This document shows positions 1-32,000 of a DNA stretch of 32,000 nucleotides, piece by piece (positions within the stretch are counted from its first letter, which is position 1; each line of letters starts with the position of its first letter). The DNA is from Candidatus Omnitrophota bacterium (lineage in GTDB: Bacteria > Omnitrophota > Gorgyraeia > Zapsychrales > JANLHA01). Made by a program: the position numbers and the translations under genes. Location: contig OY759724.1 of assembly GCA_963662715.1 (NCBI GenBank), positions 1,200,001 through 1,232,000 on the forward strand. Reading direction: 5' to 3'. The notes beneath the pieces were generated by a model, which worked only from the letters and a program-made list of their open reading frames with translations, was not told where the DNA came from and did not search any database.

Positions 1-3000
1 TCATATCTTCAAAGTTTTCTGTATATGGACCGACAATGACAGGTTTGGCAAAATTGGCAGGTTCCAGAGGATTGTGTCCGCCTAACGTATACCAGAAACT
101 TCCGGCAACAACGACGACACTGGCAATGGAATAGAGGGATTTTAATTCACCATACGTATCCAGCATAATCACCTGAGGAGGTCCGCGAGGATCTATGGAA
201 CTCAAAGCAGATTTGCGTATCGCCGGAATACCCTGCAACTCCAAATACCGCATAAATCCGTCAACATCAGCAAGATTGCGCGGAGCAAATATCAGTTTCA
301 CATTTTCCAATCCCGGACGGATAATCAATTCTTTATAGGCCTTGACCAATTCAACTTCTTCACGTTCATGAACACTTCCGTAAACAAGAATCTTATCTGT
401 TCGGTTTAATCCCAAATGTTTTAATAACTCTGTTCTTTCATCTTCCGATAAAGTAATCAGGGATGTGTCATATTTAATATTTCCAATAATGGAAATCCTG
501 TCGTCTCCGACCCCTCTCTGCTGCAGGAATTCTCTTGCAAGTTCAGAAACGGCACCGAAATGATCCGTCAATTCCACGAGTTTACGGCCGTAGAACCGAT
601 ATTTTACCCGAAGGACTTCACCAAGAGACTGGTCGTCCGACAAGAAAGAGTTGATCACGACCGTAGCCGCCCCATATTTTTCTTTGGCAATTCTAACGAA
701 TTTAGGCCCTAACCCTATAAACGATTCCTGGACGACGACATGAACCGGCCTGATAACTCTGAACAGCCGATTAACAGCGGACTTCATATCAAAGACATAC
801 GGAAGAACAACGATATCCTTATCAGCTAAACTCGCCATGTCTTTGACATTTTGGGTGCTGTTTGTCAGCAGGACAATACGATAATCCGGATAAGTCTGCT
901 GCAGAGCTTCTATCAGGGATATGGAATTAATAACTTCCCCGACACCGCAGGCGGAGACCACGATGGATTTCCTGTCGTCTTTGAATGTGGCCTTAATGTC
1001 TCGCGGGATATACCCAAAGCCTGCCGGAATATCGCTCCAGTGACGATGCTGCTTGATAAGATGTCGCACAAAATTCATGCTGTACAACGGGGCAAAAAGC
1101 AGGTCTTTAACGAAGAAGGTCAGCCTTGAGTCTCTTTCAAGCCATTTGGAACCCGTAACCGATACAATAACAGCCGCACATGCACTTCTGCCGGATTTCT
1201 TAATCATCTTGTAGGAATGATACATTCCCAAACGCAGGAGGGCATAGAAAGATTTTCTTTCTTGTCCGTTATCCTTCCCCTGCTTGACCGGGCTGGAAAC
1301 CTTGTTTTCCGGAGACTTAACGCGATAGTTGTACATTTCCGGAACATCATCCTGATCAATCCTTTCAAAAGAGTATCCTTCAGCCAGCATGGAGCCCAAC
1401 AAGACACCTTGTTCACCCCGGTCTTCCAGTAATTCGTTTTCAACGTAAAAGGTCACCTCTCCGTCTATGGAGAAATTGAGATAGATATTACCGAACGCTC
1501 TGTTAACATTGCCGTACGCATCCCACATCGGCAATGTCTCGATATCAAATTTCCGGCGAATAGTGTCCGCCTGCCCTTTGGTCCACTCGACAGCCCATTC
1601 CCAGACATTCTCATCCGGGATGCCGGTCTCTTCCTGGACAGCCTTCCAAATCCTGGACTGCAAGTCGTTAATAAGCGTGACGGTCTCCATTCCGTCATAA
1701 ACGTAGCGGATCACCAGATCTTTGTTCTGTAAGGTCCGGATGACATTGACGAACTCTTCCTGATACTTGGCCGTGACACGGGCTATCCTTTGCCGGCCGG
1801 CTTCTCTGTCAATATCCGCTTCGGACGAATACACCGCTTTGAAGGCATCATGATGCCAAACATGGAAACTCAGGTTGACCTGCAAATCAAACGGCAGGGT
1901 CGCCAGCCGTTCGGCCGCCTGCTGGGCCCGGCGGTCGTTCACCCTCCAGCCGTGTGTCACCAGCCAGACATCAAAGCCCCGTTTATGAATGGCATCCACG
2001 ACATCGGCGATATCCTTGCCCGAAGCCTCATCATAATAGTTCATCGGTTCAAGGTCCTGGCACACGGAAACACCTCGGACCAGACTGGCTCTCACCCAGT
2101 TCAGGAATTCCTCTTGCTGAGGCCCGGACAGAAGATCTTGCATCGCCTCTCTGATCACCGAATGCATGGCGATGTATGGATTCTGGTCACTTAATAAACG
2201 CGTCTGCCGGTATGTGCTGGCCTGTTCGATAAAGTCGGCAAACAGCTGCTGATAACGCTCATCAGTCTCCTCTAATAAGTAATCTATAAGCCATTCCTGG
2301 GTTTCCTGAGTCCAGCGGGCTTTCCTGAATTCCGCAATAAATTCTTCCCGGACATTGACAATAGAATCCAACACTTTTTCGATCTGTTCAAACGGCATCA
2401 CCCGTCCGTTCTTGGAGCTGCCGAAGAGACAGATCAGACAGCCGCGGTTACATCCCGACATAATCTGAATGACCGGAATACGCTTGCGGTAGAAACGGTC
2501 CAGGCGCCCGCCGAACATGATGTAGCCCTGCGGCGGCGTAAAGTAAACCTGGCGGATGGTCCTCTCCCAGACGTCTCCATTAACCGGGCTGGAGGACATG
2601 TTTTCGTTCTCTGACTGTTTCAAAGACAGCAGGACAAATATGCCGTCATCCGATAAATAGAAATCACTGTTGTCCGCTTCTTGCGTCTTCAGAGATTCTA
2701 TTAATTCCCACACGGCAATATGAATAAGATAGAAGTGATCCATGGAGATATCTGCCGGGAACATAACTTTTGAGGTTTCTGCCCAATATCGCTCATAGAC
2801 TTCTGGGAAGCGTTCCTTCAAATGACCCCTTGTGGCAAAGACCGGAACAAGGCCTTCAACGCCAATTTGATCGGCTGTATAATCAAGAATCATTTCTTCG
2901 GTATCCCCATTCTCCTGGACAACCAGCATGGATAAATAATAATGTCCGGCCCTGCGGCTGAAAAGCACCCGGGCATCGATACCGTCTTCTGCCAGGGATT

Positions 3001-6000
3001 CTCCCGCCAAGATGGACATGCTTTCACATCCTTTAGGATATACCGGGAAGTCCTCATGATAATAAGCGCGTTTGAAGTAAGCATGGCGCTGGATAAAATC
3101 TTGCATGCTTTCAATAGACACCGGTTGAATGGTTGCGGGCAGGACTCTCCCGCTGCTGACCGGGGAACTTGCGGCCGCAGAAAGCATAAATGCCTCTACG
3201 GTCTCTTGAAGGACGGTCTTGCTGTAGAAAGCCGTCAGGCTAAGACGGACCGTATTGCCTTCACGGATAAACAGTTTTTCAGGATCTTCGGCAAAATGAA
3301 CGATTCTTATCTGCAGGTCACCGAGGCTCAATCCCTTTCTCTCGACAACATTGCTGACAAAACCGGTCAGCAGCTTAAGTTCTTCCTGCGACACATAAGG
3401 TTTCCGGCTGGCAAGTTTATACGGATATTGACGTGACGGATTATAATCAACGACATGATGCGTAAACCCGGCTTTGTCCCGGATATGAGCCAGCAGGGCA
3501 TAAGCGCTGTCGTCCTGAGCCAACATGCGGATTCCTTTCCGGTCAATAACAGTTCTTAAAACGGCTTCCGTATCGTCATTTTCAATATCTGAAACGATAA
3601 TGGTGTTGACCGGCAAGTCCATCATATCCAAGAGCACGCTGTAAATACCCCGCCCGGCAACGTCGTTCAAATAAACCCAGGCATACAAAGCATTCATGCC
3701 GTTTTCGGAATAAATGCTGAATCTTGCCTCACCCGGGGCAACGCCGTAAACGCCTTCTCCGACATAAACCCTTAATTCATAATTATCCGATTCGGCGCGC
3801 ACCGGATAATCAAAATCATCTTTTCCGACGACATATTCTTCTTCGTTCAGGACATCGGCCATTTCATCAATGTCAATAACCCTCGGCTTACCCCGGACCT
3901 GATACTGTGTTGTCCACGCGCTGTTTTCAAGGCTTAAGACCGCAATATCCCTGTCTTTCCGCTCTGCCGGCATATTGTTTTTCCGGATGACCGGGCTGGA
4001 AGAGCCGGAAGACTCTCTTAAAATCTGTTCGGATAACATAACAGCCGGAGCTTCGACGCGGATAATCAGAGACTCGATTTCCTGTGCGGCGACCAATCCC
4101 TCCTTACTGCGCTGCTTGACGGAGAAGACCTCGTATTCTGTCACGGCCGGCAAGACCGTCTGACGTTCTTCCATGACTTTTCTTACAATATTGGCTGCTG
4201 TCGTAACGTTCTTAACGGCCAGGTAAGCCGTATCCCTTATTGATGCCTCCTCATGAATATAATCCTGAACCGTCTGAATATATCTTAAAGCGCCTTTGGC
4301 GGCTGTCGTCTGCCGGTGAACTGTATCCAGGAGGCTCCTGTGATAAGCCGTTGTGCCGGGCTGAATATTGAGCAGGTTCCAGGCCCGGGCAAGCGTCCCT
4401 TCCGATGTGTTATAAATCTCTGTGCCCTCGGCAAAAATCGTAGAGAGCGCCAGCATAATGCCGCCTTTATCTTCGACAGAGACGTCCCTGCCCCCGACAT
4501 TAATAACCTGGTACTGAATACGGCCTATGCGGGTTTCCATAGAACCCGTCATCAGGGCCGGATCCAGGGAGGAGGCATCGGCCACGATCACCACATCAAT
4601 ATCGTTCGGCTCTGTTGACCAGAGGCTGCTGCCAAAAGCATAGACCAGACGGATATAAGGAACCGCGGCCGCAAACGTTTCATGGACCATAATCTCTGCT
4701 GCTAACCAGGCCGAATCAATCGTCGCTCCGGCAGGAGTATGGATCATCACTTCGGTATTCACAACCGGGCTGCTGGCGGGTTCTCCACCCTCTTCCTGGC
4801 TGAGCAGAGCTTTTCTTTTTTCCGCTTCTTCAAGAATATTTTCCAGCAACTCGTGCAGACGACCGTATCCGAAATTGCGGGACGCCATATGATAGGCGGT
4901 CTTAACCATCGGCAGGGCTCTAACACGTCTGATCCGCTCCTCCTGGCTTTCCGCGTCTATGGCATTAACCAGCTGGATGACTTTCTGAACCGTCTGCCGG
5001 AACGCTAAATAATATTCCAGAGAATACTTCACATACTGCTCTATTTTTTCTTGAGACACTCCGTTAAATGACTGAAGGAAAAGCTTCTGCTTTTCAATCT
5101 CCTTCTCCGGGAAAAGAGGAAGTTCAAGGAAATGCTGCAAATCGACGGCTTTAACCTGATTAGGATTAATATTATATTCCATAAGAAATTCATCACTGAG
5201 CTGAGGATACTCAATAGCCTGGCCTTTCATCTGTTTCTTGATAAACACAGTATAAATTTGATACGGATACACGATAACCGGACGCTGGGCCGCAATTCCT
5301 TCGATCAGACCATTTCCAAAAGCTTCAAAGGTGGATGAATAACTGACAAAATCCAAATTGGCATAAACGTCTTCCAGAGAATAGACCTTATTGCCTTTTT
5401 TATCTTCTTTACGGCCGGCGTTAACCTGGACTCCCCTGCCTTCCAGCCAGGTCACGACCGCGACATCCTCCCCACCCCCATGACGCAACTCTAATCTGTC
5501 AATAAACCTCGCAAGTTTATCCTCATACGCATAATCCTTGCCGTTGAGTTGTCCTGTGATCAAAAGCTTGTAGCGGGCTGCCCGCGCCGGATCCATTTCC
5601 TTGATAAGCTTAAGAAGAAGAACCGGCAGTTCGAGGCTCTTCCTTTCAATAATTCTGATAACCGCTCCGATCACAATGTCATTCTCTTTCAATCCTAACC
5701 GGGCACGGAAATCACTATTAAAACTGTCTAATTCCGGAATGCCGGAGGCGAAGTTCCAGACATTCGGAACAATATGGTTTTGCTGCACAACGCGTTCAAC
5801 GTGTTTGATCAGTTGTTCCGACAATTGGTCCTTCCTGGCAGTCTTGTAAATCTTGGCCATGTTTGTCCAGCGGTCGATCAGCATCTTTCGGGCAATCGGA
5901 TTGATAAAGACCTGAATCACATTATCACCGTAAAGCGGGAAGGCCGTGTCCAGATAATCGCCAATAACGTCATTCAAACGGTTTTCCGGCTGATATCTCC

Positions 6001-9000
6001 GGCGTTCAAACCAGAAATCATGATTATGGTTAACAAAAAGGATGTCTTTTCTCTTGGCCGCAAGCTTGGCTGTTGCCACGCCTAACGGGATCTGCATCGG
6101 GATCGTATTGGCATTTTCAATCACCACCATGGATAATTGGTTGCGGTCAATCCATTTCTCCATGGCTGCCGCGATACGGTCGGAATAAGCTTCCACCAGT
6201 TCGGCCACAACCAGGTTGATCTTCTGGCGGATCAGGCGGAGGACTTTCTTGTTCTGAACAGTTTGTGTGTTTGCCTTAAGGTCACCCTGCTTCTCTATAA
6301 CATCAATGGCCTGCAGGATATCTTCTTTTTCACCCGACGCGAACAGATATTTCTCATTTTCAAGCACGTATTCAAGATCCGCTTTAACCTCGTCCATTGT
6401 TCCGAAATTGGCAAAGCTCAATCTTGTAATAATTAAATTAATCTTATTTTCATAAATGATATCCGGGTTAACGGAATAGTCGATATCCTTAATCCAGGAA
6501 TCCCCTCCGCCTATATAGGCATAAACACTCTTATGCATTTCCAGAAGAACATCGATCCACTTCTTGGTCTCTAAGGACACCCCGTCAAGGTTCCCCATGC
6601 GGTGTAACACAAAACCGACGCGGTCATGGGAGGCTGGACCAGCTGACTGTGTCACCGGACTTGAGCCAGAACCTTCTTTATCAGAAGAGACCCTATAAGC
6701 TCTCCATTCATGCCGCTTCAGGTTCCGCCAGGCATTGGTTGGTTCTATTCCTTCAGCGGAAACGGATAAAGCATAACCCTGTTGCTCAAGATGCTGTAAC
6801 TGGGTTAAGGTTCTTTCCTGCTCAACGCGTCTCTTGGCTTCATCAAAGGCGAACCAGCCGACCAGGAGCGTCGCTCCCTCGCGCAGCATGTCACCGGCCT
6901 TCCGGACCATCTGTTTCTTAACAGCGTCAGACAACCCGGGATAAGACAGCACTGACATCATGATCACCACATCGATCGAATCCCGTTCGATCTGCGCGTG
7001 TTCAAATAACGCACGGTCAATGGTCGGAACTTCAATACGGTATCCCTTTGCAAGGCTCTGTTGTGAAGCGAACGTCCTCCAGGTCTTGTTGACTTTTTTG
7101 TCCGGTTCATAAATAACAAGCTGTGCACCGGCAGACAGGAACATATGCTCCCACGGAACCCAGAATGTCTCGACATGATGCGCTCCCTTCAAGCTGATCG
7201 CATAATCACCCGGCCCCACAGAAACAACCCGGCTTTCCGGACCGATATTCAACTCTGTCACCAGTCTTCTCGCCTGCTCGATATGAATCAAGCGGCTGTC
7301 ATCTTCTTCCTCGTTCTTTACCGGAGAAGAGGTAACCAGCACTCCCGGCACAACCAGCGCAGCAACACCTGTCGCTTTGCCGTGCCCGGCCGGGAGCAAA
7401 ACGGATAGAATCACACGTCCAGACACACCCCTGAGTGATACACTTCGATCCTTCTCAAAGATGTTCCTTAAGACACTCTCTTCACTGTAAGCGATACGGC
7501 TTGTATTCCTGTCCGCTGTCATGCGGAAGACTTGCGCAACAACCTCTGTTAAGACGGCATACCATAACGGCTGCGGAGGACTTAAGCCGGTATGCATATA
7601 GTTCTTCCCGGAAGCCTTTACGGCTTCGAACATGTCCTTAAAGCGTCCCGCCAACATGCCGTAATCCAGGCTCGGAACGGCTGAGAGGAGCCCTGTCAGC
7701 AGGCGGCTGTAATCTATGAAAGCCAGTCCTTTGGGCAGGATATCGGTTGATGTTGTCACCGGAACAAACGGCTGGCCTTGCGGTGTTGAGCGGGCGGTCC
7801 GTTTCTGATTGATCGGTTGAACCGGAGCCTGCATCAGCTGCGGCCAAACAGCCGGAGATATCCAGGTCGGGACCAGAGGCATGATATCTTCTAACGGGAT
7901 TTCGATAACCGTCGGCAAGGCCGGCTGGTTATGGAGTTCTAAAATCGGCGAGGAAGCCGCGCCATCATCGGCTTTCTTTTCTGCCCCTTCAGTTGATCTT
8001 TTCGCTTCGGTCTCTTCATACAACCTGCGGGCTTCCTCACTGATTGTCACTTTATCCTGTATAGGCTCTATCTTCCGGCTCTTCTTGTCTTTTCGCTGCT
8101 GATCCTCTCGCTGTTTACGGTCTTTGTCCGTTCTGACGGTCTTATGCACCGGCTCGACTTTACGCTCAACCTTTTCAACCGGGCTGCTGGAATCTGCTTT
8201 ATTTTCGCTGTCCAGATCAGCTTCCCGTAATTCATAAAAGGTGTCAGGATTGATGCCCCAGTTGTTCAGGTAGCGCAACACACGCTGCCGCGGGGCATGC
8301 GTCCGGACCTGCAGGAGGTCTATCACTTCTTCATACAGTTTCACTTCTCCGCCCTTCACCGCCTCTACCACCAAGTCCCGGTTCTCTTCAAATATCTTCC
8401 GCTCCTGCTCATTCACGATAACGCTGTCCCTCACCGGCATCAGTTCTTCCGTCGGCTTCAGATGCCGTTCCACAGCGTTGATCACAGGCTTAAGCTCCCC
8501 TTCCGACACCTCGCTCACTTCCGCCACCGTCAGGGCTGACAGCTGCGCCAATCGCGGAACCGTCACGTTAATCCCTTCCTTCTTCAGCCGGATATACGCC
8601 GCTATGATACTCTGGGCTTTCGCCGACAATCCTATCGCGTCCCCGTAATACGCCAGGTCCTTCGCCGTCCTGATCGCGTTCTCTTCCACCAGCTCCTGCA
8701 GCACGTCCGCCTTCCTGATCCTTCTTTCCACCGGGCTCGAGCTCAGGTCCATCCGGGAAACCGGAAGTTCTTCACTCGAGAGTTCGACCATCAGGTCCCA
8801 GAAGTCCGGCATGATCCCTTCATAATCCGGATGGTCTGTCTGCAGCGTCTCATACGCCTCTTCCCCGATCTCCCGGAAATCCTTCATATCCTCCGCATCC
8901 AAACGGTTCACGTCAAACCATCTCTGACCTATGTACCCCCGGCTCTTCACGTCATAGCCCAGGATCCCCGCCAAGGTGATCTTCGCCTCTCGCGCCTTCT

Positions 9001-12000
9001 TCTCCCCGCGCGGATCCGCGTTCCACATCCGGCTCAATAACTCTCCGCTCTCCAGCACGCTCTTCGCGTCCTTCGGCGTCAGCAATGTCAGATACAGCCC
9101 TTCATTCCCTTCAAAATATTCATGCAGTTTCCTCGCATACTCCCCTTCCTTCGTCTGCGCCTTCCGCTCTGCTTTCGTGTACGAATAGTGCAGGTGCACA
9201 TACCCCAGCTCCTGATTCGCCTGCTGGTTCGCAAACATCTGGTTCGCCACATACAGCGGCGACGGATACGCATGCCGCGGCGTCCCAAACAGCTCAATAT
9301 TGATCGGCGCCCGCAGATACTTCACATCCGCCAGCTTCGGCTCCGGCTTGTAATACACGCTTCGTCTGAACATCGTCTCGATCGGCGTTGTCCGCACCTT
9401 ATCCCACAGCTCCTCATCCGTGATCCCGCCCTCCGGTACATTCAACGCCTTGCGCCAGTACAACGCATTTGTTGGCTCATCATACAGGTAATCCACAACA
9501 CTCCGACCTTCCGGCAGCACCAGCTGATGCGTCGGAATCCAGATATACCGGCTCGCACTGCTCCGCTCATCAAACGTGAACCGCACCGATGACTGCAGCT
9601 GCAGCCCCAGCTCTTCCCTGCGCTCTTCTCCGAAACCTCTTTCTTTCAACCCGGCATCCGTATAGGTCTTCAGGCCCGGGAACGCGAACGTCCAGCCCTT
9701 GTACCACCAATCCAGCGGCTTGACATCCATCCCCAGGATATGCGGCATGATAAAATGCGTGAACTGGTCACCCTTCTTTTTGGCGATGATATACGCCCCG
9801 AACTGGATCGGTTTGGCAAATCCTTTCACCTTGCGGCTGAACACTTCTTCGATCTCATTGAGCCGGTGCGGCCCGTTCCACGGCCGCGGACTAGTCTCCC
9901 TCTCTTCGATCGGCGAAGAAGTATGATTGTTCATCAAACTCTCTTGGAAGATCGGATTGATCCTCATCAGTTCTGCCCTAACCGCTTGATGCTTCATCTT
10001 AAACGGTATCTGCAGTAAGATATCAATAAAATCAGGTCTCAGAAAATATTGCCAAACGGCCGAATGATACTTCCCGGGGCTTTCATGAATTTGCAGGATA
10101 AAATCCCTCCAAGGAACAAATTGCATGCCGTTGACTTCTGCCGTTTCCACCCCTCTATTCAGCAGGGCTTCCTCTTCTTCAGTGATAATGTAAGAATATA
10201 AGAATGAGGTTTCTCTATTCATTCCTTTTGCCGATTCATAATAGAAAACATCTCCTTCATATTTCTGCGTCTGTTCGTATTGACGGCTTCCGATCTTATA
10301 GAACAGCTTATAAATCCTGTATAGCCGCAGGAAATCCAACGGCATAACGCCAAGTTCTTCCTGGAATTCACGCTGAATCGCCTTGATTCCAGCTTCCCCT
10401 ATCCGGGGATGTCCTGTGACAAACAAGCCTAAACGTCCCTGATAATCCTTTTCTTTGCGCTCCTGCAGGGCCAGGCGCTGTCCGTCTTCTGTAATGCCGA
10501 GGATGTGATCCGTTCGATGATGTGTGCCGTCTTGGTGCATAGACCTTAATGTCTTTGCGACGCCCGTGGTTTTCAACCCTGTCGGTTCAAGGACATCAGA
10601 AACTTCACCGATAACAGGGCGGAGGGCCAGGATCAGCTTCGTTAAACTGGATGTCCTGATTCCCAGCTTCCTCGCCAAATGACGCAAAACAACAGCATCC
10701 TGTTGACCAAATGCCTGAATAATTTGTCTCTTTAACTCAGCATCCGCCTTGACAGGACTTGAAATAGACTCTCTATTCAGGGCCAGAGCATCCCGTTTAT
10801 TATCCGTCATAGCGCTGCTTACGGCTTCTCTTCGATATCCGATATACGCTGCCGGTTCGCCGTCCACGTTAGACATCTTCAGGGCTTTTCTTAATATCCG
10901 GTCCATCTGAGTGGCGGATGTCACCCCGACCTCCCTGATAACCTGAGGTGTTACGCGGACAACTCGCCCTCTTTCTCCCTGCGTTTCTCTTTCAACCCAT
11001 TTCAAGACCTCACGTTCCCGGGCACCCAAAACCTGACCTTCCGGCTTCTTGGCTATCAGCTTTAACGCGTTCAGTTCAACGCCGTTGGTCACATCTTCCA
11101 CCAATAAAGCGCCTTCTTCCGGCAGGAGATACAGGACGGTGTTTTGATCCAGCTGCGCTAAGGCCTCTTCCTTCGTTAAGAGACGGGCATCAGTGTTCCG
11201 GTAAATGTTGCCCTTTAATCCGGCTAAAATCACCCGCGCTTCATAATGGCGCAAACCTTCTTCCGGCTCAATGCCGCGGGCCCATAAGATTTCATTCAAT
11301 GTCTGCCCTTTCTTCAAGGCATGAATCAGCTCCCGGTGAACAATCCCCTCTGTTCCTTCCCCAATCACCGAAGCGTCCTTGCGCATGCCAATGTCAGAAA
11401 GAGCATTTTCCGGATCATAATTATCACCGAGCACCAGGACCTCCTCAGGCCGGATATCAGAGAACCGGCGGTCGACATAATCCCATACCCGGGCTTTCGA
11501 GAGATGTTGCGCCACCACCCGTAAACGGTATGTGCCGTTGGTCACAACCTCGACAGGCAGGTCAGCCTCGGCAAAAGCCGTTCTCAGGACGTCGATAGCC
11601 ATGTCTCTTTGAAGTTCGCTGTCGTAATAAAGGGTGAAAATGCCGTCTTCTCTGTTTCCGATATGGCTCGGCCTTATCGTATCTAATTCCCAAATGATTT
11701 CCTGAACAACCTCGGCCTGTTCTTCCGTCAGAAGAGGTTCATAATCCGTCAATGGTTCCGTGCGGATTCCCCGGGCATCCGCCACGAGGCGGTAAGCCGT
11801 GTGCCCGGAAGCGGCGAAGAAGTAAATATTGTTTAATACAGATGTATCGATATCCTCAGCCGTTAAGTACTGGCGGATAGGCTCTAAGAAAAAGTATTCA
11901 ATTTCTTCAATGTTCTGCTGGGTCACCAGGCCGAAAATCACGCCGTTTAATAACTGCTCGACAACGGCCCGGATGACCTTGAAGCGAAGCGGCGTTAAGG

Positions 12001-15000
12001 TAGCGGCTAATGTGCCGTCGTAATCCGAGAGAATCATGCGCACCACCGGACGGGCCATGTGATACAGTTCAAAATATCTGCCGTTCAAAACATCGGCCAC
12101 GCGGTCCGGATTCGTATGCATGACATAAGGTCCGGCGACCGGCTTTTGGCCATTCTCGCGTAAATATCTCTCAATGCGTTGACTGAGCAGTATTCGAAGG
12201 ACATACTCCGTTCTTTCTTCAAGGATGTCTTCATTCATTAAATGCGCTGCGAGATCCGCCGCCCACTCATCAATGAGATTGTGTCTGAAAATACGGTCGG
12301 TGACATCGGCGATAATGGTATGTTCGGCTTTTCTGATAATATCCTGTTCACCGGATGAGCGCCGGTTCAGCGCCAATTCGAATAAGGTCCTGATGCGCGC
12401 AGGGTGAAGAGTTTTCTGAACCGTTTGAATACCCTGAGCAAAGTCCCCGAACACTCCGCCTACCTGCACTTCCCTGGTAACGCCGTCTTTCGCCGGTGAT
12501 TCACTCAAGGCGAGAATAATGACCCTCTTGGCTCCGGCATTGAGGAGCAGATACTGCAGTTCAAGTAATGTCAGACGGCTGCCGGCATGGTCATCGAGGA
12601 CCACGACGGTCTTGTCTTTGACATCTTCCGGCCGTTCCACGGCATAAGACTGAACAACATTAAGAGCCTTGCCCGGCAGACTCTTGACTTTCTTTTGCTT
12701 TTGAGCTGCTGTCAATTTCGTTGCGACATCGTTGCGGACAGGCGCCCCTAATGTCTCGGCTAGAGTTTCTGCCAGCGGAAGGAGCTGATTATACTGTCCT
12801 TTCATCTTCGGCACCGGAACGATATAATCCACCTGATCCGGCCGTACGCCGTGGGCAACGATCACCTCGGCCAGTTCTTCGGCATATTCCCGGCCTAACT
12901 GCGCCATGGCAGAATCATCTTTTTTCGCCTCAAAGTATCTGTTGGACACCTCATCAACAGGGTATAACGGATGGCTGCGGGGATACAGGCGCATAGGTGC
13001 GACGGAAGATCTTTCCGTTTCTTTTCCGCTCATTAATCCGGCAGAGCTGTCTAACAGGGCAATACCTTTTTCGATCAACTCGGTTGTCCAGTAGAACCAG
13101 GTGTCGGCCGTTAACTGATTCATATACGTCGAATCCGGGGTGTCCGCCCCGTTCTGCTGAACTGTTAAAGCATTAAAAACACCGGCTTTGACAAGGTCAT
13201 CGTTGGTCGCTATCGATATTCTCCGGATAAGCGTTATAAACGGCGCGAGTCTCCTGGCCTGAGCTGCAGATACACCGGCTTGCGTTTCATGCAGAATATT
13301 CTTGAGGATTCTTATCTGCTCTCTGAGAGGACGTCCGGGATATAATTCATCCAGGGTACGTCTATACAATGCGCCTAATTCCCCTTCCTGATAAACCCGT
13401 TGTTTGAAGACTTCAAAAGCCAAAGCTAGGCCGAGCCATGTGCCCGCAAATTCCCGCTGAGCTCTTTGTCCGGCGGTGCGATAAGCCGCTTCCGTGACCT
13501 GCTTGATGCGTCCTCTGGTCTCGCTCCAGCGGAAGAACGGCCCGTCTTCTTCCAACAATCTTCGATCCACCTGGGTTTCTCCCCGAAGGATATCGGCAGA
13601 GTTTCCTGTCGTTTCAAACGAAGCTATCAGCTCTTCTGTTGTGACCGGGCTGAATCTCGGGCCGGCCGGAGTCTGGATGACCCGGACCAATCCTTGCCGC
13701 CGCGACACAATCCATTCACCGTCCTGAATATCCGAAAGAAGGACTTCTCCCGACGAAGCGGACGGCTGTTCGGGGGCCAATGTCCGGTCACCGTTAAAAT
13801 TCTCCAGGAGATTTAATCTCTCATCGAGAAGGGTTCGCAGTTCTTCGCGGTCGCCCAATCCGAATTCATCTTCCACGGTGAGTTGCTGTCTGAAAGACAT
13901 ATTACGCCGGATAGCCGTCCAGCTTTCCAAGGCTCTCCACAAACTCCCGACCGTCTGCTCCCGGGACTCTTTCCGGGCGTTCAGGTCAGATAACATCTGA
14001 TACACTTTTGCCGCAACCAGGTATTCTTCATCCGTTGCTGTGCGCAGCTCCCCTTCCAGCGTCGCGGCATACGGGCCGGAAAGCCATTCAAGGAGGCGGG
14101 CGAGCTGTTCTTGCGATTCAAGAGACGGCATAAGGTTGAATTTCAGCATCTGTTCAACGACGCTCGGTAAGATAAAGTCTGCTTCACCGATAATATGCGC
14201 CCGATGCGCGAGCAAGTCCTGATAACCGTTAAATGGATCCTGCAGAATAGGATCATCGGATTTGTCGTCGAAAACAAGCATCATCCGGTTTATCGTCAAA
14301 TCAGAAGCCTCAAAATTGTAATCGCTGACCTTGCCGAAATTCCTTACCGGGATATCCAGCTTTGCCTGTAATGCCTGATGGAAACGGCTGAGTGTTTCCG
14401 GTTTCACGTCCTCAGACATGAGATAACCCAAATGCTCCGGTCTTTCGCCTCTTAAAAGATCCCTGACCATCCAGCCGTAGAGGAAGACGCTTCCTTTCAC
14501 GCCTTCTTCGGCCACGGTCTCAATAAATGTCCTGATCTCACGAATTTCGATGGTATCTGTATCAAGCCTTGTTAATCCATATTTATCCCGGTAAACTTCC
14601 ACCGGAGAACTGACCGGCGCCAACACATCTTTAATATTTATGGTCTGATAATGCTCATCCACATTGACCGGGACAGCCGACATGATGGAAACAGCGCCGC
14701 GCGTTGTGCTTTCAAATTTCCGGATTGAGCCGGCCGTGGACCGCGCCTGCTCCGCCAGATAAGCCCGGTATTCTTCCTCGCTTAACGGTGAGGAAGACAT
14801 ATACGTTAAAGCGCCGACCGGTGAAGAGGTTATCTTAACGGCAGATGTTTCCACGGACTGAGCCGCTTTCCAGGCTGCATATTCTTCAGCCGTGAGCGGT
14901 GAAGAACTCATGAGCGTCGAAGCGCCGACCGGAAAATCTTTTTCCGCGGTTCTTATCACCAAGTTTGGTTCAATCATCCTTAATGTTGACGGGGACTCAT

Positions 15001-18000
15001 TGACGCGAGATGCGTTCTGTTTCCATTGACCGGCTTTCCGGACGAAAGACTGCTCTAACTCGGTATATTCTCCGAAGAAGGCCTTAACCATCGCGACAAA
15101 TTGATTCCAAAGCCTTAACAAGGATTCGAGGAACGAGCCCTCCCGCATGATATCAGCGATAGAAATAACAACGGTTTCTTTTGTCTCCTCCTCATCTTCC
15201 ACCGGGACAAATCTCAAAGCCACTTCCGCTTTACCTGTTATGTAAGCTTTTGCCAACGGAACTTCTGTGATCGATGAAAGGGACAGTCCCCGTTCAGGGA
15301 CAGGCCTTGTTAATTCTGTTGTATTCTTTTCCAGCGGGCTGGAAGAATCGTTTCTTTGATTCCGCTCAATAGAGATAGGATCGTCAAGGCCAAATCTATT
15401 GAGCATTTGGGATGCCATACGATCACGATATATAGAATTCTTCTGGGCTCTTCGATGCAATTTAAATAACAGGATAAATGTACCCAATAATGCTAATATG
15501 CCTGGGATCTCAAACATCAACCTTGTATACTGTCCAGAAAAATCAATCTGCTTCAAATCTATATCGTATTCTCGAGCAACTTGCTGTGCTGATTCTTCAA
15601 CCGTCTTCCCTTCAAAGATATTTCTTATAAATTTCCACCCACTCCCTTCCTCCAACTGCTCAAACTGAATGGCAATCACGGCCCTTTGATAGCCAGTTTC
15701 TCTCGGGGTTCCTTGTAAATCTTCTGAAATAATTCGTAGTAATTGATTATAAATTGACTCGTCAATACCCAATTCAAAATGCCGCAAATAATCTATAGCA
15801 TAAACAATTTTGTGTTCCACAAATCCGAGACCTCTTGACAGAGGATACAGATTGTGTGCTGTCTCATGGGCAACCAAAGCCCTGAAAGCTTGCTCCGAAG
15901 GAAGATCTTTCTGTCTTAAGAAACCGATGTGATTGTCATTACCATGCCCGTGCGTCACAAAATTCTTTGCTATAGGAGATGTTATCTCATGAACCCTATC
16001 CCTTTGCTCTTCAGATAAGTATGGAGCGACCTTGGATATTAACGATCTCTGTTCTTCAACGACTATGGCAGCTTCCTCTCTATCAAAACCTCTGGACACG
16101 AGTCCTTCCACAGAAGATGATGTGTCATTGGCAAAGGTTCGGGAGAATCCGAACAACACCATGACAAACGTTGATATCATCAACAGCGTCTTCAAAACCT
16201 TCTTAATACCAGAAGAAGACAGTTCCCGTTCAGGGACAGGCCTTGTTAATTCCTTTAAGGAACTGCCGGTGGTAACCGCATCCCCTGTCTCACCCTTTAA
16301 CGCAGTTACCACCGCATATGTTCCTTGTCCCTTCACCCTTTCGTTGTTTGTTGATGAAAGGGACAGTCCCTGTTCGGGGACAGTCCCTGTTAATTCTGTT
16401 AATTCCTGATTCTCTATCGGACTGGAAGACGCGTCTCCAATGATTTTTCCGAGTAATTTTCTTGCATACGCAATTGCCTCGTCCTGGTCAATAAATTCAG
16501 GGCTGGTCGCAATCGTAATAATGGAAGCTCTTCTAGCGAGCTGAGCAAAATAATCCACCGCCACATCTTTTTTCTGAGCACTTAATCCTCTTAAGACATC
16601 AAGATCGACATCCAGCACGTTAAAGTCAAGTTCAGCCGCGTCAATATTTGCCCCTTCTTTGATCTTATATCTTAGTTCGTCACGGACCATCAAATGGGCT
16701 TTACGGTTTTCTGCGTTGTACATAAAATGCCATTCCGTGAAGAAGCCATTTTCCATAAGCGGAGCGATAAAGCCCTCGATTCCCATGACATCCTGTGAGT
16801 GTCGGTCAATTGTCGCTAAATCTAAATCGGTCTTATAGAACAAATCTTCCTGAGACTCGCGGTACCGCCGGGTCATCTCGGCATCGGCGTGAGCGTCGAT
16901 GTGCAGAATTTTGTTGGCCTTTGCCTTGATACGTCCTTCCTGAAGCATGAGCCACCAGAAGGAATAAGCATAATTATGATAATCCATCACCATCACAACA
17001 CGGTTATCCGGCAGGGTCATAACCACCTTATTTTTCATGCCAATCGTTTCGATGTGTTTGGCCGGCAAGTTCGGATCTTTCGGACTGCGGTAAATATCCG
17101 GCTGAACATCATCGAGGGTGCCGTTAAAGACCCATCCTTCCGCCTGCCATTTCTGGTCCACCGGGCTGGAAGATGCTTCCGGTGCTGCCGGCTTCAGGCT
17201 TCCTTCAGGTGTGAAGCTGAATTCTGCCGGAATGAAATCAATATCCTTACGGTTCAGATCGACCCGGGAAGCATACCGGGCAGCAAAAGACTCCTGCGTC
17301 AGGCTCCACAATTCAACCAGTTCCGGATTCGTCCGGAAGAACTCCGGACCGTTAAAGATCACTTCTCCCCGGTTGTTATAAAGAATGGCTTTTTCCAGCT
17401 TGGAGCGGGATATCGATATCTGTCCTTTGTACATCCTGACGATCTCCGGCTTATCAAAATACACATGGTAGAATTCTTTTCTGATATACTCTTCAATCGT
17501 GTTTCTGCCGCCCCGGATGACTTTGGCCGGGATCTTGTTATATTCATCCGTAAAGACAACATACTTGGTGTTTTCCTGGCCGTCGGCAAGGTTAATAATG
17601 ACGTCCTTGGCAAAGAGGAACCCGAATCTGTCCTGTGATGACAATTGTTTGAGCCCTCTCAGCGCAAGCCCTTCCGGCATGCCTTTCGTCTGCACCAGGA
17701 CTTTAAATCCGAGGTTCGTTGCAATATCATGCTCGGCCCAGTCGGAAAGATGGACCAGATCTTCATCGAGATTCCACAGCCAGTCTCGCTGATACGTGAA
17801 GCCTAAGGAATCCAGGCCATGCTGTTCTCCGTGCCGGGCCACATCATAGAAGTTCACCATGGCGGTTATATTAACCTGGCCTGCCTGCGCATAAATATCC
17901 TCTATCGGCAGATGCTCCTCTTTTCCGCTCCAAACTGAATATTCCCGGCCTTCGATATTTTCTTCAACTTTCCCGCCGTAATCGATAGTGACCACAAACC

Positions 18001-21000
18001 CTCTCTTCAATGACCTTGATATGATCTGCTGCCATGCCTCAATAGCCGGCTGGACAAAAACTTCGGTTCCTTCCGGCAGAGTAACGCCCAAACGGTCCAC
18101 GTAATCTTCGAGTTGTCTGCTGGACAGTTCGCCGATTTCATCCCGATAAGTGCCGTCCTGCTCAACCGTGTAGATTTCTTTAAATTCTCCCTCAACGGCT
18201 TTCAGCCGATGACCCGGCAGGTCATCGATCAACTCGTTGGACAGGAACACGCCTTCGATATCGTGAAGATCTTCTTCGGTGACATCAAGCACGGACTTCT
18301 CAATCCAGCGGACTTTACCGGCGAATTCGGCTAATTTTTCTCGCTGATTTGTCCTTAAGTTAGAACTGAATTCCACAATGACATATTCCAGAGCCTGGAA
18401 TAACTGCGGCTGATATTCCTTGAGATAGCTCATGATATTCAAGGCATATGTTCCGTTCCCGGCACCCATCTCCACAACGCTGAACTTGGCCGGCCGGCCC
18501 ATCTTGTTCCACATTTCGCTAAGCTGATACCCTGTAGAATATCCGAAATATTTCGCTGTTTTGCGGTCTTCAACATAGGTGTCAAAATCTTTTCCGCGTC
18601 CGATCTGCGCGATCCGGCCGTAATATTCTGTCTGGGCCTGCGACATAAACTCGGCAAATGTTTTTCTGTTCTCAATCGGTGAAGAAGATTTCTTGCCGGA
18701 ACCTCGATTGCCTTTTAATGTCTTGACCGCGACCATGGATCCGGGGATCCTTTTTTCCAGAGCGTCGACAATCGTCTGATTCTGGCCTACCGGGGTGAGC
18801 ACCTTAATCTTCCACTCCGTAAAGCCGTCTTCGATCTCCCGGCTCTCGATCTCTTTGATGGACATATTCATCTCGGCGATCCGCTCAGAAACGAGACTTT
18901 CCATGCCCGGCCACGGCTCGGTCACAATCGTAATCAGGCGCGGGATCGTCGGCATAGCCTTAGCGCCCTTAACCTTGAGGATGGCCTGCACATCGTCCTT
19001 CATTCCGTTAATCTCTTCAGCCGGGATATCCATATCGATCACCAGGTTATCCCCTTCCACTTTCTGTTCATGAACGTTGCCGAGATGCTGCGTGATGACC
19101 GCCACGATATCTTTAAGCAGACCGATACGGTCATACGGCAGATGCAGGGTCATCTTGCCATAGGTCTCTTTTGCCTTGCCTTTTTCGTAATACACGTCAA
19201 CGACATCAAATTTGACATGTCCTTCTTTAAAGTCCAATTTGGCCAATTTAACATTATCATTACCGACAAGCTGGAAGAACTCATCCTGTTCTTCCAGGAG
19301 GCCCCAGCGGAGGTACAGGCTGCGCACAAGACCAGCGTTCTGCAAACCTAAGCCTAAGGCCGACAGGGAATCCCGTCCTTTTTGCGCGGCATTGAAATCA
19401 AATTTCTCCAGCAGAAGCACTGTTCTTAGATTCATAGCGTTACGCAGGATAAAGCGGCGGTTTCTCTCCAGATAACTTCTGCTGTCTCCCGGTTTACCCG
19501 GACGGACCGGAGTCAGCGGATTAATGCCAACAATATCCCCGTTCTGCAGCTCATACTTCTCGCTTCTTATTTGACGGCCCCTGATTTCATAGGCGTCAAA
19601 ATCATTGCGGATTCTTAAAGTTTCAACCCCTAAATATTCGTCATCCAGTTTATGAATATCTTTTCTGGCAGCGATGTCCGCCGGGATACTGCCTTTCTTG
19701 AGTCTCAAAGTCTTGAAAGAATATTCGTGTCTGCCTTTACGGGTCGGCGGTTCATGGACCTGGACATAAACCCAGTCGCGAATGGATTCCAGCAAGCGTT
19801 CAAAATCAGCATCAAAGTCACCGGCGATATCAACCTGGCGGAAATTAAATTCCTGGTTAGGATACATTTCAACCATCTTGTAGAACCAGTGGGCCGCTTT
19901 GTTCCCGAAGCGCATAAGATTCAGGTTCGTCTCGTTCATAATCTTAATCTCAAGCGGCACGCCCTTGACCTTTGTCCATGATTTTGCCGGCAGCATAAGG
20001 CCCATATGCAGACTGTCATAACGGTCGAATTTCGCAATCATGCGGTGCTTGGTCCGTTTAGGAATGATGCTTCCGATGTCGACAAAAATTTCATCGCTAT
20101 ATTCATCAATAAGCGTCAAGGCCTCCCAATAATCCTGGATCTCCCCTTTCACGACCACATGCAAACCTAACAGGTCATAGAGAGGATCATCCTTGGCCTT
20201 CCTCTCCTGCCGTTCGAATTTCTCCGCGATAGAGTAAACGCTCTTGACGCGGGAGCTCATCGAGAACTTCACTCCGCTTTCTCCAAAAATCTCTTTCAGC
20301 CGTTGCTGGAGCTTTCTCTTAACCTCCAGCAACGTCCCCCTGGCTTCTTCATACGTCATGCCGAGCAGTTCCTCTTCGATCTTCCGCTTCATCTGAACAT
20401 ATTCCTGAGGATGGGCGACCATATAAATTTCATTACGCAGCATGGAGGAGAGATCATCCCGGCCGAGACGTTCGGCTAACGGTGCGAAAACGTCTTCAAC
20501 GACCTCTTCAAAATATTTCAATTGTTCCTGCGCCGCCTTATCAATTTTCCTGCCCCGGAACTTCTGAATGGTGCTGTAAACTTCCTTGAAGATCTGCGAC
20601 ATGCCCTTAGCGGAACCGGCCAACTGGACGATCATCTCCATATAATTCTGAATGGAGTCGCCGCGCTGATACACAGGGATGTCGGTAATGCTCGGGACCC
20701 GCGCTAAGCCCTTCTTCACCGCCTTCTTCTTGATCGGCGAAGAGGAATGTTGCTCTCCATAGAATTCATCCAAAGTTATCATCCTGTCTGTCGGAACCTG
20801 TGCCGGCCGCCAGGCCACAATGACAGGAGTCATGATCCCCGGAGTCGTCGGCAGGTAGCCCCGCAATTCTTCAAAGACGCGTATTTCGGTCAAGCCTATA
20901 CTGCGCAGATAATCTTTGTAGCGCTGATAACTGGAGACCGCCATGTCATCGTGTTGGATGCGGACAAAAACCATGGCCGGGCCTTTGACCGGAAGCAGTT

Positions 21001-24000
21001 CGGGCAACGACCTCTTGATCTCATCAAACACACCTTCGGCAAAGAACGGCTCATTCAAAGTGATGACGTTGAATTGATGCCGCAATTCTTTCTCAAAACC
21101 GGCCTCTTGAGCTGACAGGCCATAAAATTCCGCCTCTCCCTCGTCCGGACTGGTCAACGGGTCAATGCCGGTCACTCTCTTCAACAGCTCCATAGCTTTG
21201 CTGCTGGCGGCTATGGTATTGGCAAACGCATTATCACCCGCTCCGATATCAAGGAGGGCGGCATCTTTTCCAACATATTGTTCGATCAACCTTAAGAACG
21301 TTGTGTCTCCTTGGGTCCACTCTTCGCCGCTTAACCGGGCCTCAGCAAGAACCCCTTGCATCCTCTGATCAAAACTTGCGTTCCCTGAGGAGCGGTTGAG
21401 CATCGGAGAACTGACAGCGCCCGTTTGAGTTTCACTAGAAGCAATAGAATCGTCTCCTGAAGCAATTTTTGCTTCAATTGTCCGGGTCATCGTTTCAACA
21501 AAATATTCATTCATATCCAACGGAGTTGAGCTCATCAACGTGGAAGCGCCGACGCTGCTCTTGACAACTGACTTGATACTGCTGCTGACGGTATCGGCTT
21601 CTTTGCTTGCCAGGTAAGCCGCATATTCTTCGGCGCTTAACGGCGCAGAGCTCATTAACGTGGAAGCGCCGACGGTACTCTTCGCTGCTTCCTTGATACT
21701 GCTGCTGACGGTATCGGCTTCTTTGCTCGCCAGGTAAGCCGCATATTCTTCGGCGCTTAATGGCGAAGAGCTCATTAACGTGGAAGCGCCAACCGATGTT
21801 TTTCTCTCAACCGGCTGAACCTGGACTTCATCAATCAATCGTAAGCTGCTTCCCTGGGCCACCCGGGCAGCCGGGGTAACAACCTTGGTGTAGACATGGC
21901 TCAGAGCCCCGAACGCTCTCATAAGGAACCTCACCAGGAAGTCCAACAAGAACCTCAACAGCATGGCCATTCTCTTCATCAGGGATGCCATGGTGATATA
22001 AATCACTTCCTTTTGCTCAACTGTTTCATCGACAGCCGGGAAGACCAGGCTTATCTCGGCATTATCCCGAACCGCGTCTTTTCTGCCCGGGACAATGATC
22101 AGGGCTTTCTGCCAGGCAGCAAGGCCTTCATAGGCACGGCGGCCGGCTGAGAGAAGACCGGTTTCCACCACGTGGCTCTGATGAGAAGAAACCGGCGAAG
22201 AAACTTCTTCCAGGACCGGGGAAGAAGAAGCCTTAGGAGCAACCTTGTAAGGTGTGAGCGTCCAGATAACAGCATTAATTCTTTCCTCATTACCATAAAC
22301 TAATTTCAGCAATTCTTTTTCTTCATCCGTGAAGCTGATCTTTCCGGCTAATTCTTTGATTAGAGCATCCCTTTTCTTTGCGCTGGTTTCGGCGGCCGTC
22401 GCAATAATTTCCTCTAAATCCTGGGCCAAGGCAGCTGAATTCTCTTTGATCTTCTTCTCAATCAAGGCAAGCGCCTCTTCCTTCTTGGCTGCCAGGAAGG
22501 CTTCTGTCAGAGCCTTCTCCAACATCTTTTTGGCCTCCTCTTCATCATTACCGTTTAGATCCTCTAAGGCAGTTCTCAATTCTGCGCTTAAGCGGTTCTG
22601 CCAGATATCGTCCTTCTTTTCCGCGATATCTGATTGATTCTCAATCTTCGCTTTTCTCAACAATTCATCCGCATCCAATAATTTCTCTACGGCTTTCTCC
22701 TGCTCATCTTTATTCTGCTTCTCCATTTCCCCGTACAATGCTTGTCTGGCCTTAGCTCTGTCATTATCGCGGGTATCTTCCAAAGCTGCCCGGAAGGTCT
22801 TCGGAGATTTATACCAGACATCCTCTGTGACTACGTCCGTGACACCGCCCTTGGCTTTCCGGACTCCACGGAATTTATCCAAAAGACGCTTTAATAATTT
22901 CTCCGCCATCTTTTTCAACCCTGTTTTCTTGTTGTCCAGAACTGTTTTCTGTTGATCCTTTTGGGCTTTATCAATGTCAGCAAACAGCTTTTCTTTGAAT
23001 TTATCCACATTGTTTTCACTCACATCCAGCAGGGCCTGTCTCAGTTCACGATCCAAATCAAAGACTTCCAACACTGTCCTGCTGACAAATTCTTTCTTAA
23101 GCTGGGAAATTTTGTCTCCTTTTTCCGTCTTTGCTATTCTTGCCCGGGTTTCGCGCAGAGCTTCAACAACCTCCGGATTTCGGCTGATGGCTTTGATATA
23201 TCCGTCATAGTTCTTATCTTCTATGACCTTTTGAGCAGCCTCTTCGGCTTTCTTCTTAATCTGCCCGAAGAGTTTTTCTGCGGCCTTCTGGTGAGTTACG
23301 TTGCTCAACTCTCTACGAACCTGGGATAACAGTATCTCCGAAATGCTCTCGACATATGAATCCGAACTGACAAACAGTCTGTCAACGCTTTTCAGTAATG
23401 CATCTTCCATGCAACCGTCCTTGGCCTTTTCAAAAATCCCTTCTATTTCTGCCAACAATTTATATTCTTCAGAATCTCTGTCAACGGAATCAAAGGCCTT
23501 TCGGATAACAGCAATAAATTCATCCGCTGTCGTTCTGGCTTCCATGTATTCGAGTAGTATCGTAATATTACTGAATAACTGTTCTTTAACCGTGCCGGCA
23601 TAAATCGGCCCAAATTTAATTCTAATCTGCCTTAACCATTCTTCTCTCTTATTGGTTTCTAAGACTTCTTTATATTTGCTTACTAAGGCTTCTTGGGAAG
23701 CGTCCGGGCCTAAAGCTCTTAATGCGTTCTTCACCCTCTGGAACAAGACATCATGTGATTTCAGCTCCAGTCCGGTTAAAGACATATACAACTGAACTAA
23801 CTTTCTGAAGTCTACGCTTGATTCCGAACTCATCAGCATATTGATAAATCTTCTCTGTTCCGTCCCGTCTTTTTTCAATTCAATCTGCCTGAAGGCGTTT
23901 ACAGCGGCCGGGTTCTTCAAAACCTGACCGGCCACATATCCGGTGTCGCTGGCCTGGGCAAACATCATTTCGAACAGGAACTCCTGGGCTCTTTCTGCAT

Positions 24001-27000
24001 AAACATTAGTCTCCTCCTTAATCTCGGCATCTTTTTCATCCCCGCCCTTTAATATCACCAGGGCCTTTCTCAGGTCTTCACTTAACAACTCTTCTCTTTT
24101 CCAAACAAAATTATTAATAAATTCAAGGCGTCGCGATTCCTTTTCGTCTTCTTCCTCGGTAGCGCTGATCTTTTCCACGGCTTGCTGGAACAATTTAATT
24201 GTTTGCTTCAAAATATGATCCACGGCTTCGCTTAAATTATCCTCAATAAATTTCTCGCTGGACACCTGATCAGTAACATTTTTCCCTAAATCACCGCGGA
24301 TCTCTTCAGCCCGCTTGACTTTTTCCTTGGTCCCGGTGAACAAGCCGCTAAAGAAAGATCCGGCAAAAATACCTGCGCCGGCAAAAGCGAATAAACCGAG
24401 GAAGCCGGACGGAAGGAGAGGCAACAGGAACGAACTGATCAGCCACATGCTCACTCCGGCTCCTGCGAACCAGCCGAAGACCTTGACCTTAGGATTATCT
24501 AATCCGCGTCCTGAACCCGAGCCTCCTTTACCGCCGTTCTGAGGATTATCTGATCCTTGTCCCTGGCTTGAGCCCGAGTCTCCGTTATCGTTGTTCTGAG
24601 GAGCCGGCCCGCGGGTATCGTCTCCCGGGAACATCTTTCTTAACTGTCCGCCGATCCAACGCGGCACGTTGACAATCAAGCCCAGGATCAGGCCAAGGAC
24701 CGTCAGTGTCGACATGACCAGAGTTCCTGTCATGTAGAGATTCATATGATCTCTTAAGTCCTGAAGCTTGAACTTGTTCGTCTTCATAAGCGGATAAACG
24801 ATGATATAAAGCATCAGCGGGATATACGGGTAACCGCCCATAAGCAGGGATAGGCCGACGATAACTGCGGTGGTTAAGGCCCATTTCTTGAATCCGATCT
24901 TCTTGAAGAACTGCGGATAATGGGCTGTGAAGTGAACCTTGGCCCAGGTCTTGAATCCGACTGTTGTCGGAGTTGAACCCGGATTCAGGAGGAACGGCGC
25001 AAACATCGAAGCAAAGGCCATCAAGCTCGGGAACAGCGACCATATGGAACCAGGATTCATCCAGAGGATCGTACCGCTGATGACAAAGAGGATGCTCGGG
25101 ATGACCCAGCCGTAGCCTAATAAGTTCACCTGTGCGTACAAGTCGCCCTGAGTAAATAATTTTTTCGAATCAAAGCCCTTCGTCGGTTTAAACGGTACGA
25201 CAGTGTCGCGGCCTGGCCGACGTCCGGTAGCGATATAATCCGCCCGGTTCACCAAGGCCTTCTTCACACCGACCGAGAACGCGTTATAAACCAGGGACAT
25301 GTAGGTGATCGCCAGAAGCGGGAACAGTTTCAGGAACTTCACTGTACCGCGGACCAGACCTTTCTCCAGAACTGTCTGCAGATAACCGGATGAGGTGATG
25401 GCCTGCGATAAGAAGAAGCCGACCAAACCGAAGATAAGCTCGCTCGGGAACCCGGCAAACAAGCTCATACCGAACAATACGATGGTTAACAGGTATGTGG
25501 TATTGGAAATCACGACAAAAGGCTTGCGCAAGAAGTAGCCGATCGAAGCGACGAAGTGGCCCAGGGAGCGGCTGAAGCCGACGACCTTGGATTTGTTGTG
25601 CTGCCGCAGCATATGACCAATGGCCTGTTCAGCGGCACCAGCCCCGAATTTCTCGGAAATACCGACCAAACCAACGTAGACCGCTTCACGGCCTTTACCG
25701 GCCTGCATCAATTCCGTGTTCGACACTCTTTCACCCATGAGCGTGGCTTTGTAGGCGCCGAAGATATCTTCATTGACCCACGGAGCGCTGAAGAGACCTA
25801 ATTGTCTGAACGATCTGCCCCGGACAAAGTCAGGGTGACCGTAATGGTAGCGGATGCCCATGAAGTTCAGCACTCTCTGGACCATGGTAACGAACGTATG
25901 GTCACCGAAAGCGTGCACCGCACCGGCCGGAGAGAATTCGTCAGTAAAGATATCTTCCGGAACACCGACGATCGCGACCTGATCATCCCGGCGGAACTGT
26001 TCCATGACGTTCGGAGCCTTAAAGGTTTCTTCAAGGTAAAGATCCTGGTTCATGTCCATGACCATGACGATCTGGCCGCGGGTGAAGCGCAGGATATTAT
26101 TCTGGTTCATCGGTTTACCCTGACCGGCAAACGGATGGCTGTGCAGGCGGATCGGGTTGAGGCGGACCACGCGGCCGATGGTGTTGCCGTCCCGCTCAAA
26201 TTTATGCATAACATCCTCACCGTCCTGTACTTCTCCTGCGCGGTACTCAACCAAGGCACCGGCAAAACCGTTGATCCTATTGTCCGGATTGTGCAGGTAA
26301 GCCATTCTCATGGACGGGTATTTCTTCAGGAGCAAGTGAATATCCTGTATCAATAAATGGGCTTTAGCACTGTCTTCTTGCAGCAAGTCACCGTAAGGCT
26401 GGTCACCGGCGACAAACTCAAACTTCTCGTCAACTTTTGCGAGGATCTTTGCTTTGTAATCATATGCGTTATGGAGTTTCTCCTGTTGGCCTTCCAGTTC
26501 CTTTCTCAATTTTTCAAGTCCGGCGCGGCGCTCAGCCTTGGCTTCCTCATCTTCCGCAGCCTCTAATTCCTCTTCTGCCGTGGCGATCTTTTCATATTGA
26601 CTGAATATGTCATTTAGGACTTCTGTTAAGGCAGCCACAGCCTCTATTTCAGCTTTAAGAGCTTCTATTTTCTCCTTCTGCTCTTCAATCTGCTGTTCTA
26701 CAGCGGCGATCTGGATATTTAACAGCTGCTTTTCTTGCGACTCGCTGTCTTTCTTCGCGTTCATCTTTGCTATTAACTCTTTCAATCCGTCTTCCTGTTC
26801 TTCCAGGATTAATTTTTCATGGCCCATTTCCGCTTCGGCTTTCGCTTTCCGGCTCTCCTGGTCTGCCAGCAGCAAGCCTTCCAGAGTCGGGAAGTTGACC
26901 TTGGCCAAGAATTCATACATTTCTCTGTAGCGCATAATACCGCGGACCGAACGGGACAGCGGCTGGTAGCGGTAAGACACCCATAACCGGACTTCAAACT

Positions 27001-30000
27001 GCATATCTTCATCGTTGATATCGAGTTTCTGGCCGTAAGTCAATTGGTCCATGTTCTTGATATCATGCATCTTCCTCTCAAATTCCTGCTTCGAGATATT
27101 TTTAGCCGCATAATCGGCTTTCACTTCATTTTCCATTCTCTGAACAAAATTCTTCCATTCGTGCGGGGCTTTGCTGATGATATACGTCAAGAAAGTGGCA
27201 TTGGTCAGATATCTTTCGTTGATGGCATCATATTCATCAAATGTCTTGTCGCTGAACGGATACACAATGGTTTCAAACAGGAACGGCAGGGCCACACTCA
27301 TGGTATACATTTTCTCCCAGATCGGAGTCTGATCCATATCCATGAACAAGCTGGAGAGGAAGTATTTGATACGGGCCTGCACCCTTTCCGTTTCCGGAAC
27401 GGCTGAGAAGTCAGGCCGTCCTGTAACCTCACCCGTTAAGAAGTTATATTTTTCTTTGTGTTTTATGTCGTACCGCAATTTATCGGCTTGGTCGTCACTG
27501 AGTAAATCATCCTCTCTCAGGGCATTGATGATCATGTTCCAGGCCTCGGCCCAGGCAATCGTCTTCTGTTCGTCTGTCAGATCCACACGGGACATCACCC
27601 AGGTATCCTTGCCCTCTTCATCTTTAACCTTCCTGGCGCTGACGTGGGAGGCCGGCAAGTTCTTGTTCTTGAACTCTTCGGCGGCGCTTTCCAGGATATC
27701 ATCAACCGAATCTCCGCCGATCTTCTCCAAGCCGTAATGAGCTAAGATCACGTTCAGGAGCTTTAAGGCAAGCATTCCGCCCAGGATGATGCCCAAAGCC
27801 GGCCAGCTGATGAATCCGAGCGCGGCCGTCGGCCAGAGGAGTTTAACGGCTGTGAACCCGGCCAGAACATAAAAGGCTTTCGGAACATAATCTTTTAAGG
27901 TTTCTGTGAGGGCGGCTCCGACTTTGCCCGTGATGCTGTCTTTTGCCTTGACCTTGCCTTTGATGCCGGACCAGGTGAGCACGCGGTTGTTACCGTTCCA
28001 TTTGGCGATGATGTAGCCGAGCGCGCTTTCAATGAGGTAGAAGTAAGCGAAGATATCCAGCAAGAAGATCATGAAGAACACGGAGAAGGCCCCGGCCAGG
28101 AGAATGACATTCCCGAACGGCAGGACAGCGGTTCCCAAGCCCGGCAGCATCCAGGAGCTCTTGAACACAATACTGAGCGGCACAGCGAGCCATTTCCAGA
28201 TATACAGGTTGAAGACAAACTTGGCGAGGAAGGACAAGCCCATGACGATACCGGCACGGATCTTTCTTCCGGTGTTTCCGTGCAGTTTCTTCGGATTAAT
28301 TCCGGCATCCAGCGGCTGGATATCCCACTCATCATGATCCAGGGTCTTCTTCTGCGAATAAATCTTATCGATCTTCTTGATACCGAAGTACACCAAGATT
28401 GCCAGTCCGACAACGATGCCTACACCCGTCAGCCAGGACACTAAGGAGGCGCCGGCCAGGGCCGGGACCTTCCAGACCCCGCTCCAAATCAGACCGTAAG
28501 AGGAGGCAACGATCGTGCCGAGCAGGGTGGCAATGATCTTGTTGAAGTTGATGACGATCTTGAACCAGCCCAGGAGACCGAACTTGCTGGTCTGCACATC
28601 CGGATAAACTTTCCTGATATAGTCGTTGACGCAGATGGCCTTGGCCCCTGGCCCTGCCGGCAACTTATTGACATTAGCCGTGCGCATAAATTCAAAGGCT
28701 TCCTCAACATTTCTGTCAGCTGTCTTGTCCTTCTTTACATCCCTATAAATTCCAACAATATCCTTTCTCACCTGCTCTTCGATCAGGTCGCGTCCGGTCT
28801 GGCCGTTTTCATCCGGCGTCTCATACCAGGTAATGAACTTCGGTGAACGGAAGTACATTTCAACTTCGTCGTGCTGAATGACATCGGCGTTAGTGCGACC
28901 GCCCTTGGCTTTAGCGACTCTCTGGTGCAGGGACAGGATGACAGACCAGAGCCGGGCCTCCTGCTTCTCAATGACCTCGCCGATCTTCTTTTGACCGTAG
29001 CGTCTGAGTCTCAAGGCTTTATAGAATCGGTAGAAATCAACGGCAGATGTGACGTGCGCTGTCTTATCAGATGCCAAATTCACGAGATAGTAGAGATACA
29101 TTTCTTCAAGACCGAAGTGATTGTCGATCTGGTCGAGTTCATACTTCAGGACTTCTGCATCAAGCGCTTTGCCCATGATCCTCTCGAACCAGTCCCGGTA
29201 GCGCTTGAAGAATTCCTTGATAAACTCTTCTTCGGAAACACCGCTGTACAGGTCATTCTTCATTTCGCTGGTCAGCATGGTCTTGGCCATCAGGGCCACA
29301 GATTCCTGGAAGCCGTAAGCCGGCAGGTATTTGATCTTCGCCAGGATTTCTTCAATATTCTTAATACCCTTCCGGTCCAGTTTCACTTCTTCCGATTGAG
29401 GTGCAGGCTTCTTGTCCTTCTTCAGCCCTTTCTTCCGTAATATCTGGCTGATCCAGGCAACGATCTTTCCGATGATCAAGATACCCAAGAGGTAGGCTCC
29501 GCCCAAGCCGCCGACGACCTTCCATGACCGGCCTTCTTCAAGCCATTTCTGGAACAGTTTCGGACGGGCCTTATCGATCAGGTCATCATCGTTATAGGTA
29601 TATTCCTGTTCATAAATCTGTCCTGGAGATTCATCGTCTTTGACCAACCGGTAATTTTCCGGTTTGAACTGGCCGGGAGCCACGCCTTCGGCTTCGTCAA
29701 CCAGAATGCGTGTTCCCTGCAGGTAGGTCTGCTGACCTTCGGACTGGCCGTTTTCAGATTCTTCATCCTGAACAGCAAAGAATTCCAGGTCGCGGTAAAC
29801 CTTGATCACATGGCCTTCATCGGTAATGGCGGCCCACGGTTTTCTGTATGGAGACTGCGTATCATAAAGAACCGTCTCTTCACCCTTTGTGGCCACCCCG
29901 AGCATCTGCAGCATGATCTGCATGGTCACATGAGCATAATTTTCGGTCAACAACTGTCCGGCCGGTGTATAAACGATTTCACGCTGGAACGGAGCGTCCA

Positions 30001-32000
30001 AGACGAAGTATTCATAACCGCGGACCTGGCTGAGCGTCTTGCCGTCGTTATAAGAATACTGCAGGACAGGCAAGACCTTATCGGCGTCTGTTCCGAACAC
30101 TTCGGCGATGCTTGACTTGATATCCTCCGGATTGACAATCAGGCGGATCTCTGTTTCATCGGTATACGGCTCGGCCCAGCCTCTCGCCAGCAATTTCTCT
30201 GAAATTTCTTCCCAGTCAAGGCCTTCTTCTCTCTCGACCTGCTGCTGTGTCAGGACCTGCGGATCGACGATCTTGACCGTCATCTGCTCACCTCTTCCGC
30301 CGGTCAGGATGAACTTCCGGCCGTCATTGCCCAGGACATCTCTCCGGTAATAATCTTCCTCCTCGGTCGGAGAACGGAAAACCCGGACTTCTTTCAAGCC
30401 GTTGCCGTCCTTGAACACGATCGTTCCCGGATTGATTCCGACTCTCAGATCAACTTCAATATCTTCCCCGTTATTGACCTTGAGCTTGTGTCCTTCCAGC
30501 CACAGGACATTAATACCGAAATCTTTGTTGGCATAAAGCGTGGCGATATCGCGGCCGCGGCTGTCATTCGGAGTCAGGTAATGGTAAAGCTGCTTACCTG
30601 TCTTGTCCGGATTATATCGCGGCCGGCCCAGCAGAGGCAGGAGCGTCTTGGCATCCGCACCGAACACTTCCGTCATCTCCGCTCTCACGTCATTCAGGTT
30701 GACGATCAGGTGAATCTCCTCAAGGCCTGTGCGCTGAGCCCACCCGTTGTGGAGCAGTTTTTCGGAGACATCGCTCCAGTCAAGCTCGGCTCTCTCGATC
30801 TGATTTTTGGTCAGATAACCGTTCTCAAGGATAACCGGTGTTTCCTCAACGATATCAAACAATGTCGCGCGGGAAATACCCATCTTGGCCAGATGCTGCC
30901 AGAGATAAGCATTTTCAAGTCCGAAGCGGACGAGCGCTGTTCTGTTGTAGGATCTTTCCATTTCCTCATTAAACAACGCCTCTGCCTGTACCTTCAGGCC
31001 AAGCGCTTCAGCCTCTTCAATACTTAACGTTCTGAAGAATGTTTCTATCTGATATTCAACCCGCTCTTCCGCTTTCTCTCCCGCAGGCCCTTCAATTCTG
31101 GTAATCACGTCATCGAGCTTCACGGACCGTTTCACTTCACCCGTTCTCTCATCAAACTCAAGACCCACGATAATTTCCACCAGGTCTCTTTCAAGATTAT
31201 CCGGGTTCTGGGCCGGGACAGCTTCTTCCCTGACCGTAATGATCTTTCTCTTCACCGGATCATGCGGGATTCGGTATGTCGTGGTTCGGACATTGTCAAC
31301 CGTTGTCTCTGTCGAAACCTCAAAGATCAGATCCGACAAATCATCCACTTTACTGAACCGGGACATATCAAGGTTCAGCAAGGCTTCTCTGACCAAATCA
31401 TGCTGGATAAGAGCGGCGAAATCGATCTGCTGAATATCTCCGGCCCTGACACGGCCCCTATTTTCCGTATCCCAGACTTTGACCCAGCCTGAACCGTTCG
31501 CGCGGATCTCAACCTCGCTGGTCTCATGCTTGCCTGTCGGAGAATATTCTTTTCTTTCCTGGATTCTGAAGATGCTCTTTTCACCCGCCCGCTCACCAAG
31601 CTGTTCGTTTTTGTCAGAATCCTTAACCAAGGCGAAGAGCTGTTCCTGATTTTCAAAGTTCTCCGGAATCTGGATAGACCCGATCTGTTCTACCATAATC
31701 TTGCCCTTAACGATTTCTCTGCGTGTGACAAGAGCGCTTCCGCCGAGTTTCTCCTGGTCTCTCAGGTTAATGAATGTCTGGACGCGGTTCTCCCTGGTTC
31801 CGGTATAGCTGTAAACTCCCGTGACATTTTCGACTTCAACCTCTGTGCCGTCTGCCTGACGGACCGTTACGGTGAGACCTGTCTCTTTCTTGTAATCCGT
31901 GGAATAAAGCTCTTCGCCCGTTTCCGGATCAAAATAACGGATCTCTTCGCGCTCAGGATCTGTGCTCTGCAGCAGTTCGCCCTGGGCATTGTACACGTCA
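1..32000 (-). CDS. Internal fragment of one giant multidomain ORF (10,666 in-phase codons, 31999 down to 2; both ends run off the window)
   Basis: Minus-strand phase has codons at plus coordinates 3k+2..3k+4. Hand translation of many separated stretches (2-580, 1121-1321, 2423-2461, 9362-9418, 21902-22138, 23042-23101, 24335-24490, 27482-27541, 31691-31999) is stop-free and protein-like. About 40 recognisable family motifs across the window all have low coordinates congruent to 2 mod 3. The ORF track (start-to-stop ORFs >=60 aa, TTG starts allowed) has no entry in this phase, which is expected only if the phase has no stop in the window. The other five phases never exceed 249 aa. Confidence 0.9.
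2..1285 (-). other. Module: GT30 Kdo transferase (WaaA/KdtA-like) domain, cut by the window edge
   Basis: IVVSACGVGEVINSISLIEALQQTYPDYRIVLLTNST (about 880-960) resembles the WaaA N-terminal S-x-G-E motif region. SFWYTLGGHNPLEPANFAKPVIVGPYTENF (GGHNPLEPA at 56-82) matches the conserved WaaA C-terminal GGHN-x-LEP motif. A hydrophobic stretch ACAAVIVSV (1160-1186) lies upstream. The module begins right after SSPV at 1286-1297. Confidence 0.75.
1298..2581 (-). other. Module: radical SAM-like domain
   Basis: IPVIQIMSGCNRGCLICLF carries the CxxxCxxC iron-sulfur motif C-N-R-G-C-L-I-C at 2429-2452, about 40 aa after the module start. The remaining ~380 aa were not recognised. The module is bounded by SSSPV (2582-2596) and SSPV (1286-1297). 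Confidence 0.5.
2597..3157 (-). other. Junction-delimited module (~187 aa), no family recognised
   Basis: Bounded by SSPV 3158-3169 and SSSPV 2582-2596. Starts SSGRVLPATIQPVSIESMQDFIQRHAYF and ends LKQSENENM. Confidence 0.35.
3170..3988 (-). other. Junction-delimited module (~273 aa), no family recognised
   Basis: Bounded by SSSPV 3989-4003 and SSPV 3158-3169. Starts IRKNNMPAERKDRDIAV and ends TVEAFMLSAAA. Confidence 0.35.
4004..4762 (-). other. Module: minimal (Pol-beta-type) nucleotidyltransferase-like domain plus helical tail
   Basis: RLVYAFGSSLWSTEPNDIDVVIVAD has G-S at 4628-4633 and D-I-D at 4595-4603. This is the G-[SG]-x(9-13)-D-x-[DE] signature of the NTP_transf_2/MNT family. Confidence 0.5.
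4775..6652 (-). other. Module: GT-B fold GT4-family glycosyltransferase
   Basis: VSYSSTFEAFGNGLIEGIAAQRPVIVYP contains the E-x7-E motif (E at 5324-5326 and 5300-5302) typical of Glycos_transf_1 retaining glycosyltransferases. The ~620-aa module begins GFVLHRMGNLDGVSLETKKW. It is bounded by SSPV 6653-6664 and 4763-4774. Confidence 0.7.
6665..7318 (-). other. Module: class I SAM-dependent methyltransferase-like
   Basis: RVVSVGPGDYAIS is motif-I-like. IDVVIMMSVLSY and MLREGATLLVGWF are in the order and spacing typical of the Rossmann-fold methyltransferase core. Motif I is divergent. Confidence 0.4.
7331..7942 (-). other. Junction-delimited module (~204 aa), no family recognised
   Basis: Bounded by SSPI 7943-7954 and SSPV 7319-7330. 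Starts LELHNQPALPTVIEIPLEDIMPLVP and ends GVAALVVPGVLVT. Confidence 0.35.
7955..8176 (-). other. Short Lys/Arg/Glu/Asp-rich low-complexity segment (~74 aa)
   Basis: EKVERKVEPVHKTVRTDKDRKQREDQQRKDKKSRKIEPIQDKVTISEEARRLYEETEAKRSTEGAEKKADDGAA. Bounded by SSSPV 8177-8191 and SSPI 7943-7954. Confidence 0.5.
8192..8728 (-). other. Junction-delimited module (~179 aa), helical, no family recognised
   Basis: Bounded by SSSPV 8729-8743 and 8177-8191. Starts ERRIRKADVLQELVEENAIRTAKDLAYYG and ends YELREADLDSENKAD. Confidence 0.35.
8744..9907 (-). other. Junction-delimited module (~388 aa), no family recognised
   Basis: Bounded by SSPI 9908-9919 and SSSPV 8729-8743. Starts EERETSPRPWNGPHRLNEIEEVF, contains ITDEELWDKVRTTPIETMFRR (9362-9418, verified) and ends ELPVSRMDL. 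Confidence 0.35.
9920..10750 (-). other. Module: Nudix hydrolase (preceded by a short helical, HTH-like segment)
   Basis: A complete Nudix box G-x5-E-x7-R-E-U-x-E-E-x-G-U reads GHPRIGEAGIKAIQREFQEELGV at 10346-10414. Confidence 0.75.
10870..11037 (-). other. Possible LuxR/sigma-70 region-4-like helix-turn-helix segment
   Basis: LGAREREVLKWVERETQGERGRVVRVTPQVIREVGVTSATQMDRILRKALKM resembles the L-T-x-R-E-x-E-V-L...HTH pattern. This rests on weak pattern recognition only. Confidence 0.25.
11380..12040 (-). other. HAD-superfamily (type IIB-like) phosphatase domain
   Basis: Motif I is MILSDYDGTLAA (DYDGT at 12011-12025). Motif IV is EVLVLGDNYDPENALSD (about 11405-11440). The cap-like region between them is compatible with a IIB sugar-phosphatase type. 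Confidence 0.6.
12470..12900 (-). other. ComF-like / type I phosphoribosyltransferase domain
   Basis: VDYIVPVPKMKGQYNQLLPLAETLAETLGAPV is followed by the PRPP-loop-like KTVVVLDDHAGSRLTLLELQYLLLNAGAKRVIILAL (VVVLDD at 12590-12607). Confidence 0.6.
13655..14599 (-). other. Module: CCA-adding enzyme / poly(A) polymerase (PolyA_pol) family nucleotidyltransferase-like, possibly catalytically degenerate
   Basis: SVFLYGWMVRDLLRGERPEHLGYLM (about 14440-14500) aligns to the GG-x-VRD-x-LLG...DxD head motif. The second Gly is Trp and the DxD position reads HLGYL. ASDLTINRMMLVFDDKSDDPILQDPFNGYQDLL (14224-14305) matches the RDFTIN-A...DPF-G-x-x-DL motif. Confidence 0.55.
14783..14935 (-). repeat. Two to three copies of a ~40-aa peptide repeat (V-G-A-x-T-x-M-S-S-S-P-L-x-x-E-E-Y-x-A)
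   Basis: PVGASTLMSSSPLTAEEYAAWKAAQSVETSAVKITS, then SPVGALTYMSSSPLSEEEYRAYLAEQARSTAGSIRKF, then a degenerate GAVSIMSAVPVNVDEHY. The same repeat family occurs at 21527-21800. Confidence 0.7.
15272..15316 (-). repeat. ELTRPVPERGLSLSS peptide/DNA direct repeat, copy 1
   Basis: In-phase translation is E-L-T-R-P-V-P-E-R-G-L-S-L-S-S. The DNA core 15281-15316 is 34/36 identical to 16217-16252. Confidence 0.85.
16211..16252 (-). repeat. ELTRPVPERELSSS direct repeat, copy 2
   Basis: In-phase translation is E-L-T-R-P-V-P-E-R-E-L-S-S-S. Near-identical DNA to copy 1. Confidence 0.85.
16352..16396 (-). repeat. ELTGTVPEQGLSLSS direct repeat, copy 3
   Basis: In-phase translation is E-L-T-G-T-V-P-E-Q-G-L-S-L-S-S. 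The DNA core 16361-16396 is 32/36 identical to copy 1. Confidence 0.8.
16430..17158 (-). other. Module: UPF0489-like (arginase/deacetylase-fold-like) domain
   Basis: VMVMDYHNYAYSFWW, ANKILHIDAHADAEM (about 16882-16912), NVLDVDLDVL and IITIATSPEF occur in the order seen in the UPF0489 family. Recognised from memory only. Confidence 0.4.
17174..18673 (-). other. Module: MidA/NDUFAF7-type (Methyltransf_28, DUF185) SAM-dependent methyltransferase
   Basis: FAEFMSQAQTEYYGRIAQIGRGKDFDTYVE, FSVVEMGAGNGTYALNIM (VVEMGAGNG at 18452-18478), FLSNELIDDLPGHRL and GFVVTIDYGG (about 17973-17990) appear in the family order. Confidence 0.7.
18689..20731 (-). other. Module: RelA/SpoT-homologue (p)ppGpp-synthetase-type domain plus TGS-like and ACT-like domains, no HD hydrolase
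   Basis: VEDVFAPLAERLG (about 20462-20500); SMSSRVKSVYSIAEKFERQ (about 20225-20280); LYDLLGLHVVVKGEIQDYWEAL (20141-20200); RYDSLHMGL; PLEIKIMNETNLNLMRFGNKAAHWFYK (AAHWFYK at 19877-19897). A TGS-like segment follows (about 19500-19770, ending LQNGDIVGI), then an ACT-like segment (about 18960-19160, LPYDRIGLLKDIVAVITQHLGNV). Only ~75 aa precede FAPLAERLG in the module and they contain no H-D motif. Confidence 0.8.
20747..21400 (-). other. Module: class I SAM-dependent methyltransferase-like
   Basis: LIEQYVGKDAALLDIGAGDNAFANTIA (LLDIGAGDN at 21230-21256) is a motif I look-alike. A downstream FNVITLNEPF segment is motif-II/III-like. Confidence 0.45.
21413..22189 (-). other. Module A: hydrophobic/amphipathic segment plus three 40-aa VGASTLMSSSPL repeats
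   Basis: RAYEGLAAWQKALIIVPGRKDAVRDNAEISLVFPAVDETVEQKEVIYITMASLMKRMAMLLRFLLDFLVRFLMRAFGAL (21902-22138, translated codon by codon) is followed by the tandem repeats at 21527-21800. Paralogous to module B. Confidence 0.5.
21527..21800 (-). repeat. In-frame 120-bp tandem repeat, 2.3 copies, encoding VGASTLMSS[S/A/T]PLSAEEYAAYLASKEADTVSSSIK
   Basis: Units 21531-21650 and 21651-21770 are near-identical and share gagctcat[c/t]aacgtggaagcgccgacg...gatactgctgctgacggtatcggcttctttgc...caggtaagccgcatattcttcggcgcttaa. A third partial unit starts at 21771. Confidence 0.9.
22232..24330 (-). other. ~700-aa Lys/Glu/Ala-rich, predicted alpha-helical/coiled-coil spacer
   Basis: Continuous charged helical-looking sequence, for example QLKKEFVSRTVLEVFDLDREL (23042-23101, verified) and EEAKKMLEKALTEAFLAAKKEEALALIEKKIKENSAALAQDLEEII. 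No Cys- or Trp-rich or catalytic motifs were recognised. Confidence 0.5.
24335..24480 (-). other. Predicted transmembrane hairpin (two hydrophobic helices)
   Basis: VFGWFAGAGVSMWLISSFLLPLLPSGFLGLFAFAGAGIFAGSFFSGLFTG, translated from 24335-24490. Confidence 0.6.
24491..24598 (-). repeat. In-frame imperfect tandem duplication (51 + 57 bp) encoding a Gly/Ser/Asn-rich low-complexity linker
   Basis: aggattatctaatccgcgtcctgaacccgagcctcctttaccgccgttctg (24491-24541) versus aggattatctgatccttgtccctggcttgagcccgagtctccgttatcgttgttctg (24542-24598). Protein reads PQNNDNGDSGSSQGQGSDN then PQNGGKGGSGSGRGLDN. Confidence 0.7.
24640..28600 (-). other. GT48 1,3-beta-glucan synthase (fungal FKS1 / plant callose-synthase-like) catalytic region with flanking TM clusters
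   Basis: WNMIINALREDDLL (27500-27541) matches the callose-synthase WN-x-II-x-x-REEDL motif. RLWVSYRYQPLSRSVRGIMRYREMYEFL (about 26905-26990) matches R-x-W-A-S-x-R-x-Q-T-L-x-R-T-x-R-G-M-M-Y-Y. GQGKPMNQNNILRFTRGQIVMVMDMNQD (26042-26125), followed by LYLEE, matches GEGKPENQNHAIIFTRGE...IDMNQDNYLEE. Also present: IVGVPEDIFT, RYHYGHPDF (about 25827-25850), NEDIFGAY, MQAGKGREAVYVG and ADYIATGRR (25217-25243). Multi-helix hydrophobic clusters lie at about 27740-28590 and 24650-25560. Confidence 0.8.
26440..26885 (-). other. ~150-aa charged coiled-coil insertion inside the GT48 cytoplasmic domain
   Basis: EGLLLADQESRKAKAEAEMGHEKLILEEQEDGLKELIAKMNAKKDSESQEKQLLNIQIAAVEQQIEEQKEKIEALKAEIEAV...AEDEEAKAERRAGLEKLRKELEGQQEKL sits between the RGIMRYREMYEFL motif and EKFEFVAGDQPYG. 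This is the position of the variable region in FKS/CalS proteins. Confidence 0.55.
29445..29515 (-). other. Predicted single TM helix separating the N-terminal repeat region from the glucan-synthase region
   Basis: KVVGGLGGAYLLGILIIGKIVAWISQILRKKG, translated from 29431-29520. Confidence 0.6.
30040..30790 (-). repeat. Intragenic tandem duplication of a ~188-189-aa unit (diverged)
   Basis: LDWSDVSEKLLHNGWAQRTGLEEIHLIVNLNDVRAEMTEVFGADAKTLLPLLGRP (about 30607-30790) aligns with LDWEEISEKLLARGWAEPYTDETEIRLIVNPEDIKSSIAEVFGTDADKVLPVLQYS (about 30040-30226). DNA anchors: ccagtcaag at 30776 and 30212 (564 bp apart) and gaacacttc at 30662 and 30095 (567 bp apart). Confidence 0.65.
31880..31999 (-). 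other. Possible degenerate YD/RHS-like repeats at the N-terminal edge of the window
   Basis: DVYNAQGELLQSTDPEREEIRYFDPETGEELYSTDYK resembles the Y-x-Y-D-x-x-G-x-L periodicity. It is a very short stretch at the window edge. Confidence 0.2.

Follow-up and report, generated by a model that had tools for sequence, protein, structure and literature searches.

The 32,000-nt stretch of DNA analyzed here (the window) is very probably a genuine internal fragment of an Omnitrophota-type giant gene encoding a membrane-anchored multi-enzyme protein, and its most informative feature is a six-residue peptide, [A/S/P][S/A/V]-S-S-P-[V/I/L], located at the junctions of the encoded modules. Giant genes of this type are known biology; the junction motif is the new point, and we found no description of an SSSPV, SSSPI, or SSPV junction motif in the searchable literature. 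In all likelihood the motif acts as a functional delimiter of modules. We assign a probability of roughly 0.6 to the complete reading, in which the window forms part of a giant gene, the motif delimits its modules, and proteolytic processing is the likeliest role of the motif. By marking module edges, the peptide turns the question of how Omnitrophota giants work into a testable one and could show where such proteins are cut or handled.

One reading frame spans the window

Translation of the reverse complement from plus-strand coordinate 31999 gave 10,666 codons with no TAA, TAG, or TGA, exactly as anticipated by the first-pass annotation, which had described the whole window as one open frame with both ends outside it. 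The remaining five phases contained 258, 399, 530, 565, and 682 stops (2.4-6.4% of codons), with a longest stop-free run of 274 codons, and at this density 10,666 stop-free codons would be effectively impossible by chance. The longest start-to-stop ORF outside the giant frame encoded 249 aa (16889..17638, plus strand), in exact agreement with the earlier figure, and the giant frame itself was missing from the ORF list because it is open at both window ends. GC content at codon positions 1, 2, and 3 was about 0.55, 0.36, and 0.57, uniformly so in every 1000-codon block of the frame, which is the pattern expected of one continuous coding sequence. The predicted protein has at least 10,666 aa and so exceeds the 10,000 aa that define giant ORFs of Omnitrophota; the proposal of a gene fragment of more than 10,666 codons is thereby supported, the frame being open at both ends. 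The rarity that had been ascribed to proteins of this size was overrated, as lengths of up to 85,804 and 147,155 aa have been published for Omnitrophota.

A glucan-synthase-like core is followed by an array of modules

The features of the window are listed in Table 1. The N-terminal region contains an internal repeat of ~105 aa (aa 390-492 versus 577-682, 42% identity). Transmembrane (TM) segments were predicted by a Kyte-Doolittle hydropathy scan only (window 19, threshold 1.6), which placed 13 of them in aa 826-2550 and two in module 6. Between the two TM bundles sits the GT48 catalytic region, which matched PF02364 with an E value of 1.2e-68 and 232.6 bits (cut-off 37.2), the 819-position profile being aligned in part only, in two stretches of which the better covered positions 168-509. 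This region was 29-30% identical to plant callose synthases and 38-49% identical to ENA fragment P0152, and the C-terminal end of an 11,609-aa ORF in the syntenic locus L005 showed 39% identity to the second TM bundle. Judged by these matches, the core appears glucan-synthase-like, and UDP-glucose-dependent beta-1,3-glucan synthesis is a predicted activity only. The spacer that follows gave only sub-threshold Pfam matches and is probably helical, as judged by eye from its composition.

Table 1. Features of the window; parentheses in the fifth column enclose nucleotide positions of junction motifs.
Residues (aa)	Feature	Position	Strand	Junction	Basis
1-10666	Single stop-free frame of 10,666 codons, extending past both ends	2..31999	-		Stop count, codon-position GC
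1-825	Unannotated soluble N-terminal region	29525..31999	-		No Pfam family
826-844	Single predicted TM segment	29468..29524	-		Kyte-Doolittle
1148-1412	First TM bundle, 6 predicted helices	27764..28558	-		Kyte-Doolittle
1474-2177	GT48 (1,3-beta-glucan/callose synthase, FKS-like) catalytic region	25469..27580	-		PF02364
2162-2550	Second TM bundle, 6 predicted helices	24350..25516	-		Kyte-Doolittle
2551-3258	Glu/Lys-rich spacer	22226..24349	-	Ends at first junction motif	Sequence
3259-3270	Double junction motif ASSSPV-LEEV-SSPV	22190..22225	-		
3271-3532	R module, copy 1	21404..22189	-	SSPM at end (21401-21412)	
3533-3755	Unannotated module	20735..21403	-	SSSPI at end (20732-20743)	
3756-4441	RelA/SpoT-type (p)ppGpp-synthetase-like module, ACT-like C-terminus	18677..20734	-	SSSPI at end (18674-18685)	PF04607, E 1.2e-10; ACT_4 weak
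4442-4946	MidA/COG1565 (Methyltransf_28) methyltransferase	17162..18676	-	SSSPV at end (17159-17170)	PF02636, E 1.4e-51
4947-5194	UPF0489	16418..17161	-	SSSPI at end (16415-16426)	PF12640
5195-5555	Module 6	15335..16417	-	SSSPL at end (15332-15343)	
5556-5799	R module, copy 2	14603..15334	-	SSPV at end (14600-14611)	
5800-7082	1283-aa multi-domain module	10754..14602	-	SSPV at end (10751-10762)	
7083-7363	NUDIX hydrolase	9911..10753	-	SSPI at end (9908-9919)	PF00293, E 3e-11
7364-8226	Four unannotated modules (393, 184, 78, 208 aa)	7322..9910	-	Internal (8729-8740, 8177-8188, 7943-7954); SSPV at end (7319-7330)	
8227-8448	Class-I methyltransferase-like module (weak)	6656..7321	-	SSPV at end (6653-6664)	PF08242, E 0.008, below cut-off
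8449-9078	GT-B glycosyltransferase (Glycos_transf_1)	4766..6655	-	SSPV at end (4763-4774)	PF00534, E 1e-6
9079-9805	Three unannotated modules (258, 277, 192 aa)	2585..4765	-	Internal (3989-4000, 3158-3169); SSSPV at end (2582-2593)	
9806-10237	Radical SAM module	1289..2584	-	SSPV at end (1286-1297)	PF04055, E 4e-6
10238-10666	Kdo-transferase-like module (Glycos_transf_N/GT-B), cut by window end	2..1288	-		PF04413, E 4.1e-19

About 20 modules follow the spacer. The first-pass annotation had counted some 40 family motifs and assigned them to more than 15 families, a count that was confirmed only in part: about ten unrelated families proved significant in Pfam and NCBIfam, and no family could be detected for about half of the modules. 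The significant families were GT48 Glucan_synthase, RelA_SpoT, Methyltransf_28, UPF0489, Pribosyltran/ComF, NUDIX, Glycos_transf_1, Radical_SAM, and Glycos_transf_N, with weak matches besides to ACT, HAD-IIB, and Methyltransf_12. The MidA-type module had 4g67, 1zkd, and 5zu0 as top Foldseek matches, and the radical SAM module carries CxxxCxxC at aa 9850/9854/9857. Within the 1283-aa module, a ComF/PRTase-like domain (aa ~6408-6507; PF00156, E 6e-7; TIGR00201) precedes a HAD-IIB-like domain (aa ~6655-6861; TIGR01484), with no internal junction motif. Copy 1 of the R module combines a hydrophobic/amphipathic helix with 2.2 tandem 40-aa repeats (VGASTLMSSSPLSAEEYAAYLA...), and a 120-nt tandem repeat lies at 21528-21790 (91% matches); copy 1 is 35% identical to aa 5580-5798 in copy 2, where repeats of the VGASTLMSSSPL type are accompanied by a junction-type SSPV inside the module, at aa 5725. 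The 192-aa module ending at aa 9805 showed a weak ATP-grasp/D-Ala-D-Ser-ligase-like match (NF000036, E 8e-4), and PDB sequence searches with the dark modules returned no match.

In module 6, predicted TM helices (aa 5265-5283 and 5494-5512) flank a segment of ~210 aa with an HExxH motif (HETAH, aa 5378). Its match to eCIS_core/DUF4157 was sub-threshold (E 0.14), and its single-sequence AF2 model was poor (pLDDT 43). It is a candidate processing protease by its HExxH only; searches of Pfam, NCBIfam, and PDB gave it no significant match, nor did it show similarity to the M48 module of P0063.

A short peptide recurs at the module junctions

SSP[VILM] occurs 25 times in the window protein, SSP[VIL] accounts for 24 copies versus 0.32 expected, and the residue after an SSP tripeptide is V, I, L, or M in every case. 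A search of the whole protein found no junction motif before aa 3259, the N-terminal region included. Across 95 junctions in 13 proteins, sequence information was confined to positions -2 to +3, and the linker upstream of the junction showed a surplus of Ser, Pro, and Ala and a deficit of aromatic residues. In P0007 the motif occurs nine times and in the genes flanking P0007 not once in 5,954 aa; as controls, short MT28 homologues contained a single motif in 49,088 aa and ORFs from unrelated loci 23 motifs in 235,087 aa. The peptide is absent from the first-pass annotation.

The closest relatives carry Omnitrophota labels

Protein searches with queries of 1,121-1,439 aa returned 1-3 significant matches each, scoring apparently being limited to at most 8,000 prefiltered candidates. 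Among the matches listed, the closest relatives were Omnitrophota-labelled MAG fragments and one 348-kb contig, 40-60% identical and all open over their full length. P0001 and P0002, partial proteins labelled Candidatus Omnitrophota bacterium, were 57-58% identical to the window protein, and P0155, with a Candidatus Omnitrophota label, was 40% identical; the remoter motif-bearing relatives P0159, P0089/P0160, and P0110 are labelled Omnitrophota as well. The genome scan yielded one relative, L002 (CAZAXH010000003.1; 60% identity), whose entire 16.3-kb locus is open and which is titled 'uncultured Planctomycetales bacterium', and P0017 is labelled Deltaproteobacteria. From these similarities we place the window firmly within the PVC superphylum, the phylum label of the relatives resting on submitters' names and the window itself containing no marker gene, and the Omnitrophota link that had been offered tentatively is now backed by the nearest relatives P0001, P0002, and P0155. 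The metagenome scan found mostly ordinary stand-alone MT28 genes, which we used as negative controls.

Modules are exchanged at the junction peptide

Cutting at the junction peptide split the region after aa 3258 into modules such that each domain-family match lay whole inside one of them, with Pfam profiles covered end to end. We obtained a confident AF2 model for one module, the MidA-type module (aa 4400-5000; pLDDT 84, pTM 0.82). In 10-residue blocks the model was confident over residues 41-540 and fell below 50 from residue 544, and the motifs, at model residues 40-43 and 545-548, bracket this confident fold. Alignments to stand-alone MT28 proteins likewise begin 1-5 residues past the motif, and the MT28 module is motif-bracketed in all 10 of the 10 motif-bearing relatives, at 38-60% identity. 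The motif could serve to cut dark giant proteins into pieces of a size that structure prediction can handle.

Alignment of the relatives showed modules gained, lost, or swapped exactly at the junction peptide. The UPF0489 module is present in L002 and absent from P0001, module 6 is absent from both, and in place of aa 3533-3755 L002, P0001, and P0002 carry an unrelated module of ~340 aa; copy 1 of the R module is conserved in P0001 and P0002, and the RelA/SpoT module is 57-61% identical in P0001, P0002, and L002. The NUDIX module of P0155 (40% identical) has SSSPV on both sides and shares the order HAD, SSSPV, NUDIX, after which a different module follows. Orthologous junctions keep the motif while the linkers around them differ, and the double motif at aa 3259-3270 is double in L002 too (KSSPV...VSSPV). 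Giant genes of this kind evolve, as the junctions show, by gain, loss, and swapping of cassettes, like an operon in one reading frame. We also compared long MT28-containing relatives that lack SSP (P0004, P0006, P0037, P0115, P0122, and P0148) for an alternative junction peptide and found neither a tripeptide that recurs nor any sequence shared by their domain borders. The motif is thus clade-specific rather than universal.

Cleavage and uncleaved linkage as roles of the junction peptide

We tentatively favor the view that the junction motif is a cleavage signal. Ribosomes very probably read the giant gene as one chain, and after membrane insertion or export a shared post-translational factor would recognize the junction peptide as a proteolytic processing site, at which the chain would be cut into individual enzymes; the giant protein would then be a polyprotein made by a bacterium, in effect an 'operon translated as one chain'. 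With Pro at P2 and Val/Ile/Leu at P1, the motif resembles the classical AAPV/AAPL substrates of elastase-/subtilisin-type serine proteases. Hints of export come from the N-terminal signal peptides predicted for P0007 and the L008 ORF, from a Cys content of 0.02-0.27% versus 1.21% in neighboring genes (the window protein has only 9 Cys), and from P0160, which joins motif-delimited modules to PG-binding and M23 domains. A fuller version, slightly less likely still, is that SSP[V/I/L] is the cleavage/recognition site of a dedicated processing system, that a clade of Omnitrophota giant genes encodes true cellular polyproteins with dozens of enzymes per chain, anchored or exported by way of the glucan-synthase-like membrane core, and that these enzymes are released singly, possibly as effectors in or on host or prey cells. 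If the cleavage reading is true, the motif supplies the missing cut points, and motif-bearing giants can be parsed computationally into their mature products. Counting against cleavage, the predicted topology would put the HExxH segment of module 6 across the membrane from the remaining modules, and RelA/SpoT, radical SAM, and glycosyltransferase enzymes need cytoplasmic substrates, yet shorter relatives have signal peptides. Module clustering revealed no protease-like module common to all motif-bearing proteins.

An uncleaved hinge or modification site is nearly as likely as a cleavage signal. The protein would then remain an intact, membrane-tethered enzyme array, 'beads on a string', with SSP[VIL] as a structural domain-start signal or a linker-stabilizing modification site; in this full form the proposal seems to us somewhat unlikely. 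Structurally, Ser as helix N-cap and Pro at N1 would insulate the folding of neighboring modules, and in the AF2 model of aa 4400-5000 the motif Ser-Pro is indeed a helix N-cap, with the helix beginning exactly at Pro, so that a purely structural role is possible in this one modelled case. However, a helix cap or flexible hinge needs no invariant S-S-P plus aliphatic residue, and x is Ser in 20 of the 22 xSP[VI] tetrapeptides of the window. As a modification site, the peptide might be a PglL-type Ser/Ala/Pro-rich O-glycosylation sequon or a Ser-Pro phosphorylation site, for example. The Ser/Pro/Ala-rich upstream linker fits this idea, glycosylated linkers of secreted multidomain enzymes being Ser/Pro/Ala-rich likewise, but such linkers usually have many scattered Ser/Thr sites, whereas the motif is present in a single copy per boundary and abuts the next fold. 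An uncleaved array is also favored by the proteases that were sought and not found: we detected no protease domain in the window (Pfam, NCBIfam), and the 10-kb surroundings of the complete P0007 and L008 genes contained a cyclophilin gene but none for a protease. This gene, which encodes an exported prolyl isomerase of the cyclophilin type, immediately precedes P0007-type genes in L003, L004, and L008 and points the same way, as does the view of Nielsen & Lui (10.64898/2026.06.07.730766) that TM-only giants are membrane-anchored cytoplasmic arrays. Against it, orthologous junctions hold the motif while everything around it changes, and the quick gain and loss of modules suggests that modules are independent of their neighbors.

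It is very unlikely that the motif is the footprint of a DNA-level mechanism, in which cassettes recombine at a short nucleotide site that happens to encode SSPV: the exchange of whole modules exactly at the motif and the tandem duplicated motifs at some junctions would fit, but Ser is encoded at its two positions in the motif by TCT, TCC, TCA, TCG, AGC, and AGT (the TCN box as well as the AGY box), the codons for Val and Ile are variable, and Pro is CCG in 23 of 25 copies (74% in the gene overall), which we judged no higher than background. These varied synonymous codons indicate selection at the peptide level with no conserved DNA core, and between proteins only 40-60% identical a neutral scar would no longer be recognizable, whereas the peptide is retained.

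Independent assemblies support a single gene over part of the window

Least probable of all is that the window does not encode one protein, its frame being either a chimera created in assembly or a fused operon from which each module is produced on its own, through internal initiation or processing of the transcript. In favor of this, the syntenic region of L005 (GT48 end, RelA, MT28) is broken into several adjacent ORFs of 11,609, 276, 1,633, 126, 675, 1,973 ... 7,546 aa, the 11,609-aa ORF stopping where aa ~2570 of the window lies and the 7,546-aa ORF following further downstream. At least one of these breaks, however, is located within a junction that is duplicated, and the frames overlap there, a picture that an indel error in long reads would produce. 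Residues 3253-5650 are colinear with the independent assemblies L002, P0001, and P0002, which are open across every junction, and the HAD-NUDIX boundary (aa 7075-7364) is also found in P0155. This argues against a chimeric join for these two stretches only, aa 5826-7074 and 7365-10666 standing without an independent assembly cross-check. The linkers of relatives differ by indels of 0-13 aa, none of which interrupts the frame, which implies that read-through is under selection; a frame kept open through variable linkers at ~60% identity has no explanation unless read-through matters. Within the window we further rejected internal translation starts (no Shine-Dalgarno-like sequence and no consistent Met 3' of the junctions), internal promoters or terminators (candidate sites no commoner than chance), and embedded RNA genes or ribozymes (no match in Rfam, ribozyme, and tRNA searches).

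Comparison with known systems

The nearest counterparts of the window protein are two published sets of Omnitrophota giants. Archaeovorin-type proteins are typified by the 39,678-aa protein of Velamenicoccus archaeovorus (West-Roberts et al. 2023, 10.1101/2023.11.21.568195), in a study whose 'giant' set comprises proteins of more than 30,000 aa and which states the cleavage points to be unknown. Like the window protein, whose closest relatives are labelled Omnitrophota, they have a very long ORF, many TM helices, highly divergent domains, and glycosyltransferases, methyltransferases, SAM enzymes, and NUDIX hydrolases. In contrast, we found no SecA-DEAD, C39/S8 peptidase, HEAT, or TPR match in the 10,666 aa. 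A SecA-DEAD-like domain and an N-terminal C39/S8 peptidase are reported near the termini of full-length Archaeovorin-type proteins (10.1101/2023.11.21.568195) and may, like HEAT and TPR, lie outside the window, so their absence is compatible with membership in this class. The 'multi-enzyme metabolic cluster' class of Omnitrophota reaches 147,155 aa (Nielsen & Lui 2026, 10.64898/2026.06.07.730766) and likewise has many distinct Pfam families tiling a TM-bearing chain with no dominant repeat, including methyltransferase, GT1, radical SAM, and NUDIX domains. Of the enzyme kinds in the Archaeovorin/multi-enzyme domain set, the window contains glycosyltransferases (GT48, GT1, a Kdo-transferase-like GT), Methyltransf_28, Radical_SAM, and NUDIX. 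The Nielsen & Lui catalogue covers domain content and topology only, with no mention of linkers, junctions, motifs, or cleavage; the SSP[VIL] junction peptide is unmentioned by West-Roberts et al. (10.1101/2023.11.21.568195), and neither preprint (10.1101/2023.11.21.568195; 10.64898/2026.06.07.730766) mentions a glucan synthase in a giant gene.

Outside the Omnitrophota, the window protein shares features with several long multi-domain proteins. Very long bacterial multi-module ORFs also encode NRPS/PKS megasynthases, but the modules of the window are mutually unrelated rather than iterated, and Pfam detected no condensation, adenylation, KS, AT, or carrier-protein domains among them. MARTX toxins of Vibrio (3,500-5,300 aa) are exported, differ between strains in their effector modules, and carry RTX repeats and an embedded cysteine protease domain, which is activated by inositol hexakisphosphate and cleaves after Leu. 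Like the window protein, they place unrelated enzyme domains on one polypeptide, with unstructured linkers bearing a short common determinant, shuffled modules, and low Cys; their linker determinant is a cleavage site, whereas cleavage of the window protein is hypothesis only. Pfam found no C80 peptidase (CPD) or RTX match in the window, and its protein is outside the MARTX family, the resemblance being one of logic only. In viral polyproteins, a single ORF gives rise to many functionally unrelated mature proteins, whose boundaries are all marked by one short peptide (picornavirus 3C and potyvirus NIa sites), and there, too, the boundary peptide is conserved and its flanks are variable. The window protein differs from these in its cellular genome, in having no protease found, in being more than 10 times longer, and in being membrane-embedded.

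GT48 is a family known mainly from eukaryotes. Eukaryotic FKS1/callose synthase has the same arrangement of a GT48 catalytic region between two TM bundles, whereas the GT48 region of the window forms part of a giant protein of bacteria. The GT48 core may relate to the surface 'coat' behind the name Velamenicoccus ('coated coccus').

One uninterrupted frame encodes part of a giant protein

The first-pass annotation had read the whole window as one reading frame, a fragment of a giant gene. Translation of the reverse complement from plus-strand coordinate 31999 bore this out, yielding 10,666 sense codons and 0 stops, while six-phase translation gave 258-682 stops in the remaining five phases; the 249 aa maximum previously given for those phases was also correct (longest ORF 16889..17638, plus strand). 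GC at codon positions 1/2/3 was ~0.55/0.36/0.57 and equal across all 1000-codon blocks of the frame, no embedded tRNA or Rfam family was found in the window, and promoter-like and terminator-like sites on both strands were as frequent as in shuffled sequence. Thus, the window is a single continuous minus-strand coding sequence with both ends beyond it. Independent assemblies cross-check aa 3253-5650 and the HAD-NUDIX boundary (aa 7075-7364), and none covers aa 5826-7074 or 7365-10666.

The gene agrees with Archaeovorin (type: the 39,678-aa protein of Velamenicoccus archaeovorus) and the multi-enzyme Omnitrophota giants in its size class, in its TM content and domain repertoire, and in how its relatives are labelled. 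The earlier reading of a giant-gene fragment, with a tentative Omnitrophota link, is supported. Of the features of that class, SecA-DEAD, C39/S8 and HEAT were not found within the window; these are reported mostly from near the protein ends, which here fall outside the window. Giant ORFs of this kind are already known, and what sets this one apart is its junction peptide, together with a GT48 core. Neither of two giant-gene preprints (West-Roberts et al., 2023, bioRxiv 10.1101/2023.11.21.568195; Nielsen and Lui, 2026, bioRxiv 10.64898/2026.06.07.730766) mentions a glucan synthase or a linker, junction or motif; their catalogues comprise 46 giants and 5,761 proteins of ≥10 kAA, respectively. 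A full-text literature search for the junction peptide returned nothing relevant. Identity as an NRPS/PKS was rejected for the window gene, as was identity as a MARTX toxin, with no CPD and no RTX repeats in the window.

A membrane core is followed by a chain of unrelated modules

The junction motif is absent from aa 1-3258, the part that holds the GT48 domain. This domain shares 29-30% identity with plant callose synthases, and the layout around it is like that of FKS/callose synthases, in which the catalytic region lies between two membrane domains. The GT48 family is known mainly from eukaryotes; here, the core and its flanking TM bundles lie inside a bacterial giant protein. A 39%-identical copy of the core region forms the C-terminal end of an 11,609-aa ORF in a related locus, L005 (ENA ERZ25039459 contig_38025, 348 kb; 1-25922), and a very diverged GT48-like segment (HGSKWNQKTAV...LDADH), below Pfam detection, is present in a second relative, L002.

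Features of the encoded protein (all within one minus-strand frame)
Feature	Residues (aa)	Window coordinates	Strand	Remarks
Soluble region without annotation	1-825		-	holds the ~105-aa repeat
Internal ~105-aa repeat	390-492 vs 577-682	29954-30832	-	42% identity
Single predicted TM segment	826-844		-
GT48 core with flanking TM bundles	1148-2550	24350-28558	-
First TM bundle	1148-1412		-	six predicted helices
GT48 1,3-beta-glucan-synthase domain	between TM bundles		-	PF02364, 232.6 bits vs cut-off 37.2
Second TM bundle	2162-2550		-	six predicted helices
Glu/Lys-rich spacer	within 1-3258		-	probably helical, judged by eye from composition
R module, two copies	3303-3514 vs 5580-5798	21528-21790; 14603-15334	-	35% identity
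R-module tandem repeat in DNA		21528-21790	-	120 nt, 91% matches
RelA/SpoT with ACT-like tail	within 3259-10666		-
MidA/COG1565 methyltransferase (Methyltransf_28)	within 3259-10666		-
UPF0489	within 3259-10666		-
Module 6	5195-5555	15335-16417	-	two TM helices around HETAH (HExxH) segment
ComF/PRTase-like and HAD-IIB-like domains	within 3259-10666		-	one large unit
NUDIX	within 3259-10666		-
Class-I methyltransferase	within 3259-10666		-	weak match
GT1	within 3259-10666		-
Radical SAM	within 3259-10666		-	CxxxCxxC present
Kdo-transferase-like glycosyltransferase	within 3259-10666		-	truncated by window edge

The remainder, aa 3259-10666, is a string of unrelated units, about half of which had no match in Pfam, NCBIfam or PDB sequences. 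The tripeptide SSP occurs 25 times in the protein, first at aa 3259, and the next residue is always V (15), I (5), L (4) or M (1); the 24 copies of SSP[VIL] compare with 0.32 expected from composition. Twenty-two of the 25 lie between modules, singly or doubled, and the other three fall inside a 40-aa tandem repeat (VGASTLMSSSPL...) at which relatives have SAAPL or SATPL. Among xSP[V/I] tetrapeptides in the protein, x is Ser in 20 of 22. Pooling 95 junctions from 13 proteins gave the logo [A/S/P][S/A/V]-S-S-P-[V64/L17/I13/M1], in which six positions carry all information, preceded by a Ser/Pro/Ala-rich linker with few aromatic residues.

Cutting the protein at the motifs truncated 0 Pfam domains and left profile coverage essentially complete. 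The Methyltransf_28 module (MT28) was modelled with AlphaFold2 as part of aa 4400-5000, from a 62-sequence alignment; the model had a mean pLDDT of 84 and a pTM of 0.82, and adopted the fold of COG1565/MidA arginine methyltransferases. In 10-residue blocks, pLDDT was ≤50 up to model residue 40, 84 from residue 41 and high through residue 540, and it fell below 50 at residues 544-577; the motifs occupy residues 40-43 and 545-548. These results show that no detected domain is split between the units that the motifs mark off, and that the single modelled unit is a self-contained fold.

Module 6, flanked by two junction motifs, matched eCIS_core/DUF4157 below threshold (E 0.14) and might be a metallopeptidase. 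In each R module copy, 40-aa tandem repeats (VGASTLMSSSPL[ST]AEEYAAY) come after a hydrophobic/amphipathic helix. The NUDIX module and the dark modules after it are spanned by a composition excursion at window 7001-11000, with GC ≤0.55, GC skew to -0.27 and AT skew to -0.19; GC skew is about -0.1 elsewhere.

Relatives retain the junctions and the open frame

L002 (CAZAXH010000003.1, a 348-kb contig from a GTDB genome scan) is 60% identical to the window protein and open in one frame over 16.3 kb (2-16345; 5,448 aa, 0 stops), with seven junction motifs, each downstream of its membrane region containing the GT48-like segment. P0001 and P0002 come from Candidatus Omnitrophota MAGs; both are partial proteins and match aa 3751-4948 at 57-58% identity. 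P0155, also from an Omnitrophota MAG, shares the order HAD, SSSPV, NUDIX, SSSPV at 40% identity. At orthologous junctions all four retain the motif, the sole change being S to A in P0002. The linker just before it differs by 0-13 residues in length and is otherwise unalignable, and in every case these indels leave the frame intact. Such a pattern makes sense only if selection favors translation through the junctions.

With the RelA and MT28 modules as queries, exhaustive searches of 1.84 billion representatives gave 53 motifs in long matches (n=34; 3.1 expected) and 1 in short matches (n=117; 1.7 expected). A motif stands on either side of MT28 in ten motif-bearing relatives (38-60% identity), where motifs are spaced 150-900 aa apart, and the alignment of stand-alone MT28 proteins (~380 aa) begins 1-5 residues past the motif. 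Other long MT28-containing proteins, including one from Candidatus Zapsychrus exili, had neither the motif nor a substitute peptide. As controls, ORFs from unrelated loci held 23 motifs in 235,087 aa, and housekeeping genes flanking P0007, a complete relative, held 0 in 5,954 aa against 9 in P0007 itself. The record labels of L002 ('uncultured Planctomycetales bacterium') and of a further relative, P0017 (MGE5196912.1, 'Deltaproteobacteria bacterium'), are at odds with Omnitrophota, probably through a binning or naming issue.

Modules are exchanged, and some genes may be broken, at junctions

Both R module copies are kept in L002, P0001 and P0002. In P0001, MT28 leads directly into the second R module without UPF0489 (module 5) and module 6, whereas L002 has module 5 and lacks module 6. 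An unrelated module of ~340 aa takes the place of aa 3533-3755 in L002, P0001 and P0002, the module after NUDIX in P0155 differs from that of the window, and clustering of 98 modules from all motif-bearing proteins found few families in common. Comparison of these relatives shows a chain that evolves through cassette exchange at the junction peptide.

In L005, the window-syntenic region is divided among ~10 adjacent ORFs, the stretch from the GT48 end through RelA to MT28 being spread over ORFs of 11,609, 276, 1,633, 126, 675, 1,973 ... 7,546 aa. Three ORFs end 12-46 aa past a junction motif. Either genuine gene splitting at junctions or indel errors in long reads could explain these breaks; some may be the latter because the end of the 675-aa ORF and the start of P0063, a related protein, both fall, in overlapping frames, within a 'PVGAVxVASSSP' junction that is duplicated. 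Complete motif-bearing genes exist at ~3,400-3,500 aa (P0007, in L003 and L004, and an ORF in L008), each with 8-9 exact copies of SSP[VILM] and, at the N-terminus, a signal peptide.

Candidate roles of the junction peptide

The chain is shown to be encoded as one frame held open by selection, with a GT48 membrane core, and a common factor would read the junction peptide. Our first-ranked reading, at a probability of roughly 0.4, is that the peptide is a proteolytic processing site, at which a processing factor would cut the chain between modules. This ranking rests on the presence of one copy per boundary, the MT28 copy abutting the N-terminus of the next fold while the preceding linker varies, and on the recurrence of one peptide at the borders of unrelated modules, a feature also of viral polyproteins and MARTX toxins. 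It also reflects the likeness of S-S-P-V/I/L to AAPV, AAPL and AAPM, which are classical P4-P1 substrates of elastase- and subtilisin-type serine proteases.

Against cleavage, neither the window nor the surroundings of complete relatives yielded a protease, and the HExxH of module 6 is unsupported. The Ser-Pro of the motif forms a helix N-cap in the AlphaFold2 model, which makes a structural or modification site nearly as likely as cleavage. All of TCT, TCC, TCA, TCG, AGC and AGT are used at the two Ser positions and CCG codes for Pro no more often here than elsewhere in the gene, so conservation is at the level of the peptide and not of a DNA site, and a DNA-level scar is unlikely. Separate translation of the modules is likewise improbable, since neither a Shine-Dalgarno-like sequence nor a regular Met was found downstream of the junctions. 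The junction peptide gives experiments a direct way to address whether Omnitrophota giants are processed.

Signs of export and a conserved neighbor

Signal peptides on the shorter relatives, the layout of P0160 and Cys depletion are indirect signs of export. In P0160, a 3,520-aa protein from a Candidatus Omnitrophota MAG, modules delimited by the motif, a RelA-like one among them, occupy aa 1-1157, followed by four predicted TM helices and then PG_binding_1 and Peptidase_M23 with no more motifs; motif-bearing blocks seem confined to one side of TM clusters. Low Cys content is typical of exported proteins or proteins translocated unfolded. Of the 10,666 residues of the window protein, 9 are Cys (0.08%), and the radical-SAM CxxxCxxC accounts for three of these; Cys makes up 0.02% of L002 (2-16345) and 0.27% of P0007 (L003 10001-20116), compared to 1.21% in 15 flanking genes.

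Directly upstream of the complete motif genes lies a gene for a cyclophilin-type peptidyl-prolyl isomerase (L003 9199-9741, L004 463-1005, L008 3270-3809), with a lipoprotein-like signal sequence in L008. This adjacency is intriguing beside the invariant junction Pro; it may be plain synteny, because an EF-G-like gene is conserved at the same place.

Follow-up and report, generated by a model that had tools for sequence, protein, structure and literature searches.

Are many enzyme families that normally stand alone really joined in one polypeptide, and, if so, what kind of protein do they form? The question comes from a 32-kb window (the whole stretch of DNA analysed, 32,000 nt), in which an earlier note placed such a string at 1-22230. 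The minus-strand frame 2..31999 (frame 1 of the reverse complement) has no stop across 10,666 codons, against 258-682 stops in each of the other five frames. It is open at both window ends. The window covers the interior of a single giant gene, at least 10,666 amino acids of it, and no Rfam families or tRNA genes were detected in it. Many modules share this frame, so the proposed fusion of normally stand-alone families stands. Its coordinates were too narrow, since the frame covers the window almost entirely. Nor is the string a gene separate from the upstream glucan synthase. No stop lies between them, and both belong to the same frame and polypeptide. The boundary drawn at 22230 (~aa 3257) marks no gene start; a recurring junction peptide, SSP[V/I/L/M], has its first copy there (aa 3259, window position 22225).

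A frame of this length could be an artefact or a product of decay: a chimeric assembly, sequencing errors that erased stops, or a remnant without function. In L003, a distant relative, one in-frame stop and a single change of frame break the corresponding string, and such genes are fragmented in noisy assemblies (L004); both speak for this reading. Nevertheless, the stop counts oppose it, and the catalytic motifs are kept, including three of only nine cysteines. The independent assembly L001 is stop-free along 12,661 nt, and the protein fragments P0124 (3,388 aa) and P0120 (1,641 aa) carry 12 and 7 junction motifs without an intervening stop. Because these assemblies preserve both the fusions and the junction peptides, an assembly artefact is excluded, including the removal of stops by assembly errors that the earlier note had considered. 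The reading is already effectively refuted, and we regard it as extremely improbable.

Table. Features of the giant frame, from the N to the C terminus, in window coordinates.
Feature	Amino acids	Window position	Strand	Basis
Stop-free reading frame		2..31999	-	0 stops, open at both ends
Acidic soluble region, net charge -57	1-825	29525..31999	-	internal ~55-aa repeat; no family match
Single membrane helix	832-850	29450..29506	-	hydropathy 1.99, then RKKGLKKDKK
GT48 (FKS1/callose-synthase-like) membrane glucan synthase	1148-2545	24365..28558	-	Glucan_synthase PF02364 212 bits (Pfam); PDB FKS1/GSC2 E=1.5e-32; hydropathy
K/E-rich region	2545-3258	22226..24367	-	no family match; lowest GC3 of the N-terminal part (0.49)
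25 copies of SSP[V/I/L/M]		1286..22225	-	motif count, conservation in relatives
Junction first S, part 1	3259, 3267, 3411, 3530, 3753, 4439, 4944, 5192, 5553		-	motif
Junction first S, part 2	5699, 5725, 5736, 5797, 7080, 7361, 7754, 7938		-	motif
Junction first S, part 3	8016, 8224, 8446, 9076, 9334, 9611, 9803, 10235		-	motif
Module A	3259-3529	21413..22225	-	amphipathic hydrophobic helix and 3 copies of ~40-aa repeat 'VGASTLMSSSPLSAEEYAAYLA'; 120-nt tandem repeat at 21528-21790
Methyltransferase-like module 1	3530-3752	20744..21412	-	Methyltransf_23, 13.4 bits only
RelA/SpoT synthetase-type, ACT-like C-terminal part	3753-4438	18686..20743	-	RelA_SpoT 41 bits; PDB Rel/RelA E=2.5e-7; ACT_4 26.4 bits against cut-off 27 (borderline)
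MidA/NDUFAF7-type SAM methyltransferase	4439-4943	17171..18685	-	Methyltransf_28 174.5 bits; PDB 4f3n/1zkd/5ztz
UPF0489 module	4944-5191	16427..17170	-	PF12640, 38.3 bits
TM-HExxH module	5192-5552	15344..16426	-	motif only; helices 5268-5286 and 5494-5512 around loop
Module B	5553-5796	14612..15343	-	paralogue of module A, shares repeat peptide
Three-domain block	5797-7079	10763..14611	-	N-terminal part, PRTase (aa ~6408-6507; Pribosyltran 29.5-30.1 bits, above Pfam curated cut-off), HAD hydrolase (16.8 bits, borderline; DYDGT at aa 6659)
Nudix module	7080-7360	9920..10762	-	NUDIX 40.7 bits, perfect Nudix box at aa 7196
U1; U2; basic linker; U3	7361-7753; 7754-7937; 7938-8015; 8016-8223	7331..9919	-	no Pfam/NCBIfam match
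Methyltransferase-like module 2	8224-8445	6665..7330	-	Methyltransf_12, 17.3 bits
GT4-type glycosyltransferase	8446-9075	4775..6664	-	Glycos_transf_1 28.8 bits, EX7E in sequence
MNT/Pol-beta nucleotidyltransferase; U4; U5	9076-9333; 9334-9610; 9611-9802	2594..4774	-	Polbeta 14.6 bits with GS..DID motif (borderline)
Radical SAM	9803-10234	1298..2593	-	Radical_SAM 28.8 against cut-off 29.5; CNRGCLIC at aa 9850
WaaA/GT30 Kdo-transferase-like	10235-10666	2..1297	-	Glycos_transf_N 68.7 bits; PDB 2xci E=1e-12, match to last residue; cut by window end

The order, from N to C, is the acidic region, a membrane helix, the GT48 synthase with two helix bundles, a helical spacer of ~700 aa and then the modules. 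By hydropathy, the synthase has ~6 helices, a catalytic domain (aa ~1420-2160) and ~8-10 further helices. The segment aa 2545-3258 is probably helical and serves as the spacer. After it come ~20 autonomous modules, with SSP[V/I/L/M] ahead of each.

Profile searches back eight domain calls of the earlier note firmly (at or above the Pfam curated cut-off) and six at borderline scores with intact signature motifs. Its TGS (E<=1 not reached in Pfam) and CCA/PAP-like domains found no profile match, and its TM-HExxH call has the motif only. About ten modules had no identification after these searches; modules A, B and U1-U4, aa 1-825 and aa 2545-3258 gave no Pfam or NCBIfam match. For the CCA/PAP-like proposal, the N-terminal part of the three-domain block has GWMVRDLLRG, but it lacks DxD. 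An AlphaFold2 model of aa 5797-6340 had a pLDDT of 38, too low to use. The two methyltransferase-like modules are borderline (13-17 bits). The TM-HExxH loop carries the single HETAH, and the module has only a faint match to DUF4157/eCIS_core (E=0.15). Likewise, U5 has only a faint NCBIfam match to D-Ala-D-Ser ligase (ATP-grasp-like; 18.6 bits, E=8e-4). The idea of a JAB-type protease in U1 found no profile support; U1 has Q at the position where relatives carry E.

The Nudix box, CxxxCxxC, DxDGT, GxGxG and EX7E signatures are all retained, in favour of the explanation that we prefer below. The RelA/SpoT module is too short to hold an HD hydrolase domain. Its motifs are degraded: it reads 'DLLGLH' where DxxGxR is usual, and 'EIKIMN' where EVQIRT is. 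Together with the missing DxD of the CCA-like part and the Q in U1, this counts against that explanation.

The junction peptide is strongly enriched. We counted 25 copies against 0.36 expected, and the maximum in 300 shuffles was 3. None lies in aa 1-3258. Twenty copies fall between modules, and the other five within or beside modules A and B. In all 25, the residue after SSP is V, I, L or M, and the serine codons are mixed (TCN and AGY). In an alignment of three sequences the S-S-S-P-I columns are invariant. Among 11 relatives, the peptide stands at the expected edges of the Nudix, U1, U2 and U3 homologues, and in nine Omnitrophota fragments it flanks the Nudix homologue on both sides. Close relatives carry 1.6-4.6 copies per 1000 aa; most distant long matches carry none. 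The varied codons, together with the same modules bracketed in relatives 30-60% identical, show that the peptide is maintained at the protein level.

The modules also vary as cassettes, as the earlier note had proposed to check in related contigs. Whole modules are gained, lost, replaced or reordered, and all of these changes observed between relatives fall on the junction peptide. The TM-HExxH module is missing from L001, with its edges exactly at junction peptides. Module A is conserved in L001 and P0001, and methyltransferase-like module 1 is replaced in both by an unrelated 340-aa module. P0004, P0120 and P0124 lack U2 with the basic linker and also the GT4 module; in the last two, GT4 is missing between the methyltransferase-like and MNT modules. 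P0124 has an additional 429-aa module, and carries module B and then the basic linker downstream of its radical SAM module. The radical SAM module is 57-73% identical to those of P0124, P0125 and P0126. GC3, the G+C content at third codon positions, differs by module, from 0.40 (TM-HExxH) to 0.73 (U1; 0.71 in U2; chi2=153, df 19, p=5e-23). The actual module borders separate it better than 99.5% of circular shifts do.

What could the peptide do? A conserved tetrapeptide exceeds what a flexible linker needs. Our best guess is that a trans-acting factor recognises it. It may tentatively be read as the site of a processing protease, so that the frame would encode a polyprotein, its modules cut free or nicked while a very long translation proceeds. 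The regular, putative site makes a processed polyprotein a legitimate hypothesis. Against processing, the Pfam and NCBIfam searches identified no protease in the window able to cut the junctions. A modification or binding site seems unlikely. A purely structural helix start or folding insulator would be a somewhat doubtful role.

Such a structural role belongs to another explanation, in which the protein escapes processing and stays whole, as a mega-enzyme or scaffold. SSP[V/I/L/M] would then be a linker element only, with Ser as helix N-cap, Pro at N1 and often Glu/Asp at N3, and would insulate neighbours during co-translational folding. Fusion would keep the enzymes together at the membrane synthase and in fixed stoichiometry. 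At 8 of 20 junctions E or D is found at +4 after the motif, which fits an S-P-x-E capping box, and the lack of a detected protease agrees with this explanation. The published work regards each giant as one membrane-anchored polypeptide, and for the V. archaeovorus protein peptides were detected along the whole length (West-Roberts et al. 2023; Seymour et al. 2023; Nielsen & Lui 2026). However, one tetrapeptide is kept at nearly every junction over 30-60% divergence, unlike in ordinary multidomain proteins. Capping alone also leaves the two pre-cap serines and the strict V/I/L/M after Pro unexplained. We consider this explanation rather unlikely.

The explanation that we favour overall, with modest confidence, is an internal piece of an Omnitrophota multi-enzyme giant, with a cytoplasmic, membrane-tethered string and junctions that act as a recognised peptide. 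Two things suggest this placement: the K/R counts flanking the helices at aa 832 (three before, seven after), 1185, 5268 and 5494, and what the enzymes require (ATP/GTP, SAM, PRPP, nucleotide sugars, CMP-Kdo, an Fe-S cluster). The parts outside the cytoplasm would then be the TM-HExxH hairpin loop and the first 825 aa, and nothing else. This loop is predicted on the wrong side of the membrane for cutting the junctions. The helix number of the second bundle is uncertain, so that the side assigned to the string stays provisional. Most of the enzymes act on nucleotides, SAM or sugars, and they adjoin a polysaccharide-exporting synthase. The whole could be a membrane-tethered factory for envelope, glycan and nucleotide metabolism made from one message. 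The three domains of aa 5797-7079, without an internal junction peptide, speak against the favoured explanation.

The earlier note had thought instead of a delivered arsenal, by analogy with MARTX toxins. Spelled out further than in that note, a predator or epibiont would export the string, which would act in or on the prey cell, with the junctions cut after delivery. The prey's nucleotide pools would be the target of the modules of RelA/SpoT-like, Nudix, PRTase, nucleotidyltransferase and radical SAM type. For this reading, Omnitrophota are presumed to live by predation or parasitism, and expression of a giant protein rises when the cells attach (West-Roberts et al. 2023; Seymour et al. 2023). 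The PRTase module is nearer to the toxin PRTases PsyrT (PADLOC, 5.4e-14) and ShosT (4.8e-6) than to metabolic ones, and a U2 homologue is located among TIR, SIR2 and NACHT genes. Nevertheless, profile searches of the window detected no cysteine protease domain, RTX or glycine-rich repeats or autoprocessing domain, so that the MARTX analogy lacks what defines it, and we reject membership of that family. A type I secretion signal is also absent from the window; the C-terminus lies beyond it. The string follows a multi-pass synthase, and the charges flanking its hairpin are those that the positive-inside rule predicts for a string in the cytoplasm. The basic residues and the cofactor needs would place it on the producer's cytoplasmic side, a poor fit with delivery. 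WaaA, GT4 and MidA resemble biosynthetic enzymes rather than toxins. Delivery is, in our view, quite improbable.

The origin of the protein agrees with a known kind of giant. The closest relatives are all Omnitrophota fragments; P0001 is 59% identical and P0002 42%. In an exhaustive HMMER search, nearly all named close matches were 'partial [Candidatus Omnitrophota bacterium]'; the exceptions were P0005 (unclassified 'bacterium') and one weak Zixibacteria-labelled match. Homologues of U1-U3 occur almost only in Omnitrophota fragments. Giant proteins that combine glycosyltransferase, methyltransferase, NUDIX, radical-SAM and HAD domains have been described from Omnitrophota, which are tiny bacteria (West-Roberts et al. 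2023, bioRxiv; Nielsen & Lui 2026, bioRxiv; Seymour et al. 2023). The architecture of the window matches their "Archaeovorin" type and "multi-enzyme metabolic cluster" class. It was therefore wrong, at the level of kind, that no protein with this combination had been described. The kind is already known; new here are the junction peptide, module shuffling at the junctions, the per-module GC3 and the scarcity of cysteine. The predicted topology fits the 'TM-only, cytoplasmic-domain' class, which accounts for 46% of the catalogue in print (Nielsen & Lui 2026). On the other hand, most domains of such proteins are predicted to be extracellular (West-Roberts et al. 2023), which opposes the favoured placement.

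Cysteine is scarce, with nine in 10,666 residues (0.08%), three of them in the radical-SAM CxxxCxxC. Near-absence of cysteine is typical of many proteins exported unfolded, more than of cytoplasmic enzymes. It would fit the delivered arsenal, and it counts against a cytoplasmic placement. L001p, P0001, P0004 and P0016 have no cysteine, and the L003 relatives have ~1%. From these sequences, the depletion is a lineage-specific trait, which argues against delivery.

In six-frame translation, frame 1 of the reverse complement is free of stop codons from window position 2 to 31999, a run of 10,666 codons. The remaining five frames have from 258 to 682 stops each. We number the residues of this frame from 1 to 10,666, and residues i..j correspond to window positions (32000-3j)..(32002-3i). 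ORF finding lists no ORF here only because the frame is open at both window ends. No RNA family or tRNA gene interrupts it in the whole window. The single ORF is an internal fragment of at least 10,666 aa in a 32-kb window, which is above the threshold of the giant-protein catalogue (at least 10,000 aa). An earlier note on this DNA had described a string of fused modules, and the string is real: it lies on the minus strand, in a single frame without stops. The note had bounded the string at position 22230, with a glucan synthase set apart upstream. However, the frame spans the entire window, and no stop separates the synthase from the modules. Position 22230 marks instead the first copy of a short junction peptide, SSP[V/I/L/M]. 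Thus, the synthase and the module string are fused in one ORF that fills the window.

We made Pfam searches with overlapping pieces of 1000 aa, and then module by module, together with PDB sequence searches. The domain calls fall into three tiers of support. Eight of the domains proposed in the earlier note are firm. These are the GT48 synthase (Pfam Glucan_synthase), RelA_SpoT (41 bits; Rel structures in PDB, 2.5e-7), Methyltransf_28/MidA (174.5 bits), UPF0489 (38.3 bits), Pribosyltran (about 30 bits), NUDIX (40.7 bits), Glycos_transf_1 (28.8 bits) and Glycos_transf_N/WaaA (68.7 bits; PDB 2xci, 1e-12), the last one truncated by the window end. Six others are borderline. Radical SAM scores 28.8 bits (cut-off 29.5) and keeps its signature CNRGCLIC intact, and ACT scores 26.4 (cut-off 27). 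The HAD and MNT/Pol-beta nucleotidyltransferase modules score at the border and keep their signatures (DYDGT and GS..DID), and both methyltransferase-like modules have weak borderline scores. Three proposals of the note found no profile support: the TGS domain, which is below Pfam reporting, the fold of the HExxH module, and the CCA/PAP-like module, where a GWMVRDLLRG-type stretch is present and the DxD is absent. For residues 5797-6340, AlphaFold2 on the single sequence gave a low-confidence model (pLDDT 37.9). About ten modules have no usable match in Pfam or NCBIfam: modules A and B, U1 to U5 (modules without an assigned family), and residues 1-825, 856-1147 and 2545-3258. For these, NCBIfam added nothing beyond Pfam; the sole match in U5 is ATP-grasp-like, at 18.6 bits. 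The located features are listed in the table.

Features located in the 10,666-codon frame and the evidence for each
Feature	Window position	Residues (aa)	Strand	Evidence
GT48 (FKS1/callose-synthase type) glucan synthase	24365-28558	1148-2545	minus	PF02364, 212 bits (cut-off 37.2); PDB 7xe4 (FKS1), E=1.5e-32
RelA/SpoT-like module	18686-20743	3753-4438	minus	synthetase profile match
PRTase module	12203-12982	~6375-6507	minus	PADLOC PsyrT 5.4e-14, ShosT 4.8e-6; Pfam Pribosyltran 5.5e-7
U1	8741-9919	7361-7753	minus	family motifs, invariant HxH...(S/T)PxD
Repeat of modules A and B	21528-21790 and 14700-14930	3403-3500 and 5690-5770	minus	three peptide copies each
Cysteines of the frame		1123, 2863, 9658, 9850, 9854, 9857, 9980, 10274, 10351	minus	residue count

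The synthase match covers model positions ~3-509 of 819. Its catalytic core is flanked by two helix bundles (hydropathy, aa 1148-1420 and 2160-2545). In both features it resembles the beta-1,3-glucan synthases FKS1 and callose synthase. In contrast to these enzymes, this putative glucan synthase comes from a bacterium and forms part of a giant protein. To our knowledge, the GT48 family is regarded as essentially eukaryotic. In the related DNA locus L001, the equivalent position holds a membrane module with marginal similarity to the GT48 core (22% identity, E=0.02). Neither preprint on Omnitrophota giant proteins names GT48 (West-Roberts et al. 2023; Nielsen & Lui 2026). As far as the available literature shows, a bacterial GT48 domain has not been described.

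The RelA/SpoT-like module does not have the long RSH architecture (HD, synthetase, TGS and ACT). It lacks the HD hydrolase domain, since only ~55 aa stand ahead of the synthetase. The motifs of the synthetase are partly altered, with DLLGLH for DxxGxR and EIKIMN for EVQIRT, and AAHWFYK is retained. This module may have an altered specificity or be inactive. For the PRTase module, the PADLOC toxin models outscore Pfam Pribosyltran, which suggests a ComF/defence-type rather than a metabolic PRTase.

Homology indicates that an Omnitrophota genome encodes the frame: its nearest relatives are proteins of 'Candidatus Omnitrophota/Omnitrophica bacterium'. Word-indexed protein searches returned one match each or none. 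Among the related fragments, P0001 is 59% identical to the window protein and P0002 42%. An exhaustive HMMER search with residues 7080-8224 against 1.84 billion representatives gave 114 matches. The best of them are proteins of 1,000-3,600 aa, labelled 'partial [Candidatus Omnitrophota bacterium]', on short contigs. From the scan of genome-collection contigs, L001 is the only relative (70% identity on the MidA module), and it carries the label 'uncultured Planctomycetales'. It has no stop across its whole 12,661 nt, and its frame runs off the contig end.

Most classes of Omnitrophota have giant ORFs (Seymour et al. 2023). The 'Archaeovorin' type was defined on a 39,678-aa protein of Velamenicoccus archaeovorus LiM, and it consistently has glycosyltransferases, methyltransferases, SAM enzymes and NUDIX hydrolases (West-Roberts et al. 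2023, bioRxiv 10.1101/2023.11.21.568195). In that work 'giant' means more than 30,000 aa, and the window holds a fragment only. The window protein is like this type in its Omnitrophota origin by homology, its very long single ORF and its many membrane helices. It also shares the mixture of glycosyltransferases, methyltransferases, NUDIX, radical SAM and HAD domains, the high divergence of the domains from their stand-alone relatives, and large unannotated stretches. Unlike the Archaeovorin type, the window, an internal fragment, shows no C39/S8 N-terminal peptidases, SecA_DEAD, HEAT/TPR repeats or glycoside hydrolases, and no type II secretion-like genes lie within its 32 kb. Conversely, it has GT48, RelA/SpoT, MidA, UPF0489, PRTase and WaaA modules, and none of the six appears in the text of that paper. 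The junction peptide and the cassette exchange of the window are likewise undescribed there.

A second class, the 'multi-enzyme metabolic cluster', reaches 147,155 aa (Nielsen & Lui 2026, bioRxiv 10.64898/2026.06.07.730766). As in this class, many distinct Pfam families (GT, MTase, NUDIX, radical SAM, HAD) tile the frame and none dominates. Methyltransferase, HAD, GT1, radical SAM and NUDIX contents are common to both, and so are membrane helices without a visible signal peptide, a mostly cytoplasmic protein, and a unique sequence with conserved architecture; the class membership is judged on a fragment. In the same catalogue, 46% of the long proteins have the 'TM-only' topology, interpreted as an anchor in the membrane with the domains in the cytoplasm, and at 30% identity singletons make up 80% of such proteins (Nielsen & Lui 2026). 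The novelty of one particular sequence is therefore typical. The catalogue covers Pfam co-occurrence and topology; linkers, motifs, cleavage and cysteine content are outside it. So, the window protein is an Omnitrophota giant protein of a kind already known, and its sequence is new. The opinion in the earlier note that nothing comparable had been described is wrong at the level of kind (Seymour 2023; West-Roberts 2023; Nielsen & Lui 2026).

The junction peptide occurs 25 times in the frame, where residue shuffles predict 0.36 copies (maximum of 3 in 300 shuffles). All copies lie at or after residue 3259. The residue that follows SSP is V in 15 copies, I in five, L in four and M in one. The flanks are barely conserved, except for S/A at -1 and E/K at +4. 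Twenty copies lie between modules, and the other five are in a ~40-aa repeat of the paralogous modules A and B. Its serine codons are a mixture of TCN and AGY, so the conservation acts at the protein level. A DNA-level recombination site at the junctions was rejected on the same alternation of codons. At the junction proline, CCG is used in 23 of 25 copies against 74% overall, a marginal rise (p=0.03).

The peptide is also present in the relatives. It stands at the same junctions in L001 and P0001, and the S-S-S-P-I columns are invariant in the three-sequence alignment A1. Six Nudix homologues are bracketed by it at the predicted residues (P0002, P0003, P0006, P0007, P0009 and P0015). In the same way, it brackets U1 in P0004, P0008 and P0063, U2 in P0016 and U3 in P0014. 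Its density per 1000 aa is 1.6-4.6 in close relatives, 2.3 in the ORFs of the more distant locus L003 and zero in most of the distant long matches. P0005 is a relative without it. Linkers, motifs, junctions, cleavage sites and cysteine content go unmentioned in both preprints (West-Roberts 2023; Nielsen & Lui 2026). A full-text literature search for SSSPV/SSSPI gave nothing relevant, and an earlier description, for example in Kizina et al. 2022, cannot be fully excluded. We know of no description of the junction peptide and its cassette seams in the available literature.

These seams were visible when related contigs were compared for modules behaving as cassettes, a check that the earlier note had proposed. 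Whole modules are gained, lost, replaced and reordered, with the edges on the junction peptide. L001 and the window are 59-61% identical over residues 3253-3511 and 3750-5215. L001 lacks the TM-HExxH module of 361 aa, with a gap that runs exactly from SSSPIE to SSSPLE. In the place of the first methyltransferase-like module (223 aa), L001 and P0001 have an unrelated module of 340 aa. Upstream of the first junction, L001 and the window are essentially unalignable, with the 22% match over the GT48 core as the lone trace. Fragments of the closest assembled genomes present other orders. P0004 and P0120 have U1/U3/MTb/MNT/U4 (MTb being the second methyltransferase-like module), and both lack U2, the basic linker and the GT4 module. 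P0124 has MTb/MNT/U4/U5/X(429 aa)/radical SAM/four other modules/B/basic linker. The edges of these differences are each at a junction peptide. The interpretation in the earlier note thus finds partial support: its modules are fused cassettes, and their processing would be a hypothesis.

The base composition agrees with a mosaic origin. The GC content at third codon positions (GC3) goes from 0.40 in TM-HExxH (window 15344-16426), the module absent from L001, to 0.73 in U1, with 0.71 in U2. This heterogeneity among modules is significant (chi2=153, df 19, p=5e-23). Also, the real segmentation explains more GC3 variance than 99.5% of circularly shifted ones. A local test for GC3 steps at the junctions was not significant. 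We rejected the idea that the string arose by recent internal duplication, since a BLAST of the sequence against itself shows no repeat at E<1e-4. The sole DNA tandem repeat of the window is a 120-nt unit in module A (91% matches), which encodes the copies in A of the repeat peptide of modules A and B, 'VGASTLMSSSPL(S/T)AEEYAAY'. This peptide comes after an amphipathic hydrophobic helix and is conserved in L001, P0001, P0105 and P0124. Another short repeat, 'TELTRPVPERGLSLSS', occurs at the flanks of the TM-HExxH module (aa 5212, 5250 and 5560).

The distant Omnitrophota relative L003 (JGI Ga0496409_0000112) has a single in-frame stop at 3990-3992, three codons ahead of a junction peptide (SSLN*LASSPIGR). 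The stop splits its string into ORFs of 1,329 and 3,661 aa. The position of this stop implies that the junctions are also places where strings can break into separate genes. A frame change follows at ~14940-14978, and the called genes have 1,317, 3,595 and 7,387 aa. The stop and the frame change could be a real split, a readthrough or a sequencing error.

Demarcation motifs are known from polymorphic toxins: VENN in CdiA and PxxxxDPxGL in Rhs, the latter being also a self-cleavage site. The junction peptide is similar to them, as a short conserved peptide at the joining point of interchangeable cassettes. However, in CdiA and Rhs a single motif lies between an invariant body and one variable tip, in DNA that supports recombination. 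The window has ~20 copies of the motif, without conservation of the codons, and its cassettes are enzymes rather than toxin tips.

The frame is nearly devoid of cysteine, with 9 in 10,666 residues (0.08%), and three of them form the radical-SAM CxxxCxxC. Cysteine is absent from the L001 protein (4,220 aa), P0001, P0004 and P0016, and makes up ~1-1.7% in the more distant L003, P0005 and P0015. Considering that distant relatives have ~1% and several close relatives none, the depletion is specific to this lineage, and only catalytically required cysteines are tolerated. As far as the available literature shows, it has not been described.

Hydropathy gives ~17-19 hydrophobic helices in the frame. 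One helix (aa 832-850) is followed by a strongly basic stretch. On the N-terminal side of the GT48 catalytic domain there are ~6 helices, and on its C-terminal side ~8-10. Two further helices form a hairpin (aa 5268-5286 and 5494-5512) whose outer flanks are basic. The positive-inside rule predicts that residues 1-825 and the HExxH loop face outward and that the regions before and after the hairpin are cytoplasmic, a reading of hydropathy only, in which the second bundle may have an even or an odd number of helices. Enzymes that use ATP/GTP, SAM, PRPP, NDP-sugars, CMP-Kdo or an Fe-S cluster would also need the cytoplasmic side, considering the biochemistry of their families. The reading that we favor is a string of autonomous enzymes that is tethered to the membrane, lies mostly in the cytoplasm and is attached to a polysaccharide synthase. 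The string would have been put together in evolution from interchangeable cassettes, with SSP[V/I/L/M] at each N-terminal border.

A minority rival, raised in the earlier note, is a delivered effector arsenal. Three points favor it: cysteine is depleted, the PRTase module resembles the toxin PRTases PsyrT and ShosT, and the phylum is predatory. The predicted topology and the biosynthetic character of several modules argue against it. The note compared the string with MARTX toxins. Both have unrelated enzymatic modules along a very long polypeptide, with unstructured junctions. However, the analogy breaks down on the defining domains. The window has neither RTX/glycine-rich repeat blocks nor an inositol-phosphate-activated cysteine protease domain; it has instead a multi-pass membrane synthase upstream and modules of largely biosynthetic families. 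Pfam finds no Peptidase_C80 or other protease family in the window at E<=0.01-1. Glycine-rich RTX-type repeats and a type I secretion signal are also not seen within it, an internal fragment. Membership in MARTX was rejected, as these domains are missing from the window.

Returning to the membrane-tethered string, a flexible linker alone would not account for the specificity and the wide conservation of its junction peptide. The peptide might be a processing site, and the ORF thus a polyprotein, a role that we rate as the most probable of three and still below even odds. As in processed polyproteins, a conserved short peptide is present at the inter-module junctions and is kept in relatives. 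With viral and other polyproteins the window shares one long ORF, many unrelated enzymes and the peptide at nearly every junction. In contrast, a protease is found in none of its modules, and cleavage here is hypothetical. Pfam and PDB searches identified no cognate protease for the junctions in the window, and the HExxH loop, a candidate for this role, is predicted on the opposite side of the membrane. A structural role, as a helix start or folding insulator, would be nearly as probable as processing, and a modification or docking site somewhat less so. In a fuller version of the processing idea, one chain would be translated and cut, during or after translation, at ~20 or more junctions into enzymes, and the same junctions would be the seams of cassette swap. 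We regard this bacterial polyprotein system as somewhat unlikely. If true, giant genes of this type would be an expression strategy that replaces operons, on a scale without precedent among cellular organisms.

The giant proteins of Omnitrophota have been described before, and the works on them stress that their functions are unresolved (West-Roberts et al. 2023; Seymour et al. 2023; Nielsen & Lui 2026). The junction peptide gives a handle on whether they are cut, on which side of the membrane their enzymes work, and on how their genes evolve. It has four residues, is under protein-level selection and is common to diverged relatives. The borders of modules coincide with it, and so do the seams at which cassettes are gained, lost or reordered. 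The question of cutting is directly testable in existing proteomes, as non-tryptic peptide ends at the motif. Moreover, the peptide is a simple way to segment large unannotated stretches into units for structure prediction. The near absence of cysteine and the bacterial GT48 are leads on the localisation and on the polymer built.

Two of the unassigned modules present further features. The U1 family has PI(E/Q)FG upstream of its invariant motif; relatives show PIEFGxYL, and Q replaces E in the window copy. The pattern is reminiscent of the JAMM/JAB metalloprotease motif, which we note as a lead and not as a claim. None of six homologues matches JAB/JAMM in Pfam, and none of the PDB profiles does. 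AlphaFold2 with a six-sequence alignment gave a low-confidence model of U1 (pLDDT 38.8). A strong excursion of GC skew and AT skew at window 8001-10000 overlaps U1/U2 (window 8189-9919). Finally, U2 has a stand-alone homologue of 198 aa (P0013, 41% identical) in the locus L005, at 10001-10597 (Logan SRR24270839_37196). Its neighbours are TIR/Macro, NACHT-TPR and SIR2 genes, and these surroundings resemble a defence island.

Follow-up and report, generated by a model that had tools for sequence, protein, structure and literature searches.

A hydrolase-less RelA/SpoT homologue module within a giant multi-enzyme protein of a Candidatus Omnitrophota bacterium

Analysis of a 32,000-nucleotide stretch of a Candidatus Omnitrophota genome (the window; contig OY759724.1, positions 1,200,001 to 1,232,000) showed that a giant multi-enzyme protein, anchored in the membrane, contains at residues 3757-4437 a shortened form of a long RelA/SpoT homologue (RSH). 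This enzyme module consists of a vestige of the HD hydrolase domain, a connector, a synthetase, a TGS-like domain, a helical region and two ACT-like units. RSH copies built into Omnitrophota giant proteins represent a previously undescribed group.

RSH enzymes are a central switch of bacterial stress physiology and have repeatedly been recruited as toxins. The Omnitrophota are ultra-small, often predatory bacteria, and to our knowledge essentially no function has been assigned to their giant proteins. The module offers a concrete, testable predicted enzymatic activity within such an opaque protein. The radiation of RSH copies fused into Omnitrophota giant proteins (about 40 clusters at 50% identity) also offers a natural experiment in the trimming of a long RSH, showing how far the HD domain, the zinc finger and ribosome coupling can be removed with the synthetase kept.

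The giant reading frame and its modules

The initial annotation placed the module at window positions 18689-20731 within a giant protein, and this was borne out: on the reverse strand the region translates without stops as residues 3757-4437 of a frame of 10,666 codons, which occupies positions 2-31999, is open at both ends and is the only frame of the window without stops. A plus-strand reading of 18689-20731 was ruled out by stops throughout. The limits of the module match two SSSPI linkers, at residues 3752 and 4438; the corresponding pattern S[SA]SP[IVLM] was observed 13 times against 0.05 expected. The features discussed below are as follows.

2..31999 (-): giant multi-enzyme protein, internal piece of 10,666 codons (only stop-free frame; Pfam domains)
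20732..20746 (-): upstream SSSPI linker delimiting the RSH module, residues 3752-3756 (S[SA]SP[IVLM] motif count)
20552..20695 (-): pseudo-HD remnant from the C-terminal half of the domain, residues 3769-3816, 'PSITDIPVYQRGDSIQNYMEMIVQLAG...IFKEVYSTIQKF' (alignment; model helices 27-38 and 41-57)
20282..20539 (-): helical connector between HD vestige and synthetase, residues 3821-3906, including FAPLAERLG (aligned to residues ~143-230 of 6yxa)
19862..20269 (-): RelA/SpoT synthetase with nucleotidyltransferase fold, residues 3911-4046 (PF04607, Rel alignments, conservation, Foldseek)
19517..19834 (-): TGS-like domain, a beta-grasp with a hairpin insertion, residues 4056-4161 (hhalign; model strands 320-403)
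19262..19480 (-): helical region corresponding to the long-RSH alpha-helical domain, residues 4174-4246 (hhalign; model helices 420-489)
18968..19252 (-): first ACT-like unit (beta-alpha-beta-beta-alpha-beta), residues 4250-4344, 'YDRIGLLKDIVAVI' (ACT_4, model, Foldseek)
18716..18949 (-): second ACT-like unit, residues 4351-4428 (Pfam ACT, model residues 595-671, Foldseek)
18674..18688 (-): downstream SSSPI linker, residues 4438-4442 (S[SA]SP[IVLM] motif count)
17795..18529 (-): Methyltransf_28 domain (MidA/NDUFAF7-type SAM methyltransferase), the next module downstream (Pfam E 3.5e-51)

Eight Pfam families exceed the cut-off in the 10,666-codon frame, and the domains along it include Glucan_synthase, RelA_SpoT, Methyltransf_28, UPF0489, Pribosyltran, NUDIX and Glycos_transf_N; a Radical_SAM match falls below the Pfam cut-off (21.9-24 bits vs 29.5). 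A hydropathy scan revealed transmembrane clusters in the giant protein, with about 7 hydrophobic segments between the glucan-synthase domain and the stretch containing the RSH module, for which the transmembrane parity is ambiguous. The frame has the features characteristic of Omnitrophota giant multi-enzyme proteins: it exceeds 10,000 aa, has numerous transmembrane segments and strings together enzyme domains that are unrelated to one another. The protein is also poor in cysteine, with 9 residues in 10,666 aa and none between residues 2864 and 9657, so that the RSH module has no Cys at all.

The module is preceded by a weak methyltransferase-like stretch (E 0.086) and followed by Methyltransf_28. 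The latter is a conserved downstream partner, as the same order was found in the relatives L001, P0012 and P0007. The module had also been described as lying next to a Nudix domain and a CCA/PAP-like nucleotidyltransferase, which is not supported: the only Nudix box is at residue 7196 and the only nucleotidyltransferase-like motif at residue 9122, about 2,760 and about 4,690 residues C-terminal of the module end, respectively. A nucleotidyltransferase adjoining the module was not confirmed either in the window or in the upstream domain of relative P0001. For the NUDIX and phosphoribosyltransferase modules, NCBIfam gave only sub-threshold matches of generic, ComF-like and IPP-isomerase/MutT-like kinds. 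A specific link of these modules to the RSH module is speculation, attractive because the Nudix enzymes MutT and NudG degrade (p)ppGpp and Gpt and Hpt bind it (PMC5845004).

Domain architecture of the RSH module

The synthetase domain was identified by Pfam PF04607 (RelA_SpoT) with E 1.5e-10 and 41.8 bits, against a curated cut-off of 27. The module also matches NCBIfam spoT_relA (E 2e-18) and, in a phmmer search against the PDB, Rel of B. subtilis (6yxa, E 4.5e-8). All synthetase motifs quoted in the initial annotation are present, namely RVKSVYSIAEK, YDLLGLHVVV, YDSLH, EIKIMN and AAHWFYK. The FAPLAERLG helix was likewise found, at module residue 82, so that it is preceded by 81 residues rather than the ~75 given before.

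The statement that the HD hydrolase domain is missing needs a refinement. There is no hydrolase and no H-D dipeptide anywhere in the module, but the domain has not gone cleanly: about 48 residues (module residues 13-60) are a vestige of its C-terminal half. They align with the segment 'LPYxP..xxIQNQMNMxIQLA..VMLLVFADKLQTI' of relatives having a full pseudo-HD domain, and, in canonical Rel, with 'ENxRKMxxAMAxD.RVxxIKLADRLHNM'. An intact HD domain was not detected. The Pfam profile HD_4 matches the module by its last helix alone (profile positions 125-154 of 156, E 0.18), and this match falls in the connector, whose helices (65-150) are modelled by AlphaFold2 with pLDDT above 90. With a local HD profile derived from canonical Rel sequences, no part of the 10,666 aa was matched at E<=10.

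The region after the synthetase, taken alone, aligns with canonical Rel by hhalign (97.6%, E 3e-12) over both the TGS domain and the helical region, and the AlphaFold2 model has a beta-grasp at this place. The proposed TGS domain is thereby supported; the Pfam TGS profile gave no match in the module. For the ACT assignment the sequence scores are below the cut-offs, while the fold is supported by the model and by Foldseek; two ACT-like units are seen instead of the single one described. The first matches Pfam ACT_4 (E 1.1e-4, 23.2 bits vs a cut-off of 27), the ACT domain of Rel (hhalign E 0.011) and, by Foldseek, the tandem-ACT proteins 2nyi (1.4e-5), SerB2 and 1u8s; the second matches Pfam ACT (E 0.014; hhalign E 0.047) and also tandem-ACT proteins by Foldseek. 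The zinc-finger domain of long RSH is Cys-rich. No such domain was found in the Cys-free module, and the second ACT-like unit occupies its position in the model.

The AlphaFold2 model of the module was obtained from an alignment of 21 sequences, with pLDDT 78.7 and pTM 0.74; how the domains pack against each other is uncertain (Foldseek global TM 0.24-0.33). Its best Foldseek matches are Rel of B. subtilis (1e-13), RelA of E. coli (1e-12) and full-length SpoT (2e-12, ~730 alignment columns). Weaker matches include CapRel (4e-4), RelQ (5e-4) and RelP. Being nearest to Rel, RelA and SpoT by both sequence and fold, and having a synthetase with a TGS and ACT-like tail and no hydrolase, the module agrees with the synthetase-only, long-RSH-like architecture initially proposed for it.

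Active-site residues

The key residues of the synthetase are R3917, K3919, S3923, K3927, D3942, G3945, H3947, Y3994, H3998, E4017, K4019 and the AAHWFYK motif (4035-4041). The catalytic residues, which the initial annotation had marked for checking, are kept: R161/K163/K171, D186, E261 and Y238 of the G-loop in module numbering. In FaRel2 the equivalents of R161/K163/K171 bind the ATP phosphates (triphosphate) and that of D186 binds Mg2+, and the adenine NH2 group is also contacted (PMC11782079). Conservation of these positions was evaluated across 40 divergent family members, whose identity is otherwise 20-35% and in which the most frequent residue of a position reaches 0.35 on average. R161 is present in 39 of the 40, K163 in 40, K171 in 39, D186 in 40, E261 in 35 and W282 in 37.

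The base-contacting side of the site is different. Against the canonical beta2 motif 'D-x-x-[AG]-x-R' and beta5 motif 'E-x-Q-I-R-T', the window has H3947, K4019, M4021 and N4022. Two positions with donor-adenine contacts in FaRel2 (PMC11782079) carry other residues, R being replaced by H in beta2 and Q by K in beta5, whereas all 56 sequences of the canonical set have R, Q and R at the beta2/beta5 positions. The R of 'QIRT', invariant in that set, is M in the window and hydrophobic in 40/40 relatives. The active site is non-canonical, given these replacements of the adenine-contacting R and Q and of the 'QIRT' R.

The position that distinguishes the acidic EXDD from the basic RXKD type, also marked for checking, reads R-T-K-H and is of the basic type. 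The window copy retains this basic R-x-K motif, along with a Lys at position -4 relative to the Tyr; the basic acceptor patch is lost in most relatives (Q/E/E for R/K/K). Since the acceptor-side residues (RxK, the K at -4 and H242) vary even inside the window's subfamily, the acceptor cannot be read from the sequence. The TGS fold binds tRNA CCA in Rel (PMC7797070); the His of this domain is present in the window (DIHK) and is N or D in relatives, which speaks against a conserved activation by deacylated tRNA on the ribosome.

Relatives and evolution of the family

An exhaustive phmmer search over 1.84e9 representatives returned 43 matches below 1e-10, and about 40 related clusters (50% identity) were found. 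Long fragments of 5,805, 4,759 and 7,967 aa are the best matches, and the named relatives are all giant-protein fragments of Candidatus Omnitrophota. A scan of genome contigs revealed one locus, L001, 56% identical to the window and labelled 'uncultured Planctomycetales'. A scan of metagenome contigs with degenerate patterns recovered canonical Rel genes only (22-30% identity) and no close relatives, and a word-index protein search with the subfamily alignment gave nothing new, with P0011 and P0016 not recovered.

The family forms a clade separate from canonical Rel (bootstrap 100/100). Most of its members have a full-length HD fold that is catalytically dead, being devoid of the H-D, E-D and RLHN motifs. 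The window's subfamily (bootstrap 84/100) has lost the N-terminal half of the HD domain as well. This truncated form occurs in three lineages, 24-57% identical, and in independent assemblies (L001, P0001, P0162 and P0016); each copy is immediately preceded by a linker rich in Ser and Pro, which reads 'ASSPNP' in P0016 and SSSPI in L001/P0001, P0162 and the window. The invariant H191/K263 pair together with the bootstrap value supports a single origin of the truncated form. In this family the hydrolase has decayed stepwise, dying first and then being half deleted, with the synthetase chemistry residues staying near-invariant.

Predicted function

The most probable reading of the module is an active, hydrolase-less ATP-dependent pyrophosphokinase, regulated by its TGS/ACT tail and not by the ribosome. 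ATP-Mg2+ would be bound through R3917, K3919, S3923, K3927 and D3942, and, with E4017, the beta,gamma-pyrophosphate would be moved to an acceptor that stacks on Y3994 and receives it at its 3'-OH. This acceptor would most probably be a purine nucleotide, so that the product would be an alarmone of the (p)ppGpp or (p)ppApp type. The assignment is uncertain; the window copy keeps the R-x-K motif of the basic type and the Lys at -4. The product would not be removable by the module itself. Control would most likely lie with the TGS/helical/tandem-ACT tail, which would sense a partner or a small ligand, and not with the ribosome: the module has no zinc finger, and the His by which TGS senses tRNA CCA is not conserved in the family. 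The tandem-ACT proteins matched by Foldseek include ligand-binding ones, such as SerB2 with serine at its ACT domain.

Many domains of giant proteins have been predicted to lie outside the cell, and these predictions were called unreliable by their authors (10.1101/2023.11.21.568195). An extracellular placement would leave the module without ATP. A cytoplasmic location would agree better with the neighbouring modules, for which SAM and PRPP would be needed.

It is rather unlikely that the module is a pseudo-enzyme, in which the RSH fold would serve as an ATP-, alarmone- or partner-binding sensor controlling neighbours such as Methyltransf_28 without catalysis. The two most conserved motifs are indeed altered (DLLGLH for D..A/G.R and EIKIMN for E.QIRT), the acceptor-side residues drift across the family, the already dead HD domain gives a precedent for loss of catalysis, and the conserved pairing with Methyltransf_28 could reflect regulatory coupling. 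However, the residues needed only for chemistry (D186, E261 and R161/K163/K171) are kept in 35-40 of the 40 members despite an overall identity of 20-35%, and a pure binding module would have no need of D186 and E261 together. Moreover, the R-to-H and Q-to-K replacements are coupled and invariant in the subfamily, pointing to a remodelled rather than a decaying site.

A toxSAS-like effector, as suggested in the initial annotation, appears improbable. In this case the module would serve as the toxin part of a predatory giant protein and would reach the prey by delivery or exposure, acting by ATP depletion via (pp)pApp, like Tas1 and FaRel, or by pyrophosphorylation of tRNA CCA, like FaRel2 and CapRel. 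Consistent with it are a synthetase without hydrolase, the presence of predators in the host phylum and the implication of giant proteins of this class in predation (10.1101/2023.11.21.568195). The base-contact residues are also changed, and the basic acceptor patch is lost in most relatives, a reduced positive patch being what sets apart the tRNA-targeting FaRel2 (PMC11782079); the binding of tRNA CCA by TGS reported for Rel (PMC7797070) would fit as well. Nevertheless, the module groups with long RSH by sequence and fold (Foldseek 4e-4 for CapRel vs 1e-13 for Rel), and alarmone synthetases that accept nucleotides typically have the R-x-K and K(-4) seen in the window copy. Among stand-alone relatives the nearest, P0013, lies amid ordinary housekeeping genes with no antitoxin-like neighbour, and the module is flanked by SAM-dependent enzymes, not delivery domains. 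The Nudix and nucleotidyltransferase motifs on which the suggestion leaned are distant. PADLOC gave no toxSAS or CapRel match, only a weak and unrelated one to PDC-S33 (E 0.005). No immunity or antitoxin partner (Tis1, pZFD, SAH, Panacea) was found by Pfam, PADLOC and the HD profile within the 10,666 aa of a gene that continues beyond the window.

A wider proposal, in which we place little confidence, is that the giant-protein RSH modules may be a new functional class of pyrophosphokinases, combining an ATP-phosphate/Mg2+ core with diversified base and acceptor residues and having a non-canonical product, donor or acceptor. They might act in cis as second-messenger generators for the dozen modules on the same polypeptide, or as prey-directed toxins modifying nucleotides or tRNA. 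In the window's subfamily this diversification would consist of the coupled R-to-H/Q-to-K swap, together with a hydrolase half that has been lost completely. A non-canonical product or acceptor would extend the range of reactions known for the RSH fold.

An ordinary bifunctional Rel, with its HD domain missed through wrong boundaries, a frameshift or an assembly error, can be dismissed: an 'HD' dipeptide does occur upstream at residues 3683-3684 (RIQHDDMAV), but it lies beyond the SSSPI linker in a neighbouring domain with a Rossmann-type 'LLDIGAGDN' motif and only a weak methyltransferase match, and a hidden HD domain is refuted by the profiles, of which HD_4 matches by its last helix only, by the continuous frame, and by the repetition of the truncation in independent assemblies, alongside relatives whose HD fold has no catalytic motifs.

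Comparison with known systems

The giant proteins of Omnitrophota described previously, of the 'Archaeovorin' type (West-Roberts et al. 2023) or as 'multi-enzyme metabolic clusters' (2026 preprint), resemble the protein of the window in having a giant ORF, many transmembrane segments, and glycosyltransferases, methyltransferases, NUDIX and radical SAM domains on one polypeptide. About 5,700 giant proteins of at least 10 kAA have been described (10.64898/2026.06.07.730766). RelA/SpoT, (p)ppGpp and alarmones are not mentioned in the text of either paper, the 2026 preprint naming only 'HD-domain regulators', and neither the SSSP linker nor cysteine depletion is mentioned in them. In the literature searched, RelA/SpoT was not found in combination with Omnitrophota or with giant proteins, and the ppGpp papers among the matches listed did not mention archaeovorus.

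The stand-alone Omnitrophota RSH P0013/P0163 (697 aa, annotated as 'HD domain-containing protein') belongs to the same divergent family, with 29% identity over query residues 15-616. It shares with the module the synthetase, TGS and helical region, and also has a pseudo-HD domain. Unlike the module, it is encoded by a gene of its own, situated among housekeeping genes, and has a full-length dead HD fold and no ACT pair.

SAS are ~200-aa single-domain proteins regulated by oligomerisation. RelQ and RelP are hydrolase-less synthetases, as is the module, and were matched by Foldseek at about 5e-4 to 1e-3 with a TM score (target) of about 0.5. The module differs from them in its long-RSH connector and TGS-helical-ACT-ACT tail, its embedding in a giant ORF and its grouping with long RSH. 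The toxSAS and secreted RSH toxins (FaRel, FaRel2, CapRel and Tas1) likewise have no hydrolase, depart at base-contact residues and share a possible link to inter-cellular antagonism (PMC11782079). The long-RSH regulatory tail sets the module apart from them, and a partner of the antitoxin, immunity or pZFD kind was looked for in the 10,666 aa and not found.

RelA, the monofunctional long RSH of Beta- and Gammaproteobacteria, is likewise synthetase-only with an inactivated hydrolase, and follows the same order of connector helices, synthetase, TGS, helical region and ACT. It consists of pseudo-HD, synthetase, TGS, helical, zinc-finger and ACT/RRM domains, whereas the module has neither the N-terminal half of the pseudo-HD nor the zinc-finger domain, and has a second ACT-like unit instead. 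RelA has the acidic EXDD motif (PMC3153485), in contrast to the basic R-T-K-H of the module. The module differs further in the R-to-H change in beta2, the Q-to-K and R-to-M changes in beta5, and a TGS His that is not conserved in its family. Finally, RelA is a free protein, while the module sits in a polypeptide of more than 10,666 aa.

Anatomy of the RSH module

Window 18689-20731 (minus strand) gives a clean 681-residue translation, aa 3757-4437 of a giant protein; plus-strand coding of this interval was rejected, as it is full of stops. The synthetase motifs reported in the initial annotation are all present (RVKSVYSIAEK, YDLLGLHVVV, YDSLH, EIKIMN and AAHWFYK), the module contains no H-D dipeptide, and the N-terminus preceding FAPLAERLG is short, although it counts 81 rather than about 75 residues. 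The module matches Pfam RelA_SpoT (E 1.5e-10, 41.8 bits, cut-off 27), NCBIfam spoT_relA (E 2e-18) and, in a phmmer search of the PDB, B. subtilis Rel (6yxa, E 4.5e-8, Rel residues 143-414 aligned). Judged from these profiles, its RelA/SpoT relationship is far beyond chance.

An AlphaFold2 model, based on a shallow alignment of 21 sequences (pLDDT 78.7, pTM 0.74), predicts the following elements.

Predicted elements of the module (module residues, AlphaFold2)
27-150, helices
155-290, synthetase mixed sheet
320-403, beta-grasp with inserted hairpin
420-489, helical region
~494-587 and ~595-671, two successive beta-alpha-beta-beta-alpha-beta units

The best Foldseek matches in the PDB were B. subtilis Rel (1e-13), ribosome-bound RelA (1e-12) and full-length SpoT (2e-12, ~730 alignment columns), while RelQ, RelP and CapRel, a reference of the toxic small alarmone synthetase (toxSAS) type, reached no better than 4e-4 to 1e-3. 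Tandem-ACT proteins were also found (2nyi, 1.4e-5; the SerB2 ACT pair; 1u8s). Because the AlphaFold2 alignment included canonical Rel sequences, the tail was tested separately by a profile-profile comparison of the post-synthetase region of the family with that of canonical Rel. The match (97.6% probability, E 3e-12) spanned the TGS domain and helical region, which are thereby established at the level of sequence profiles. The ACT units gave E 0.011 and 0.047, and the predicted ACT pair rests on fold and sub-threshold sequence signals. A zinc finger is impossible in the module, since it contains no cysteine. The proposed long-RSH-like order of synthetase, TGS and ACT without HD holds in outline, the details differing in a vestige of the HD domain and a tandem ACT lacking a zinc finger.

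Active site

With residue roles as determined for the toxSAS-type reference FaRel2 (PMC11782079), the module keeps all triphosphate ligands (R3917, K3919, S3923, K3927 and R3930), the Mg2+-binding Asp D3942, G3945, the beta5 Glu E4017 and the G-loop Tyr Y3994. In a set of 40 divergent members of the family, the catalytic R, K, K, D and E are kept in 39, 40, 39, 40 and 35 sequences, far above the mean top-residue frequency of 0.35; on alignment, this pattern is the signature of retained chemistry. In Rel(Seq), D264 and E323 are essential for synthesis. The core residues that the initial annotation proposed to check are retained, alongside the above-cut-off RelA_SpoT match.

The nucleotide-base contacts are altered. 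The beta2 Arg, which stacks on the donor adenine in FaRel2 (PMC11782079), is conserved in only 15/40 family members and is His in the window, where the beta5 Gln is Lys; this His and Lys pair is found only in the truncated subfamily described below and is invariant there. The Arg of 'QIRT' is replaced by a hydrophobic residue in 40/40 family members, compared with Arg in 56/56 canonical sequences. At the acceptor-side positions that read R/K/K in Rel, most relatives carry Q/E/E; the window has R-T-K-H, with a Lys four positions ahead of the Tyr. In the RXKD/EXDD scheme (PMC3153485), to which the initial annotation referred, the module falls on the basic RXKD-like side, with the donor-base changes in addition. 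Since the acceptor-side residues vary even among subfamily members, the acceptor is not deducible from them. The alternative of a non-catalytic sensor module has these altered base contacts on one side and the retained core on the other, and is considered unlikely.

Loss of the hydrolase domain and family history

An exhaustive phmmer search of 1.84 billion representatives returned 535 matches, including 43 with E below 1e-10. Long fragments (5,805, 4,759 and 7,967 aa) predominated among the best, and every named relative among the matches was Candidatus Omnitrophota. Many relatives have a weak HD match (E 1e-8 to 1e-20) directly before the synthetase; in their alignment the H-D dyad has become H-[C/S/R/K/H/N], the E-D pair is gone and D-R-L-H-N reads A-D-K-L-Q-T-I, so that on sequence these are dead hydrolase domains.

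In the window, in its closest relatives L001 (a genome locus) and P0001, and in the database proteins P0011/P0162 and P0016, the N-terminal half of this dead domain is entirely missing. These truncated modules start directly after a Ser/Pro-rich linker with 'IQNYMEMIVQLAG...IFKEVYSTI', a segment homologous by alignment to the C-terminal half of the HD domain. The HD_4 profile detects just the last helix in the window's module, and a profile derived from canonical HD domains found no match anywhere in the 10,666 residues. The module does lack a hydrolase, as first proposed, but the domain is not cleanly absent, its C-terminal half remaining as a vestigial pseudo-HD.

Neighbour-joining sets the Omnitrophota-type modules apart from canonical long RSH enzymes (100/100). 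The five truncated sequences group together (84/100), and their clade is nested among branches in which pseudo-HD-bearing members occur. This nesting indicates that the truncation is an old, inherited architecture; an assembly artefact or recent lesion was rejected on the same clade.

The 7,967 aa giant fragment P0034 and its cluster-mate P0179 carry an RSH module and a second, separate HD match. In P0179 the pseudo-HD match (aa 397-592) is just upstream, with the module at aa 524-885; the separate match lies at aa ~6201-6364, ~5,500 residues downstream. A giant polypeptide with an RSH module can thus bear hydrolase-type domains at other places too; the 10,666 residues of the window showed none.

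The giant protein

One frame on the window's minus strand has no stop over 10,666 codons (base 31999 down to 2) and is open at both ends, and the longest open stretch in other frames is <=274 codons. The plus-strand GC skew is negative throughout, which fits minus-strand coding. Since the only stop-free frame runs off both ends, the giant protein is real and larger than the window.

Features of the giant protein (all minus strand; Pfam unless stated)
aa 826-1419, 2162-2554, 5265-5290, 5494-5512, hydrophobic segment clusters (hydropathy scan)
aa 1535-2177 (window 25469-27397), FKS-type 1,3-beta-glucan synthase (PF02364), E 2e-68
aa 3916-4042, RelA_SpoT, E 1.5e-10
aa 4491-4735 (window 17795-18529), Methyltransf_28 (MidA/NDUFAF7-type), E 3.5e-51
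aa 5002-5098, UPF0489, above cut-off
aa 6408-6507, phosphoribosyltransferase, above cut-off
aa 7160-7303, NUDIX, above cut-off
aa ~9844, radical-SAM-like stretch, below cut-off
aa 10333-10511, Kdo-transferase-like domain, above cut-off
aa 3258, 3410, 3752, 4438, 4943, 5191, 5552, 5698, 5735, 7753, 7937, 9333, 9802, linker S[SA]SP[IVLM] (motif count)
aa 1123, 2863, 9658, 9850, 9854, 9857, 9980, 10274, 10351, cysteines (residue count)

In its predicted domains, this architecture matches the multi-enzyme giant proteins of Omnitrophota (10.1101/2023.11.21.568195; 10.64898/2026.06.07.730766); the texts of these papers mention neither RelA/SpoT, ppGpp or alarmones nor the S[SA]SP linker. The glucan synthase match is in two parts (E 2e-68 and 2.8e-20), and the domain, in a bacterial giant protein, is bordered by transmembrane clusters (aa 826-1419 and 2162-2554).

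The hydrophobic clusters leave the RSH module within a ~2,700-residue stretch free of transmembrane segments. The ~7 hydrophobic segments after the glucan synthase domain are of ambiguous parity, and topology predictions for Omnitrophota giant proteins are called unreliable by their own authors (10.1101/2023.11.21.568195). The presumed need of neighbouring modules for SAM and PRPP points to a cytoplasmic compartment.

The linker motif, occurring 13 times where 0.05 are expected, separates recognisable modules and mostly reads SSSP-I/V/L with E or a basic residue next. 'SSSPI' copies at aa 3752 (window 20732-20746) and aa 4438 (window 18674-18688) flank the RSH module, and coincide with the boundaries given in the initial annotation. 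The motif recurs in P0034 (11 copies), P0012 and L001 (three each) and P0162, and is absent from other relatives; it may serve simply as a linker or mark a site of processing. Cysteine is extremely depleted (9 of 10,666 residues, 0.08%), which may explain the missing Cys-based zinc finger; three of the nine form the CxxxCxxC of the radical-SAM-like stretch (GCNRGCLIC; window 2429-2452). Relatives contain 0-0.1% (several) or 0.3-0.9% Cys.

A 120-nt tandem repeat (2.2 copies, 91% matches; window 21528-21790, aa ~3404-3491) encodes a 40-residue unit, 'VGASTLMSSSPLSAEEYAAYLASKEADTVSSSIK...', with related copies 2,300 residues downstream (aa ~5690-5750, window ~14750-14932), at the start of P0001 and in L001.

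Gene order and relatives

P0001, a partial protein from Candidatus Omnitrophota, is the nearest database match at the protein level (58% identity). L001 (56% identity), also a single ORF throughout, is colinear with window aa 3750-5215 (RSH, Methyltransf_28, UPF0489), and the order RSH then Methyltransf_28 recurs in P0012 and P0007. P0012 has a methyltransferase very close to that of the window (E 6e-192), whereas its RSH module, still with a pseudo-HD, is far more divergent (E 1e-17); this contrast suggests that modules change at rates of their own or are exchanged. Immediately preceding the RSH module, L001/P0001 have a domain of ~340 residues (aa ~110-445) with no Pfam match, and the window has a different stretch of ~250 residues (aa 3500-3756, window 20732-21502; Rossmann-like 'LLDIGAGDN', Methyltransf_23 E 0.086), which by comparison of domain order is evidence that modules have been shuffled in giant genes that are colinear elsewhere.

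P0013 is a stand-alone family member, a complete 697-aa gene with a pseudo-HD amid ordinary housekeeping genes (L082 7031-9124; Mrp-type antiporter or hydrogenase-like, Na+/H+ exchanger and polyamine genes). Omnitrophota may also use divergent, hydrolase-dead RSH as a free protein. P0009, P0013, P0015, P0018, P0019 and P0047 are of ordinary length (680-780 aa), with similar C-termini '...C-[SGA]-[SAN]-A-A', or '...RSA' / '...NMAA'.

Regulation and function

Long RSH enzymes dock on the ribosome through their zinc-finger and ACT domains. They are described as reading the A-site tRNA CCA end via TGS (PMC7797070). In the window the TGS 'IHS' His is kept, in relatives it is N or D, and the module sits tethered within a membrane protein. 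Small ligands are classically sensed by tandem ACT pairs; the Foldseek match SerB2, for example, has an entry with serine bound to the ACT domain. Together with the missing zinc finger, these features would favour ligand- or partner-controlled activity.

The initial annotation placed the module next to Nudix and CCA/PAP-like NTase modules. This link is unsupported: counted from the module's end, the Nudix box (aa 7196) is ~2,760 residues further on and the only NTase-like motif (aa 9122, Polbeta E 0.024) ~4,690, and the module's direct neighbours are the weak methyltransferase-like stretch and Methyltransf_28. (p)ppGpp can be broken down by the Nudix enzymes MutT and NudG and is bound by Gpt/Hpt (PMC5845004). 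As the window's NUDIX and phosphoribosyltransferase modules gave only generic, sub-threshold NCBIfam hits, a functional circuit with the RSH module is speculation. The suggested toxSAS biology, taken here as a prey-directed toxSAS-like effector, is an unlikely reading and not the one favoured by the similarity data; PADLOC gave no toxSAS-type match, and nothing resembling an antitoxin or immunity domain turned up in the 10,666 residues.

Overall, the best explanation, with somewhat better than even chances, is that the module would be an active, hydrolase-less RSH pyrophosphokinase within an Omnitrophota giant protein, under presumably non-ribosomal regulation. Its fold and chemistry are already known; the architecture and context, within an undescribed family, are new. 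RelA likewise has a dead HD hydrolase domain, as do the Omnitrophota relatives, but RelA carries EXDD at the motif position where the window has the basic, RXKD-like R-T-K-H.

Follow-up and report, generated by a model that had tools for sequence, protein, structure and literature searches.

The described enzymes closest to the module reported here are the fungal synthases FKS1 and FKS2 (GSC2; PDB 7XE4, 8JZN, 9WZS), with which it has the Pfam family PF02364 in common, and the plant callose synthases (CalS/GSL), also of family GT48. In FKS1, which has been described as having a "cellulose synthase-like fold", the active-site residues are the UDP-glucose-binding Y849, E851, K1082 and N1085, the D-A-N motif with D1102/N1104, and the catalytic ED pair E1221-D1222 (PMC12715860). 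The bacterial GT2 synthases BcsA and CrdS would be expected to share the mode of action, a cytoplasmic GT-A domain with a TM channel polymerising and exporting beta-glucan. They nevertheless constitute another family, with DxD in place of a metal-independent D-x-N motif, with QxxRW and, unlike the protein studied here, a PilZ/c-di-GMP domain.

We analysed a 32,000-nucleotide stretch of Omnitrophota DNA (hereafter, the window). Like the "Archaeovorins" (West-Roberts et al. 2023, bioRxiv 10.1101/2023.11.21.568195) and the "multi-enzyme metabolic cluster" giants (bioRxiv 10.64898/2026.06.07.730766), it carries an ORF of more than 10,000 aa whose closest relatives are Omnitrophota, and it shares with them a mosaic build in which glycosyltransferase, methyltransferase, NUDIX and radical-SAM-like domains are combined with TM helices. 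Both papers report GT5 and GT1 domains, whereas GT48, callose and glucan synthase go unmentioned in their main text and one supplement; we found no account of bacterial GT48 in giant proteins in the searchable literature. In our reading (probability roughly 0.78), a complete and functional synthase module of the FKS/callose-synthase type, from an old bacterial branch of the family, is encoded on the minus strand at positions ~24350-29356. It is set within a single polypeptide, over 10,666 aa long, of an uncultured Omnitrophota bacterium, whereas FKS1 is a protein of 1,876 aa.

The giant ORF and its family assignment

The initial annotation had described the synthase as embedded in a giant protein, which the reading frames bear out. 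One minus-strand frame (2..31999) has no stop in 10,666 codons, compared with 258-682 stops in the other five frames, so that the ORF has at least 10,666 aa and continues past both window ends. Residues are numbered in this partial ORF, the first base of residue i lying at window position 32002-3i. The Pfam families spread along its length are PF02364, RelA_SpoT, Methyltransf_28, UPF0489, Pribosyltran, NUDIX and Glycos_transf_N. Of the two glycosyltransferase domains proposed as fusion partners, GT30 was recovered (PF04413, E=2.6e-18, aa 10337-10511), whereas GT4 fell below the Pfam cutoff (PF00534, 24.5 bits against 26.4); both matches are more than 6,000 aa distant from the GT48 module. A divergent SecA DEAD helicase domain is reported for most full-length Omnitrophota giants, but Pfam detected no SecA_DEAD in the 10,666 aa present of this ORF, which is incomplete at both ends. 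We regard the ORF as encoding a predicted "Archaeovorin"-like giant multi-enzyme protein. In Ca. Zapsychrus, the equivalent region is split among adjacent ORFs.

The match to PF02364 (Glucan_synthase, GT48) was far above chance (E=1.5e-68, 232 bits, curated cutoff 37.2), with its best stretch at aa 1832-2177, and the window protein matched yeast FKS1 (PDB 7XE4) at E=5.8e-33. A profile of 11 Omnitrophota sequences searched against PDB gave E=7.9e-51 in a single stretch over FKS1 747-1316, the whole GT domain, and matched no PDB family other than yeast FKS1/FKS2 at E<=1e-3. GT2 was not found: Pfam gave none of its families (Glyco_tranf_2_3 or Cellulose_synt) within aa 1-3600 at E<=0.01, and none of its chains were among the PDB matches at E<=1e-3. 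The profile search that had been suggested as a check thus agrees with the original call of GT48 over GT2, and with the curated threshold passed, the module can be assigned by sequence to CAZy GT48.

Layout of the module and its active site

By homology, the conserved FKS-type module spans about 24350-29356 on the minus strand. Its parts, an FKS1_dom1-like domain followed by the GT domain between two TM clusters, make up the full eukaryotic FKS layout, in the same order as in FKS1/FKS2. The interval first proposed, 24640-28600 (aa 1134-2454), does hold GT48 but is too short at both ends. Upstream of the module, aa 1-880 (29360..31999, minus strand) form a block that is co-linear with it in other Omnitrophota giant ORFs (blastp matches at 11 loci, 23-35% identity); this block matched no known family, with no Pfam match and no PDB match at E<=1 (8-sequence profile).

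The divergent FKS1_dom1-like domain (aa 882-1063; 28811..29356, minus strand) lies directly N-terminal to the first TM cluster; YGFQES (aa 895-900) and HDEVEMYFRSP (aa 1043-1053) are its signature motifs. The domain had been suggested as a profile check, which gave a divided result. PF14288 was not detected in this region in the single-sequence Pfam search, the domain being too divergent for Pfam; profile-profile comparison with hhalign (32-sequence bacterial against 39-sequence eukaryotic N-terminal profile) did find it, at Prob 98.3% (E=1.5e-14), while ten column-shuffled controls reached no more than 0.2% and the reversed control 1.8%. Where bacterial GT48 proteins extend far enough N-terminally to judge, 38 of 41 contain it. 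The region can be aligned with aa 246-442 of callose synthase, but the window protein lacks the Vta1-like N-terminal domain (PF25968) of the plant enzymes.

The two TM clusters that had been described as flanking the motif blocks are both present. Kyte-Doolittle hydropathy, which gives helix numbers as ranges only, placed 6-8 hydrophobic segments in aa ~1142-1419 (27764..28558, minus strand), the equivalent of FKS1 TM1-6, and 7-9 in aa ~2139-2550 (24350..25522, minus strand), the presumed glucan channel. The C-terminal TM region comprises ~390 aa, compared with ~580 aa in FKS1. The catalytic domain falls in two minus-strand halves, aa 1480-1716 (26852..27562, aligned to FKS1 747-985), which includes E1576, and aa 1887-2150 (25550..26341, aligned to FKS1 1018-1318), the latter carrying GKPMNQN, D1982-M-N1984, HYGHPD and E2077-D2078. 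A loop of the GT domain holds an E/A/K-rich coiled-coil insert of 135 aa (aa 1715-1850; 26450..26857, minus strand), seen only in the window and one homologue (P0001). At the same site, the remaining homologues have 2-16 aa, except that one (L001) carries an unrelated 94-aa insert; the coiled coil is lineage-specific. AlphaFold2 models built on alignments of 13 and 18 sequences had mean pLDDT values of 42.8 and 42.0; in the first of them, this insert was the sole confidently helical part.

All six GT48 motif blocks proposed by the initial annotation, which named no strand, were found in the order given, on the minus strand: WNMIINALREDDL (aa 1487-1499, 27503-27541), RLWVSYRYQPLSRSVRGIMRY (aa 1671-1691, 26927-26989), GQGKPMNQNNILRFTRG...DMNQDLYLEE (aa 1959-1991, 26027-26125), HYGHPD (aa 2052-2057), NEDIFG (aa 2076-2081) and YIATGR (aa 2255-2260). 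In the first of them, three residues separate II from RE where two had been noted, a trivial discrepancy. A further minus-strand motif, APFLLNPG (aa 2334-2341), lies in the C-terminal TM cluster. YIATGR and APFLLNPG align with RYISTGR and FAPFVFNP of FKS1 and are invariant in our alignment (A1), and the HYGHPD, NEDIFGAYK and GQGKPxNQN blocks are invariant among sequences 41-58% identical elsewhere.

We then mapped the active-site residues of FKS1 onto the window protein. E851 corresponds to E1576, K1082 to K1962, N1085 to N1965, D1102/N1104 of the DAN motif to D1982/N1984, and E1221-D1222 of the ED motif to E2077-D2078. Six of these residues (E1576, K1962, D1982, N1984, E2077 and D2078) are invariant in 11 Omnitrophota sequences of 41-74% identity, and N1965 is at least 90% conserved among them. 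At ~25-30% identity overall, the module has in common with FKS1/FKS2 the ED and D-x-N motifs, the donor-binding K and N, and the blocks HYGHPD, YI[AS]TGR and APF[LV][FL]NP. It differs in the coiled-coil insert, in the middle residue of the DAN motif (M, not A, giving DMN) and at the position of Y849, occupied by L in the window protein and by varying residues across the bacterial sequences (Y/F in 6 of 11).

Relatives and phylogenetic position

The closest homologue of the window GT48 is an Omnitrophota protein at 74% identity, and the nearest relatives are all Omnitrophota, mostly within giant ORFs; relatives with names come from Omnitrophota, Elusimicrobiota and Endomicrobiia. Thirteen related loci were recovered from Omnitrophota MAGs and metagenomes, and all nine genome loci are Omnitrophota MAGs. 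At 11 of the 13, GT48 lies in an ORF crossing both ends of the fetched DNA. Co-linearity of the giant ORFs is confined to aa ~1-2550, beyond which the fusion partners differ, and this stretch is a conserved cassette that turns up repeatedly, in Omnitrophota and Elusimicrobiota, in giant ORFs that are not related elsewhere. After Omnitrophota, the best named matches are plant callose synthases (26-33% identity, E to 1.5e-37). An exhaustive search returned at least 71 bacterial-type GT48 clusters, from Omnitrophota and Elusimicrobiota, and about half of its best 150 clusters were bacterial-type, at odds with the earlier view of GT48 as overwhelmingly eukaryotic.

The phylogeny that had been recommended as a check was run with broad eukaryotic sampling. 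Bacterial and eukaryotic GT48 were split with 99/100 bootstrap in a tree without a firm root, the plant callose synthases falling in a clade separate from the bacterial one, and neither plants, fungi, oomycetes nor amoebozoans enclosed the bacterial sequences. Divergence within bacterial GT48 (1.21) exceeded that within eukaryotic GT48 (0.78), and a long branch separates the bacterial clade from all characterised enzymes. Because the bacterial clusters split from the eukaryotic clade at this level, bacterial GT48 appears to be an old, deep and diverse clade and not a recent import from eukaryotes; the label "eukaryote-type" and horizontal acquisition as a recent event are accordingly not supported. 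The window GT48 belongs to a large bacterial branch, for which we found no earlier description, of a family commonly regarded as eukaryotic. It is possible, though we hold it only tentatively and think it on balance improbable, that GT48 is not a eukaryotic invention, the full FKS architecture having appeared first in bacteria and the eukaryotic enzymes having descended from it after acquisition before LECA. If so, Omnitrophota and Elusimicrobiota would preserve the complete architecture today in their giant proteins, and these ultra-small, possibly predatory or epibiotic bacteria would use a giant membrane-anchored enzyme assembly to make a coat or attachment matrix of beta-1,3-glucan resembling callose or curdlan.

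Predicted activity and alternative explanations

Most likely, the module synthesises beta-glucan processively from UDP-glucose, translocates it, and doubles as the membrane anchor of the giant polypeptide. By homology to yeast FKS1, the GT-A-type catalytic domain would lie on the cytoplasmic face, and the FKS1_dom1-like domain would be cytosolic. The catalytic domain would take up UDP-glucose and extend the growing chain by glucose units, using the catalytic E-D pair and the D-x-N motif, which works without metal. The nascent beta-glucan, most probably beta-1,3, would be threaded to the periplasm or the outer side by way of a channel that the flanking helices form. Family membership points to beta-1,3-glucan as the product, and ~25-33% identity to characterised enzymes suggests the donor sugar and the linkage. 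The 10,666 aa contain 17 strong hydrophobic segments (Kyte-Doolittle), and as 13 of them fall in the two TM clusters, the module probably also anchors the remaining giant protein, with its RelA/SpoT-like, methyltransferase, PRTase, NUDIX and GT-B domains, to the cytoplasmic membrane. To our knowledge Rho1, the obligatory GTPase activator of fungal FKS1, is absent from bacteria, and regulation in this bacterial host must therefore differ from that of FKS1.

A GT48-fold processive synthase might instead make something other than beta-1,3-glucan, whether through another linkage, another donor sugar, or transfer to a lipid or a protein, and it might have a role in envelope or adhesion chemistry that is particular to these ultra-small bacteria. 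We judge this unlikely, although several features speak for it: the low identity to characterised enzymes (25-33%), the unconserved donor-pocket position of Y849, DMN in place of DAN, the lineage-specific insert inside the GT domain, and the long branch to every characterised enzyme. Set against these, the remaining donor-binding and catalytic residues are invariant, and every characterised GT48 enzyme of which we know makes beta-1,3-glucan from UDP-glucose (EC 2.4.1.34). Beta-1,3-glucan synthesis remains our preferred reading.

That reading also has to be weighed against a recent horizontal transfer from a eukaryote, or eukaryotic contamination or chimeric assembly in the MAG. Such an origin would fit the treatment of GT48 as eukaryotic by published work and by curated resources for prokaryotes, the lack of any NCBIfam model matching the GT48 segment, and the first word-index matches, all plant callose synthases bar one Omnitrophota fragment. 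It is effectively refuted by the in-frame position of GT48 in a 32-kb intron-less ORF bearing typical bacterial domains, by uniform GC (0.49-0.51 in the GT48 segment, as in the remaining window, without compositional anomaly), by homologues at 13 independent Omnitrophota loci (42-63% identity) and by the separate bacterial clade. It is also very improbable that the module is a catalytically dead relic, retained just as a membrane anchor or scaffold of the giant protein. The concentration of the ORF's hydrophobic segments in the two TM clusters would suit such a role, as would the fast evolution and poor conservation reported for giant Omnitrophota proteins (PMC10066038). An active synthase is favoured by the invariance of catalytic residues, donor-binding residues and long motif blocks in sequences of 41-58% identity elsewhere, and by the GT core being the best-kept part of the cassette, at 42-63% identity compared with 23-35% for its flanks.

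A GT48 module in the giant open reading frame

A six-frame check of the window found one minus-strand frame with no stop codon over the whole 32 kb (10,666 codons, open at both ends) and 258–682 stops in each of the remaining five frames. The initial annotation had placed an FKS1/callose synthase-type 1,3-beta-glucan synthase of family GT48 within a giant protein, and the host is indeed a stop-free frame of at least 10,666 aa. Amino acid i of this ORF begins at window position 32002−3i, such that the interval proposed for the synthase, 24640–28600, corresponds to aa 1134–2454. Every GT48 motif block that had been quoted was found on the minus strand and in the stated order, namely WNMIINALREDDL (aa 1487–1499), RLWVSYRYQPLSRSVRGIMRY (aa 1671–1691), GQGKPMNQNNILRFTRG...DMNQDLYLEE (aa 1959–1991), HYGHPD (aa 2052–2057), NEDIFG (aa 2076–2081) and YIATGR (aa 2255–2260). 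Hydropathy also recovered the two transmembrane (TM) clusters described around the motifs, at aa ~1142–1419 and ~2139–2550; among the 17 strongest hydrophobic segments in the entire ORF, 13 fall in these clusters.

We then compared the segment with domain and structure libraries. In the proposed Pfam check, the segment scored 232 bits (E=1.5e-68) against PF02364 (Glucan_synthase), which models the GT48 catalytic region, far above the curated cutoff of 37.2. No other Pfam family matched aa 1–3600 except for a sub-threshold LUD match, and the prokaryote-oriented NCBIfam library had no match to the GT48 segment. Searching the PDB with the window sequence alone retrieved only yeast FKS1 and FKS2 (E=5.8e-33), and a profile of 11 Omnitrophota sequences retrieved the same chains at E=7.9e-51, matching FKS1 in one unbroken stretch over residues 747–1316, i.e., the entire GT domain. 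The alternative raised at the outset, a processive synthase of family GT2, is rejected, as no GT2 Pfam family matched aa 1–3600 at E≤0.01 and neither the single sequence nor the profile found a GT2 synthase in the PDB at E≤1e-3. Judged from these sequence comparisons, we put the probability that the segment belongs to GT48 at about 0.97.

Experimental work on FKS1 supports Y849, E851, K1082 and N1085 as UDP-Glc-binding residues and describes a metal-independent D1102-A-N1104 motif and a catalytic pair, E1221-D1222 (PMC12715860). In the HMMER alignment, the window equivalents are L1574, E1576, K1962 and N1965 for the binding residues, D1982-M-N1984 for the motif and E2077-D2078 for the pair. 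Across an alignment of the window sequence and ten Omnitrophota homologues (identity 41–74%), E1576, K1962, D1982, N1984, E2077 and D2078 were invariant and N1965 was conserved at 90% or more. The blocks HYGHPD and WVNEDIFGAYK were invariant too, as were four residues of YIATGR (Y, T, G and R). The position of Y849 varied: six of the 11 sequences have Y or F, and the others L (as in the window), N or G. This conservation pattern indicates purifying selection for catalysis with a slightly altered donor pocket. The module is predicted, with good confidence, to be an active processive synthase; as to its product, we lean toward beta-1,3-glucan with clearly less assurance.

By analogy with yeast FKS1 (PMC12715860), the GT domain would lie at the membrane interface on the cytoplasmic side, bind UDP-glucose and extend beta-1,3-glucan processively without a metal ion, and the nascent chain would enter a channel built by helices of both TM clusters. 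The polymer would add to the envelope, a coat or an attachment matrix. Regulation must differ from that in fungi, since bacteria have no Rho1.

Extent and domain order of the module

When the GT48-bearing ORFs of 13 related genomic loci were compared by blastp, similarity was co-linear from giant-ORF aa ~1 to ~2550, with essentially none beyond. Identity was 42–63% in the GT core and 23–35% over the 1,100 aa upstream. Using hhalign, we matched this upstream region to the N-terminal regions of 39 eukaryotic GT48 proteins. The probability was 82% with 8 sequences and rose to 98.3% (E=1.5e-14) when the 260 aa preceding TM1 were represented by a bacterial profile of 32 sequences. Among the controls, ten column-shuffled profiles stayed at or below 0.2%, and a reversed profile reached 1.8%. 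The aligned part corresponds to callose synthase aa 246–442, the FKS1_dom1 region, and the signatures [FY]GFQ and [YH]DD..E.F[WR][ST]P match. The bacterial domain is highly divergent, given that a single-sequence Pfam scan of 8 sequences missed FKS1_dom1 (PF14288) even at E≤10. It was present in 38 of 41 bacterial GT48 proteins whose sequence extends 1,100 aa or more N-terminal to the core and, where found, lay invariably 400–1,400 aa before that core.

With this domain located in addition to the TM clusters and the GT domain, the full FKS layout is present and spans ~24350–29356 on the minus strand. From the N-terminus, its parts are the FKS1_dom1-like domain, the first TM cluster, the GT domain and the other TM cluster. 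The interval 24640–28600 does contain the GT48 core, as had been proposed, and is too short for the module.

Further upstream, at 29360–31999 (aa 1–880, minus strand), lies a conserved block that is co-linear with the GT48 module in 11 Omnitrophota loci, with ~25–35% identity across loci and 40 invariant residues in 8 sequences. It had no relative in Pfam and none in the PDB when searched with a profile. This block forms part of the GT48 cassette, and its homology may extend past the window edge.

The catalytic domain itself carries a 135-aa, E/A/K-rich coiled-coil insert in a loop (26450–26857, aa 1715–1850, minus strand). The insert is limited to the window and its closest relative, P0001; other homologues have 2–16 aa there, and in one related locus (L001) the site is occupied by a 94-aa insert of unrelated sequence. 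The coiled-coil insert may serve in interaction or regulation specific to this lineage. It was also the sole confident part of an AlphaFold2 model of aa 1240–2439 (mean pLDDT 42.8); a model of aa 1870–2450 had a mean pLDDT of 42.0. The low confidence of the two models reflects shallow alignments of only 13 and 18 sequences, respectively.

Bacterial relatives and the origin of the branch

A word-index search gave as the nearest protein (74% identity) a partial hypothetical protein from a Candidatus Omnitrophota MAG, and all its other matches were eukaryotic callose synthases at 26–33% identity. As such searches yielded just 10, 3 and 5 proteins, the informative search was an exhaustive HMMER search of 1.84 billion cluster representatives, in which 901 clusters passed E≤1e-3, with 596 of them also passing E≤1e-10 and 202 passing E≤1e-30. 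The best ~85 matches were mostly long proteins (7,886 aa at most) in which GT48 lay far in the interior. Labelled Omnitrophota matches comprised P0014, P0015, P0020, P0024, P0033, P0096 and P0154. GT48 also occurred in a second phylum, in an Elusimicrobiota bacterium (P0026) and in an Endomicrobiia MAG (P0031/P0165), the latter a complete 5,737-aa protein on a 212-kb contig with an FKS1_dom1-like region (E=4e-20). No GT48 relatives were found on viral contigs.

In a species-level genome collection, all nine related loci were in Omnitrophota MAGs, two of them labelled "uncultured Planctomycetales"; metagenome contigs, the longest of 1.17 Mb, supplied four further loci. In 11 of these 13 loci, GT48 sat in an ORF open at both ends of the retrieved DNA, the shortest being at least 1,990 aa and the longest at least 7,447 aa. 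In L003 it was close to the C-terminus of a giant ORF, and in Ca. Zapsychrus exili (L009) it was within a 2,761-aa ORF. The two loci with the Planctomycetales label (L002, CAZBHY010000097.1; L007, CAZQQI010000004.1) have GT48 sequences that branch inside Omnitrophota; the label may be a placeholder or a misassignment.

In the Zapsychrus locus (JAVCCJ010000121.1, 58–22388), the equivalent of the giant ORF is split. A 3,010-aa ORF (58–9090) holds the upstream block and the FKS1_dom1-like domain and overlaps, in another frame, the start of the GT48 ORF (9065–17350). Homology to the window is unbroken across the overlap, so the split probably stems from a frameshift or from an indel introduced in sequencing. 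After a single TAA (17348–17350), the frame of the GT48 ORF stays open for a further 1,679 codons or more.

Fusion partners differed between proteins. Downstream of GT48, the Omnitrophota protein P0020 (3,033 aa, partial) has Peptidase_C39, DUF6531, a 3-keto-disaccharide-hydrolase-like domain and RHS repeats, a tail resembling polymorphic toxins. P0024 has HEAT repeats and P0014 no partner. These differences are consistent with GT48 being a shuffled cassette. The module is one member of a sizeable bacterial GT48 branch with complete FKS architecture that is undescribed in the searchable literature. In this branch, GT48 is typically a conserved cassette that forms part of giant Omnitrophota and Elusimicrobiota proteins. 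That literature contained no report naming GT48 together with either phylum.

We built a neighbour-joining tree of 147 sequences over 251 trimmed columns of the conserved core, sampling the best 150 of the 901 matches to a bacterial query. The tree splits 75 from 72 sequences with a bootstrap of 99/100. The group of 75 (median length 1,745 aa, maximum 2,538 aa) has every labelled eukaryote: land plants, a diatom, Protostelium, Cyanophora, chytrid and blastoclad fungi, Picozoa and oomycetes. The group of 72 is bacterial-type, comprising the window and 71 others with a median of 2,625 aa and a maximum of 7,886 aa. Mean pairwise distances were 1.21 within bacteria, 0.78 within eukaryotes and 1.63 between the groups.

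Because of this split, bacterial GT48 is not nested in any eukaryotic lineage. The initial annotation had suggested horizontal acquisition; as a recent event, this is rejected along with contamination, since the bacterial sequences separate from all sampled eukaryotes. Uniform GC content (0.49–0.51 in the segment, ~0.50 overall) and the intron-less 32-kb frame further support this exclusion. The related view that GT48 is a eukaryotic family agrees with the searched literature, which treats it as such and in which we found no discussion of the family's origin, but not with the deep and diverse bacterial branch recovered here. Regarding an ancient relationship, the tree is unrooted in substance, and the separation is compatible both with passage from bacteria to a proto-eukaryote and with passage from an early eukaryote to bacteria. 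Midpoint rooting is unreliable for fast-evolving giant proteins, and the candidate outgroup P0187 (578 aa, with PF02364 and GT2 Pfam matches) was rejected as a fragment of a lineage within the eukaryotic clade, being 64% identical to P0074/P0076. That lineage (P0074, P0076, P0081 and P0187) lies near the base of the eukaryotic clade. Its sequences are intron-less and fill whole 5–7 kb metagenome contigs (e.g., 2,136 aa on 6.7 kb), and its sole labelled member comes from a eukaryotic transcriptome, with a match to the GT2 Pfam family PF13632.

In fungi, echinocandins and ibrexafungerp act on the GT48 enzymes that build the cell wall; enzymes of this family likewise make plant callose and algal storage glucans. 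With a bacterial branch that is deep, diverse and complete in its FKS order, the question of how eukaryotic beta-1,3-glucan synthesis arose becomes testable, and bacterial GT48 may provide simpler, Rho1-independent models of mechanism.

The remainder of the giant protein

Beyond the module, the same minus-strand frame encodes RelA_SpoT (19874–20254, aa 3916–4042), Methyltransf_28 (17795–18529, aa 4491–4735, E=1.4e-50), a UPF0489/peptide-arginase-like domain (16706–16996, aa 5002–5098), a phosphoribosyltransferase domain (12479–12778, aa 6408–6507), NUDIX (10091–10522, aa 7160–7303), weak matches to GT1 (5210–5377) and radical-SAM (2351–2470), and a Kdo-transferase-type GT-B N-domain (PF04413; 467–991, aa 10337–10511, E=2.6e-18). 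It is in itself odd to find a (p)ppGpp-synthetase-like domain in a giant protein, be it structural or enzymatic. In domain content, the ORF resembles the "Archaeovorin" giants (West-Roberts et al.) and the "multi-enzyme metabolic cluster" class (2026 Omnitrophota preprint). Both studies report GT5 and GT1 domains in giants; GT48, glucan synthase and callose are absent from their main texts, from one supplement and from Seymour et al. 2023.

Most of the hydrophobic segments fall in the TM clusters of the GT48 module, and the substrates required by the other domains (ATP/GTP, PRPP, SAM and nucleotide sugars) are cytoplasmic. The module is therefore the probable inner-membrane anchor of an enzyme array that is otherwise largely in the cytoplasm. 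The roles of Omnitrophota giant proteins are openly called poorly understood. The module yields a biochemically testable prediction, that part of such a protein is a membrane-embedded polysaccharide synthase and exporter, and would also account for where and how the polypeptide is held at the membrane. Because this cassette recurs, conserved over ~2,550 aa, in giant ORFs that are otherwise unrelated, it is a marker for tracing how these genes are assembled.

Two compositional features of the window were also observed. Positions 7001–10000 have a GC content of 0.54–0.55 and GC/AT skews down to −0.27/−0.19, unlike the remainder, and neither repeats nor low complexity were obvious in the protein there (aa ~7330–8330). 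A single tandem repeat in the window scored 80 or more; it lies inside the ORF at 21528–21790 (120-nt period, 2.2 copies, 91% identity) and corresponds to a 40-aa protein repeat at aa ~3404–3491.
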